Of a DNA stretch of 64,000 nucleotides, positions 1 through 64,000 are shown piece after piece (the first letter of the stretch is position 1; each line of letters opens with the position of its first letter). The position numbers and the translations under genes are program-made. This DNA comes from Raillietiella orientalis (Eukaryota), in assembly GCA_036172245.1 (NCBI GenBank), contig JAYWIR010000031.1, forward strand, positions 1,178,001 through 1,242,000, given 5' to 3'. Under the pieces are notes generated by a model. That model had not been told where the DNA came from. It was given only the letters and a program-made list of their open reading frames with translations, and did not search any database.

Positions 1-799
1 TCCAAGAATGTGTCGTATGTCCCTATCAGACTTTTTTTTTTGCGATGCAAGGTGGGATTTTTTTTTTTATTCCCACGTGGCTTGCTATTTCTAACCACTC
101 TCAAGGCAACTAAATGGAAACGAAGTGATCCACCCTAGATACGTGCTGACGTCCTAAATTTGGATGTGAAATATGCTGGCAGATGGTCGCCCCTTTCCCC
201 GTAACGCAGTTGGACCGCTGCGCATTTGAGATTTCTCGGATTTCAAGATCAGTCTGATGATGCTCGTTAGACTGTAGAAGACGAAAGCAATTAAAGCGAT
301 TCCCTCGAAATGGATGAACTCGAGGATGAAGATCGGCGTTGCAGATTCGGTGGCAAGCCCCACGGAACCTATAGATGGCCGTAGTCAATCGATCTCCGCA
401 TGCTTGATTGAACTTGGCAATGCGAAGACCCCAGCGCCTGTATTCATCCAGCATGGTTGATTGGTGATTTTAAGGAACCTGAATTTCGGGTCCTGCGGCA
501 TCCATAAGAAACACTCCCAAGAAGATATCAAATGTCCGAAGGCATTGGGTACCTTCTTCGGTATTTCTTATGGATGAATGTGCGTGTGCATTATTTTTTT
601 CCTTTTTCATTCCAGACGAATAAATCATAGGGACCAAAGCTGGGATGGGAATTTCCATCAGAACAATGTGGCAGCACTCGTTTGAACCCTAGAAAGAACT
701 TCAAGCACATCATCGATTACATTTTACGTTTCTCAAAGGAAGTAAACTGAAATTGGCGCCGCTGAACGGCATTAGAAATGGGTGCGTAATCGTCGCAAT

Positions 800-2542
800 T
801 TAAGAGGCGTTTTGGGTCACTCTCGCTTGTCTTTGGTGATCTCTCGGGAACACAAAAGCCGACTTTTCCGGCCGTTCCGAACCCGTTGCTGTCGCGTTTC
901 TTCCATCCTCTGCCGCGTATCACAAGGCTTCTCTTAACGTAATAATTACTGGAGTTAATAAGCAACGAGGAATGCCTTCGCTCTCCATTAAAAAAAGACG
1001 GAATGAGGATATGTAAGCTGTTTTGCAAGAAATCCAGGATTCAAATTTCGTTTCCCTCAAAGCATATCTATAATTTTTCTCCGTTCTTCACAAATATTGT
1101 CGTTTGGGATGATTCTTAAAGGATGAAATTATTTCTTCTGGCATTCATGCGAAAAGTGTCTCCAATGTTTCTCTGAGTTTGAGTGATTCTGGAGTCAATG
1201 CTCTCTTCCAGAGTAAGAGAAAGGAAGTAGGCATGACGAGTGGCGAAAGGCGATACTTAACGGCTCCATCATTGATTATTTGAATTCTATGCTTTCAATT
1301 GAGACTGCACCGTTCAGAATAATTCTATTCTATCCCCTCCCTATCCCTAATTCTATCTTTTCCATCCCTCATATTATATCTCCTTACATTGGAAGTAAGT
1401 GCACATTGCAAGGTGCGATTCATTTGAGAAAGAATATGCGATTTCCACATTACGAAGGGCTTCAAAAACATTACGTCATCCCTGCATCATAATTCAGAAG
1501 AGCACCAAAATTTCTTTGGCAACAGATCATCTCAGATAAATAAGAAAGCTGCAAACAGCATGCGCGGTGACATCCATGCAGACAGCCGAAAATCATAAAA
1601 CCGTGCAAGTTGCCATTTTAAAGCATTTATTAGGTGGCAAACAAGGGGGAACAAGGAACGTGGAATTCCCCCCGCCAAATCATTTGGTACATCCAGAATG
1701 GCTTTTTGCAAGTACCTCCCCCTCGAATTCGGTGCTGCGAGATGCTTTCTTGATCAATCGCCGCGGCGCTATCGTTTCCATGGGTATCCCAGATTTGATT
1801 TTGGGATGCTCGACTAGCAGCTCACTAGAGTGAATACGTAACGCAGCCAACCGCAAATAGCAACGGGCGAACACGTGTTTGATTGCATTTGTAAATTGGA
1901 ACTGCCTGCTGATCACGAAAGATTAAGAATCGCACTTGGTCTTCGCGGAAAACGCCGATCCCTGGTGAAAGGCATTCTTCGTCGAAAGGCGTGCGCAGTG
2001 CGTGCGGGTGGTTGCCTTGAACAGATACGCAGGGAGCCGAAACTGCTGTTTATTCCACAGCGCAGAATAAATCAGTTAATTTAGTGGTTGGGCAGCCAAT
2101 CTACGATACAGCGCATGCATAAACAAGGCAAGAGGGCATGCAGATGGTCAAGGATAGTTGGCGCTTCTATAGACCATCGATCAAAGAGAAGCAAGTCCGG
2201 AGGAGAAACGCTCCGCAGTCCCCATCTCTATCCGTTGAGATGATGAGTTTAGAATCTAGAATGCTGCCCAGCCTAACGTGCGCTTCTGCGCAAGTTCGAA
2301 TGTACCCTGGTCCATCCAGCTGCCAACGTACTTCTTTCACTTCCAGCCTTGTGATGCAACACGCTAACTAAAAGAGTTTCCGTGATCTCCATCGGCATGG
2401 GAAAGTGCTCTTCCGCCTTTTCGCCCTTAAGAATACGTGAAGAGACGACTGAAGGGATGTGGAACTTGCAGGTCCATTGCAATGATAATAAGGATGCTAG
2501 TGCAGCGTAGCGCCCAGATGAGAAGAAAAAAATCGAAGCCAT
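800..2542 (-). CDS. Possible multi-exon gene for a small secreted protein; internal exon structure ambiguous
   Basis: Hydrophobic start MASIFFFSSGRYAALASLLSLQW (ATG 2542). Candidate internal exons near 2.43-2.37 kb, 2.05-1.93 kb and 1.83-1.71 kb (IWDTHGNDSAAAIDQESISQHRIRGG|GTAC). Phase-1 terminal exon 909-800 (EDGRNATATGSERPEKSAFVFPRDHQRQARVTQNAS*). One junction could not be phased cleanly. Confidence 0.33.
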
Positions 2543-3244
2543 GAAGTACAGCCCAAAAGTGAACTCAGAGCGGCGGGAGTTTACGAAAACGGAGCGCAAA
2601 CGCGCAAATCCATCGACCTTGATGGTGACAACCCGCCCTCTGCAACGGTCGGTTCTAGAATGAAAGCATGTTCCATCACAGTTCTATTTCAATTCCTTCT
2701 GTCATAATTCCGCACATCTGAATCACAAATCTCTTCTTTCCGACTCATCCCGTCCTCACACTTAGCGCACGAAATGGAAAGCAGAACGCCAAAAAACGGA
2801 TAAATGACCGTTAGGAAAAAAAAGAAAAACTCAGGTTAAGAAGGAGAATTTGCTCCTCTCGATGGAAAATTCGTACAGCACTCTTCCTCCTCTGCTCATG
2901 CGATTACCCAAAACTGCTGCAAGAGGACCTCAGTTTCCAGAGTGAAAGCTCGAGTGCTTGGTCAGTACTGCCTCCTCCTTGGCTCCTCCGAGGTTTTAAA
3001 TTATTGGCTGTGAAGTCGGCACGGAGACGAAATGCCGACACAAGGCTACTGGTCAAAAAACTTCAGCTGGCTAGAAAATCGTGCCAAGAAACCCGTACAT
3101 GGCAAAAAAAGGTAGTCCTTTGAAAAAAAAAAAACTAGTGGTCTCGAAAAGCAGCTTCAGGAAACGTACAAAGCATTCCCTGACTTTTCGGAAAAACCCT
3201 GCGAAGGTTACTTTTACGTGCCCTCAAGGAGACAACAGTAATCT

Positions 3245-3270
3245 TGACCAGCAGTGATCACTGCTGGTCA
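3245..3270. repeat. 26-bp perfect palindrome
   Basis: TGACCAGCAGTGA-TCACTGCTGGTCA is its own reverse complement. Confidence 0.9.
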
Positions 3271-3535
3271 CCCTTACATACGTTGACCGGCGATTACCGA
3301 CGTACCCAGACACATGTTTGGGTTTTTATGAAACACTGCCGAAATGCGTTTCTCTCCGGGAAGAACGCAGATGGAATTTTCCACATGACTAATATCCGGA
3401 CAATTCAGAGTCATTGAACATGGTCAGCAAGACTCTGACCTTGATCCAGGAATTTTATTTAAATAAGTTCAGAAGAGAATCGATAGCCGCTAAACCCATA
3501 AGAGAAACTTTTTGCTCCTTCCCTGTTGCAGAACA

Positions 3536-4431
3536 ATGATGTTTGCCCGAACTGTAGATGCGTCTCCGCAAATTCTCTTGAAAGTGCTTTGCGTCCTGCT
3601 TTTATTGAACCTTTCGAGTCCCCGGCCGGAGAGCAATGCCATCATATTCGAGGAGAGTGGTGACCAGGACAAGTACGACCAGGGATCGTACCTGGGCGCT
3701 GCTAAGCCGGACTCCCAAATCACAGGCTCCCTGAGCAAGTCTCCCGGAGAAAGTGATGTGGAAAACAAGTCGGATGCTGGAGAGGGTAACGACACGGACA
3801 CTAGATTCTTTTGGGGTAAGTTCGGATTTCGATCGCAGATTTGATTTCTCTTGTTGTGTTTTGCAATGGAAGATCTCAGTCGGCGAGCGCGCGCGCGCGC
3901 GCACTGTGTGTGTGCACTTACTTCAGATTTGCCTCGTGACTTTCGTCTTTCCTGTTTCGTGAATCCACGCTATCACCTTCGTGACACTGAGAGGCTCTGA
4001 GTTTTCTGATCTCACACCAGCGTGATTTTAGAACAGACTCCCAACTGGTACGATAATTTGCTCCCTCCCGCCGAAATGACGAAAAACGTCTCATACGACT
4101 TGTACTCAACCTAACTTCTAACTTGCGGTATGCAATAGTATGTAACGAATTATAATCGCCTTAGAATAGCATGAAAAGGCCGGCGTGTTATGTGCAAGTG
4201 AGGTGAACGATAGCTCACATTTGTATTTTGCATTGGAATGGTTGCTAAAATAAGAAAAAATCTCATTCTTCAGGATATCCAAGCTATTCATACAATTACG
4301 GATCTGGAAGCGGCTACAGTTATCAATACGCAAATGGCTACGGTTACTTCCCACAATATGGCTACTATCGTCCTCAATACCAGCCTTATTATCGTCCCCA
4401 TTACCGGCCCTCTTACCAAAGATGGTGGTGA
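3536..4431 (+). CDS. Secreted Tyr/Gly-rich precursor protein, 'RFFxG' family member A (about 145 aa; exons 3536-3815, 4274-4431)
   Basis: Acceptor ccctgttgcag just before the ATG. Signal-like ILLKVLCVLLLLNL. Acidic spacer ends GNDTDTRFFW-G|gtaag. Acceptor cattcttcag|GA restores the frame: GYPSYSYNYGSGSGYSYQYANGYGYFPQYGYYRPQYQPYYRPHYRPSYQRWW*. AATAAA at 4635-4640. Confidence 0.85.
3886..3916. repeat. (GC)n/(TG)n alternating purine-pyrimidine microsatellite in the intron of member A
   Basis: gcgcgcgcgcgcgcgcgcactgtgtgtgtgcac read directly. Confidence 0.85.
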
Positions 4432-5869
4432 CGCGCATGCAAAGTAGTCTTCATTCCATTTTTTTTGAACATCCAAGCAAGCATTCACTGATTTCTCAGG
4501 TTCTCTGAAAATTAGGCATTCTCCAGCATAAAAGAAATCCACCCACATATGTTTTCATGTCGGGTGGATAATATGCTTTTATCTTTCAAACATAAAGTTC
4601 CTATTGACTATGAGGAACTTGATGACGAAAGAGTAATAAACATGCTGAGAAAGTTGACAGAGTTAGTGGTCAAGGAGTGTATAGGGTAAGGGGTGTGTGC
4701 AGTGTAGTGGGGACGGTTTTTAGTGGGTAGGATAAGGAGCCATTTGAGATGCATTGGATGAGAAACATTCCATAGTTGGTCACATTTGGTCTATCCCACG
4801 TGTCGGGATACTATGAGTTGATGCGCAGAGTTCCTGGAATTCGTAAAGAATAAAACAAAGCATTGTCAGTCGTCGATGCCAACTGTCACTTGCAAGTCCA
4901 GAATTGCAAAATCTGCTGGCTGATATCACCAGATGGTAATTTCCACAACGGGGCTGTTTTTGCGTCAAGAAGAAGAACGGAGGTCCTCTTCATTTAGGAG
5001 CTCATTTTCTGTGATTCAAAATGCATACGTTACGAGTGCTACCTAAACTGAAAGACGCTGAGAGCTCTGGAGCCACCATTCCAATCTGATTCCAAACTCT
5101 GCTTCCAGAATAGCTAGCAAGCTAGTTAAAAAATTGTGTCGCTCTAGCGAAAGAAAGGAATGTGGAAGATCACTGGAGTGGGAAGAAAACAGAAAACGGG
5201 AATGATCTTCATCCCCGTTTTCTGTTTTTTGTTTTCAAAATCCAAATCATGATCTTCATGATTTAGATTCTGGATCACACTTCTTGGTCGAGTGAGGTGG
5301 GTAGATTTAAAATGTGCTCTATGAAAGACTTCAGAAGAAACAGTAGAGTTGGAATAAAAGTAACGAACCCGTGTGAGCTCTGTTTTGGAGGGTCAGTAAT
5401 CATGAAAGTGATGTAGGATCCTTCTTTGTGAGATAGATGGCGGCCAAGAATTAGGAAGAACGCTGTTTGCCATAATTGCAAATGCTGTCATGAAGCTGAA
5501 TCTGTATCGGTGAACAGCGAACACTTCAACGACACTTGTGCAGTGTCTAAATTAGGTGGCCTTCCAGTGCAAGCCTTAGACTGCCATGCTGAATTTATAA
5601 GGAAGCTCAGATGGATTTCGGCGAGACGCAATGAGTGCAGAGATGGAGTCAAAGAGAACACTGCGTAGCTCGCAACACCCCCATGTGCATTTTTTTTTTG
5701 TGTGTGTGTTTGACTCCTCATGACCTGTAATAGATAATTGGAAGTTTTTCGAGTGCAGAGGTCAAACTGAGAATGAATGATGTCCAGTAATGTACTGATA
5801 TATACAATGCATCACTGTTACCCAAACAGCTCGGGCTCCCTCTCCATTCGATTATTTCTTCCTTCACTA

Positions 5870-6900
5870 AAGAAATCGGTGGGTGGGAGCGTCTAGAAGG
5901 GCGATTCTCAGGATGGTCGCCATGGAAGTTGGAATCCGCCAAGGAGTGTGTAACGACTCACATGCCGAAGCAACCGACCCTGAAAATGGATGGCGCTCAG
6001 GCGTCGAGTCTATATCCAACCGCCGGGGCAGAGCCATTCCTGCCTTCCGGGCGCGTTCCGGAGGACTACAGTTTCCTCAGGTTCCGGTGAGTAGGAGGGT
6101 CGCGACGGCGTGCGCAGATGGGTTTGGGCGCGAGCTCGCCTGGAGACGCCGTTGGAGCAGATCTTGGTGGTAGTAGCAAACACTGCAGTGAGATCCTGGA
6201 AGTCTGATGTGGAGAAGGGTTCCATGCGAACAGCCTTTGAGCATGATTCTATCGCCGTTGCTGGACAGAAGACGAAACATTGTCCCATATACTGAACAGA
6301 TGCAAGAAACACTTCCCTCTGTCCATGGCACGCCACAACGCGATTCAGGAAATGATCAGAAAGGCCGCAGTGGATGAAGCGGAATGGACCCTTGTATCCA
6401 GCAGCCAGAGGGTTCCAAGAACCAATTCCTATCTAAAACCGCATCTAGTAATGGAAAAAGGGAACCAGGTGTTAGTGCTGAACGTCTGCTGCCCACACAA
6501 AAATGGAAGAGGCATTCAGCACAGCCAGAAGAAGCAAAGGAGGAAAATACAAGGATGCAGCCCTACAGCTGGGGAGATGAGGAAATCAATGCAAGGTACA
6601 TGCATTCATCGTTGGCTCTCTGGGAGAAAGATGGAATCCAAAAAATGAGGAAGTACTGCAAGATCTAGGAATCCCACAGAAGAAATTGGTGGAAATGAGG
6701 CACCAGATGGTGGCTTCGTGCATCCGGTACTCAAGTAACATCTATGCAGCACACATCGCGCCAAAAATCCGCAACCAGCCGGAGAACCCCAACAGTCTGC
6801 TCTTACCACAAGGAAGCCAGGAAGGAGGAGCGACGAGCGCCCCAAGTGAGCAGTGGAGAAACTGCGAAAAAATGTCCCAAGCCCCCCTGTAACCAGGTAC
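5870..6900 (+). mobile_element. Decayed 3' part of an RLE-type (R2/NeSL/Utopia-like) non-LTR retrotransposon
   Basis: Degenerate CCHC knuckle (RRCWTEDETLSHILNRC), RHNAI, LKPHLV (PD motif decayed), VLVLNVCCP, AFIVGSLG and MRHQMVASCIRYSSNIY. Frameshifts and stops present. Confidence 0.8.
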
Positions 6901-7404
6901 TCAAACAGAGAGGCGAATGTGCTATCACTTCTAATGAACAGATGGTCTTCAGGAAAGAGCGCTGACGTCCACGATGTATTCAGTCCTGAACATTCATTTT
7001 AGACGTTCTGACTGTTTGAACTTCCTGGATAATTTTCGGTAGTTGAAACAATTAATCGCCGAAATTTCTAATGCCGCCTTTCAATACTGTGATACTTTCG
7101 TCATGAAATTTTTCGATGCCAGAAAGATAAAATCACCACAGAAAATCCGTTCCACTGATTTCGCTTTGCATCAAATGCTCTAAAGAATTTTGTTCACAAT
7201 CAGCCATCCTTTACCTCTTAAACAACAGAAGGTCGGGATGTTTGGTAAGTGTTATCATCATTTGCCCTGAAAGTAAGATGCTGCTGAAGAGTGGTCGAGA
7301 TAAGATAGTAGTGTGAGCAGTTTATCTTGGTGATTGGAAGAAAAGGATGAATAAAAAGTTTTGCTTGCTTTCTCCAAGAACACCGCTTTTTTCTTATATC
7401 TCCT

Positions 7405-8265
7405 TCAAAACTGGAAACTGAGGGCCTGAGACGGCACCAAAGTCCTCATTTGGAAAACTCTGTTCGCTTGACTATCCTCTCCTGAAAGCACAACATAGCA
7501 ATCACTAGAATGCTCTTTTTCCATAAGATCGAAAACTTATCTGCAATCGTATCATCACAGCATGGGGCCAATTGGCCACTAACCTCTGAGACTGATAGAC
7601 TGAGCTCCACTTTGAACACTATCTCTTCCTCGAACCTGGTCGAGGTTCCAGGAGAAAGCATACCGGGGACCTAGTCGATTTGAATTAGAATGTGCAGAGA
7701 GCCATTGTGCGCTTGCTGAGTCTTTAATCATAGCGTTCTGCTTTTCCATCCCCAAACTTATCCTTTTATACTTAAGTGTAAAAAGTAAAGTAGACTAAGT
7801 GTTTTCTTATGAGGAAACGGGGAAGAAAAAAATGTACTTTCTCCGAGGAAGAAGCAAGCAGCTTCCAGGATTGGATTCTTGCCAAACTGATGTGCACTTG
7901 TCTATCTCTGAATTTGTTTCCAGTGAGTAATTTAATGAGTAGCTCACAGCGATGGAAAAGGAAACTTGAACGTGTAATGTGCAAAAGACATCAGAGCACT
8001 CCAAGGTGGAGAGATAAAGGTGGGTGAAAACCTATAAAGAAAAAGCCAGTATGGGAGCTTCGGTCCATGGAACCATTCAAGAAGAAGCACAGAAAAAGAG
8101 AAGGCATCGAGATTGTGCCTCACGAAGTAACGAAACAGTTGACAAACTCTCTTTCTGACGTTCTGCGAAGCACACGAGAAAAACCAGTCGACTCACGCTT
8201 TGGAGTCTTCCATCGGGGTAGAAGAACCAAGTAAGTGGCATTGGTATGAGTAGAACCATGCTTAG
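7405..8265 (-). CDS. Three phase-consistent 3' exons (8265-8197, 7670-7584, 7481-7405) of a possible cuticle-protein-like gene; 5' end not found
   Basis: GT-AG junctions, all phase 1, give KHGSTHTNATYLVLLPRWKTPK-R-PRYAFSWNLDQVRGRDSVQSGAQSISLR-G-EDSQANRVFQMRTLVPSQALSFQF*. Partial resemblance to Rebers-Riddiford motifs. Confidence 0.42.
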
Positions 8266-11200
8266 CTGCATCCAATCATGCATGGATGGGGGGAATTCAT
8301 GTTTGAAAATTTATGACGCCTGAGACTTTGCTTCCGCCTGAAGAAAGCACTTCATTGAGTCCAGTGACCATTTCGACCATCTTTTAGGAATCTTTCACGG
8401 GCTGCAGCAAAAAATGCATAAAGTTCGATAATTAAACTCAAGGTCGCTAGGTATGAAATGTTGACGTGACTGACTCCAGTAAAACGACTGAAAAGCTCGG
8501 ATTGCTGCAGATTTACGGATACCCAAGTGGAAATTTCCCAAGATTTAATGAAACCCAGGCGTCCTATTGAGACTCATAAAGGAATCGTTCAGAGGAGTTA
8601 ATTAGCTGTTACAAAGAAGATAAGACTCGGGAGATCTAGGAAGAGCAATGAGGTTTCTCCTGAATTCATAAGCGCCGTGAAATGTTGGGATGCAGGAGTT
8701 GTTTTCTGGCACTAACGAACCAGAGGTGGATCTGTGGACCTGAGATGGAGATTTGCAACGAATTTGCGATGCTTCTTACACAAAGGAAGTGGAAATCGCT
8801 CCTCAGATTTTCGAATCTGTTTTAAAACTTTCGCAGTTCAGAAGTACAGGCGTTGAGACAGTTACCAGAGCAAGGAAAATCAGGTTCCGGGCAGAATCGT
8901 TGGAAAAAGTAAAAAACGAAGCGATGTTTTAGATTAAAGATGCAGGTGAAAAGTTCATTCAACCACCAGCCAAGCCTTAGGCATTGCTAGCGGGTGGCAG
9001 CGCTCATACAAAGTGAAAATGCAGCTCAGAGGCAACCATGGGGAAACTGCAAATCCTTCATCTGTTGCCGGTACGAGAATCTCTTACACGCTCACATGAA
9101 TGAGCACAGCATCTGTGATCCAGTCCAGTTTGCATGTCATTACGCAAAACTGGTTGACAGATGGAAATAGTCAGGCAAGCGAGCAGCCATTTAGAAAAGG
9201 ATACTTGCATTCGTTTTCGCTGTTTTACCTCTAAGAATCAGTGGACTTTGCAAGAACCATTCTTCTTGAATTAGAAACGAAAAGCGGATGTCCCCTAAGT
9301 TTAGCCCACAGAATGGTCACCGCGATTCCGGGAGCACATTAGCGACGAATTCATTTGTCCAAAATGTCCAGCGTGGTGCATTTCGTCTATTAAGGGGTGG
9401 AAATTCCTCGCTGAGAGAGTAATGCATTTAAATCCATCAGTTCCGGGATTTCAGGCATTCCATTCGCCAGGGCAAAAATGGGTGCAAAAATTGAACGATG
9501 ACCTCTCACTTCGGCGAAGCAGGAAACATTCGTTTTGTAATGCACATCGAATCATGTACGTCTGTACATTTACAAAGCAATTTGACATACATTTGCAGAG
9601 GTACAAATTCGCTTTCCCTTTTTCTTTTTCTTTTTTTTTGGGGAGGGGGGAGGGGGGCTTTGGGATTGCTTGCACACCACGGCATACTCGACACGGATCG
9701 AACCCCCCAGCCTGAGGAAACCGCGTAAGTGCAGTCGAAGTGCTCCTGCAGCTTGCCTTGGCAACTCCTACAAAGGATTGCCAGCACTGAATAAGCAGAA
9801 AAGCAAGGCGGTAGGAAAACAGAATGGGATGTCTGTACACGAGAAACAAAAGCATGATGGTAGAAGATCGAACTTTGAAAGCATGAAGCCTATATTATCC
9901 TGAGTTAGAGTCTACTATGCATAGAAACATGCACAGCACGGAAAATTGCGTTCCTTCTGTAACATATGAGCAGATATCTTGGGATGTTTAAGAAAAAAAC
10001 GAGACAGTTTATGAAAGGCACAACAGTGCGAATGCCTTTAGGACGAAGGTCAAGTCCAAACACATGGCACACACGCTTTCACATTAACGTTTCTGAGAGG
10101 CTGCGGATTTGAAAACGGCCCTGGGAAGCCGTTGTAAAGATCAAGTACCGAAACAGACTTTCTCCAGAGTGACAGAATCCAGTTTCAAAGAGCTTCCGGA
10201 AGAGTTTCCAGCACTCTGGGACTTTGCTGCTTCGAGGAACGTGCACTGAAGCACTCCTAATCAATGAGAAGCATCTTGTAGAAGCCAATCTTAGCTACTC
10301 CAGATGTGAATAAATACTGACCCTTACTTGCCATTTGCCGTCTGGATGTGGCTTATTCGATAGTAAAGCCATCTTTGTCATTTACAAAGCCGATGTTGTA
10401 AAATCCACAAGCTAGTAATACAATCAGGTGAAACAACCTGTTGTGACCGCGGAATTCGGAAGCTTGTACATCTTGTCTTCAGTCTTAGCAGGCTTCCACA
10501 TTCGATGCAACTCGGCAGCGCTAATTGCAAAAAATCGGGTATTATTTTTTTATTTCATTTTTTTGTGTCGGGAGCTACCTTGGAATAACACACATCATGA
10601 AACAGTTTTGGCTCATCTTATCTAACAGATTCTTCCTGCTGACACTGAGAGTTTCAGGAAACCGGAGTAACGCCTACATGCTTCATAGGCGTTTCTCATC
10701 TTGTGAGAAGTGGCGAAGGTTCCCAGAATCTCCGATAGCTGGCAGCCGTAGTTGCGGATTTAGTGCTGTCATCTAACGGGGAAGCGGTGACCAACACCAA
10801 ATCCTGCTCTTTGAAGACGAGGAATTCGTCCCTAAAACATCCCGTGATGCAGTTGCAGCATGTTTTTTTTATTTCAGATCGATTTATTCTAACTGATCAT
10901 TTTCGAACTAGAGTAGCATCTGAATTCTCCCAAATTCCAGATAGGAAGAAACTCTCGAAACTGCAAATCCCTTGTGAAAATTTGTTCTCCCCGTAGCTTC
11001 ATCCTAGAAATCACCCTAAGAGGATATCGGATGCTGCAGTGATGAAAGCATTGGAACTTCTAAGTCAATATTATTTGTAGCTGCAAACCGAGTTGCCAAG
11101 ACTTGGCTGAATCTCGAGCCGAAGCTCACAGATGGATCGTGTTGATCTCAAGCCAGCTTTCGTAACACACTCAGATTCTAGTAGTGTCCGAACAGGATTG

Positions 11201-12216
11201 GCTGCATAGACAATTTCTTTATGCACTTCGAGCAGAGTTTTCCTGGCTATTTGTTGCCTGTCCTGTTTGTGTCCTGTTTTGCTTCTAGCTGTCCTTATCT
11301 TAAAGCTACAGAGGATTATTATGCCTCTTTCCACTCATGAGCACTAGGCCGCCAAAGCACCGAAAGAGGAAAAAGAATTGCTGTTCATCGCAGCAAATTT
11401 ATGCCTAATGTAAAAAATGAGTCACCTTCTGCAGTGTCCTTACTGAAATGAAATAATGAAATTAAATACCTGAGCGGGTTCCTGAATCTCATTGGTCATC
11501 GCTGCATAACCTTTAGAATACCTGCTTTGAAAAAGGAACATCATTTGCAAGGAACATAGAATTAATACCTTAAATACGAATGCCTTGAAAGCTTAAATTA
11601 TTAACAGACTTTACGTATTCTGTAAGGGAAATTTACATACATTCCCCAAATCAAAACTTCCAAAGGTATGGGAAAATTGGTTTATAATGATTGGTGTATA
11701 CATTTGACATGAAAACTTCCTTTCATTATATTTAATTTGTACATTTTCAATTATATAAAGTTCAGTTTCATTTAAACGGTGATTCGTCATTCTACGTAAT
11801 TCATAAATTAAGCATTGATAAATTACCTATCGATTAAGTATTTTTATTTGATATCAGATATGAAATGTAACAACTATATATAGGAAAGGTATGATAAACA
11901 CTGTATTTAAACCTACTTAGGCCCACAAAGGAGGATGCTTAACTGGAAAACACGAAGCTGGGCAAACACATGATTACTTGCTGTTTCATAATGAGGGATA
12001 AAAAAGCTCACCGATCGAAAATTACTGGATTTGCTACTATGCCTCTAGGTATTAAAAAGTATCTCCTAGAGAGACGCAACGATGGCTCATTTTTCCTCTT
12101 GAAAGAAAGAAGAAATAGCCGTACACGCTGAGATGTTTGCTGAAGTCATGATGGAGCTAAGAGTGTTGACTTTCGAGGAAAAAAATACATAAGCATGCAG
12201 CAGCATCGCTCCTCCT

Positions 12217-12527
12217 TCACGTCATCTGGAACCGGGAATTCCTTGCTTTGTATAGAAGGGATCTGGTGACATGCCCCGGAACGCGATCTCGGTGACAAGT
12301 CAGAAACACATTATTCACGACCTCTGCTTCGATTTCAAGGTTGGATCCCGGGAGGTCCAGCATCACCACCCGCGCAAAATTCAGTCTACGGAACTTGGCT
12401 GGGAAGACAGAAGGAACCGTTTTCAGCAGCGCGGCGAGGTAATCTTTCGGAGCTATAAAGTTGTCAATGGCAACACGGTTGCAGTTGCATCTGCGCATAA
12501 GGCGTTGCTGCGGTCCGCTGAAACCGC
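12217..12527 (-). CDS. Orphan phase-1 terminal coding exon (about 103 aa), unknown product
   Basis: Strong pyrimidine-rich acceptor tcttccaactcgtctcgtttccgcag, followed by an open, protein-like frame: GFSGPQQRLMRRCNCNRVAIDNFIAPKDYLAALLKTVPSVFPAKFRRLNFARVVMLDLPGSNLEIEAEVV...RFQMT*. Confidence 0.5.
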
Positions 12528-12829
12528 CTGCGGAAACGAGAGACGAGTTGGAAGACAGGAAACGAGAAATTCCATCTTGACAAAGGACCGGGAAAGATTT
12601 TCAAGCTCCAACTTTCAAAAGTTGAAAAAATTAAATTACATCCAATCTTGAAGTTAAACCCGAAGATGCTTTAGAATGGACATGCTACAGGAAGGAGCAA
12701 GCATCTGTGTAGTAGATTGGAGCATTGAGGTACCACTGAGGATGATGCGCATTCGATTTTAAAATAATGAACGTATGATGCTGAGCTGCACACGCGTCTG
12801 TCCAGTGTCCAGAAAGAGAATCAACTTGA

Positions 12830-14330
12830 GGCATGATTATCTTCTACATGGCAGCCGGAGTGATGGTTATTTTCAGCGTTCAAAAAAAACTTTCTCTTCC
12901 TGAAAGAAGCGACCCTCCTGAAGTTCTTGAAAAAGGGAATGCTTGTGAGAGCCAGAAACTTGACTCAAGTGACCGCGGATCGGACAAAGAGGCTGCTGAG
13001 GATCCGGTCCCAGGAAGTGTGCCATCTCGTGCCTGAGCTGTGCCTTACAAACCAGGAAGAATCACGTATGCATCCTTTTGGTTTCCCCGGAGACGCGGAG
13101 CCAAGTTCAAACGCCGATTTCTCTCGTGCATTCCCGAGGTTACAACCCCCGATAAACCGGAAAGTCGGTTGTGGCAAAATCCACTGGAATCCAAAACCGA
13201 TACCATCGCGGAATGGTTGCTACGTGACTGCTCAGTCTATCAGATTGTGGAAAACTCTATCAGATTCGTGCTTAAGGAGAAATCATTCTTTCAAAGATAC
13301 AAAAGTGTGTGCAAAAGGAAGGAGTTGATCGAAGGAAGGCGGCGTTATTTTGATTAAAAAAAAAAAAAGACTGGAAATACTGTTAGGGGAAGCATTGGCA
13401 GGATGTGTTTGGGGAGCAGTTCATCTTGGCCATCATCCAGCAATCGAGAAAGTTCACTGCGACCGTTAGGAATTCACAAAGAGGCTGGAAAACGGATCAG
13501 CCAACACCCAGATCAAGGAAAAACCGTGCTATGTACAGGACTCCATCGTTCCTCTGGTTACTTCTTGACGACTGGAGAGGATCTTCGTTTCGCCGACTCT
13601 CGCTTTATTCGAGCAGCAAGATTGAGCCTACTGCCGATCAGCGGCGTCTCATGGAGGCCCCAAGGAGAAAAAGGTTTCCCTGCCGCTGCGTAGCTTGGGA
13701 TGAGACCCAGCCTCACATTTTGAATCATTGCGTGAGGCCCTCTCCCCCACGCGCAGCAGGACACGATGACATAGTAACAAGACTGTTGGCAGCGGCAAAG
13801 GATACAGTAGGATGGGAGCAGACAAACAAGACGGCCCCTGGATGTGACTTCATCTTAAGGCCCGATCTAACGCTGCAGAAGGCGAATGAGATGATTCATC
13901 CTGTACAATTCGAAAATGCCCAAGAGATGTCCAGCTTGAGAATAACAGAAAAAGAAGAAAAGCACCAGGAGGAGCCGCTGAGGAAGAAAGAACTTCAGAC
14001 TGAAGCCACTAGGAGTCCGGGACCCACGAAATGATGGAGTGATCCGAGAGTTGGGTACCCCGAAGCGGGTATGTGGAGGAAATGAGGCACCTGATGTGGT
14101 CCCATGCATGCAGCACAGCAGGGACATCTGCTGGGTGTACGGATCAGGACGTCCTCCGAACGACGCCATCAAGCGGCAAGCTTATGAGGAGGGCTGCAGT
14201 ACAAGAAGAGGGTCTCTCATCAGATCCAAGAAGAACGAAGAAGCCGTCAGAAAGAGAGGAGGAGATACGGCAGAGCAATCCAAGTTATGTATCTGCACAC
14301 AATGTAATCGAATTGCTAAATAAAATCTGT
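12830..14330 (+). mobile_element. Second decayed RLE-type (R2/NeSL-like) non-LTR retrotransposon remnant
   Basis: CRCVAWDETQPHILNHC knuckle, GHDDIV (RHD equivalent), LRPDL endonuclease motif, and a C-terminal MRHLMWSHAC segment paralleling the 6.7 kb copy. Several frameshifts. Confidence 0.8.
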
Positions 14331-14399
14331 TCTTATCAGCTTACTATCTGATGTGCTACCTTTCTGATGACCAGTACATCAAACTATTTTCTGGAAGTA

Positions 14400-16500
14400 G
14401 TCAGGAGGCTTAGAGCTTGCTCTTCTCCTGTCGCGCGTTGACCCCGCATTCTGCAGTACCTCTGGGGTCGTTCCACTGCTTCCCTTCACGGGAGAACCTC
14501 CGCGCGAATGCAAGGTCATGCAGAGTTCGGGAATCGGACTCCGATTTGCCTCACGGCCCTTCGAGGTTTCCAGGATTGGAAAGGCGCCCCAAATGTGTTC
14601 AGGACCGCTCGGGAAGGAACGGAGTCACGGGTCGGTCTTGTGCAGCGACCCTCGCGACCGCGGAACCAACGTTAGAGAAAGAGAATCCGTGTGCTTTCCG
14701 ATCTCAGTGTTCTTGGACTGCGTTGTCCACGTAGGTCGTGGATCTGCGGTCGGGAGGGAGCGGTCCGCGCGTTGGCAGCATCCGCTTGTTCAGACTCCAG
14801 AGGGATGCCTTGCCTCGCTGCTGAGGGAGCAACTCGGACGCGGAGCAGCGGTTGTCGCTGGCAGTGCTGTCGGACCCTGCCAGCAGATGTTCCGCAGGAC
14901 CACTGAGCGTCGCCCGCCTCCTCGAAATTCAGAAGACGGCCAAGGCTGCCAAGGCCGGCGCTGCTGCTCCAGCCTTCGCCTTCCGCGGAGGGCGAACCGT
15001 GCCCGCTCAGAACGAAGATGAGGGAGGGGGGACACGGGTAGGGGCGACCCTGAGGGCCTAGGTGCTGGAAGGAACCTGGGTGCACGGGAGAAGAGGAGGA
15101 CGGATGGCGAACCATCTGGCAGCTGCCTCCCTACGAAGGTTCCCCCGTGACAGCTGGCATACGCGTCGGACAGAGCCCCACCCTGTGAAGCGACGAAACC
15201 TTGGAGCCGGAATGACTCTCGATCTGTGCTCTCAGAATTGCAGAGGGGAAAAGGTCCGATCTGCTTGAAACCCTGGAGCTCTGGCTGCCGTGAGCGCCAC
15301 CCAGTGGATCTGGTGCGGACGCTCTTCGGATCCCATGAGAGGTGTCGGTTGCCAGGGGCAGCGGGATGGCGGCGACCACGGGGAAGTTGGAATCCTCTGA
15401 AGGGCGCACGCGGCGACTCGCCCGCTGGAGTCAGCGGCCCCGGAGACGGAGGAATGGAAGCACCCGGACCGACGCGCCCCCGAGTCGCCCGGATTGAACC
15501 CTCCCTGCCCTCCGGTCGCTGGTTCTTCGGAGAAACAGGGATGGGAGAGGGGGCGGAAATTCTCCGGGATCCTGCGAGCAGAAGGATCTGCGTGAGCGCC
15601 CTCCTGGATCTGCTTGGAGCAGCCATCGGCTCCAGGCGAGACCCTGGGGGTCTGGCGCAGAGGAGGGGCCCCAGGCTCACAGCCTCCCGGAGTGGCCCTA
15701 ACCGAGCACTGCTTCGCCTGCCCGCGTTGCCGGGCTGGAGCGGCGACGCGCGCGGGTGGCGCGAATGCGCTCCGCCACTGAGCGTGCCCTCGGGAGAGGT
15801 CGCGGTCTCTGAGTGCGGGGACTGACGGCGGCGTCCTGCAACCGCCGCCGCGGAGGGAGGGGGACGAGGGAAGAACCCACTGCCTATTCGGGAAGCACCT
15901 TCCGAAATTTCTCAAAAATGCTCTCTCCGAAGGGATAGACTCGGTTCTCTGCACTCTCTGGGGAGGTGGCGAAACACCTACTCCATCAGTACGACGCGGA
16001 GGGTCCCTCATTGAAAGAGGAGGGACAGCTCTTGTGCACAATCGGATGGGTCAACCCGCTTCTCGATTCCTGGAAGGACCCGAAGGTTGACTCCTATAAG
16101 TCCTGGCCACTCATCAGGAGTATCCGGTTTGAACCGCCACCGGTGCCGCAACCTAATGAATGGAGGCCAACCAGCGGCATCTCGCGGGAGGAACTTGAAC
16201 CCGCGACACTCTTGCCACGCGCGGAGACCTCAGCAGCCACACGGCCTCCGAAGCGACCTCCGACTGGGAGGCTGCGGATGGGAGAATGGGAAGACTTCGG
16301 AACCTTGCCCTGTTGCTTGGCACCCCTCTGGAGAGGCGGTGGGTGCTTCCTCACCCCTACCAGCGGAGGAATCGCAAGAGTTGCAACCCCCCCAGACCGT
16401 CCCAGAGAAAAGGCGGTGGGAAGAGGAATAAACCTCCCCTCTGACGCTCGCGCCTGGAGCAGGCGCAAGAGCCGGAATGACGTCATGCTCCCGAACGAAA
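14400..16500 (+). mobile_element. GC-rich decayed LINE fragment, probably the ORF1 region of the local L1/Tx1-like family
   Basis: The 16.06 kb block LLDSWKDPKVDSYKSWPLIRSIR matches blocks at 23.0, 33.85 and 35.8 kb (ct[tc]gattcc(t)ggaagga core). Cys-rich decayed knuckle-like text near 15.25 kb. Confidence 0.55.
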
Positions 16501-16594
16501 GAAAGGGGGCTTTTTATTTTTTCCCCCCTAGAGGCGGCGAGGAACGGGATTCTCGGGAAGAGATCCGCAGGGGATTAAGGATAGCGGCAGCATC

Positions 16595-17331
16595 CTACCA
16601 CTCGCTGTAGGGTTCGTAGGGGGGCCTGTAATGGGGCGGAGGGCGGTGGCCTGGGTGGTGGTGGCCTGGAGGGCGGTACGGTGGTGGTGGCGGTGGCGGG
16701 GGGTAGTGGTGAGGCGGTCGATGAGGTGGTCCCGGGGGTCGGTGGTGCGGGCCGAAGCCCTGCATGGTGTTCTGCCCGAAGCCGAAGCCGATGCTGAGTC
16801 CTCCCACCTGCGAGCTGGACATTCCCAGTCCCGGTCCTAAGGGAAGCACGGCATCAGGGTGGTCATTGTCCCCGCTCCTCCTCAGGCGGGGTCGGTCGGC
16901 TGCGAGTCACCTTGCCAGGATAAAAAGGGGGGGGGGAGGGGGATGGAACGAACCTTCCTCTCCCTCCCCTTCCCCACTCACTTACCGCCGAAGAAGCGCG
17001 TCTCGGTCTCGTTCCCGTCTTCCTCGCCGCCCGGGTCCAGATGATCTTTCGAGAGCGCTGGGGGTCCGAGTGGCTTCTCCGTGCCACCCACATCAAGGGG
17101 GTCGGAGGAGGAGCTTCCGGAAGCCGCGGCCGCAGCTCCTTGCTCTACCTCCTCCTCGAAGATCACGTCAGGCGCCGGGAGCGCTTCTGCTGGAGGGACG
17201 TGCAGAGGAAGGAGGACCTTCACCAGAGGAGGTAAAGGGAGGTCAGCACGCGAGTGGCAGCCTACCAGCAGCAGCAGCAGCAGCAGCGAACCCCCCGCTG
17301 TGGCCCTGGAGGATCCTCTGGAGAAATGCAT
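16595..17331 (-). CDS. Secreted His/Pro-rich precursor protein, 'RFFxG' family member B (about 195 aa; exons 17331-16986, 16836-16595)
   Basis: Hydrophobic LLLLLLLVG. Spacer PDVIFEEEVEQ...GNETETRFFG-G|gtaag. 149-nt intron with acceptor cttcccttag|GA in phase. C-terminal exon GPGLGMSSSQVGGLSIGFGFGQ...HHRPPGPPHRPPHHYPPPPPPPPYRPPGHHHPGHRPPPHYRPPYEPYSEW*. AATAAA at 16513-16518 (minus strand). Confidence 0.85.
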
Positions 17332-17412
17332 GGCGTTCCCAGTGGCGGTCGTCACGAAGCGTCCAAAGAACCGACTAAGAGCGAGGATGGCCGGTCTCAA
17401 CCTCCCCGCCCG

Positions 17413-17419
17413 TTATAAA
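17413..17419 (-). promoter_or_regulatory. Candidate TATA box for member B
   Basis: TTTATAA in GC-rich context about 80 nt upstream of the ATG at 17331. Confidence 0.5.
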
Positions 17420-19246
17420 GGGGAGGCGTTCTGCGCTTCTGCAGATCGGGTCTCCAAGGTAACCTTCTGCGACACGCCCCTCCTCGGGGTCCGTCTTCCT
17501 GCGCAGCTCTCAGGGCGCCCGCTCTCCCGGTGCCTGGCAACCCCCTCTTCGCTACCGCAAGGCCGCCGGAGGGCGGCGCTGGGGAGGAAGGGAGGGCGGG
17601 GGCGGACGCAGCCGCACGGACCCACGGAAAGTCATGCGCGGCCCAGGAGCCCATGCGGCGAAGGGCTGTGCTGGAGGCTGCGGATGAGCCCGTCTACGCC
17701 GGCCGGGTCCCCAGCCGCAAACCGGCGGCGACCCTGAAGGGTCTCTCCCCACCGACTGGCCTCCCGTGGAGGGGAGTGCGCGCGCGCACAGATCCCTCTT
17801 CCTCCAGGAAGGGAGTCTAGCACTGCAGAACCGCATCTTCTCTGCAGGCTCCTTGGTAAAGCGACCATCTTGTAGCAGTACCTGATCCCAAGGTCTCGGT
17901 GGTCAGAGAGCCTCTCGAGAGATGGCAGCAGAGGGCCATGCCGAGAGCTCGGTGTTGTCCTCGCGCGCACCTGCCACCCACACCGTTCTCCCCAGAGCAG
18001 CCGGCTGAGGAACTGGACGGAGATCCTTTCCAGATGGCTCCAAGGCGGCATCCCGCCAACGCGAAGGCGAGGAAGGGATCCCAGGGCACGGCACGACCCG
18101 AAAGCCAGCGCAGGACGCGAGCAGAAGAGAGCAGGCAGCGGTGCTGCCAGAAGCTTCACGTGGTTTCTGTCAATCCCTTGCAACAGTAGCTGCCGGAAAG
18201 ATGGGAAAAACGGACGGGCAATGTCGATTAAAAGGTATCCTTGGAAACCTTCGGGTATGTCCTCTTAGACGAGCCTCTCCTTGCCCGTGCTGACAGCCGT
18301 CTGGACGCGGCACCAAACGACATGGGTGCGAATCGCCCCGGTAAAGATTGACTCCGAGTTGGCTCCGTCGGAGCTTTCGATTCTCCCCGCCAGATGACGC
18401 CGGGACTGCTCCCAAGCTTCGGGTGTTGCACTCATCCACGATCGGACGTCCTGTTGACTAGCCAGGAATTGGCAGTGGACCGTCCGGGATCACCCTCCCC
18501 GGTTCCCTTTAGACAGCGGTTCTCTTGGCTCCCCTTTCTGACTTCCGATGCGGAATCTCGGAAGATGAAAACGACGAAGTGAAAGTCTGGATAGCCGGAT
18601 GGAAGGAGAGATTGGCCGACAGTGGAAAGAACTGCTGGTACGCAAGGAACGCTGAAGTTTGGACTTTCGCACTTCGAGTGGCTAGAAAAGTGAGTACCAG
18701 TTCAAGCCACCCTACAGGAAGCAGAAGTGACCGGTAGTGGATGAACCTGAAGCGCTGACAATGAATGCCACAAGTAGACAGCAGACAAACTGTTGCTGAC
18801 CTTGCTGTGTGACTTGCTTTAAAATCATGCAGGACTGTCCTTCGTGTAAAACATCTAAATATTTCTAAATGTGCAAGGTGCTCTTGCGTGATCTCAGGGC
18901 TCCAGAAAGACCAAATGTGCTTTGTCGTGTGATCCTTCTTTTCCCAGATCGCTTTATGAGTGAGCGCCTTTGGATCCTAAAGTACGTCAAGATGGCTTCT
19001 CATTACCCTGCAGATCATTCTGGTATTTCTTTTGGGTCTCTACTAAAGAGATGCAAGATTCATACTCTGCTGTCGCTCTCGCTCTCTTACGCAATAAAGC
19101 CTTCCTGAGTCTTTTTCTTCCTCTTTTCTTTTCTTTTCATTTTCCTAGGTCTCACGGATCCTCTTGGCAATTCCACAGTGCTGGACTCCACTGCGAGACG
19201 AACCTTCCCACTGCGTACACTCCTCCCGCGTTCAGCATCACAAATA

Positions 19247-19508
19247 CGGTGATACCTCGGTACTCGTCAGTAATTCGTTCGGGAACTCGTGACGAGTGCG
19301 AACGAATTTTTCATATAAGCATGAATAACGCTTAAAATGCACAGGAAGCACAAAAAAAGAAACAGAGAATTCGGGAGGCACTCTATGGGAGTGTTCGGCA
19401 TTGTTCGCAAGACTAAAGCGCCTAGTGTCGAAACATTTTTTCTCTTCAAAATGCGGCGAGTACCGAGTCCGACGAGTTCCGACACCGCCAAGTGTTGAGG
19501 TACCATTG
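19247..19508. mobile_element. 262-bp MITE of Tc1/mariner-pogo (Tigger-like) type
   Basis: TA on both flanks (19245-46, 19509-10). Imperfect terminal inverted repeats CGGTGATACCTCGGTACTCG / CAATGGTACCTCAACACTTG. No coding capacity. Confidence 0.7.
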
Positions 19509-19699
19509 TATTTCGGATATCCGCGCCCTCAGTTTCCTCAGGATGACCACTTGACCGATAGTGAACCTCGAAGGAACGGGTCTGTGATCACCTGCTGGTT
19601 TACCAGCGGCTTCCTTGCTGCTTCTTGCAAACTCTAGACCTGAACTAAAGTCGGAACTCATTGCAGGTCATCCCGGGATCGGCAGCTCACTTTCACCGT

Positions 19700-21700
19700 C
19701 TGTTTGCAGCATCCATGGGTTTTTCTCACTGGTCAGGATGATGGGTGGAGACCAGGAGCGACCAGATTGCCTGGTGCGCCCGCTTTCGCAGGTCACCCAC
19801 TGGCGGTGGACGCACGCAACCAGGAAGATCTTTCAGCGTACTCTCCTTCTTCTCGTTCGCAGTTCCAGTTCATTTTAGCCACTCCCTACCTGCAGCTCCT
19901 GCGCTCCTTTCTCTATAGCATCACCTTCTTGGTACCAGACCGGCATCTCTTGGAGAAGAACCTTCCTCCTCGCACAGAACCAAACTTTCTCATTTCCAAT
20001 GTCAGGAGGGATCTAATAGCTGATCAGAATACCAAGATATTCGGGAAGAGGTAATAACCTTGAAGAACCCTTCCTTCCTTAAGCACAGAAACGTAACAGA
20101 AATGCTACAGATATCTTTTAGTGGGATAGATGGGTCTTGCAAATCCCTCGCCGGCCGGAGTGCCGGTTACTCTGCAGGTTCCGAACACTTTCGGACAATG
20201 GATGCACTGAAGCGAAGTGGCGTCCCTGCACTTAGAAACAGAAGTTTACGGTTCGGGCACGGAGCCGGCGCCTGCCAGAAGGCGAGGTGCTTCAAGTGCA
20301 GCCAGCAAGGCCACCTGATCGACGGCTGCACGAGGGACGCCGCAGGGCAAGCTCTCGCGGCACGCTAACCTCGAGTGGCCCCCAGCGCTGAAGAACAATC
20401 GGACCCTCCCCCCTGAAGTGTCAGAATTTAACACTTCTCCTGTTGAACTGAGGTATCCTGTGCAACGCCCGCCGCTCTCAATTAACCCGGGGCTAGAAAG
20501 AGGATCAGCAGCAGCAGAAGGCGGAGTCTGCGAGCGCAGTCCCGAGCTTCGCCGAGGAGAAGAAGAACAAAAGGAAGCCTGTTACCGAGAAACCTCCTCC
20601 TCCTCCGAAAGCGCTGACGGACAGCACCGTGACCGAGGAGGAGTAGAAGCAGCAGGCGGTGAGGAGCATGAGCAGAAGTGCCCTGAAGAATGACTTCCGT
20701 CCGGACAGCACCTAAGAGACCCTGCTCCCTCATCCCCGAGTTCCAGGACGAACGAAGAAGGAAGAGGATGCTTCTGGAGCATGAAGAGAGGTCGGAGAAA
20801 GCCAAACTTGTCCGGGAGGGCCGACAGGCCTCTCCTGATGAGCTGATAAAGGCAAAGCCCTCCTGCCGTCGGGTACACATTCCAATATTTTTTTGATGTA
20901 TCTGCATGGCATGAGAATATATGGGCGAACGGGTACATCTGGTAGGCGTGCTTCTTTGTGGAATCGCCTGGTTCCACGAAGAAGCACGCTATCCAGCCCG
21001 ATTGGTTCTCCTCTCGTGGAAACGCTTACTCTTTCCGTAACCATCTGGATTTTTTCCTCACAACCTCGGACGCACTGAGTGCTTCGAAAGAGACAGCAAT
21101 GCAACGGCATTTCCCGACTGGACGTCCTTCAGGAACTCGAATCCCAGATGCCATCGCACAGAGCCCTTCCCCTGTCGGCTGGCTTCGTACGCTGGGATTC
21201 CCACTGCATCAAATCACTGTCCCGATAGATCACAACGCGCATGTCGTGTCAGAAAGAAAGGAAAACAGTCCTTTCCTTCCGCAAGGGAAGCCACGTGGGC
21301 TGTAGGAGAACCTCAGATCACTTCGAGTCGTAGAGCGACCCTGGGAAGTTTCGTTCTGAGGAGAAGACAAGCGGAGCCTCTCAAGCAGAAGGAAAAAGAA
21401 AGCGAAACCCTCGAAATAATCCCCGATGGCCTCCCTTCCGGTCGTTCTCCAGAAGCCTCAAGATCGCCTTCTGGAACGCCACCTGCATGTAAGACCAGGA
21501 GACAGCAAGAATCACGCGCAGCACGGAGAGTGGTGGTACCGTGTGCCTCAGGAAACCCGCCTTGAGCCCTCCTGGACACCCAGCTGTTTGCCGGCACCTG
21601 CACTGACCCCTTGGTGCATCCTGAAGAAACTGCGGATGACCTGACGTACTCAAAACGTCATCGATTCCTCCTCCTCCTCCCTAAAGTGACCATCCACAAG
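19700..21700 (+). mobile_element. Decayed L1/Tx1-like LINE: ORF1 zinc knuckles plus endonuclease remnants
   Basis: Perfect CX2CX4HX4C knuckle CFKCSQQGHLIDGC, preceded by a decayed one (RFGHGAGAC). Downstream VYLHG...RRASLWNRL, GTRIPD, IDHNA (APE SDH-like) and PRGL*E (GxWKLN-like). Confidence 0.7.
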
Positions 21701-22789
21701 GACAGAACAGCGGAGTGCGCGACACAGCGTGGAATTCAGAGCAACATGCGGTGCTCACACGCGGTGTCTCAGACGCGGTCCATAGTGTGTAGGAAACCCC
21801 TGTTGCATTCTCGTCAAAAAGAACAAACTGTCGACAATAAAATCACCTCGCCGCTTGTAGGATCTGAGGGAAAATGATGCTGAGAACGAGTTGAACCACG
21901 CGATCAATCCGTCCTCGCAAAAGTCCTCGCAGCAACGCGTAGGCGCAGTCCAAGTTTCGCATCCCAGACATTCTCGTAGAAGCTGCAAGCATTTTTTTTG
22001 GCTTCTTCTTCTGATGAAAGCCCTTGGATTTTTAAAGAAACACAGGTCTCCGTTTTTCGGGCTGGGGATTCCCGCTCGCCAGGCGGACGCGAAACCTTGT
22101 GAGACCAGAAAGAAATGTCGGACGTGTCTCCGCGCACGACGTTTGTGGACTCGTGCCCTTGCCGTGCACAGGAAGCACGGAATTTCAAGGTTTCTCGAAG
22201 TCGGCAAGAGGTTTCAAGGGAGGGGTTCCAGAAGAGCGCGTCTTTACCCTTCACGGCACGGGCGTTTCCGGTGGATAGCCTCCGCCTCTCCGTAGGCTCA
22301 CCCGAAATAACTTGTCCTCGCGTCACTGAGCTCCGTGCACACCTCGGCGTTGCGACTTCTTCCACACGTTCCGTGCAAAAATTCACGTGGGCCGGGTCTC
22401 CTGCCCCCTGCAAGTTTGCAAATGGCGCCTTTTCCGCTCTTGTCCGATACGCACACGCGTCACACTTACCGAAGGAAGGCTGCAGAAAGGCGGCGCTGCG
22501 GTTTCCTTTTTTTTTCTTTTTTATCCCCTCCCGCCTTCCCACCTCCCGTTTGGGTCCTGCCACATTTGCTAGGACGCTCGACAAAACGAAAAGAACGTGT
22601 TTTTTGTTTTCTTCGGGACAAAAAAGGCGTGAAGACTGTGCTGTTGGGCAGAGGACTTTGTCCAAAGCACGACTTCACGTGCTTCCTAGTCTTTCCAGGA
22701 AACTCGCATCCACATCTTTTCCATCTTCAATTTTTTTCTTTTTTTTTTTTTTTTAGCTTCCTTGACGGTCTTTTCCTGTGCACGGCCCG

Positions 22790-23780
22790 CGTTGGCGGCC
22801 GCGTGGCTACAGCGGTCTCCGCGCCTGGCACCAAGCGTTGCAGGTTCGAACCCCCAAGTTGAAGGTGGCCCCCTCGAGAGATGGGGGTGCGTCGTGGGTA
22901 CTTCGGGCCCCTTCCCTGCAGGATGAAGTTGGTTGGCCCACGGGCTTCGGATGCAGCGCTAGTGAAGTCCGAATGTCCCCTTTGACTGGCCGGCCTCCTT
23001 CCAGGAATCAAGGAGCCGTTTCGCCTCGGGGTTCCACTCCGGTCGCAAAAATGGGGCCGTCTTCCCCTTCGGGAAAAGGGGGCAGGAATTCATCGTAGTA
23101 CTATGGAGCTGGTTGATGGGCACCTATCGAGTATCAAGGAATGCTCTGCTCCGCCACTCTTCAGAGAACTTTGGAAGCGCTCCTTCGGGGTCCTCTACAA
23201 AGAAGCACCAACAAGGAGAGGTTTCTTATCCATCCGGAGAAGAAATGAGTCCCCCTTTGAGGAAGACCTCCGGAGAGAATGGGGAAGAGGTTCCCTTCGG
23301 AGAAGATAAAAAAGAAATGCAACAGCCTTCTCCTACGCAAGGGCTTCTGCAAGCCACGAACCAATGAGGCGTAAACTTCAGCTTGAGAGTCACCCTTTAC
23401 CCCAGAATCCCAGTAGGGATTCTCGTGGGTTCTTTCAACTAAGAAGAACGATGTGAGGCGTGGCTGAACGGAATAGTGGATGCGGGGAACTCGATTTGGA
23501 CGCTGCCCGAAACCAAAACACGGAAACTTGCGACCCAAAGACCCGAGGTGATCGAACGGAAAAGCGAGCAGAGAGCCCTTCCCCTGGAACTTTCGGAGGA
23601 GAGGATGATCTCTCGCGAAGACATCCTCTGCCTCGAGGATGCAGTTTTTTCCCACGATCTAGAGAAGTTGGCCGCGAATCGGTCGCAGCTTTCAACAAGG
23701 TCAGGAGCTCGTGCTTCCTGACCCCGGGTGCCGAAAAGGCGCTCATCAGGGCTACTCGGCAACCTCATCCACCTCGTCTC
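22790..23780 (-). mobile_element. Fragment of the local L1/Tx1-like repeat family
   Basis: Nucleotide similarity to 33617-34200 (same orientation) and 35730-35880 (opposite), e.g. gtgaagtccgaatgtcccc...ccttccaggaatcaaggagcc and agaagcaccaacaaggag. Confidence 0.65.
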
Positions 23781-23862
23781 CGAATTCTACCACAGCCACT
23801 TTGAACCTTAGTCTAAAAAAAAAAAAAAACATGCTTCTGAGCTCCCAGAAGATTTTCTATTT

Positions 23863-25109
23863 CTAAATTCTAGCACTGTAGAGCGTCGTCACTCCACTAC
23901 CAGGTGCGATGTAGGTCCTGCAGTTACCAGACTGATGTGGTAGCAAGCCGCTGCATTCTTGGCTCACGGATGATGAGTAGTGGTACCCGACTAGGTTGGG
24001 GGGTCCATCAGTGTTGATGGCTAAAAGTCACTCCTTCAAGATTCAAGTGGAAACAGAGGAGGGGTCCGATCTTCTACGGTGCAGGCGTAGAAAATCAGCC
24101 CATCCGTGTGCATTCTAACTCTCCTCAAGCACCCGTACGCAGTTTAAAATGACCGATTCGGTAAAGAGCGGCCGCTCTCGTGAGAGAAACGCGAGAGATT
24201 GGGCGGTCGTCACCGCTCCTCTGTCCAGAGCATTACCGAGCTCTGACGACAGAAATGAACCGGGAGGAAAAAGGAAGCTCCTTACATGATTGGAGAGCCA
24301 CCGGCGGGCGGGCATTTTGGTTCCTAAAGTCCAGCTCTTGGGTGACCACCTGATTTGGGTGTTGAGTCAGGTTCGCTGCATGCGTGGGCCTCGTTACTAC
24401 GGAATGGACCCGCTGTCCCCGAATCTCACGTGTTCCAGAGCTCTGCAGAGTCGCTCTTCTCAGAATATCATCGACTTCTTTGTGGATCCTCTGAATGTTT
24501 TGGTGGATTTCATCGGGCGTGGGCGGTGGCGGCAAGAACGGCGCTGGCAATACAGGAGCAGCTGAGAAACAGATTCGGAATCTCGGTAAAAATTCTCGGG
24601 CTCCATGGGCGCAGGCGCTGTTTACGGTTTATGCCGTAGGCGTTCCGTAGCTGAGTCTCCAGGGCAGTTTGGTGCTGTTGCTGCAGCCGCTGGTGATGGC
24701 GGAGGATCTCCTCGTGCTGGTGGCGCACCTGCTCGGCTAGAGAATCGAAAAGCTTCCCTACTTGGTCCGCGGGATGGGGCGCCTGCAGATTGGGTGGTGC
24801 TGCGACCTGGAAGCGCAAGGTGACGGAAACGCGGCTTGCAGCGGATCCACCGTACCTGGCGCGGCACGCGGCGGTTTCCGTCGGGAGCAGGGCCGACACC
24901 TTTGGGAGTTCGCGCAAGCCCTGGAACGGCGTCGCTACGCGGCGCGGCGCCGACGAATCCCGAAACTTTGGCAGGGATCCTCCTGCCCAACTCTCTCGAT
25001 AGGACGCACCCATTCCCCCACAGCGCTGTCAGCAACAGCGCCTAAGGAAAAACGCGCGTCGCAATACAGTACAACATCGAAAGGGACTTACAGCAAGTAC
25101 AAACTCCAT
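23863..25109 (-). CDS. Six-exon gene for a secreted Gln/His/Pro-rich protein (about 254 aa; exons 25109-25092, 25041-24856, 24806-24626, 24561-24430, 24375-24286, 24020-23863)
   Basis: All five GT-AG introns (50, 49, 64, 54, 265 nt) are phase-consistent. Spliced signal peptide MEFVLA|ALLLTALWGNGCVLS. RRVPR|Q convertase-like site. Helical segments LFDSLAEQVRHQHEEILRHHQRLQQQHQ and PDEIHQNIQRIHKEVDDILRR. C-terminal Cys pair (ECSG...GNCR). Confidence 0.8.
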
Positions 25110-26163
25110 CGCAGAGCTTTTCCGCAATTTCCACGACACTGAAATTCTGTTTACCAGATCAGTGACCATATGGAAAGAATTGGTGGCGCAGCTGCTCCCA
25201 TATTTGCTGGGGGATCAGAACGCAAATTCTGATTAGTCCTCGGCTGGAAAGTCCACAGAACGTCAGTGAATCAGTTTTCCTTGCCGAAGGATACGAGAAT
25301 AAATTGCCCCCAGGCGACAGAGTCCGCCAACATCGCAGCTCTCCATCTCGAGTTGTCCACACGCTCAGCGTTGAGCCTTCGGTGAAAACCAGAGCACCTC
25401 GTTCCGGAAACTGGTTCCGACGACGACGACCTGGAACGAATTTTCTCCGAGGATTCCGTTTCCGTCCTCCCGGCGAAGTCAGCCGAGAACCAGAAGGACC
25501 TACTTCTTCCGTCGGATGAGTTTGTCTTTTTTGCGTGTTTCGAAAACTTGGTTGATGCATCCCTCTGCGCGCAGGAAACCGAACTCGAATTTCCGATGCT
25601 AGATGGAATCTAACGGTGGCTCAGAGAGTTACGGTTGCCTTCGCGAGTCACTGCCAAACGCAGGGGACCAAGCAGCAAGCCCCAGAACATCACTGGAGAT
25701 GAAAGGGAAGCATCCTGCTTGGGACTGCACATGATCACATGATGAGATCACAAGCCACAGATATGCGTTCCCTCCCCCCTCCCCCTCTCTCTCTTGCTCA
25801 GATTGTAAACGTACGGGCATTTGCGCCATTTAAACGTGCCAGTGTGATCAAAGCAGCCATTGTCATGGATCTCTCTGAGATACATCTTCCACTCGTTCAG
25901 CGAACCAAGTCTGCAAGAATCTTCGGCATCCCAGCTCCGAAAGAGAGCTACCCGCAACAGGTTGCCCACCTCCGTCACAGTGCCGAATCACATCACTTCT
26001 TGACACACTCACAAGAGAAACTTTATTCGAAAAGAAAAACTTCTGGGCATGCGGACCAGTTTATCAAGCACGAAGCAGATGCACGCTTCCGCTTGCGTTT
26101 TTTTTTTTTTTTTTTTTCTTCTCCACTTCGAGACGGGATTCGTGATATGCGTTTCTTCCTGCA

Positions 26164-27857
26164 TCATTCGTTTCTGTTGCTGCGCCAGAATGGATGTTGA
26201 TAGTAAGATGACAATGGCCAGTAGGGAAAATAATAAGGCATTATTCCCGGATAATAGGGTCTGAGGCCGGCACCATAGTAGTTTCCAAAGCTGCCGAAGC
26301 CGATGCCACCATATCCGTATCCGAGCCCTTGGCCCAAGTAACCTGAAATTCTCGAATGAGCGGAGAGTCTCAGACCACCAGATGGAATCCAGCGTGCTCT
26401 TCGGATCGAGTTCAGCACAGATCTTTGACACGTGAGAGCAGCACGCCAAACATCCGATTCTGAACGGCTTGCGCCTCGTGCAATGAATTCATCACTAATC
26501 GATGTGTACCATATGTAGCAATCAGCTTTCCGTTACTGACTGTGAGCATGAAAGCAATGATCTTCTCAACCCTGAATCGATTCATCAATATGATCATTAT
26601 TATTAAGCGCGCCTATTATAAAAGTGCACCAATTACACGAAATGGTATTTGTCATTGGGATGAATGTTCGCACGGAGCATAAATACAATATGGACCAAAT
26701 GCAACACGATCTCTCAGATTGCACGCAGATGAATTAGAGGCGCGCAAAGTGTGTCGTTACGTCGCCAGCTGCACGGTTGTGATGGATTCATTTTTATTCT
26801 CAAATATCGTCACATCTCAAATGAATATTCTCGGAAAGGAGCAGATTTTGGAGCCACTGAGATCTTGGTCTCCATCTTTGATAAAATGAGTCAGCTTTTG
26901 AAAATGAAAATAAAGAGACCCGACGGCAATATTCTGGAAGATCGGATTGTACGGGCTTTGGTGAAGCTTAAATCTCGCAGTACAATGCCAACGACTGCTG
27001 GAGGGGGAGTCGTACCATGCTTTCACATAGATGTGTACCTAAGATCCGACAAGAAAATCCGCCCCCATTGCCTGCGACACTTGGAAAAATAAAAAATACG
27101 GAAACTTTCAACACTTCCGAATTTTTTTTTTTCCTCCGTCATACTGTATGATCCCTATTGCAATCATTCTGCAGCGTTGGCATGGCATCGTACCGTTGCT
27201 CCTAGTGAGGGCTTCAACGAAGTCTCTTTGATGTGTATCGGGTTTTTGAAATCGCGATGCACCAAGAAGTGCTCAAAAGACAAAAATAAATTTGTTTAAG
27301 TGATTCGAAAAAATCAAAAGGTGTCGCACGGATGGAAAATTCGAGCACCTTTGCACAAGGTGTTTAATTCTATTGTTCATTATCAGTTTTTTTTTTTTTC
27401 CTTGCAACACTCTAAATGAAGATCACAACAAAAGCATTTTCGCGGAGCATCTTTAAAGGAAACGCATCTCGGAGAGTTAGTGATCTCGGAAACACCACGT
27501 CGAATTTTCAAAAGAGTGCGGTTGAAAGGAATGGGGGAAGGTTGTCGGAAGATAGCCGCTCCCATTCGTGTCGGATGCAAAACGCCTGGAATGGCGGACG
27601 AAGAGCCGAATGATCCCGCGGACCGTTTTCAGAGAAAGACTGAGATTACCTGGATAAAAACCGCCACCGTAGAACCTCGACTGAACATCTGATTGCTTGA
27701 TGGGAACAGCATCTACGGGGATGGCATTTTCGTAATCAGCATCTGAACCAGCTAATGCTAAAGGAAGAAGGAATGCAAGCTGGTCCAAAAGCATCAGTTC
27801 CGTGCTTCCGTACCCATTGCATCTTACCGCAGTCGTCGTCTTCAAGTAGATGGCCAT
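26164..27857 (-). CDS. Secreted Gly/Tyr-rich precursor protein, 'RFFxG' family member C (about 112 aa; exons 27857-27828, 27779-27650, 26342-26164)
   Basis: Spliced signal peptide MAIYLKTTTA|LAFLLPLALAG. Short acidic spacer ends DVQSRFYGGGFYP-G|gtaat. Acceptor atttcag|GT gives GYLGQGLGYGYGGIGFGSFGNYYGAGLRPYYPGIMPYYFPYWPLSSYYQHPFWRSNRNE*. AATAAA at 26022-26027 (minus). TCAGT initiator-like element near 27910. Confidence 0.85.
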
Positions 27858-29799
27858 GGAGAGGCTTCCAAGGATGGGACTCCGCAACGACTTGGACTTC
27901 GCCGATTACTGAGCAGCGTCACTTTGATGAACTCTTATTTGAAAATTCCGGATCTTCCCATTTTGAGCTTTCCTTTTGAAAAACCGATTGCAAAATTCAT
28001 GAAAGGACAAAGTTATTGTTTTTAGTCATCCTCTGGAAAGTATTGCCCGAGATCGCTTAAGATGAACAATAACCCTAGAGCATCGAAAAATAAGCCACCG
28101 CGTGTCACTGTTTGAGCGCGGCGAATCTTCCATCTGCGAAATCCTTGAAAGGTGCCACTCGATCGGTTTTGTATGGGATTCACGGGGACTTTTAAGCAAT
28201 CATCTTCGCGTCCAAGAAATCCGAAAGTGAAGACCCAGTTTGCAACACAAATCCCCAGGTGGACACGAGTGGCCGTTTCTTCGAAATATAAAGCACCGCC
28301 TTCCGGATGCCCACCTGGAATCTCAGACGGACCACCATACTCAAATATTGGACAGATTCAACTGGGACACTTTGTCGATCGCCGCTTCTCATGCGCAAAC
28401 TCCCCCACGTGCGAAACGCTCCACAACGTGTGGTACACACGCTGAAAATTGTACGGACCCTGCTGGAGCGGAAGCCGATTCACGTTTCATATAGAGTGTA
28501 CCTAAGCCGGAGGCAATTGAATCAGTCATCCCTGTCCTCATTTATGCGGTTCTACATAACGATGTAATGCGGAATGCACTGAGGTGTGTCACTTAGCATC
28601 AGTATGAAACACTCACGCTTGGCAGCGTGTCATCAAGATTCTTCCTTGAATTCTCCGCGCAGCCCATGAGCCTGTAGTCAAGTGTTCCTGAAAGAACACC
28701 AACTATTTAGTTTAAACTTTGTCTTTCAGGAAACAAAATCGTTCTCCAAAGGACCGTGGCAGGTCACTACATGAAAAGACTAGTACTAAGACTAGTAGTC
28801 ACCACGTTGAAGAAAGAAAGAAAAAAAAAAAAGACTAGTTTGGTGTTTTTCCCTGCGATATCGTCTGTAACCGAATTGTACCTAGAATACCGTATCATTC
28901 CGACAGTACAGTATTATCAATATTGTCCTGAACTGGGGGCCACGTTTTCTGACGCTGCGTTCAACACTACGAAATTGCATGCGCGATGCATTCACAAAGT
29001 GAATCGCCCACTTGTTGATTCTCCTAAAATTTTGTTCTCTTAGAGAACGACCGATTTAGAGGGAGAAGCATCCTAAAATGAAATCTCCGCGTTTCACCGA
29101 AGCAGTGTGGAATTTCTTAATCTCTTGGAATCTTCATGTGCTTCTTCAGCATTTGGAAGCATCAAGGTTTGGTATACGTGAAGGAATGGTGCAGGGTCCA
29201 GGCGTTTGCTGACCAGAATTAATTCTTGAGAGAACGAGAAAGGGAGGAAACGGATGCCTCCGGAACGATTCCTGAATCAAAACAAACCAGCAGCCTTGGG
29301 TTTTATTTTATACGACTCGACGGGGTGACTGAGCCATCGAGTCATTCCCGTTATCCTATGCCTTTTTCGTCACACCTCATCTAACGTATTGCATCGCTGC
29401 TTCTATTGAAGCATTTCCAAACTCCGAGTCCCAGTTCCGCGCCTTGTGTTTGCATTTATTTTTATGTTTTCTCGTGGAACTTGCTGATTTGGAAACCATG
29501 TGCACAGCTCAAGGGATCATTCCTAGACGAGAGTTTTCCGATCATCAGTTTTAAGTAACATCCCTGGAACCTGTCTCAATGAAAAAAATTTATTTCGACG
29601 AAATTTACTCGGAAAAGCTGAGGACACCACCAGCTATACGAGCTCATCTCTCTGTGCATGAACTCGCATAGTCATACGAGTTCATGCGCAGAAAGGGTCA
29701 TCGACGGCGACCCCGCTTCTTCTGCGTGTTCCTTCAGAAAGTCAGTCCGCTGAGACGTTTGGCTTCTGTCGTTTCTCCAGAAGAATTCCGGCTCAAAAG

Positions 29800-30282
29800 T
29801 TAACCCTTGAAACTTCCTGGTCTCTTGCTCTTCTTCCTGCTTTGCCTTTCCGGATGGAGCTCCTCGTGGTGCAGCGGCCATTCTATGCTGGGTACATCGA
29901 ACCGCTGGCTCGACAAGGACAAAGAACGAGGGTAGTTGAAAGTGCTGAAAGCATGAATCTTCTTCTCTGGTTTGCTGTACACTTTGCATTGGCAATGCTC
30001 TTCGCGCACGTACTGCTGCTCGTGTGGCACTGTGTAGCTGGGGTAACGCTGTACTTGCTGTTGCGTGCCGTACTGCTGCTGGGCAGAATGAAGATACTGC
30101 TCAGGTGGAAAATTTGTTCCCGCGGCGTACGGCAAAGAGTACTGTTTCAGGCCTTCCGGTCGGTAATCTTCTTGTGCGAGGAGATCTTTCGGATAGGGAA
30201 CTGCTTGAGGTTTCTCTCCAGACGATCGAGAGATCGTAGCTGTGAAAAGCAACAGATGTCCAAACAAGAGGCGATGCTGCAT
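29800..30282 (-). CDS. Secreted Gln/Tyr-rich protein (about 160 aa) in one main coding exon; may start at an upstream ATG-only exon (30930-30928)
   Basis: Signal-like HRLLFGHLLLFTATISRSSG. Q/Y-rich middle, a CQC motif and a basic tail. Upstream TATAAAA and an exon ending ATG|gtaag. AATAAA at 29455-29460 (minus). Confidence 0.75.
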   Translation of the reverse strand: MQHRLLFGHLLLFTATISRSSGEKPQAVPYPKDLLAQEDYRPEGLKQYSLPYAAGTNFPPEQYLHSAQQQYGTQQQVQRYPSYTVPHEQQYVREEHCQCKVYSKPEKKIHAFSTFNYPRSLSLSSQRFDVPSIEWPLHHEELHPERQSRKKSKRPGSFKG

Positions 30283-31034
30283 TCTTCTTCAGTGCGGTTG
30301 GCGTTCAGGTCATTGGTCTCTATAGAAGCTGGAAAGGATTGCGTCAGTAAGGTGATTGCAAACGATGGATCTTTCGAAGAAAGTCGTTGAGACTTTGAGG
30401 ACAGATGGGACTGATGTGCGTATCAAGAATCAAATCATTCTGTTGCAAGAAACTTGATGTGCATTGGAAACGCAAAGTCCAACCAGCGAACATTCGCTTC
30501 AGAAAGAAGAAGGATGCATGGTTTGGAGGAGCACATCAAGCGAAGTTGAAACAGAGTTTCGAAACAGCCTCCAGCTCTCGTGTGAGAAGCCTTTACAGTC
30601 CCAAGTTGAAGATATTTAGAACTGCGAATGAACCAGAAATCAACCATGAGGATTTGTCTCGGTGGCATAATGTAAAAAAATAAATAAATAAATTTGTCCA
30701 TCTTGGATATAACAGTAAAATCTTTCGCGAATTAAAACATCTCCCACCATTAGAGTAGTTTTCAAAGATACCTTTATCTCTTCTCATCATCTACATACTC
30801 TCATTTTTTTTCGAGATCGCAAATAAGCATTACAACTTTGGAAAGCATCACGAGGAATGGTTACGAAAATATGCAACAGATCTGACTCTCGACCTTTCAC
30901 CCCAGCAAAAAATGTCTCTGAGCTTACCATAGAGCAGACAGGCTCGTTCAACAGATTCCAGCGATTCGTCTACCAAGTGAGATCCGAGCTAATCCCAGCT
31001 GTTGTCACGGTTTCCAGATAAGTCAAAAGCTGCC

Positions 31035-31041
31035 TTTTATA
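31035..31041 (-). promoter_or_regulatory. TATA box for the 29.8-30.9 kb gene
   Basis: gcTATAAAAgg about 110 nt upstream of the donor ATG|gtaag at 30927. Confidence 0.6.
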
Positions 31042-32197
31042 GCAGCCGAGAAGTTCACGAGTCGGAAAGGCTACACTCTATTTCTTTTCCTGCCCAAATC
31101 CTGAGCATGAAACAAACGGATCACGGCATGTTCTGCGTCCTCCGCAGCAAACTGGAGTTTGCACCTGAATTCACGAGAGGGTTTGCCTTTGCAACTCAGA
31201 TTCCCGTGGTCTTTCCCTGTGAAAGAAGCTCTTAATCTGGTAAGCGAACCCTGTAGCTGATGGACCCGTAAACGTGGACTGTGAATGACTTTGCTCCGAA
31301 AGGATGAAGGATCCCCCAAGTCTTTGACTCAAAACGCCATAGGCTGTGTTTAAGAAACGAAGCATGGCTGCTGCCGTCTGTACATATGAAAGCAGCGACC
31401 GGTTCTGTTGTTCGAGGGACTGGCGATGATGCGACATTCTTCGTCATACATACATGATCAATAATACACACCATTCCTTCACGTGACTAGTGGTTAATAA
31501 AATGAGTGTGAAATTCCTTTCTAGCATTGATTTTTCATGAGAAGTGGCTATGCAGCACTTTCTTGCTATTCTAGCAGGAACTGAAGAACGTGCATCTACA
31601 TATGTATAGGATGAAGTGTGAAGATACATGCAAACTATGTAGAAGGGAAAGTCTGAATCAGCTAGCCGAAATTCTCAGATAGCCCCTGTCACACCACAAA
31701 GGCGAGATTAATTGAATTTTGAAGCCAGTACACTTCAGCATAAAAGGATCTTTGTAAAAGTGAAGGAATCAGGAAGGACACTTTAGATACAGTGGCTTCG
31801 TGTGCTCTAGTATGGGATGCAAAGTTTTACAAACTTTGCAGTGTGTCCAAAATATTTTTTTTTATTATTATCATTGTACTACAATATCGACCAACTGAAT
31901 ATTCATTTGATATTTGATATTCTTTGTACCAGCTGACGACAAAGGCAGGAAATTTCCTTTTCCAGTTTTCATTTTAGTGCCCATGTACCGTGGGGCAGTA
32001 CCCATTCAAACTGTTTCGAAGCGTCTCGTGACCATCCTTTCATCAGTTCTCCCTTTTTTTTTTTTTTTTTTTTTTTTCTCTCTTCCGTGCGTTTCATTTT
32101 TCTGACTTCCTCAACTCCCAAATGATCTTCGATTTCCGTACGATTCTTTGCTCTCGAGACTTGCAGTCTGGACATCCTAGGACCCTACGAGCTGACA

Positions 32198-32870
32198 CAT
32201 CACCACACTGGAATTGGGAAGTTGGCTTGCCAGTACCACATTTCCACGTTTGCGGAATTCATTTCGGGAACAGTCAAGCTCGAAACGGACGCCGTTCTAT
32301 CAAAAGTCCAGGTCATCGTCCGCCGACCCAACTGTGGTTCGGAGTGGACGCCTTCCCGATGAGAAAACATTTGTGTGTCCGGAAGATTACTCAGTTTGAT
32401 AGTAATGAAAAAGAAAGCTGGCGCTGCAAGGAGAGGACGGATATCAGTTGCCTGACCTCATTCCGGAATTCAACGACCCTGCTGACAACGGCTAATTAAA
32501 ACGCTCCAGGACTACGCTCGTTTAATGTTTAGCTGCTCCCATAGTCTACTTGAAAATCTTCTAGTGGGCTACATGCATGTTCCATCCTTTCGCTTTCAAT
32601 CTCGATTCAGAAGATGGCTACACGCTGCTTACATTTCCGGAAGAATCCAGCATTTCTCCTGAAGATTCATTCCCTGGGATTCCCATCCATCCTCCTTTTA
32701 TGGGATAGAGCAGACAGATGAGCGATTTCATGAAATTAGGAACAGCTACTTTTGCAGCAGAAGCAAAAAAAAAAAAAAAAAAGACGATACTTCGACGCAG
32801 CACTGGTCCATTCTTCTCTGGGAAACCCATCGCAGCTCCAGACCTTCCAGCCATTAAACAGAAAATGACT
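32198..32870 (-). CDS. Possible spliced gene for another small secreted protein; structure uncertain
   Basis: Signal-like IFCLMAGRSGAAMG-FPEK ending in a phase-1 donor. Strong acceptor cctctccttgcag opens about 74 codons (PAFFFITIKLSNLPDTQ...WYWQANFPIPVW*). Start exon not found, and the middle exon is not in phase. Confidence 0.3.
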
Positions 32871-33599
32871 AGAGCATCGTTTCCCAAACTATGTTCCGCG
32901 GAACACTGGTGTCCTGCGGGAAGTCAATAAGTGTTTCGTGGAAAAATTATGAAAATTAATATATTTTAAGTTCCGTTAAGTTTATTTTACTATTTTCTTG
33001 TGTTCTAAATAATTAAAATTTGAGAGTAAAGACATCTGTTTTGTTGTCTTAACTCTTATATTTACTTGCTTAATGTATTTATTAGTGATATCTACCTACT
33101 CTGCAAAATATTCAAGGTATTCCGTCAAGATTTCAGGATCTGGGAAGTGTCCCGTCTAAGGAAAAGTTTGGGAAAGGATGCTCTGGACGGCGAATCGCAA
33201 GCTTTTTCAAAGACCGCTCAGACTGCCTTCGTAGGTCGTAGTGGAAGGCGTTCTTCAGACTGCGCATGCGCTCCTTGAGCTTCATGACAAGTCGCTATAA
33301 GCTTGCCTTCACCCATTTCTTCATCCGTTCACGAAGAAGTACATAAGCTGACAGCCATGGAAGCAGGAGAATATAGTTTGGTCAGCTGATAGGAAAACCT
33401 TCCGTGAATTATGCAATACACGAGTCCATATCTGTAGGACAAGTGTCCCACCCATCATCTCACCCTTTCTTGCACGCTGCACAGGACATACCAGGATTTC
33501 TCGTGATCCCCCAAATCGCTCTCTTATGAAGCAGTGAATTTTTCTCTGTTAGTGACGTCATTAAAATATAAGCTGCTGACCAGATTCAAGTCGGAAACC

Positions 33600-34210
33600 C
33601 TCACTCGAAAACCTGCGTTGGCGACCGTGGTGGCTGCAGTCTCCGCTCATGGCACCAGGAGTTGCGGGTTCGAAGCCCCACGTGGAAGATCGACGCCGAG
33701 AACCGGCGGATGAGAGTCGTGGGCTTCGGGTCGTACCCCCCCTCGTAGGATGACGCTGGTTGGCCGGAAGACCTCGGGTGTGGCAGCACTGGTGAAATCC
33801 GGATGTCCCCGTTGACTGGCCAGGACTGGAAGTCGACCCTCAGGCGTCCTTCAAGGAATCAAGGAGTCCTTCGGGGACCCTCTCCGATTGAGAAAATGGA
33901 GCCTCCATCGAGTACCGTAAAGCTGGTCGACACCATCCCCTTTCCCCCTTCCTCACTCTTTATAAGAGTGTTAGGAGCGCACTGCTCCCTTCAGACTCTT
34001 CGGGGAAGCATCCTTCAAGGAAAGTTGGAAGCGTCCCATCGGAGTTTTCTTCCGAGAAGCACCAACAAGGAGCGGCTTTCTTTCGGGTGCTCTCCAGACA
34101 AGGAATTCGGGAGGAGAGGATCCTTCCCGGGTTTCCTTCGGAAAAGAAATAATCGCGTGGCCCTCCCCGGAGAGAATTAGGAAGGGGTTCCCTTTGGGTT
34201 CCCTCCCAAA
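33600..34210 (-). mobile_element. Fragment of the local L1/Tx1-like repeat family
   Basis: Colinear similarity with 22790-23300 and inverted similarity with 35720-35885. Confidence 0.7.
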
Positions 34211-34309
34211 GGTGAGAATCGCACTGGGACGTTTATTATGGAAATAAACTACAAGATTGAGGTCAAATGCATACCTTCAAAAAACAAAAAAAAACAAAAA
34301 AAGAAGTTC

Positions 34310-35350
34310 ATCAGGGGCGACCACCGGCACGCAGGCCGGCTTCCACAAAAAAGGGAACAGAGGGAGGGGACAATAAATAAATAAAAAAAGAAAGGAAGGT
34401 GGTGGGGACAGGAGTCTTTGGTAATAAGCGTTCCCTTTCTTCTAACAGCGACGCTGGATGATGGTGATTTCCCTGGCGACTTTTGGCAGGTGAGATCACC
34501 TTGCTGTTGCCCTCATGAGGGCTGTTGCCATGCTGGTGGCCTCTTCTCGCTGCGAACTTGCTTCTAACACATGGCGGACTGTCACGATTGTGGCGCGGAT
34601 GCAACCGATTATCGCGATCAGAGCTCCTTTCCCCAGTCCGCCTTCGGCGAAGAAGCACCGCAGCAGGTTAGTGGCAGCGTCGTGGGGTTGACTGAGTGCC
34701 GAAGCGAGTCTCCCCCAGAAGTCCTGCAAGTCACTGCAGTCCAATAAGTGCTGAAGCGATCCCTTCTCCCCGCACCTAAAACAGTTCGGAGAGGCAACTC
34801 CCCCGAAACCCGGTGCCTGCGCTGATTGCACTGGAGTCCCATAGTCTGGAAACAGCATGCTGCTGTTGTCAACGTAGCGGAAACACGGAGGTGTCCAAGC
34901 AGAGGAAAGGGACCACAAGTTCCTCGGCGGCACTCCAAGCAGTTCACTCCCCCGAAGGAGTCCCTTTGCCCGGAAACGAGGACTGGCGGCGTTCACCAAC
35001 CCTCTCGTGTTGCAGCCGTTCTGTAGTTTTTGGACTCCTTTCTGCGGAGTCCTTCCTGGATTCATAGGGTGGTTCCTCTGGAGTCACCCTCTATAACTTG
35101 AAAGGTTACACGCACGCTCGCTGGCGTGGAACAGTCAGAAAGAGCTTCGTGAGCTCCTAGGCGAACAGTTCTTCAGCACTTGGGGAACCAGAAAAAGAAC
35201 GTAAGGGCAGTCTTGGTGTCTCCTCCTCTTCCCCCTCCTTTTTCTCCGAACTGGTCATCCACTCGGTGACGTCTGGCTCAAGGCTCATCTAGCTGCTCTG
35301 GAAGTTTTCTCTATCTGTTTCACTTCTTTTGCAGCACAGCTTCGAGATCT
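34310..35350 (-). mobile_element. 3' end of an L1/Tx1-like LINE (zf-RVT-like domain and T-rich 3' UTR)
   Basis: CFRCGEKGSLQHLLDCSDLQDFW fits the CX2C...HLLxxC...W C-terminal zinc-binding domain of L1/Tx1 ORF2. Confidence 0.75.
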
Positions 35351-36390
35351 CTGTCACCCAAAGCCTCTACGTCTCCTTCGTATGCATAACTTTCTTCAGC
35401 ATGCACTGCTGTGGAGGTAACGTTGGTACGTTTTGCATACGCTCTACTGTGGTGTGACTCCTCCAACACTTGGGTACTGGAATCCTTGGCCGTGGTATCA
35501 CAGGATCTCCGGAAGCAAGAGCGAAAATTGGAAAGCTGTGTCCATAAGGTTCAAAGAGGGAAACGGCTCTTTGAGGCAGGAGACCATCAGCAGCCATCTT
35601 CACATCAATATGCACTGGAACCTTCCCCCCAACTCTGCTTTCAGTGTGCCACTGGACGAAGCATCTCACCCGCTTGTCTTGAGCCCACAACTTGCCACTT
35701 CCTGTGGGGAGGCAAGCCGGTGAGGGAAGGGGTATTAACCAGCTTTACGGTACTTGATAGAGGCTCCATTTCCGCAGCTGGAAGAGGACCTCGAAGAGAG
35801 CCGGCTCCTTGATTCCTGGAAGGACATCGCAGGGTCAGTTTCCAATCCCGGCCAGTCATCGGGGACATCCGGATTTCACCAGTGATGACATGGGAACGGA
35901 AATCTCTCCTGCACCTCCTAGTAGACTGTGTTGCCTCCAGCCCCTTTGGAGACGCTTCGCCGCGATCCTTGGAACCCCCGACGGCAACGCCAGAGACGCT
36001 TGACACCAGACACAGCGCCTCTTCCTGCGCGACGCCTTCATGCCGGCCTCATCCCCAGAAGCACTCTGTTGCCCACGCGGCGGATCCGTGACTGCATGGA
36101 GCAACTCCAGAGGAGGCCAGAATGACAGAGACGCCATCTATTCTGCTGTCCTCCTCATGAGGAGAGCGTCAAGATGGCTCCATCTGGGAGTCTTGAAACA
36201 GAAACTTGCCAGCATCCTTACAAGGATGCAGGACACCCTCTAGCACACAGTGATCCCTTCCCAAACTCGCTCATCTTTTTGTCTGTATTTTTCTTGCTTT
36301 ATTTTTGTTCCTTTTGTCTGTCTCCCCTTCCCGTTTGCTGCCGAGACGAACCTCGCTGGCCTGCATGCCAGTTCCCGGCAGGTTCCTTCT
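35350..36390 (+). mobile_element. Internally deleted copy of the same LINE family: ORF1-like blocks fused directly to the zf-RVT/3' end
   Basis: Contains PNSAFSVPLDEASHPL (shared with 37.3 kb), the LLDSWKD block, a frameshifted HLLVDC...LWRRFAAIL, AVLLMRRASRW (cf. ATALMRATAR), and a 3' UTR resembling 34310-34400. Confidence 0.7.
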
Positions 36391-36479
36391 CGTAGTTATA
36401 AGTAACGTGGAAGGATCACGCATTCTGCCACTGATGTGTATGTTCATTTTTTACAAATAAATGTCCCGGCGTGACCAGT

Positions 36480-37560
36480 TGTCAATCAGTGATGACATCT
36501 GGAAAAGATAGTCTCCGATCACTGAGGACTATATGTCTTGTCCGTGTTTGGCGAGTCAGCGTCCCGACCTCCCCAAAGCTGAGCCCGAACGTGCGCTGAA
36601 GTTCCCCTCGTAGGTTCATCGGAGGTCCAAAGCGCTCGTAATTGATGCTTCTGCTTTCCCTTGATCTCCCAGGTCTTGTAGTTCGGTGAAGAAGAGGCCT
36701 CTTCTCAGTGAGATCATCCACTACTTTTCTCCAGATAGGAAAAGGCGTCTCGCGTCTTGAGATCAAGCGGAATTCTCACCTTACAAAGAGTTTCAAAACC
36801 TCCCTGCGCACCCTGCTCCCGATTTCGCTGAGCTCCCTCTCAGCAGATCTCTTCAGGTAAGGTGGAACCTTTGCTGCTGCTCCAGGATCTGTAGGCACAG
36901 TCTCCCGGATCAGTTTGTTGCCTGCATCACTCACAATGACTCTGATCTCCTTTCGGCGTCTCTCAACCACTGCTTGCTGGCCCTGACGATGATACTCGCG
37001 CGCAACGCAGATCGCATCAAATCCAGTTTTTGCCGAAGCTCGGGATCTCCTGATGAATTTTTTTTTTTTTTCTCTCCCGTGCCTGACTTCCAGCCCACCA
37101 ATCCAGGGAGGCCACCTCTTGAACACTGTATACAAGAGTGGCAAGCGTTTGCCTCGAGAATCCCGTCCAACTCCAGAAGTCTGGAAAGCAGCACTTTTTT
37201 TTGCGACTTAGGGACCTCTTGTTGAATCATTTTCGCTCGGCTTCTCTCCAAGATCGTGGAAGTCATTCACAGAAGGCGGCAAATTGTGGGCTCAAGGCAA
37301 GCGGATGAGATGACGCTTCGTCCAGTAGCACACTGGAAGCAGAGTTGGGGAGGGTGCCAGGCGATTTCAAAAGCATCATTGTCTCGAGGAAGCCATCGCG
37401 TGAAAGTGAATCTCTCCCACGAGAGTGAACGGTCATCATTAGTCGGCTCTGGCCATGGTCACCGCGACGCCGAGATACCAAGCTCGGCGACCTGACGAAA
37501 CTAGGAAACGAGGGACTCTAAAAGAAACTGGATGGCGCTCCTGCCAAATGCTCCGCTGGC
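36480..37560 (-). mobile_element. Decayed L1/Tx1-like fragment reaching the ORF2 linker and RT N-terminus
   Basis: Shares about 75 nt with 35626-35700. ILERSRAKMIQQE resembles the RSRxxW linker. ELQRTF...GTLTRQTRTRHIVL resembles the pre-RT segment. Confidence 0.65.
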
Positions 37561-40500
37561 TGCTGTCCACACTTTACGGGCTCTGTTTTCCCTTTCGTCC
37601 GTTTTCTGTCTGAATCTTATGAGAGCGGATTTCCTTTTTCTTTTTTTTCCTCCCCCCCTGGAGAAAAACTAACACGTCAGAAGCGACTCTGTTCGTGTCT
37701 TCAGGATCAGAGGCTCTCGACTGCGGGGGACAGTTTTCATGCACCGCATATTCAAAAACTCCCAAGTGTGAGATGTGCTGCGGGCTGACCTTGATGCGCA
37801 TGCCAGCGGTCTTTCACTTGGAATGCTACATGATCTTCCATGAAAGGAATGCCGCGATTGTTTCAAGCAGGCTGAGGCCACAATCGATTTTCGAGAAAAG
37901 ATCTTGCATGGATTCGGGAGAGGACGCCCACGTATTGTTTGGATTTTGACTCGAGACAGGAATAGAATATTCTCGAAACAGAAAGATAGCAGATGGTGGT
38001 GCAGAGGATAATGCGACAGCAGCGTTTCCCTCGTTGAATTCTTCTTCTCATCAAAAACCCTTAAAAACTCGGTGCTCCTGTGGCATTCGTCGTTCGCTCT
38101 TTCGTCACTTTTGCTTTTCGTGCCCCTGGCAACAGGATGCTGTTTGTAGTGAGCGCCGCACTCGACAGGATGAATCTTGACAGAAAGAAAGGACGTAAAA
38201 CACATCATGGGACCCATGCGAGAGCACTTCTTAAGCACGTGCGCACATGATGTGGCGATCCTTAGATACCCAGTTGGGGAAAAACGAACGGGATCCGATA
38301 AGGATCATCCAACGAATCGCGCCTCGTATGTACTTTCCTGTTCATTAGGCTGCTGAATCAGTCTCTTGCCACATGCTAGAGGTAGAATCGTAGGACCCCT
38401 GCTGCTGCACTTTTGAACGACAACATACCTCCTGCATCTTCTCTGTTTTCTTACTTTTGAGCTTCTCACGTCTTCCATCGATACTTTGAGTAGTCGGTAG
38501 CACAGATGCAAACTCAGTTCCGTTTCCGAGGTGCTTCACCTGAATAATATGAGCTGGAACTGTTAGCATCTTGCAAAGGCTCGCAATTCGTGATTTCGTC
38601 TTCATGTCTTCCACTCACGATTGCAAATGTTTTCCTGCATATTAGAAGAAAAAAAAATCCACCTCGAAGAGGAGGATGCTTCCAGAACGGAAATGCTTTT
38701 TACCTTCAGAGTCCCATTTTTACCTTCAGCTTGCACGTTTCACGTTCAGAGCTGACTCGGGATGTTTGACTAAGACTGATTCGTTCCTATGGAGTGAATT
38801 TCGAATTTCTCGTCATTGCAGCCCTTTTGGGATTAAAAAGTGGGAAATTCTGAGACTTGTCTCCCATAGTATGAAGGCGGAGGAACCCTCGGGAGCGAGA
38901 TCAAAAGCGTAGGCATGTACAGGGAAACGCAGTCACATCGACTTCCATATAAGGACGCAGATCTCTAAAAGGCAAAATCCGTTCCATTACTGGATAGAAT
39001 CCATTTTGAAAAGCCATGACAAGAAATTGTTCTTTTAGAAAATTCTTTTGCAGATCATAGATCCAATGCATTGGCTTCTCTAGAAATTGTTTCTCTTGAA
39101 TCATGGCAAAGGACCCAATAGAGGTGCTCCTATCCTCACACGCGCGCGGTGGTCTCGTTTCGCAACTGCTAATCTAAAAATCCTCATCGGTTCTCATTAA
39201 GGACACTGGAATATATTTGAAATATTGCATTTTGTGATCTGATTTGCTTGGCTTAGATTTACACTTCTTTAAACCAGCATGTCGCCCTTTTGACTGCAGG
39301 CCAACTAAATCGTGCTTTGAAAAATCAACGTCATTACTGTGAACGTCATGCTTCTCTGGAAAAGACTTTTGGAATAGAAGGACCTCGGTAGAGAGATGGG
39401 AATAGTTATGAGAAAAGTCTTCCTTGCTCCTACTAGAATCACGGTTCAAATGGGGGCTGTAAAGAGGCGTTTGTTGACATGGAATTCTAATCTTCATATT
39501 AAAAAAAAAAAAAAAAAAAACGTTTTCTAAATATTCTCGCATCCACTTCCACTTGCCGACCTGAACGTCCGTTGTTACGAAGAACCGCTCCACAAAGACA
39601 TTCGTGGAAGACATCTGGAAGAGTATCGTTTTCTCCATGGAGCGTCGGTTAAGCAACCTAGCACATAGTCGAAATTTTTTTTTTCATTGATATGAAAAAA
39701 AAAATTTCGACTCATCTGTACCACAGAAGGCATTTATCAGCTGCATCTTGGCCGAAATTCGCTTTAGCAGTGGATTCTGAGTAATCTCTCTGAATTTCAA
39801 AGTAAATCTCAACAAGATCGATAAAGAGTGGACCGAAAAAGAGGAGCAGAATAGAAGGGAAGCCTTCGACCAGCGCATCAGTTGGTTCAAAATAATGCCG
39901 GCCAAGTGATATTCAAACTGCTCCTCTTGTATGGGATTTTGAACATGGCCAAAAAATTGAATGGGCGATTATGGGAAAAGTTTGCCGTCAGCAGCCGCAG
40001 TCAGACAGAAGAGATTTGGACTGATGGGAAAGATTCCTTGCTTGTAAGAGCAGGGTTTCCATAAGGTAGATCTTATACGTAGATAATATTTTGAGAAAAA
40101 GAAACATCTGCTATTGTAAAATAGAATTTGTTACCTAGATAGTGGATAATAAGGGATGCGAGATGCCATTGGTACATGATTCGGAATATATATGCTTAGT
40201 AACATCCCGGATAAATTTCTTTGGTATTTGTACGCCATTGTTTTGGTAATTTCAAACTAAATACTTTTCTTAATTAAGGGTGACGTAATTGAGTTTTCTC
40301 TACAAGATGCAGTCACGAGGAAAAACACAGAGAAATACTCCAATCTTTTGGATTTGAGAGTTCAATTTTTGATTGAAATAGTCTATAACTGTACTGAAAT
40401 CAAAAGTAAATCCTAATTATCAAATAAGCAATTTAAAGGACAACGATTTCAGCTGTTCTTCCCTACCAGCAGATGCTATTACTCCTCAATTTAATCTTAC

Positions 40501-43500
40501 TAAGCCAAAATGAGTTTCTAGGTAATCGTACAATAAATGCACGAATGAGATACATAAATTAGAAACTATAAATAGCAATTAATATTTTGCTTCGCTTAAT
40601 TTTTAATAATCATTACAAAACGTGTTTCGATAAAATGATATCAAGGCAAAGCGCGATTGAGGGTGCTCACTGATGACTTCCCCATTCATATCCACGCTGG
40701 CACGGATTATGGCTTTGGATAGGACATGGATGTACCTTTTGTAGAGACTGTTTCAGCAGGCAGAGTTTAAAGGGATGTGTTGTCTTTGAGCAGAAAGGGA
40801 CAGATTAGGAAGGAAGGAAAAATGGGATGATTGGCTTCAAACTCGGAGGGATGTCGAAAAAAAGTCGTGTTTCCAGAGCGGTGGATCTCGTATTTTCAGG
40901 ATCCAATCGAGGGTACGATTCGAGCAGTCACTCGAATCATAGTGAGGAGGGGCGCGTCCACTTAAATGTGGTGATGCCCACGGACTTGTGGCCGTCTGGT
41001 CATTAAGTTTTGCCGGAAAAGTTCATCTCAAAAATGCACTCCATCTAAATGCTTCCTGATAGCAGTAGAAAGAAAGCATCTTAATCGTTGCTCCCAGAAG
41101 TAAACTTCTCGAACGTTCCGTGAGAATAGTTTCATGATTTAAAACAGTTTACAGGGAAGGATTCTCGAGGTCTTCTAGAAGACTGAAGCATAAGCGGACA
41201 TAAATCTTATAATCAGTCGCAACTGACGAGAATTTGGAAAAAAAACTCTTGAGGTCTCGAGGTACACACATGTGAAGATATCTTTTTCCCTTTGTGGGTT
41301 CCGCTTTTACTTCCGCATGGCGACAGGCATCTGTCCTTGGCAATGACCGGAAACGCATAGCACTTATTTCTCTGGGAGACTTCACCTATCGAAGCGTGTT
41401 TTTACAAAAATCTGCTTAGCAACACAAGAAGTTAAAGAGTTCACCTGGAAAGAGATATCGTGTGGAAACGACCGATAAATCCTGTCCAGAATCTGCCCTT
41501 GGCTACAGGATGCATGGGAGGATCAGTATAGAGGTCACCTTCAGATTCCAAAGCATCAAATTAAGATAGTGGCATTTGTGTGCAGAAACTGCATTTTCGA
41601 GTGTTTCTTATGTTGACAAAGGTTACTGACAGTTTCTTTGTGTACGTCACAAAAACATACAGCATGAAAAAAGTCGACTGACTCCACTTGTTAAATAGGA
41701 AGCAAACGGGATCTGGGGGGGGGGGGATTCTTCAAGGCACTGAACCAAACACCGATCGAAGTGGTTGCCAAGAAGTCGGAACTCTTGACTCCATTCGAAA
41801 TACCCATAGTTACATCATGGTTTTACTCGATGCTTTCATGAGAGTTACATGAGTTACGCGTACACCCCTTGTAAGCCCTATGAATCATTCGAAACGATGT
41901 AAGTGTGGGGACATTGGTGTGCTTCCTCATCATCCGGTAGCAAAAATAACCCGACTAAAACAATTTTAAGGGCGTCGTTCAGGATCAAAAGATAGGATGG
42001 ATGTACAGATTACCAGGAAAAAAGTATACGATTGCAATATGAGTTGACATTCTAAAGAAAATTCAAGAGAAATTCCAATTGCACCCCGTTTTTTCGATTC
42101 GAATCCACCCGGGAAGTGCGGTTTTCGATGGATTCTTAAGCATCGACGTGACCCTCTCTCTGGTTTGTGTATGCTTCTTTTGCACTGCTGGCATCTCATC
42201 CACAGAACTGTTGCAAAGCTGCAATGCTACCGTGGGTGCAATGCAGAGGATAACGCGCCGCTGAGAGGAATGGTTAAAAATCTACCAACTTACAAGGCAC
42301 CTTTCATTTGTGAAAAGGCAAAGGAGCTGATAATCTAAGTACTAATAATCCATACTGTACTCGTGCTTTCACGTACAGCTGTAAAGTAACCTGAAGATAG
42401 ATTTTTGCTACCTAAAAAACATCTGTTGGGCGTAAGTCAAAGCAGGGAGATGATACAGCCGAAGATCAGACTTTCTCGTTCTCATGATCTCGCTCACCCA
42501 ACACTAAATTAAGATGCTTTGTTCCGAGTGTCAGAGAAGAAAACAGAGGTTTCCTAGATGGCAGCTGATGTTACTTCCCGATCTAGATCAGTATATCTCA
42601 AGATGAAAAACCATCAGAAAGCACACCTGAAGTGTAAATAAATCCTTGAGCTTTTGATCCAAATAAGGATGCTATCTTACCAAAAGTGACTGATCCAGTA
42701 CGGTAGAAGAGGCAAGATTTGTCCTTAGGATTCCTTTTCGGTGCTAACGCGCTTTCTAGTTTCGGATCGTTCCTTCTTTTTTTTCCCAAGAGTGCTGCAG
42801 CATCATTCTCTTTACTGGCAGATTTCACCGATGCATATCTTCCTTCATAGAGTAAATCTATGGAAGACTACAAGATCTCCTTTCATCCTGACGCGGCACT
42901 TCTAATGCCACCTGAGATGGTTCCAATGTGTCTTACTCAGTTAGTTTACAAGGAAGTGCAAAGGCGATTTCAAGGGCAATAATAATGCATGATGATGGGA
43001 AATACATGAATTTTGTATCTGTATTTCGTTTACTCGAGACATTTTTCTTACAGTCCATCAGTGGTTTTACTCATGAACTAACAGACAAAGAGGGAATCGA
43101 AAGCCGTGACCTACAGTCTTTTAAATGTATTTCCGTTATTAGGCGCTGTATCGCAATTCACAGATGGTGGTAAGACCATTGGAGGAATAAGCCCAATTTG
43201 CAACAACGTTTCAGGACTCTTTTTGTGGTAGCCAAAGTTTTCTACTGTTCATGTCGCTACATCAGGGCAACTTAAAGGATCGAATGCGGTTTAAATGCGG
43301 ACGCATACATGCGTGTCTTAAAGGGAAATGTTTGCACCAAACATACGAGAATTAGGTGTCCGGCCATAGACTTTTGAAGCTATTCCACTAACTGGATCTT
43401 CTGCGCTACTTCAAGTGACATCTCATGACTTATTCCTCCAGGATCGCGCTTTCCTATTTCGGTTTCATGTCTCTTCCGTTCTTGGTTGTATTTTGCAATG

Positions 43501-44641
43501 TTCCGGATCGCCTGTGAAGTTTAGTAGCTATATTGCATTGAATACACTGTGATCATTGCCATAGCCCTGAGGAAGGAACAATAACCGAAAGAATGTGCCC
43601 AAAAGGAATATTAATGTAAGAAGGAAAGTGTTTACAGTGAATGATAATATGCTTGTTGTCAGCAAACGGTTGATCTGATAGGTTCACGCGCAGACTCCAA
43701 GGTGAGTCTTTCTCTTTGCTCGCAATCCTCTGCATCTTGCTAACCACTCAACTGTAAAAGGAATAGATGGAATTCAGACAATAAAAGAGGTCATCGAATC
43801 GGATATTTCTATCTCAAGAATTTGAGAGTTTCTTTTCTCGAGCGAGGGAGAGTAAATCCCAATTTCCAGAGTGCATGCGTCGGATAACCCATAAAGGTCC
43901 CACCCACAAGGGCATCTTGGATGCAGGATGAACGACTGTTCTCCCTTTCTGAATATGCGTGGCATATTATCAAAATCATCGTGTCTCCTAATCGTTTCTC
44001 AAATCTCCATCACGTGTTAGTTTCAGTTTCTTCTTCTTGCCTTACTTCTCTTCTTTCCTGCTTTCAGTGTCCCACTCTCAGTGGTAAAAGCTTGATTTCA
44101 GCCTTCTTCGGAGATAAAATCCAGACCAGGGTCAACCATGATGCTAACAAGAGAAGGTGATACCATCCTAGAGACTTCACTGGTGACAGTCTCTTTCGTA
44201 GAGCAGCTTTCACATATATTAGATCTGTATTAATTGATTAAATATCCATACGTACAATCAGGAAACTTGTTCAAATAAGGGAGAAGGATGCACAGCATTT
44301 TCAAAATCAATTCCATCATCAAGATGCAAGTGGGAAATTCATGGGAATGTGTTGATAATGCCAAAGGTCAGGTTTATGGAGGACGAAAACCCTCTTGGGT
44401 TGGAGGGAATTTAATAGATCCTCTCGTAAGAATGGTTCGTTTATCCTTCCGTTTAAAGCATGCAAGTCGATGAAGCTGTTTCGAAGGCTCAAGTTGTCGC
44501 TATTTCGTTCCTTCCCTCTGTGTCTCCCTCTTCTGAAAAGAAAGGTCCAAACAGGAAATCTCCCGCGAATTTTAATTCTGGTCACAAGATACTCGAGCCC
44601 CTCGCACATATTGAAAGAAGGAATGGAGTTTGGAGGGAACC

Positions 44642-44648
44642 TATAAAT
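44642..44648 (+). promoter_or_regulatory. TATA box for the 45 kb gene
   Basis: cTATAAAT upstream of a probable 5' UTR with a GT-AG intron (about 44789-44866) and the ATG exon. Confidence 0.55.
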
Positions 44649-44966
44649 GTCCTCATCGGAGCCCCCAAGCTCGGATCTCAGAATGACAAGTACTCGCTTC
44701 ACAAAAGGGCAGTGCCAAGAGAATCGTTGCGCCCACATTGAAATTGAGGAAGAACGTGGCCTGTGTTGAAGGTCTGTTAATCCTACGGGTAAGGAGTTGT
44801 CCTTGGTATCCAAAGGGCGCATCTGAAAGTCAAGAACTGACCCTTTGCTCGCCTACTTTGCCTAGAGCGCTGTCGGATCCATACTAATCCGAACAGTCCA
44901 TGTGGAAGGGTAGCATTCTGTGGGTGCAATCCGATTATTGGCGTAAGGTGCTGAGGACAGTCCATT

Positions 44967-45510
44967 ATGGTAAGTTCGAATTTCCCATTCATTGTCCAAT
45001 TCGCTCCTTCGTGACTGAAAACGAGCAGCGAAACGCTTCCATATGTGATAGTAGTCGTCTTGGAATGTCGAATATGGATCCATGTGGCTTTTTTTTTAGA
45101 ATTCCAATTCCGTGAAAATCTGGATCCCTTTCCTCTTCGTCTTGCATGCTAGTTGCGTTGCCTCGTTCAGGTAACTGACGAAAAGTCAATCGGCGAAGCG
45201 ACTGTTAGATATGAATTTTGCGAAGCGCATTTTTTTCAGATTCAAAAGAATACCCAATCCTCAGTTCCAAGACTATGGTCCCGGTCCAGTTATTCAAGAA
45301 AACCCTATCATAGGGGAAGGTCCTGGACCAGTTATCGCTGGAAGTTCCAATCCAGAAGGACTTCAACCAATTTCTCCCTTTGGCGGTCCTGGTCTCCAGA
45401 TACCCGAAAACCCCATTATAAACGAAGGTCCAATTCTGAATCCTAATCCACTGATTCCAGGAAATCAAGATCCTATTATAAACGAAGGTCCTGGTCCGGT
45501 TATCGTCTGA
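44967..45510 (+). CDS. Secreted Pro/Gly/Ile-rich repeat protein with furin site (about 114 aa; exons 44967-44969, 45100-45170, 45240-45510)
   Basis: ATG|gtaag, then tttttttag|NSNSVKIWIPFLFVLHASCVASF-AG|gtaac, then ttttcag|A. The spliced product reads RFKR followed by IPNPQFQDYGPGPVIQENPIIGEGPGPVIAG...ENPIINEGPILNPNPLIPGNQDPIINEGPGPVIV*. Both introns (130 and 69 nt) are in phase. Confidence 0.88.
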
Positions 45511-48500
45511 GTGACCTGAATTCTGTTCGTTGACATGCATCTGACTGCGCTTTTAAGTAAGCGAGGGTCCTCCCATGAAATGTTAACATCAAAGTGTTCA
45601 GAATACAAACAAATGAAGCAATTTTTTCCTTCTATTAATTCTCAATCTTTGGATATTGATTAATCTTAATGTCCGGGTTTGAAGGTATTGATTCCTGTTA
45701 CTGTGGAACGAATTAAAATACATCTGGTTAATTCTACTTGTTAAACCGTTGAGGTCTGATTGAGAGATATTTCTGGAAATCCTAAACACATGGAATTTCG
45801 AGAGGGGCTGCTGGAAGTGTTATAAGGACAATCGGCTGCTGAAGACAACAGTCCTAAGGAGTGCTCTGCTGTTGAAGTGCCTCAAGAGACAAAGTGCCGG
45901 CCGAAGAATAGCTGCATTCAGACAGACGCACCTAACAACATACGAAATGGTGCTACAGAGAGCTTCGTCCAACTACTGGAGGCAGCTTCCAAGAAAATGT
46001 TCCCTGTTATGAGATCGCATCTGAGATCCATTCTGCTTCTTTGTAGTTATTGCCCATAGCCATTTGGCTTCAGGAAGCAATTACCCTAAGTGACATACAC
46101 TCCAATAGCATGTCATGCTAAGGAGCTCAAAAACTTCCAGAGACTGACATGGTACTTTTAGTTATGATGTAATTTCCTTCTGACGTCTTATCCAGTCCAT
46201 TCGACTGAGATAAGAATGACATGATTTTCTTAAATCTAGTCTTTGGAAGATTGGAAGAGTTGTGTTTCTCATGGGCTATACATAAGGTTGGTTTTTCGTT
46301 CACCAATTCATTACCTAAGTATGTATTGATCCGCCTTGAAAATTTGTGATCTCGAATGGGATCATTCTTTCTGCAATCCCTTAAGAAATATCCAGATGCA
46401 CAAACTCGCGTTTCGAACGTATTCGTATGCTATGACAGAATACGTCTCAGTCATTTAATTTAGAGATTTGGGGACAATTTGCTCTTACATGCTTTAGAAT
46501 CTAAAAAGCGTGGAAGAAACCTTTAAGAAAGAACGCGCCTTGAAGAACAATTTTTGTGCCCATCATTTTACAGAAAAGCATATTTTCGTATGTCACAAAG
46601 AAATTTTGCAAAAAAAACACACACGCACACACAAGTAGGAAGAAATTATATAAATGTGAAGAGCTTCAAAGCAATGGATCCCAGAGACAGCAGTAGCATA
46701 AAAAAAAAAACAGAATTGACATGTGCACAACTACTACAAACTGAAGATTTCCATGTGATAAAAAAGAAAAATCATGAGCTTCCAAAACACTAAGTACTCT
46801 TATTTGTTGAGGAAAAAAAAAAATCGAAATCTCAAATAACAGAGCTGAAATCTGCAGTCAGTTAATCACAAGTGAAAACTACAAACAGATTCAGCAGAGC
46901 GATTCATCCGTGGTCATAGCTCTAGGAGCTTCTCCATGAGAGTAGCTTAAAATGAATGAAAGGCCATGGCAGCTTCCTTTCTTCCAGGCAGTACGGATTC
47001 AGTACGGATCAAAACAAGAGGATCGATCTGCCTCACACTGAAGTAACGAGTTGTGAGGACCGAAGGTGATATAGGCAGCCATCATCATAAGATGGAATAA
47101 CTATAGGACTTGATGAAACTGGTTTTACTCAACAATAACACATGTTCAACATCAAGAGAGAAAACTAGAAGCTTGAGCCTTCCTCGTTCAGATCCATGTC
47201 TGTAACTGCTAGGTTTGAGTATTTGCAAGTAGCTGCTGCTGAAAAAAGTTCAACCCAGCTACACAGAAATGTTTTGCATCTTGAGTTGAAGACCACGGAA
47301 GTGAAATAACTTGTATTTAGGTGACTAAAGAGCTTTGTAAACAGGGTCATTTGCCGCAGTGTTCACAGCTGCGATACACACTTCTAATGCCCCCAGAACA
47401 TAAGGTGGAAAAACATCTCTGGAGATGCTTCGGATAAGACCTTAATGATGCTCCTGTGCAAAAAAAAAGTTCTGGTACAGATGTAGGAAATCATCACTAA
47501 ATTTTGCTCGAATGAGCTCATGATCTCCTGTCAACACTATCGGTCACTCTCTCCCGAGACGAGACAGTGACAGGCAACCACCAACAAATTTGAATTTTTG
47601 TATCACTAGAATAGTTCAAAATGCCTCGAAAGCAGACCTAGGACGCGCAAGACGCAGAATTTTTTTTTAATAATTCTGATATCACATCGGAACTACCGTT
47701 TTGGGAACTAAAAAGCACCACACCTAAAGAGGTCGATATTTTTGTTCCCAAGGTGCCTTTGCAGGACGATTTTCTCTGTAGAAATGAAAATGAACCTGTA
47801 GCTGGCAATAAAATTTTGGAGATAAACAAAATATTGATTATTGATGGAAAAACAATTACCTTTTGTAGAACACCAAACGACTAGTGTGGAAACGCATGTA
47901 CTTAACATTTGAAAGAATTTAGTCGCACAGTGTTTTCAAACATGAGTTCCTATGGGGAGAAGAGTCCTAGCCCAAAGCAATCCTTTGCTATTCAATGTGC
48001 TGTACACAGTGAAATTTCAGAAAATACAAAAAGCGTTTTGAAAATTACATAGGTAGTGGCAGGTATCCAAAAAGCATGCAGAATGTAACTAGACTTGGGA
48101 AAGAGATATCTTTTGCTGCAATTTGCAAAAGTATGTGCTAGGCTGCAAAGCTGCAAAAAAAATTTAAAGACAATTTAAATAAACCTTTGGGAACTACTCT
48201 AGATGCTAGAACAAAGATTAAGCAGTGTTTGATAAAAGTAATGCAGAATGAAATAAAAAAAAATTAAATGTTAAAATTGCCTTCATAACATCTGGAAATG
48301 GCAGACATTTGCACTGAAATTTTATACAGCACCCTGTACTCATGAGTATACAATTGTCGGGGAACGAATAGGTAGTCAAGCAGCTTCAAAGTTTCTCATC
48401 ATAACTCATCATTCCATGCAAACCTATCCACATCAATAAAGTGCTTTAACTAATTGTTGATGTTGCAATATAGACAATCATGTACACCTGATAGGTCTTG

Positions 48501-48800
48501 CAAATTGCATTCGAAACTGAAATTAATTAAAATGTAGAACAAACACAAGGAGTACTGTGTTGCAGCAATGTGAAATTTTCAAAAATTTTAGAGTGGCAAC
48601 TTTTCTGATCTCCTTTGGAAAGTCACTGACAATCTTTGAGCGGATTGCTGGTTAATTTTTCTGCTGGACTAGGATCTTCTTTGCAGAATGATACAGTTTA
48701 TCATGGTACACTTGTGACATCTTTCAGTGAAATCAATTAATTCTGAGTTCATTCTTTTGCACACTAATATTAGTTACCAAAAGCAGCTTTAGATGCCAAA

Positions 48801-48896
48801 GAAATGATGCTTCTCTACAAAATGAATAATATGAAATGATGCTTCTCTACAAAATGAATAATATGAAATGATGCTTCTCTATAAAATGAATAATAT
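48801..48896. repeat. Tandem repeat, 3 x 32 bp
   Basis: Unit gaaatgatgcttctctacaaaatgaataatat. The third copy has one substitution. No spacers. Confidence 0.95.
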
Positions 48897-51800
48897 CCTC
48901 AAGTTAACTCTCTCCATTTGCTTTGGTGTGCTTTGCAGCCTTTGCTCTTCCATAGTTTCTTATTAGTAGTATAATACCATATCAGTGTACGCAGCTTGTT
49001 ACATAGCCAACTTTGACTGCAGTTCTGTAGCCTACAATTTCTTTAATTTTGTTTCCTAAATACAGATAATCAAGAATCTATGAGAGAGAACAATTTTCCA
49101 GTTTTCTATTTTAGCAATTTGGATAACTCCTGAGTATTACTGAAAGTGCATGGATTTACACAGACAAGTTAACTGAATCTCATTCTCTTTGAAACTGCAA
49201 AATTGGAAATTAATTAACTTACATGATCTAAACATAGTTGTAGAAATAAAAATTGTTTTCATGAAAATTCTGGAAACAAACTATTGTACATCCTATTATT
49301 AAATTTTTTTATCTTAATCCTCAGTGCAAGTCTCCAGATTATAACTGTTTTCACAAACAAATCAAGCTATTAAAAATGAGCAGACTCCTTGGAATTTTTT
49401 GTTTTTTCCGGTTATCACCATCTACTTTTATGGAAATTAGATCTTATAGAAATGGCATTTATTCTTCCAAAAACTTGGAAAATACTTTAGAATGTTACAG
49501 ATGCTAGAGTGCATACTGTCTTTATAAAATGTTCACAACCACTTGTTCCCATTTTCACCTGTGACAAAATCTCGTTTTGCACATGTTTCATATTAGATAC
49601 AATTTTCAGTTTCATTTGGAATGCCAGAATGATCATAAAAGATTCTGTGTAATGATATCATCAGCACAAACATCTCTGGAAGAAAAATGGAATTGATTTC
49701 TTTCCCAGTACATTTCTGGCTCTTATTTTAGCTGTCTTGTTCATCTTATAAGAGGTTTGTCATATACATCTTGATATAACTTAAAACTCATGTAGTTATA
49801 TTCTTTGCCTTTGATTTAGGATTGTTTTATATTTTGTCACTGAATTCTTCTTCAGTCAACAAAAGCTGGTCCTTAATTTGGCATCACATATAATTTCATA
49901 CACATTTACCATAGCTGTTAATCTTGGAGATTAGATTTACTGCTTCAATTATTATTGATGTGAAGGAAACTCATCTCATACAATATCTTTAAATTGTTTC
50001 GAAATTATAAAACTGCTTGCTGTGTAAAACAAGAATGACAGATACAAATATAAAGAAATTATCAGCTAATATTCATCTGCTTTATATTTCTTACTGCATG
50101 ACAAGATTACTTTCCAATTCTCTCTGCAAGGAATTTGCGCTGGAACATACTGGAATCCATGAGCAGCATTTGATACAGAGAGTAAAGAATACATCAGTCA
50201 AACAGCACTTCCTGAAATCAAATGAAACATAATTATGCACAATGCACTATGACTCGCCAAATATGATTTTGTAACTCTTGTATAAAATGCAGGAAACTGG
50301 ATTCCTGTCTAATTACGACCATTTCCTGATTCATCTGAAAAAACGAATATTCAGTTTTCCTAATGTTTTTTCAAGCAAATAAACTATTCAAGGTGTCACA
50401 ATTTTTATTTCTTGAAGAGCACTTCTATTCCTTGATTCCGACAATTCTATTCACAGATAACCGGGTGATCATTTTTTTGTTGTGTTTGTTTTTTGCAACA
50501 ACTAATTATTGCCAATCCTCCTTAGAGCAGGCGATAATTAATTACGCGAAACTTTGATGTGCACTTCGAAAAGTTTCGAAAAGCATCTTTCACCTAATGT
50601 GGAGATACCTTCATTGAATGGCGTGCAGTAGGGAAAATTATCTGGAGGTATCAAAACACTACACCTTGATAAGCAGTATACTGTAACCGACCGTTTAAAA
50701 CCCTAACATTTGTGCTTCCATTAATACACTACTATTTTCGTAAAGTCAAAAGCATTTTACTTTATTTTATTCGATGAACTTGTGCTTATCAAGGATTTGT
50801 TTCTTTTGAGACAACTACAGAAGGAGAGCTCAGTATTACCATAAATCAAATGTTCTCAAAATTGGCAAAATTCTCCTGAGAGTTAAAATACTCTATCTCA
50901 AAAAGTAGAGGCCTCAAAAAGTGTGCCCATAAAATTTAGGAAACAATTCTCTCATTCTGGAAATCCGTAACTTGTGCTTCAAGAAAAGTTTTCTATAGCT
51001 TCATTTCTATTAAAGGTAAGCAAAAAGGTCATCTTCAAAGTATCCAAAAGGGATAACTGCAGCCCATCTGCAAAGAGATTTTCACTGTTGATTATTAACA
51101 GCTACTTAGCATACTTTTCTTTTTCCAATATCAAGTTACACTGAGAAAATTTCTGTTTAGACTCTGTATTTAGATTTTTAGGATTTATGCTGATCGGAAT
51201 ATGATTCCATAGATTCTCAATCGATTCAATGGGAATGTAGTGGTGATACATCGGTGCTCAATCTTCATGCTTATTAAACAAGAGACATCCGTGCACCTTA
51301 ATGAAAACTAAATGATTTTAGGGAAAGCAGAAAGAGGAGGATTGTCTACATAACGAAAGTGTATGATATTACGTTCCAAATCAATATTTTGTACGTTATT
51401 TTTGATTTCAGTTGATTTCATATGAAGTGTACTATCTCATTTTTTTTTCACATTTTTTAATAGCTTGTTTGAAGTCTAGCATCCCTTCATATTTTACTTG
51501 GAACTTTTTTTTCTTCCGTTTCGTGTGGTTGTAGTAGCCGCTTCAATAGTTGAAGAGTGATATTGAAATATAATGGAAAAGAAACATATAAAAATACAAC
51601 CACGTAATCCACTATCGCATCAGTCTGGGGATTCAATTTCAAATTTATGAAACTGGATTCCTGCACTCACCATGTAACGTGCATATTCTAATGCTGTCAT
51701 GTGCATTGATATAACACCCAATTTCATTTAAATATGTACTAGTATTCTTCAAAAGATTCAGATTCACTGCAACAGATCCGTTCTTTCATGGATTTTCGAG

Positions 51801-54800
51801 TATTTTTTTTATGATTGATGCTTGTCTTTTGCAATCAGTATTGAGCGACGCATGTTAATCTTGACGAAACAAACACGTTCATAGATAAGAAAAGGCTTAG
51901 AAAAGCATTTCATGTGAATTCAGTTTTTTTTTTTTTTATTCTCAATGTAGTTCCACAAAGATCGAGAAGCCAATGCATTTGCAATAGTAGAAGATACATT
52001 GAAAATTTTTCTTGTAGAATAATTCCAAGATAACTTTTTTGATGAATGAATCTTCTTTTGCGAGTTTCTTTCGTTTCTATGCTAGCAATTCTACTTTTTT
52101 TTTTTTTTTTTCCTAAGGCTTCCCACTTTAAGCAGTCCTACTTGATTTTTCTTTTACGAGAGATCGACGAAATTGAGAAATAAAGCATTTTCTAAGAAAT
52201 GCATCATCCCTAAGTTAAAATGAAGAAACGTATATTGCAACTCTTTCGAAATTTTCACGTAAGTTGCGAGACTTCGTTGGTCTCTATTTAAAAATATCAA
52301 TAGATCACAAAGACATATGATTCTGTTCAACGAATCTTAGGACAAGCATTTGCAAAAATCGGTCGCATTTGGTACAGTCACATTTGCATAGCTAAAGCTA
52401 TGCAACCAATTGCAAGCTATCTTTTGTTTTTATCAAGACTGGTTCCAAAGCATATTTACCTAGATTCTAACACGAAACACATTGGGAAATGGAATGTTGT
52501 GTTTCTTTTTTCTAAAGGATATTTGAATAAGACCGTGTCTATTTTTCGGATCTCTAACCATCAACTGGAAGCTCTGCAGCCGATACCGATATTGCTGCCC
52601 TCAACCTACTTGAGTTTTCATTCCCAGATTTCTTATGGTTTTCTGACGGGCTTCAAAATGTAGAATCGCAGCTCGTCTAGTTTTACTGACCTATCTTGCT
52701 TCTACCCCTGAAGAATGTTTTCTGGAAAGAAGTCATGTTCACATGTGTCTTTAACTTTAAAAGAAAGTGACCTTATTTCTGAGAATTTTGAATCAGAGTC
52801 CAGGATTTCATTATTCCCTTTTTTTTCAATAAAACTTTTATCTGTTTTCAGCATGGACTGTATCTTACGCTGTTGTGTCATTGTGCTCTGAAAATTTGAG
52901 AGCTTGGAGATTCATCCTGAGTGTCCCAATAGTCAACTCAGCTGTTGCTTAGCTTCTTTGATGTGCTTAAGAAAGAATGAGATTTCTGCTTAATGTTACG
53001 GATCAAGTTGAAATGAAAAATGAAATCTAAAAATCACAAAATAAGTCGAATCATTTTAAACTTTGTACCTTGGAATTTGATTTTTCAGTTTCTGAACAGT
53101 CGAATCGTGGCTACGATGTTTTTTAGAATTACATGAAAATTACTTGGTTGACATTTGTGAATTTTATATAATGGCTGAGCTACTTCAACGAATTACCGCT
53201 TTGTTATTTTGATTTGATTACATGAAAGCTTCATTCCTCAATAATTTCTTGAATTACGTTTCTGCCTCGTCATTTCTTCCATACCTCAGCTGCCTCTTAC
53301 TGGATGATCTGTCCTTTGCACTGTGTGAGATGCAAATTCTGATGAGAACTTCCATTGGAATCGCGTGCTCCGATGAGCACAATGTAGAAATGCATAAATT
53401 TTGTGCACGGGAATACGTACGACTTTAAACGCGTGCTTTTTCGCTGCATATCAGAAGTAAGTATACACTGATTACGTATTCTGATGAGCGATAAGGTGAC
53501 TAATGCTGAGCAATAAACTTAAATATGGTTTGAATATGAGTACGTATAAGCCTCGTGATTGTACGTGTGTTCACGGATAGGACTTGTTTGCTAGCAGTGT
53601 TTGTCGTTTTCTTGTGTACAGCATACCCTTTTTCTGGTTTATGTATGACTGGTGTAGTCAGACATTATTTCTTTTTGTTGCTCCTTAAGGAATTCAGATG
53701 GAGAGATGACTGAGAATAAGTAGATTTCCTTAACCTTGTATGCATACTGGTAAATGTATGATCAGATGATCAGATGAGTTGCATTCATGTCTGAGGAAAA
53801 ATTGGAGTTTACTCGAAAGCTTGTGGACCACTGGTCACCATTTGGATCTCATACGATGGATATGCCTTACGTTTCCTTTTTTCGTCCCTTCTGAATCTTT
53901 TCTTATCTAGGAAAGCATCAGATATTCCATTCACCAGATACTCATTTTCGAGGCGTTTAATATGACTGAAGGAAAATATTATCAAGGGATACTCTTGATG
54001 CAGACCCCAATTAAAGCGTATTATTCTTAACAAGATTTGATGCTAGACGTTTTTCACATATAAGATTTAGAGTAAAAGATTTGTTGCACTGATAACAAAT
54101 CTAAACTTTTCTTTGTAAAGTTGCTTTTTGTTTCGTAGCCTGAAATAAAATACTCTTTTCTAAAACACTAATGGTTTCGAATTTAAGAAACGGTCGGGAA
54201 AAGGCTACTTAGTGCTTGAGGATTCCAGCGTCTGAGAAGTTCTGCTTTTCAAAGCCTTGAGTTAAGCAAGTGAAGATCAGCAGATGATCGACAGAAGAAG
54301 GCTTCAACTTCTGGAATACCAATGGGAAACGCCCAATAGTTGCTTTCTCATTTCATCGTATCGAAATCGGCAGGCAATCCGACTTTGGCTTTGTGAAGTA
54401 ATGCAAACAAAACTGAGGGCTCAGAAGTATCACTCCACATTCTTATGAAATACTTCAAGAATGCAAGTCACACACATCCCTTGAGGGGTCTTTAGGTTTC
54501 AGATAACGGTCTTGCCTTATCTAATTTCTCATTGGCTGATTTGCTTAAACCCATAGGTGATAGTCAGTTTCATGCAATAATTACAAGTACCGCAATCAGG
54601 GGAATTTCGAGTATATCTTAAATAAACATAATGCGTCGATTCTGTCTGTAGTTCCCCTGAGCATCGGTCGGACGCGGAAGCGGTTTCCTAGAAATGATGA
54701 TCAGACCTACTCAAAGAACTCCCTCCGCTGAAATGGTAATTAACCAGAAGTACACTGCTTCCCGCGATCAATTCGCAGTAGCATGATGAAAAGAAATGAA

Positions 54801-57565
54801 GCGTTTCTTCAAGCTCCGAAGTTGGCACCTGATCACATAAAAGACTTTCCATTGAAATACCCCACATGGTAAAGCAATCAACACCCTCGTCGTAAATCCT
54901 CAATCCGCGGAAAATTTGAATATCCTTCGACAGTAAGTGCTCTTGCAAGCTTCTGGAGGAAAATCGAAATTTCCGAGTTCATTAAAGCATCAACAGTTTT
55001 CCTCCCTGAGGCAGCGGGAGATTTCGCTGTCCTTAAAAAATTACGACCTCTTTTCTCGAAGAGTGCAGGCAGTAAGTGTGAGACAAAGAGCCATCTAAAA
55101 AAAAAATGCATCCAAAGTTAAACATATGCGTCGAACACTTTAAATGCCATCCATAGCTGTTTTTGCATCAACCAATGCCTCTAATTGCTGATATTTGAAT
55201 ATCAGACTCACTTTGTACATGACTTGAGCTTCGGTAAAATGGTCAACATGCCTGTCAAAGCTCCGGAATAAAGCTAGAAATCACAGATACTGAGTATGAA
55301 AGTTTCTTTGTAGAATGTCCCAGAGTAGGAATTATTATCTGTGCGATATAGCATCGTCAACTTGTTTTTTGATGGTTTCTCCTGAAATTACTTTTCATCA
55401 CCTTCAAGACATCACAAAGGATAGCCGGGCAATGTTTCTAAAAAATCCAATGGTTGCCTTTTCACAGTTCTAATCTAATAAAGTCGGTTCTTGGCTATTT
55501 CCAACAAGAAATGAAGATATGAATTGACCAGTCTGCCGACTGGTTTGTGAGATTTCGCCAAGATGAGGTGCGGAAGACAGTAAAGGAAAAACTCACCATG
55601 GAAAGATCGATGAACAAGACGCTGCCATGACGATGTAGATTTCGGATGAAAACAGGGGAGAGTATCACTCATAGTGATTTTCTGGTAAAATTATCAATAA
55701 GGATGACAATTCCGACGAGGAAATCCGGCGTGACCAGATTTTCGTGAGGTGATTGAATTTCCAGCTTGGAAAGATTCCTCCTCTAAACTCCGAATTTCAG
55801 CAGCTTCACGGATTTGCATTTGCAATTTGCACAAAAAATATAGAAACAAACGGGAAGCTTCTCTCGTTCGGAACGTTTGTCTTAATAGCAACCACCTTTT
55901 TGATTTTCAAGGAAGAGCTAAAGATGTGCAGTTGAGTAGCAATGTGTGTGATGTTATTCCCTAGAGGAAGTGACCGCTCACGTTGCTGCAGCAGTTTCCT
56001 TGAGATCAAAATGAGCTGATCGCGATCATCACAGTCACTGTGTAGCTCAAGATCTGGAAGAGAGCACTGAGCATCATGCAGCCGAGCTAGATTGACAGAA
56101 AAAAAAGCATTCAGCACAGTTGTTGTGACTTAGAAATCGAACTTTTCCCCACAAAAAAGAATGCGTTGTGACCAAACATATGTGAGTTTCTGAATCGTCC
56201 ACGTGTAGTCTTAATCTTAAGAACGTGGGGTTCAACAGAATTCAAGTGGGAATCCATTCAGATGGATTCCCCCTTGAATTTCACAAAGTGGTATTTTCAA
56301 AAAAAAAGTATCGATGTAAGATAAAAAAAAAAAAAAGAGTTGTCATGCTCTTTAAGGAACTTCTGGATTAAGGCTCCCAGGTCAAAGTACGAGCATCACG
56401 TCCAATGTAAAAAAGAGAGCTTTGGGGGTCCCAGACACAATCTTCAATGACAGAACACCCGTCGACAAACCCAATGGGTTTTCACTGAACGGCTGCAGAA
56501 ATCCAGATTTACCCTTTCAATTATTTCATAGGTAGCTAACTGACTTTAGCTGTTAGAAAATAAGATAACTAGGAGGAACGAAGCAGATATGAATGAAAAA
56601 TAAGCAAAAACATAGTTGCTTTTGATTTCCCTCTATCGCGTGTGAAGCAATGCTGATGGCTATCGGGCAAGGGCCGAAAATGGACGCCCCACCCAAAAGT
56701 ATCTCCATCATCTTATGGAAGAGCTGCTATCATGAAGAGTGAGTGCAGACCACATACATCAGATGGCATTTACGAACATCTCAATGACGTGTCTGCAACA
56801 CTTGTGGAGTGCAACACTTTCATTTCTTGCAAGCATTACGAATACAAATTAGCAAAGCGAAGCTTTCATGAAAACGAATTTTCTGGACACCAACGCCATG
56901 GCTGCGAACTTTGAAATTCCACTTTTCATGTTTTTTCTTTTTCATGGTTTGCACTGAACGGTTCATAAAGAAGGAGCAATGAAGTCGGTGGGCAAAAAGT
57001 ACGGATCAAAGGAATAGTGATATTTTGAAGGTGCGATAATAGCGTTCGCAATAGGCCGTGATGGCATTCATCAAAAAAAAGGGGTCATGCCGAAGAACAT
57101 TTTCAAATAAGATAATCATCAGCAGCAACATAAAGTATCCTTCGTGTGTTTGGATGCAATGTATTCACGTTAAGAAATGCTTAAGGTTTTACATTTCTAG
57201 ATTAAAGTTTAGGCTGTGCTGCCATCGCATTTGCTCTTTAGGGGTGTGGTTCAAAGGCCCTAACGCCGAAATCCGGAAGGATCATAAAAAAAAATACGAA
57301 TATATGCTTATTCTACATAGATTAATGTGCAAATTCATTTCAATATGCATAATTATTCATATTTATCCAAATACATATTATTAACATTAATATTACTGGA
57401 ACATACGTTTATGAAGATTCAGTGATCTCAGACCATCTTAAAATTAATAAATTGCTGGTAGATATGTAAAAGATTATAAAAAATACGATATTCACGTATT
57501 CCTTGAAATATGTTTATTATATATATAAAGATGTCTGCGTAAATATAAATATACACTGGTACAGA

Positions 57566-57569
<4 letters not shown>

Positions 57570-57650
<81 letters not shown>
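57570..57650. repeat. (TA)n microsatellite, about 40 units
   Basis: Read directly. Confidence 0.97.
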
Positions 57651-57653
<3 letters not shown>

Positions 57654-57699
57654 TAAATGCATCCATATATATATATATATATATGGATGCATTTAATTT
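57650..57699. repeat. 50-bp perfect palindrome centred on (AT)n
   Basis: aaattaaatgcatcc-(at)10-ggatgcatttaattt. Confidence 0.92.
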
Positions 57700-58314
57700 C
57701 TGTATATATATTTATACACATATTGATATACGTGTGTACATTTTTATATTCATATATTATCTGTAAATATCGGTGCATTAATATTTCAGTTTTAAAATAA
57801 AAGTTCAAATTGAAATCTCAAACCTTAACTCTGAAATCCAATCCTACATGTCAGAACACTCGTGTGTCCGAATCCTTGTCTTTTTTGTGTGTGTGTAATC
57901 AGAGACAAAAATACTAATGGATGAATAAAGCGAAACACTTCGGAAGCTGATAGATATCCGTCGAAGGATTTCCGAGTCTTCATGCTGAGAATCAGAGAAA
58001 ATCAGCACTTTGTGTCGCCTCAGATGATCGCGATCAGCAAAGTTCGCCTTGAAGATGGGAAAAAAAATCGTTCTTGCCGATTTCGTGAACCCTCCACCGC
58101 ACAGGATGTACACTCGTAAAGAGAGGGGGAAAAGAAAAAAAAAAACATGATTAAAGTTCACCACCCATTCTCTCCGAGTCTGCGCTTGATGATGCAGCAC
58201 ATGGTGTGCTTGCGATGGAGAGTACCTCTTCTCAGACCAATGGAACTATTTACTCACATCCATAACCTCCACTTTTTCAGACCTCACGCTTCCAGCGAAT
58301 GCCCAGCAACGGGC

Positions 58315-58830
58315 TTCAGAGACGGCTGGCAAAGACGGTGGCTGCATTCCTATTCACAGAGATGCTCTCAAATATCATTTCCTTGATTCCTGAAGAAGAA
58401 GAAGAAGGGAAAAAGAGAGAGCACACATCCGTGCTCTCTCTTAATAGATAACAGAAGTAACGGCGCGCTTTATTGCATTTCTCGATACGAAACACAGGAA
58501 AAGAAAAAGCATCAGGAGAGGAGAATTACGTTGCTTTGGTTGCTCATCGCGCTTCCTGTCCTTTGATCCTCTTGAACCTTTCGACTCCGGCGTTTCCCCT
58601 TCGATGAGCTCCACCAAGGTGAGACTGCGTGCCGCGGCAGGGAAGTTCCAAAGATCCCCAGGATCACGCTGACCAGAACGAATGTTTCCTCCGCCGTCTG
58701 TGCACACTTTTTTTTTGTGCACACGGCCCTTCGCGATGGGGAAAATGGCTGATTTTCGTGTTCCCAACGCGGAAGTCACAGCGAGCATGCTGCGCTGGAA
58801 TGTACACTGGGTCTCCCTCCTGGCACTGTC
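58315..58830 (-). CDS. Possible 3' exons of an unidentified gene
   Basis: Open frame ...DGGGNIRSGQRDPGDLWNF...RKRDEQPKQ ends at a phase-1 donor (C|gtaatt). A very strong acceptor (cttcttcttcttcag) then gives RIKEMIFESISVNRNAATVFASRL*. No recognisable homology. Confidence 0.3.
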
Positions 58831-61800
58831 CAGATTCTAATCTGATTGACAACAGCAAACGCATAATCGGAATGGAATTTTAAAAACATCTCCTAATTCT
58901 GAAGCCTAAAAATTCCATTACATACAGCAGATTTTTGTATGAACAGCATGGGAAGGTAAGCAGCAGCGGTGATGTATACAAAGACCAACGTATTGTCAAT
59001 TCTCAAGTGAAAGAGAGTGCACGTGTAGAAGCATCACTGTCAAACTCATAATAAATTACAATCCCCTTCTAAACAAATATACACGAAAATTCCCCAAAAT
59101 GGAAAGAATTGGCAAGTTTTTAAATTACTGAAGCTTTGCGAGTATTTGGTTCGTAATCTATGAGTGATTTAAAATTTACTAATTAAAACTTTTACACTGT
59201 GCAATATGTTTAATGACCATACACGGAAACTTGCAGATTACTTTTTTTTCCAATACCAATAAAACATGCGTACAAATGACTAGTGTTTGCTACATTACAA
59301 TCCATTACCAACATCATGGATCGATCTTCTAAAATACGACCTATTCGTAGGGTGCATCAACCGAAAGCTAAACGTTCATCTATCTTGGCCTCCGATAAAG
59401 GGAAACGATCCCGGATAGCATTCAAATTTCTCTGAGCACAAATAAATCACAGACTACATTTGAGCTCACAAAGACCCTTCAGGAAGCCAATCTTTGCTCC
59501 TAGGAACAACTGGTCATTTAGATGCATAAGGAGGAGGCATTGCGGTCGCTGGCTGAGAACCGGATCTTCAAGATAACCTTGAAAATGCGTGACTTACCAT
59601 TCAGAGATTCTTGTTGCAGGCCTCAGAGCCAGCAGACATCACGAATTCTTTGTTCGGTTTGAGGGCTCTCAGGCAGCTCTGGAAGATGGGATCATCGTAT
59701 CACACCAGAGAGCTTTTGCACATGGGAAATGTGGGGACAAAAGAAAACGTATGCAAGAACCATGAAATTTACCACTCCCTATTCATGGGTTTCCTTTGGG
59801 GGGGGGGGGGACATAAATTCATTGACGTTCAGATTTTGATTGATCTCGAAGAGATACCAAACCAAGGTGTGTCAGTTTTGCAGTTTTTGTCTGTAGTCTC
59901 CATTGGTACATCGACAATGTACAAAGTGAATTCTGACTCCAAATGTGTGTTTTTGACATTTGCTGAAAAGATACTTTCCATTTTTAAACACGAATAGCAA
60001 AGTGCCGATGAGGAATTAGAAGGAACGTGAACACATATGGAGTAGTTCATTCCTTCATCCTTTAATGTTTTTCTCTTTAATAACCCTTTAATATTCTTCC
60101 ATATTTTCTTTTGATATTTTCGTCCTTTTCTTCATTCTTTGTATCCCAAGAAGGTTCTTGAAGCAAGAAAATCATACGCTCACCATGACTATTCAGGGTT
60201 AAAAATAAAATAATTATTTTCGTAAAAATGAATAGCATATGATCATTTGGCAATAGCTTTGATGTAATGCCTATATGGGAGCAAGAAAATCAGTGAAACT
60301 CGAAACTCGAAGCTATTTCCACACTCTATTTCGTGGTTTCTTGAGCGATAGATTTGTCCACTGAATGGTTTGGCTGACAAGAAGGCTAAATGGCTACTGC
60401 GATCCAGATTCTTTTTTTTTGGGGGGGGGATGAGGGGTCCGAGAAGGAGGTCCAGCAACTCAGTTTCAGATACAGACGACAGCGTCACTTATAAGGAATT
60501 TTTAGAGTGAGTGTGTTTGCTAATGAACATCTCCGTGTTTCGCGTTGGCACTGCTCGCCTTTCGTTTCCCTCCTCCTGGAGCTACGAAACACATGGACAC
60601 GTGTACTGTATGGTACCACGTCTGCTTCCCAATTGTGGTTAGCAGGTGTTGCTTTTTGCCACTACCAGCTAACTGCTTCCTGCCCAAATTTTCGGGACAG
60701 CCACTTTTGCATTAGGGACATCTAAGGATATAGATCATCTTAAAGCTAAAATTCTTGGAGAATCAAGAATCAGTTTAGACTTGGTGTGTGTCAATGCATT
60801 CCGCAGAAACAACCCTTTCTTTTTTAAATAATTTAATATCTATGCAGGGGCGATTGTAATAAATATGGAAAACGTATGATGTTATCTTGAAAGAATGACT
60901 TAAAATGAAACAGTAGTATAATAGTTTCAATTAGATGTCGTAGTCCACTTGAATCACTTTCTTTATGTCTTCTTGTCTTCCCGTATGTCTTGCCTTATAA
61001 AAACATTCCTTAGCACAACATGTCACGAATCGACATTCATCGTTCCCATTGGATTCAAAGTCACCCATTCGTAATGGTCAGCCTTCGTTCCAATTTCCAT
61101 CGGCCCATAAGGAAGAACATGTCAACTTCACAACATATCCATTTTTTCCTGGACGGCCAACAGTAATTATGGAATCAGGAGATGTGAAATAGAAAAATTT
61201 CCTAGCAGGTATATGGATTGTATAAAAAGCTATTTCCATAAAAAGCACGGGATGGCATTGCTTGTGCCTTTAAGAAAAGGGTGGGAATTTATTTTAAGCA
61301 TTTGTAGAACACCTTGATTTTGATTGTAAAAGCAAATATTTCATTGAATCGTTGAGAGTTACACAGAATAATCTAAGCGTGCAAGGTTACAGCTAAAGAG
61401 TAACTTAGCTCAGAAAGGATACAAAGAATCAAATAAAGCGTACGAAATTCTGTACCAAATCGCTCCCAAGTGACTCCTAAGGTGGAAGTTACTCTTCGAC
61501 CTTACTACTCTAAGGCCTGAATCACTCGTAGGTATGAAGATGGAATCTCTTTCCTACAAGAAAATCTCAACAGTCACGTAAAGCCTCATAAAGAAGACAT
61601 TGAAATTCCGGATACAATCTGAGGATGCGACGGATGACGGATTTTGTGTATCATACACAAATTTGCAAATTGAGTTTTGGGTTGGAAGGGACTTCTGGAA
61701 AAATCAATTGGAAAACAGTTTTCGTTATATGGAACGATATTCCGATGGAGATCCACAGAGGAAGCATATGTGAAAGGTGGATGTGCTTGCTATGCCAGTT

Positions 61801-64000
61801 GCCCACTATCGATTAACCAAACATACATCAGCAAATACATATGGAGGTTTTGCATTTATTTTTTGTTATAAGCTTATTTTTCAATAGAATACCTCGTGCC
61901 AAAACTGCTTTAAGAGATGTTTCACAAAACGGTTGAATAATGCACATTTCAAGGTTGCGGAAGTCTTAAGATGCTGCGATAAGAAACGGCAACAGATTGC
62001 CAGTTGTTTTGGACACTAGTGATCAGATTGTGCTCGGCTGTCCATCAAATATTTCTTGAAGCACTCCTAGCAGTGAGAAAGTCTGAAACTGCCTTGCTGT
62101 TGTAGCATAGGCAAAATAACTTTGATCTCCGTCGAGAGCAAAACAAGCGCTCAGGAGAAAAAACTTCGAGACGACTCGCATTCCGACAGATTTTCGGGCA
62201 AGAAGATTGCTAAAGGGGTTCATTGCTGATGGAGTATGTATGATGAGATCCCCAGTGGCTTAGCAGGGCATAATCTTTCTTGTTTGTAAACGTGAAAGGG
62301 ATGACCAAAAATTGCTTTCGTTTCAGAGAAAGCAATGGTCATTTACATAAAACATTCATAACTGATAAAGGGGAATGTACCACCAATAAATTAGCTGTGT
62401 CCTCGTGTTGCTACGAAACATTCGGTAATCAACTAAGGTATTTACTGAGTACACTTTGATATTTACCAAGTGCCAACCCAAGAGGATAATCAAGCGATTA
62501 ATGAAAGGAATGCATGAATATTCTTGATGTGATTCAGTCAATTGTCCTCCATGGAAAGGACTGTGTTTCCAAGACGGCGATAATGATACTGAATTCCATT
62601 AATGGACGTGGTGCGAGTCGTTCGGATCTCCACCGAAGTATCATTAATCGAATCAAAGATAGAGAGCACGGTGGGCTCAGTTTGAGTTGTTTCCCGATGC
62701 AAAGCCTTCCTGCAAGAGGAAATGGTGCAGGTGAAAGCCCGAACATGAGAACAAAAAGTTTTTCAACTCCATGAATAAAAATCTAACAGTCTCGAATTCC
62801 GATCGAGTTTTTTTCTTTCTTTCCAATTAAATTCCTTTGATTTTTCCGTAAAGTCGCAACCTTATTAATGAAGTGACGCACACAATGGAACATACATACA
62901 TATGATTCAACTGGCTCTGCACAATTGGCAGCATCATCATTCAACAAGATCTGCTTATTCATCTGTGGTTTAAGTGTGCAACTCTCGTTTAGGGTCCACG
63001 ATATTCTGGCTCCTCCCACGTTGCAGGCAATCCAAACGTAGTTTTGAAAACAAGAAAAATCCAAAGTCAAAGACAGTATACAATCATTCAGCCAACAGTA
63101 GTAAATTCGGCACCAGGCATTTATATGTATATACAGAAAGCACGTTAGTTGACGACCTGAAAGCAGATGAAATTCGGAACAGGATCGGAGCAAGTGTGCA
63201 CGTGAATTTGAGCCTCAAGATGCACTCAGATTGCACAAGCTGGTAAAGTTCTAACACGACTATTGTGCGTGTGATCCTCTGGAACAGAATTCAAGAAATG
63301 ATTTGCATTCTGTCATTCTCCAGATCGACGTTCTCCAACAAAAAGGTTTTTACTGTTTCTCAAGTGTTTCGTTTGTTCAAGCGATCATCCAAATCGGAAA
63401 AGGTCGAATCGGGCACAGGATGGCATTCGAAGTGAAAAATGAAGAACCGTTAGAAGCCAAAGAACTTTGAAGGGCACAGGTAGAGAATACCTATTCCTCC
63501 ATCAAGCAAACTGAGCGTCCATCTATCAAAACAGTGTCTCCACAAGTCACGTGAACAGATGCACTCTTTTGGTCCGAACTAGGATGCCGACGGAGTACAT
63601 CTGAAAGAGATAATTCAAATTCAAAAAAAAAAAAATAATAATCATAATCTTTGTTCACAGCGCGACGCGAAGTGTTTTGGAGTGTGAAATGGAACGAAAC
63701 CTTTCGCAGCAGTCAAATATTTTGGACGTCAAACCTTGCAGCCGCATAGTGTGGTCGACTTGCTTAAGTAAAAGCTTGAGGCTTCGAAGTCTCTCCCCAA
63801 GCCGGCAATGAAACTTTCGGTCTTTTCCCAAGACTGGAGACTCTAACTGACCCTAACGTTTCCTCTTTGGACGTCCTCAGCAGCGAATTCGCTCACGGGT
63901 CCAGATAGAGAACGGATAGAGCGTAGCGACACAAGGTGAACGTGTCATCTCGCTGCTTGCCTCATTCTGAAGGCCTCTTTCGATTTTATGCGCGCACTGC

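Follow-up and report, generated by a model that had tools for sequence, protein, structure and literature searches.

Three small genes, designated A, B and C, lie dispersed in the analysed stretch of DNA of 64,000 nucleotides (the window). Three dispersed two-exon genes had been proposed here in an earlier note made from the sequence, and the models in Table 1 bear this out: the spliced frames are open to the stop codon in all three, giving proteins of 145 (A), 195 (B) and 128 (C) amino acids, and the single intron of each gene is of the GT-AG type and of phase 1, with the donors GTAAGT, GTAAGT and GTAATC, respectively. The intron occupies the same position and phase in A and B, where the split codon is the Gly closing RFFWG or RFFGG, whereas C has its split Gly 5 codons past that position, as the earlier description of a Gly codon split inside the motif in A and B and after it in C implied. 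A TATA-like box 78-88 nt before the ATG and an AATAAA signal 77-204 nt past the stop codon accompany each gene. The signal peptides claimed earlier were recognised as signal-peptide-like starts in all three products, but C is canonical only from an inner ATG at 27794, which gives a short signal peptide; from its first ATG (27857) the hydrophobic core follows only after about 21 residues.

Table 1. Coordinates of the features of genes A, B and C in the window
Feature	Position	Strand	Details
Gene A TATA-like box TTTAAA	3458..3463	+	78 nt 5' of ATG
Gene A exon 1, coding	3536..3815	+	signal-peptide-like start, acidic spacer, NDT sequon, ..TRFFW + base 1 of split Gly codon
Gene A intron	3816..4273	+	458 nt, phase 1, GTAAGT...TTCAG, GC 0.44
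Gene A exon 2	4274..4431	+	Tyr 33%, GxGx block, 3 Y-R-P repeats, RWW before stop
Gene A AATAAA	4635..4640	+	204 nt 3' of stop
Gene B TATA-like box TTTATA	17414..17419	-	88 nt 5' of ATG
Gene B exon 1, coding	16986..17331	-	signal peptide (poly-Leu core), acidic spacer, NET sequon, ..TRFFG + base 1 of split Gly codon
Gene B intron	16837..16985	-	149 nt, phase 1, GTAAGT...CTTAG, GC 0.63
Gene B exon 2	16595..16836	-	IGFGFG block, 5 [HY]-R-P-P repeats, Pro 31%, His 12%, SEW before stop
Gene B AATAAA	16513..16518	-	77 nt 3' of stop
Gene C TATA-like box TCAAATAA	27935..27942	-	85 nt 5' of first ATG
Gene C exon 1, coding	27650..27857	-	short acidic spacer, SRFYGG, split Gly codon at end
Gene C intron	26343..27649	-	1307 nt, phase 1, GTAATC...TTCAG, GC 0.43
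Gene C exon 2	26164..26342	-	Gly 22%, Tyr 20%, GLGYGYGGIGFGSFG, then P/Y/F/W-rich part
Gene C AATAAA	26022..26027	-	137 nt 3' of stop

The acidic spacer ending in R-F-[FY]-x-G, the defining claim of the earlier note, was seen in all three products with a computed pI of 4.05 each; exon 1 ends with ..GNDTDTRFFW in A and ..GNETETRFFGG in B, and carries ..SDVQSRFYGG in C. The part after the Arg has a pI of 9.33 (A), 9.81 (B) or 8.90 (C), contains 0, 2 and 1 acidic residues and bears a net charge (K+R minus D+E) of +4, +3 and +2, respectively. Exon 2 starts with GSGSGY in A, IGFGFG in B and GQGLGYGYGGIGFG in C. Residue counts agree with the reported compositional distinctness of the last exons, which are Tyr-rich in A (Y 33 %), Pro/His-rich in B (P 31 %, G 16 %, H 12 %) and Gly/Tyr-rich in C (G 22 %, Y 20 %). 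A and B both contain the elements listed earlier as common to them, namely IFEE, LSK, the NDT/NET sequon, PHYRPxY and a terminal Trp.

Two neighbouring genes, D and E, encode further small secreted low-complexity proteins; each of the genes A-E comprises 2 or 3 exons, has a TATA-like box and a signal-peptide-like start, and lacks a known domain. No domain-bearing neighbour gene was found, with none of 450 ORFs scoring above the Pfam cut-off. CpG is not depleted in the window, and a Utopia-like retrotransposon adjoins a U2 fragment there.

Relatedness of the genes

Sequence comparison indicates that A and B are clearly homologous: their exons 1 without the signal peptide gave a Smith-Waterman score of 59, against 26.4±4.9 in shuffles (reached by 0 of 2000), and the hinge was aligned by BLASTP at E=7e-4. 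The score of the A-B pair in exon 2 was reached in 73 of 2000 shuffles and that of the A-C pair in 145, so these two likenesses are only marginal beyond composition. Exon 1 of C is not significantly similar to the others (score reached in 779/2000 against A and 231/2000 against B), and its exon 2 score against B was reached in only 10 of 2000 shuffles. C therefore appears as a weaker third member, whose membership comes mainly from the motif, the gene structure and the exon 2 likeness to B.

In six frames of the window RF[FY].G was seen 3 times against 1.51 expected, and 36 of 200 local shuffles gave 3 matches or more; the count by itself is therefore not significant, and the case rests on the context of the motif. 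Each of the three matches lies 146-1307 nt upstream of an aromatic-rich coding stretch on the same strand, and the window contains only three genuine stretches of this kind, all paired with a motif match. Taken together, the comparisons support the view that the three genes are paralogues, forming a small family whose secreted products have an invariant Arg-Phe-[Phe/Tyr] hinge. The notion of a conserved pro-region preceding a hypervariable mature part was not supported: the spacer is poorly conserved bar three short islands, and conservation is found on both sides of the Arg.

No relatives of A-C were found in Pfam, PDB and word-index searches or when 1.84 billion representatives were scanned with a HMMER profile. 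Since it is unproven that these sets cover the source lineage, the novelty of the family is unverified. The family had not been recognised in the earlier note, and its assignment to a known family failed in these searches too. The six exon peptides, scanned separately against Pfam at E<=1, yielded one sub-threshold chance match (Tox-ART-HYD1, which scored 14.1 bits where the cut-off is 25).

Proposed role as matrix-type proteins and other possible readings

With a probability of about 0.5, A, B and C are old paralogues encoding lineage-restricted secreted matrix-type proteins of an invertebrate, probably arthropod, genome, a function suggested by composition and context. Each gene would be TATA-driven and would yield, from two exons, a small secreted and intrinsically disordered 'two-block' protein, in which the signal peptide is followed by an acidic block (pI about 4, probably carrying an N-glycan in A and B), the R-F-[F/Y]-x-G hinge and a weakly basic tail in which [Tyr/His]-Arg-Pro repeats follow a GxGx-aromatic block. 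The tails would most likely be the functional portion of a structural material of the extracellular space such as cuticle or eggshell, their Tyr, His and Arg residues promoting self-association and oxidative or quinone cross-linking, and the acidic block would hold the sticky tail soluble during secretion, with or without later clipping at the Arg. The compositional differences between the last exons would have arisen in situ, as repeats slipped and as the sequences drifted with the base composition of their surroundings.

Cuticular and other families represented in Pfam include the R&R chitin-binding, CPF, Tweedle and retinin-type proteins and those with GYR/YLP motifs; no cuticle-family model matched any of the six exon peptides, scanned separately, at E<=1. 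A closer parallel is offered by the glycine-rich (CPG) and the unclassified low-complexity (CPLC-type) cuticular proteins of insects. In the cited part of PMC12426002, CPG proteins consist of a signal peptide and Gly/Tyr repeats of the GXGX/GGXG and GGY types, the GGY repeats being thought to cross-link, and resilin is described as cross-linked via di- and tri-tyrosine. A, B and C are secreted and carry GXGX or GGXG repeats, which places them in the CPG compositional class but is no proof of kinship. They also resemble the CPG/CPLC-type proteins in the absence of a globular domain, in Gly/aromatic repeats of the GxGx kind with Tyr and Pro, and in being encoded by small clustered genes; for the known group Tyr-based cross-linking is presumed (PMC12426002, cited part). 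However, what defines the CPG/CPLC classes is either their composition or conserved blocks particular to a family, and none of those blocks was detected in A-C with Pfam. The acidic N-terminal block and the R-F-[FY]-x-G hinge are, for their part, absent from the CPG/CPLC descriptions in the cited part of PMC12426002.

The defence branch of the earlier note, in which the acidic propeptide neutralises the tail and a cut after the Arg frees Gly/Tyr-rich (A, C) or Pro/His/Arg-rich (B) peptides, is unlikely, though it has several features on its side. The Arg is invariant in all three proteins and lies exactly at the switch of pI from 4.05 to about 9-10, a position that is also compatible with a cleavage site. 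The layout of spider PQM-processed precursors, invoked earlier, was not supported: PQM (Processing Quadruplet Motif) is defined by Arg at -1 together with one or more Glu residues at -2 to -4 (PMC6832493, cited part), which fits E-T-E-T-R of B with its Glu at -3 but not D-T-D-T-R of A or V-Q-S-R of C, both lacking Glu at these positions, so that PQM is present in one of the three genes. Dibasic sites are absent from the hinge of A, B and C. Like the venom and cytolytic precursors of spiders described in the cited part of PMC6832493, A-C combine a signal peptide, an acidic pro-part, a single Arg and a basic part. Their tails, in contrast, are neither amphipathic cationic nor of the cystine-knot type, and conservation runs across the Arg; in systems of hypervariable peptides, by contrast, it stops at the cut.

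A further comparison is with proline-rich antimicrobial peptides (PrAMPs), for which Box 1 of PMC7736402 gives at least 25 % Pro and a net charge of at least +1 as sequence criteria; the definition also demands that the peptide be antimicrobial and act on a target inside the cell (DnaK or 70S ribosome). Assuming a cut at the Arg, all three tails are sufficiently charged, but only B, with 31 % Pro in exon 2 and a charge of +3, has the composition of a PrAMP by these two sequence criteria, a point in favour of the defence reading; against it, A and C have tails of weak charge (+4 and +2) with 12 and 10 % Pro. The five [H/Y]-R-P-P repeats of B are reminiscent of the X-R-P-P repeats of Bac5 and deer P9, but the PRP motif is absent and homology was not detected. 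Deer P9 ends in RFFGG, which we regard as a coincidence with the B hinge.

A crustacean precedent is provided by the armadillidins, linear Gly/Tyr/Arg-rich antimicrobial peptides which, according to the cited part of PMC7017220, contain 25-57 % Gly and are strongly basic (pI 8.6-12.1), most of them carrying repeats of the GGGF(H/N)(R/S) type. The A-C tails share with them the short length, secretion and the combination of Gly with Tyr, Phe, His and Arg, but contain 13-22 % Gly, much Pro and [YH]-R-P repeats at a pI of 8.9-9.8, and the long acidic spacer has no counterpart in the armadillidin descriptions of that part of the source. By residue counts, the spacers are also far more acidic than balancing of the tail would require: in A a charge of -9 faces +4 in the tail, and in B -13 faces +3. 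Precursors of the IDLSRF-like insect neuropeptide, which contain the conserved peptide IDLSRFYGH(I/F)NT (PMC10194420), were considered for C and rejected: SRFYG alone matches, the flanks (..SDVQ and GGFYP) differ and flanking dibasic sites are missing.

It is rather improbable that A-C go into some other gland product, be it saliva, glue, cement or a silk-like or seminal material, and form together with D and E a tissue-specific secretory neighbourhood. Small TATA-box genes with a signal peptide and without a known domain are typical of highly expressed gland products, and A-E are all small, domain-free and equipped with a TATA-like box and a signal-peptide-like start; no sequence feature specific to cuticle was seen. 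Nothing pointed positively to a gland origin, however, and by sequence alone this reading looks the same as the matrix reading.

A more ambitious proposal, which we consider doubtful, would make A-C an undescribed arthropod acid-block/aromatic-block family with N-x-T-x-T-R/F-F-x-G (the slash marking the cut) as a new monobasic glycan-flanked site freeing self-associating Tyr/Arg-rich peptides, B having been remodelled by local GC pressure and repeat slippage into a His/Pro-rich PrAMP-like peptide. If true, base-composition drift would be seen creating new peptide chemistry within one family.

That one or more of the genes are non-functional, as chance ORFs or decayed copies, is very unlikely. 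B is the most exposed to such a reading, its GC-rich block having long ORFs in every frame; ORF length is uninformative, since the window holds 96 ORFs that reach 110 aa or more and many of these surround B, the motif count is at chance level, and neither transcripts nor orthologues were found in the database searches. These points are countered by the three intact spliced frames with canonical splice sites, an A-B likeness far beyond shuffles (0/2000), the identical intron position and phase in A and B, and the suitably spaced TATA-like boxes and AATAAA signals of all three genes.

Probable in-place divergence of the last exons

The last exons follow one layout, consisting of a GxG-aromatic-G block, [YH]-R-P repeats (three copies in A, five in B and a single R-P in C), PHYRPxY and Trp. 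Short in-register matches were found in the exon 2 DNA of every pair (A/B PHYRPxY 24 nt, 83 %; B/C IGFG 14/14 nt; A/C PYY..P.Y 27 nt, 78 %), and colinear DNA matches occur in both exons for A/B, B/C and A/C. The swappable terminal exon of the earlier note is accordingly not supported, the last exons being colinear diverged homologues with matching DNA and peptide stretches.

The compositional shift of B is likewise spread over the whole gene. Its exon 1 spacer is enriched in GARP residues (0.37 vs 0.25/0.26 in A/C) and depleted in FYMINK residues (0.07 vs 0.22/0.22), a shift present in both exons, and the gene is located in a block of 61-65 % GC, with a GC3 of 0.70-0.73 and a GC of 0.63 in the intron and 0.63/0.65 in the flanks, compared with 0.41-0.51 for A and C. 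A residue-by-residue route from Tyr to His does not emerge from the alignment: only 2 of the 10 exon 2 His residues of B align with Tyr in A, and 6 fall in B-specific insertions. Since the last exons are colinear and the shift of B extends to both exons and the flanks, in-place divergence suffices without exon exchange. The main inference of the earlier note, a modular system in which exon shuffling joined a conserved pro-exon to unrelated low-complexity exons, could draw on the phase-1 intron, which each of the three genes has at the hinge or close to it, and on the sharply different last-exon compositions, but is extremely improbable in view of this colinearity, the B-C likeness of exon 2 beyond composition (10/2000 shuffles), the shift of B in exon 1, intron and flanks, and the failure to find spare or alternative terminal exons, the window containing only three aromatic-rich coding stretches.

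A-C thus look like ordinary lineage-specific matrix-type proteins and not like a new exon-swapping precursor system, and current views are not overturned by them. If expressed, they would add one more lineage-specific family to the many poorly catalogued low-complexity proteins that invertebrates secrete to form or shield their surfaces. As a candidate processing site, the invariant Arg at the charge switch is simple and open to testing. With one paralogue in 61-65 % GC and two in about 41-51 % GC, the trio offers a clean within-genome test of base composition reshaping a disordered protein, and of how far the change from a Tyr-rich to a Pro/His-rich tail can go with the layout preserved.

Gene structure and kinship of A, B and C

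The loci of A, B and C, three two-exon genes with a signal-peptide-like start, an acidic spacer, an R-F-[FY]-x-G hinge and an aromatic tail, were read on their coding strand; the exons were translated one by one and the splice sites were then fixed. Both the exon translations and the splice sites agreed with the models of the earlier note. The three introns are all GT-AG introns in phase 1 with acceptors rich in pyrimidines, and the donors read GTAAGT in A and B and GTAATC in C. The codon split in A and B is that of the Gly closing RFFWG and RFFGG, respectively, and the split Gly of C lies five codons 3' of the position interrupted in A and B. In all three genes a TATA-like box precedes the ATG by 78-88 nt, and an AATAAA follows the stop codon at 77-204 nt. 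Signal peptides were claimed for all three products, and a signal-peptide-like start was seen in each of them, but in C translated from its first ATG (27857) the hydrophobic core starts only about 21 residues in, and a canonical short signal peptide is obtained from the inner ATG at 27794. All the features said to be shared by A and B were found (IFEE, LSK, GN[DE]T[DE]TRFF with its N-x-T sequon, PHYRPxY and a terminal Trp), and the claimed composition of the last exons was borne out, with Tyr at 33 % in A, Pro at 31 %, Gly at 16 % and His at 12 % in B, and Gly at 22 % and Tyr at 20 % in C.

Genes and retroelement remnant in the window
Feature	Coordinates	Strand	Description
Gene A	exon 1 3536-3815, exon 2 4274-4431	+	145 aa, intron 458 nt
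Gene B	exon 1 17331-16986, exon 2 16836-16595	-	195 aa, intron 149 nt
Gene C	exon 1 27857-27650, exon 2 26342-26164	-	128 aa, intron 1307 nt
Gene D	single coding exon 30282-29800	-	160 aa, secreted-looking, Gln/Ser/Pro/Tyr-rich
Gene D signals	TATAAA 31041; AATAAA 29594	-	
Gene D non-coding first exon	end near 30929	-	GTAAG donor
Gene E	ATG 44967-44969, 45100-45170, 45240-45510	+	114 aa, Pro/Ile/Gly/Asn-rich
Decayed non-LTR retrotransposon, 3' part	about 12860-14481 including U2 fragment	+	ends in GCTAAATAAA 14315-14324

The five-residue motif RF[FY].G by itself is not above chance: it was seen three times in the six frames of the window where 1.51 matches were expected, and three or more turned up in 36 of 200 windows after local shuffling. 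The context of the three matches is not chance. They are those of A, B and C, with no others in the window, and the scan for the motif followed by a G/GT donor, proposed earlier as a check and run here on the window, found a G/GTA donor after all three. The window has just three coding stretches that are genuinely rich in aromatic residues, and each RF[FY].G match lies upstream of one of them on the same strand; the remaining matches of the composition scan were poly-T/poly-F runs or isolated windows.

Homology between A and B is demonstrated by their sequences: stripped of the signal peptide, the first exons align with a score of 59 versus 26.4±4.9 in shuffles, a value reached by none of 2000, and BLASTP matched them at the hinge with E=7e-4. 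C is a probable third member, with a weaker case than A and B, and is counted as such on account of the motif, the two-exon phase-1 structure, the acidic spacer and the exon 2 layout. The score of its exon 1 was not significant (reached in 779 of 2000 shuffles against A and in 231 of 2000 against B), and its exon 2 resembled that of B beyond composition (10 of 2000) and that of A marginally (145 of 2000). The promoters of the three genes were uninformative in a MAFFT alignment; a first impression of similarity between those of A and C was dropped, since blastn with 7-nt words gave no upstream match at E<0.1. The proposed family and its architecture of acidic spacer, hinge and tail are upheld.

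Searches for relatives and the genomic surroundings

Single exons of A and B and the complete product of the neighbouring single-exon gene D were used as queries. The word-based search of a protein collection returned one candidate for exon 1 of A (none at E<=10), 11 for exon 2 of A among longer proteins (none at E<=0.01) and nine for D (none at E<=1). A HMMER profile of exon 1 of A and B had no match at E<=0.001 among 1.84 billion representatives, and the best ESM Atlas score for exon 1 of A was 0.86, to bacterial hypotheticals and under the 0.9 lead level. Among PDB sequences exon 1 of B gave only chance matches, to tryptophan synthase (E>=0.14), and exon 2 of A and of B none; the six exon peptides of A, B and C gave nothing in Pfam at E<=1 but one 14-bit chance match. 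This outcome in Pfam and PDB fits what would be expected of disordered low-complexity chains. Since the complete D was also without a match, the source proteome is probably absent from the collections searched, and as A and B were represented by single exons the empty searches do not establish novelty.

A literature search with the hinge strings RFFGG, RFYGG, RFFWG, TRFFG and SRFYG gave no title describing such a family among the matches listed. Vertebrate genomes are depleted in CpG. The CpG observed/expected ratio was 0.6-1.1 in 31 of the 32 two-kb bins of the window, which is not vertebrate-like, and vertebrate SCPP, statherin-type and epidermal differentiation genes were therefore rejected as relatives. 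Strong CpG depletion (0.16) is confined to the most AT-rich bin, 48001-50000 (32 % GC). Armadillidins, deer P9 and an IDLSRF-like peptide were, in the portions of their sources consulted, short coincidental motif matches, and a lead to the Hymenopteran hisnavicin and glynavicin was abandoned because nothing in the consulted part of PMC10542623 ties these to A, B or C.

The Pfam scan covered the first 300 by coordinate of 327 ORFs with 70 aa or more and the last 150 by coordinate of another 158 (48-69 aa between 38 and 55.9 kb, 48 aa or more past that point), and no domain-bearing gene was found among these 450. The only three matches, to ZapG-like, MASE11 and COG5_N, were all under the curated cut-offs; the frame matching COG5_N does not resemble a real exon. 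At least two additional small genes in the window, D and E, encode secreted low-complexity proteins, and D had no match in Pfam. The start codon of E forms the final three bases of its exon 1 and is followed by GTAAGT, the next exon is signal-peptide-like, and the last one repeats GPGPVI.. and ENPII..; a TATAAA is located at 44642 and no AATAAA was found in the 400 nt past the stop. An ATG-led ORF on the minus strand (62026-62223) with the signal-peptide-like start MRVVSKFFLLSACFAL.. may be the opening exon of a further gene for a secreted protein, close to the end of the window.

Rfam revealed a decayed U2 snRNA (14289-14481) and a 104-nt LSU rRNA fragment (5897-6000, 68.6 bits, model positions 1217-1332). 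The U2-like sequence begins at 14325 with ATCTGTTCTTATCAG, immediately after the GCTAAATAAA of the retrotransposon, whose ORFs (13387-14034 and 13982-14323) contain a C..C...H....C knuckle together with an RPDL-type stretch, a feature of the restriction-like endonuclease type. The fragment begins at about U2 nucleotide 38-39, and in the part of PMC4640811 consulted U2 genes disrupted by Utopia begin at nucleotide 39 beside the 3' end of the element; the junction at 14324/14325 is of the type described there. In the bee, beetle and turtle rows of its S1 Fig ..GCTAAATAAA.. stands a few bases ahead of TCTGTTCTTATCAG; the window has CAGCTTA as in both arthropod families compared, whereas the turtle rows have CAGTTTA. 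The Utopia hosts named there comprise arthropods, nematodes, echinoderms, reptiles, oomycetes and Acanthamoeba, and the DNA is accordingly taken to come from an invertebrate animal, probably an arthropod. About 250 nt 3' of the LSU rRNA fragment the plus strand has a second decayed ORF with a knuckle and endonuclease stretch of that type (6247-6648), and the two are possibly the remnant of an rDNA-targeting element.

The GC content of the window averages 45 %, with a low of 32 % at 48-50 kb. A GC-rich block (14001-26000; 61-65 % at 14-18 kb and 52-55 % at 18-26 kb) is not depleted in CpG and contains long stop-free frames on both strands without a Pfam match. An interspersed repeat occurs three times at 76-85 % identity (22996-23224, 33781-34078 and 35731-35890), two copies being inverted and 1.8-1.9 kb apart around 33.8-35.9 kb. 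A 32-nt unit is present three times at 48801-48896 (98 % identity), and an (AT)n microsatellite of 58 dinucleotide copies with palindromic flanks and overlapping inverted repeats at 57518-57757.

The charge switch at the hinge and the probable role of the family

From the predicted signal peptide to the hinge Arg the spacer has a pI of 4.05 in A, B and C, versus 9.33, 9.81 and 8.90, respectively, past the Arg, where zero, two and one acidic residues occur. The invariant Arg therefore marks a switch from an acidic block to an acid-free, aromatic and weakly basic one. Cleavage there in the manner of the spider Processing Quadruplet Motif had been suggested. This motif, defined in the part of PMC6832493 consulted by Arg at -1 and one or more Glu between -2 and -4, is found in B and is lacking in A (D-T-D-T-R) and C (V-Q-S-R). 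None of the three has a dibasic site at the hinge, and conservation crosses the Arg rather than ending there. Processing of the spider type is not upheld. Cleavage at the Arg, though unsupported, is conceivable, as this residue sits right where the charge changes.

Invertebrate genomes commonly have families of secreted low-complexity proteins that are lineage-specific. A, B and C are interpreted, with a probability of about 0.5, as one lineage-restricted family whose products are secreted, disordered and built of two blocks, most likely components of extracellular material, on the basis of composition, neighbourhood and what is said of Gly/Tyr-rich cuticular proteins and resilin in the consulted part of PMC12426002. 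The tails, rich in Tyr, His, Arg and Pro, would self-associate and undergo cross-linking; during export they would be kept soluble by the acidic block, which is probably glycosylated. That the genes encode processed defence-peptide precursors seems rather unlikely; the tail of B has both sequence traits of the proline-rich antimicrobial peptide definition (Box 1, PMC7736402). Other gland products are an unlikely identity, and non-functional ORFs a very improbable one.

Probable divergence of the last exons in place

When aligned, the last exons of A, B and C have one common layout. An opening GxG-aromatic-G block, which reads GSGSGY in A, IGFGFG in B and GLGYGYGGIGFG in C, is followed by [Tyr/His]-Arg-Pro repeats, of which A has three (Y-R-P), B five ([HY]-R-P-P) and C one (R-P-Y-Y), by P-H/G-x-x-P-x-Y and then by Trp. 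The DNA matches are short, yet colinear and in frame: the hinge (41 nt, 73 %) and PHYRPxY (24 nt, 83 %) between A and B, IGFG (14/14 nt) between B and C, and PYY..P.Y (27 nt, 78 %) between A and C. The compositional bias of B reaches beyond its last exon into the spacer, where Gly/Ala/Arg/Pro make up 0.37 versus 0.25 and 0.26 in A and C, and Phe/Tyr/Met/Ile/Asn/Lys 0.07 versus 0.22 and 0.22. B is GC-rich throughout (GC3 0.70-0.73, intron 63 %, flanks 63-65 %), the matching values in A and C being 41-51 %.

The shared layout, the colinear matches and the extension of the bias to exon 1 of B speak against the swappable terminal exon of the earlier note, and true modular exchange is scarcely credible. 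The simplest reading of these sequences is divergence of the last exons in place, by repeat slippage and drift with the local base composition. Point substitution of Tyr to His was rejected as the route taken by B, since only two of the ten His in its exon 2 are aligned with Tyr of A and six lie inside B-specific insertions; as the alignment does not carry this route, only the GC argument is kept for B. The aspect worth following is the contrast between GC-rich and AT-richer paralogues inside one family.
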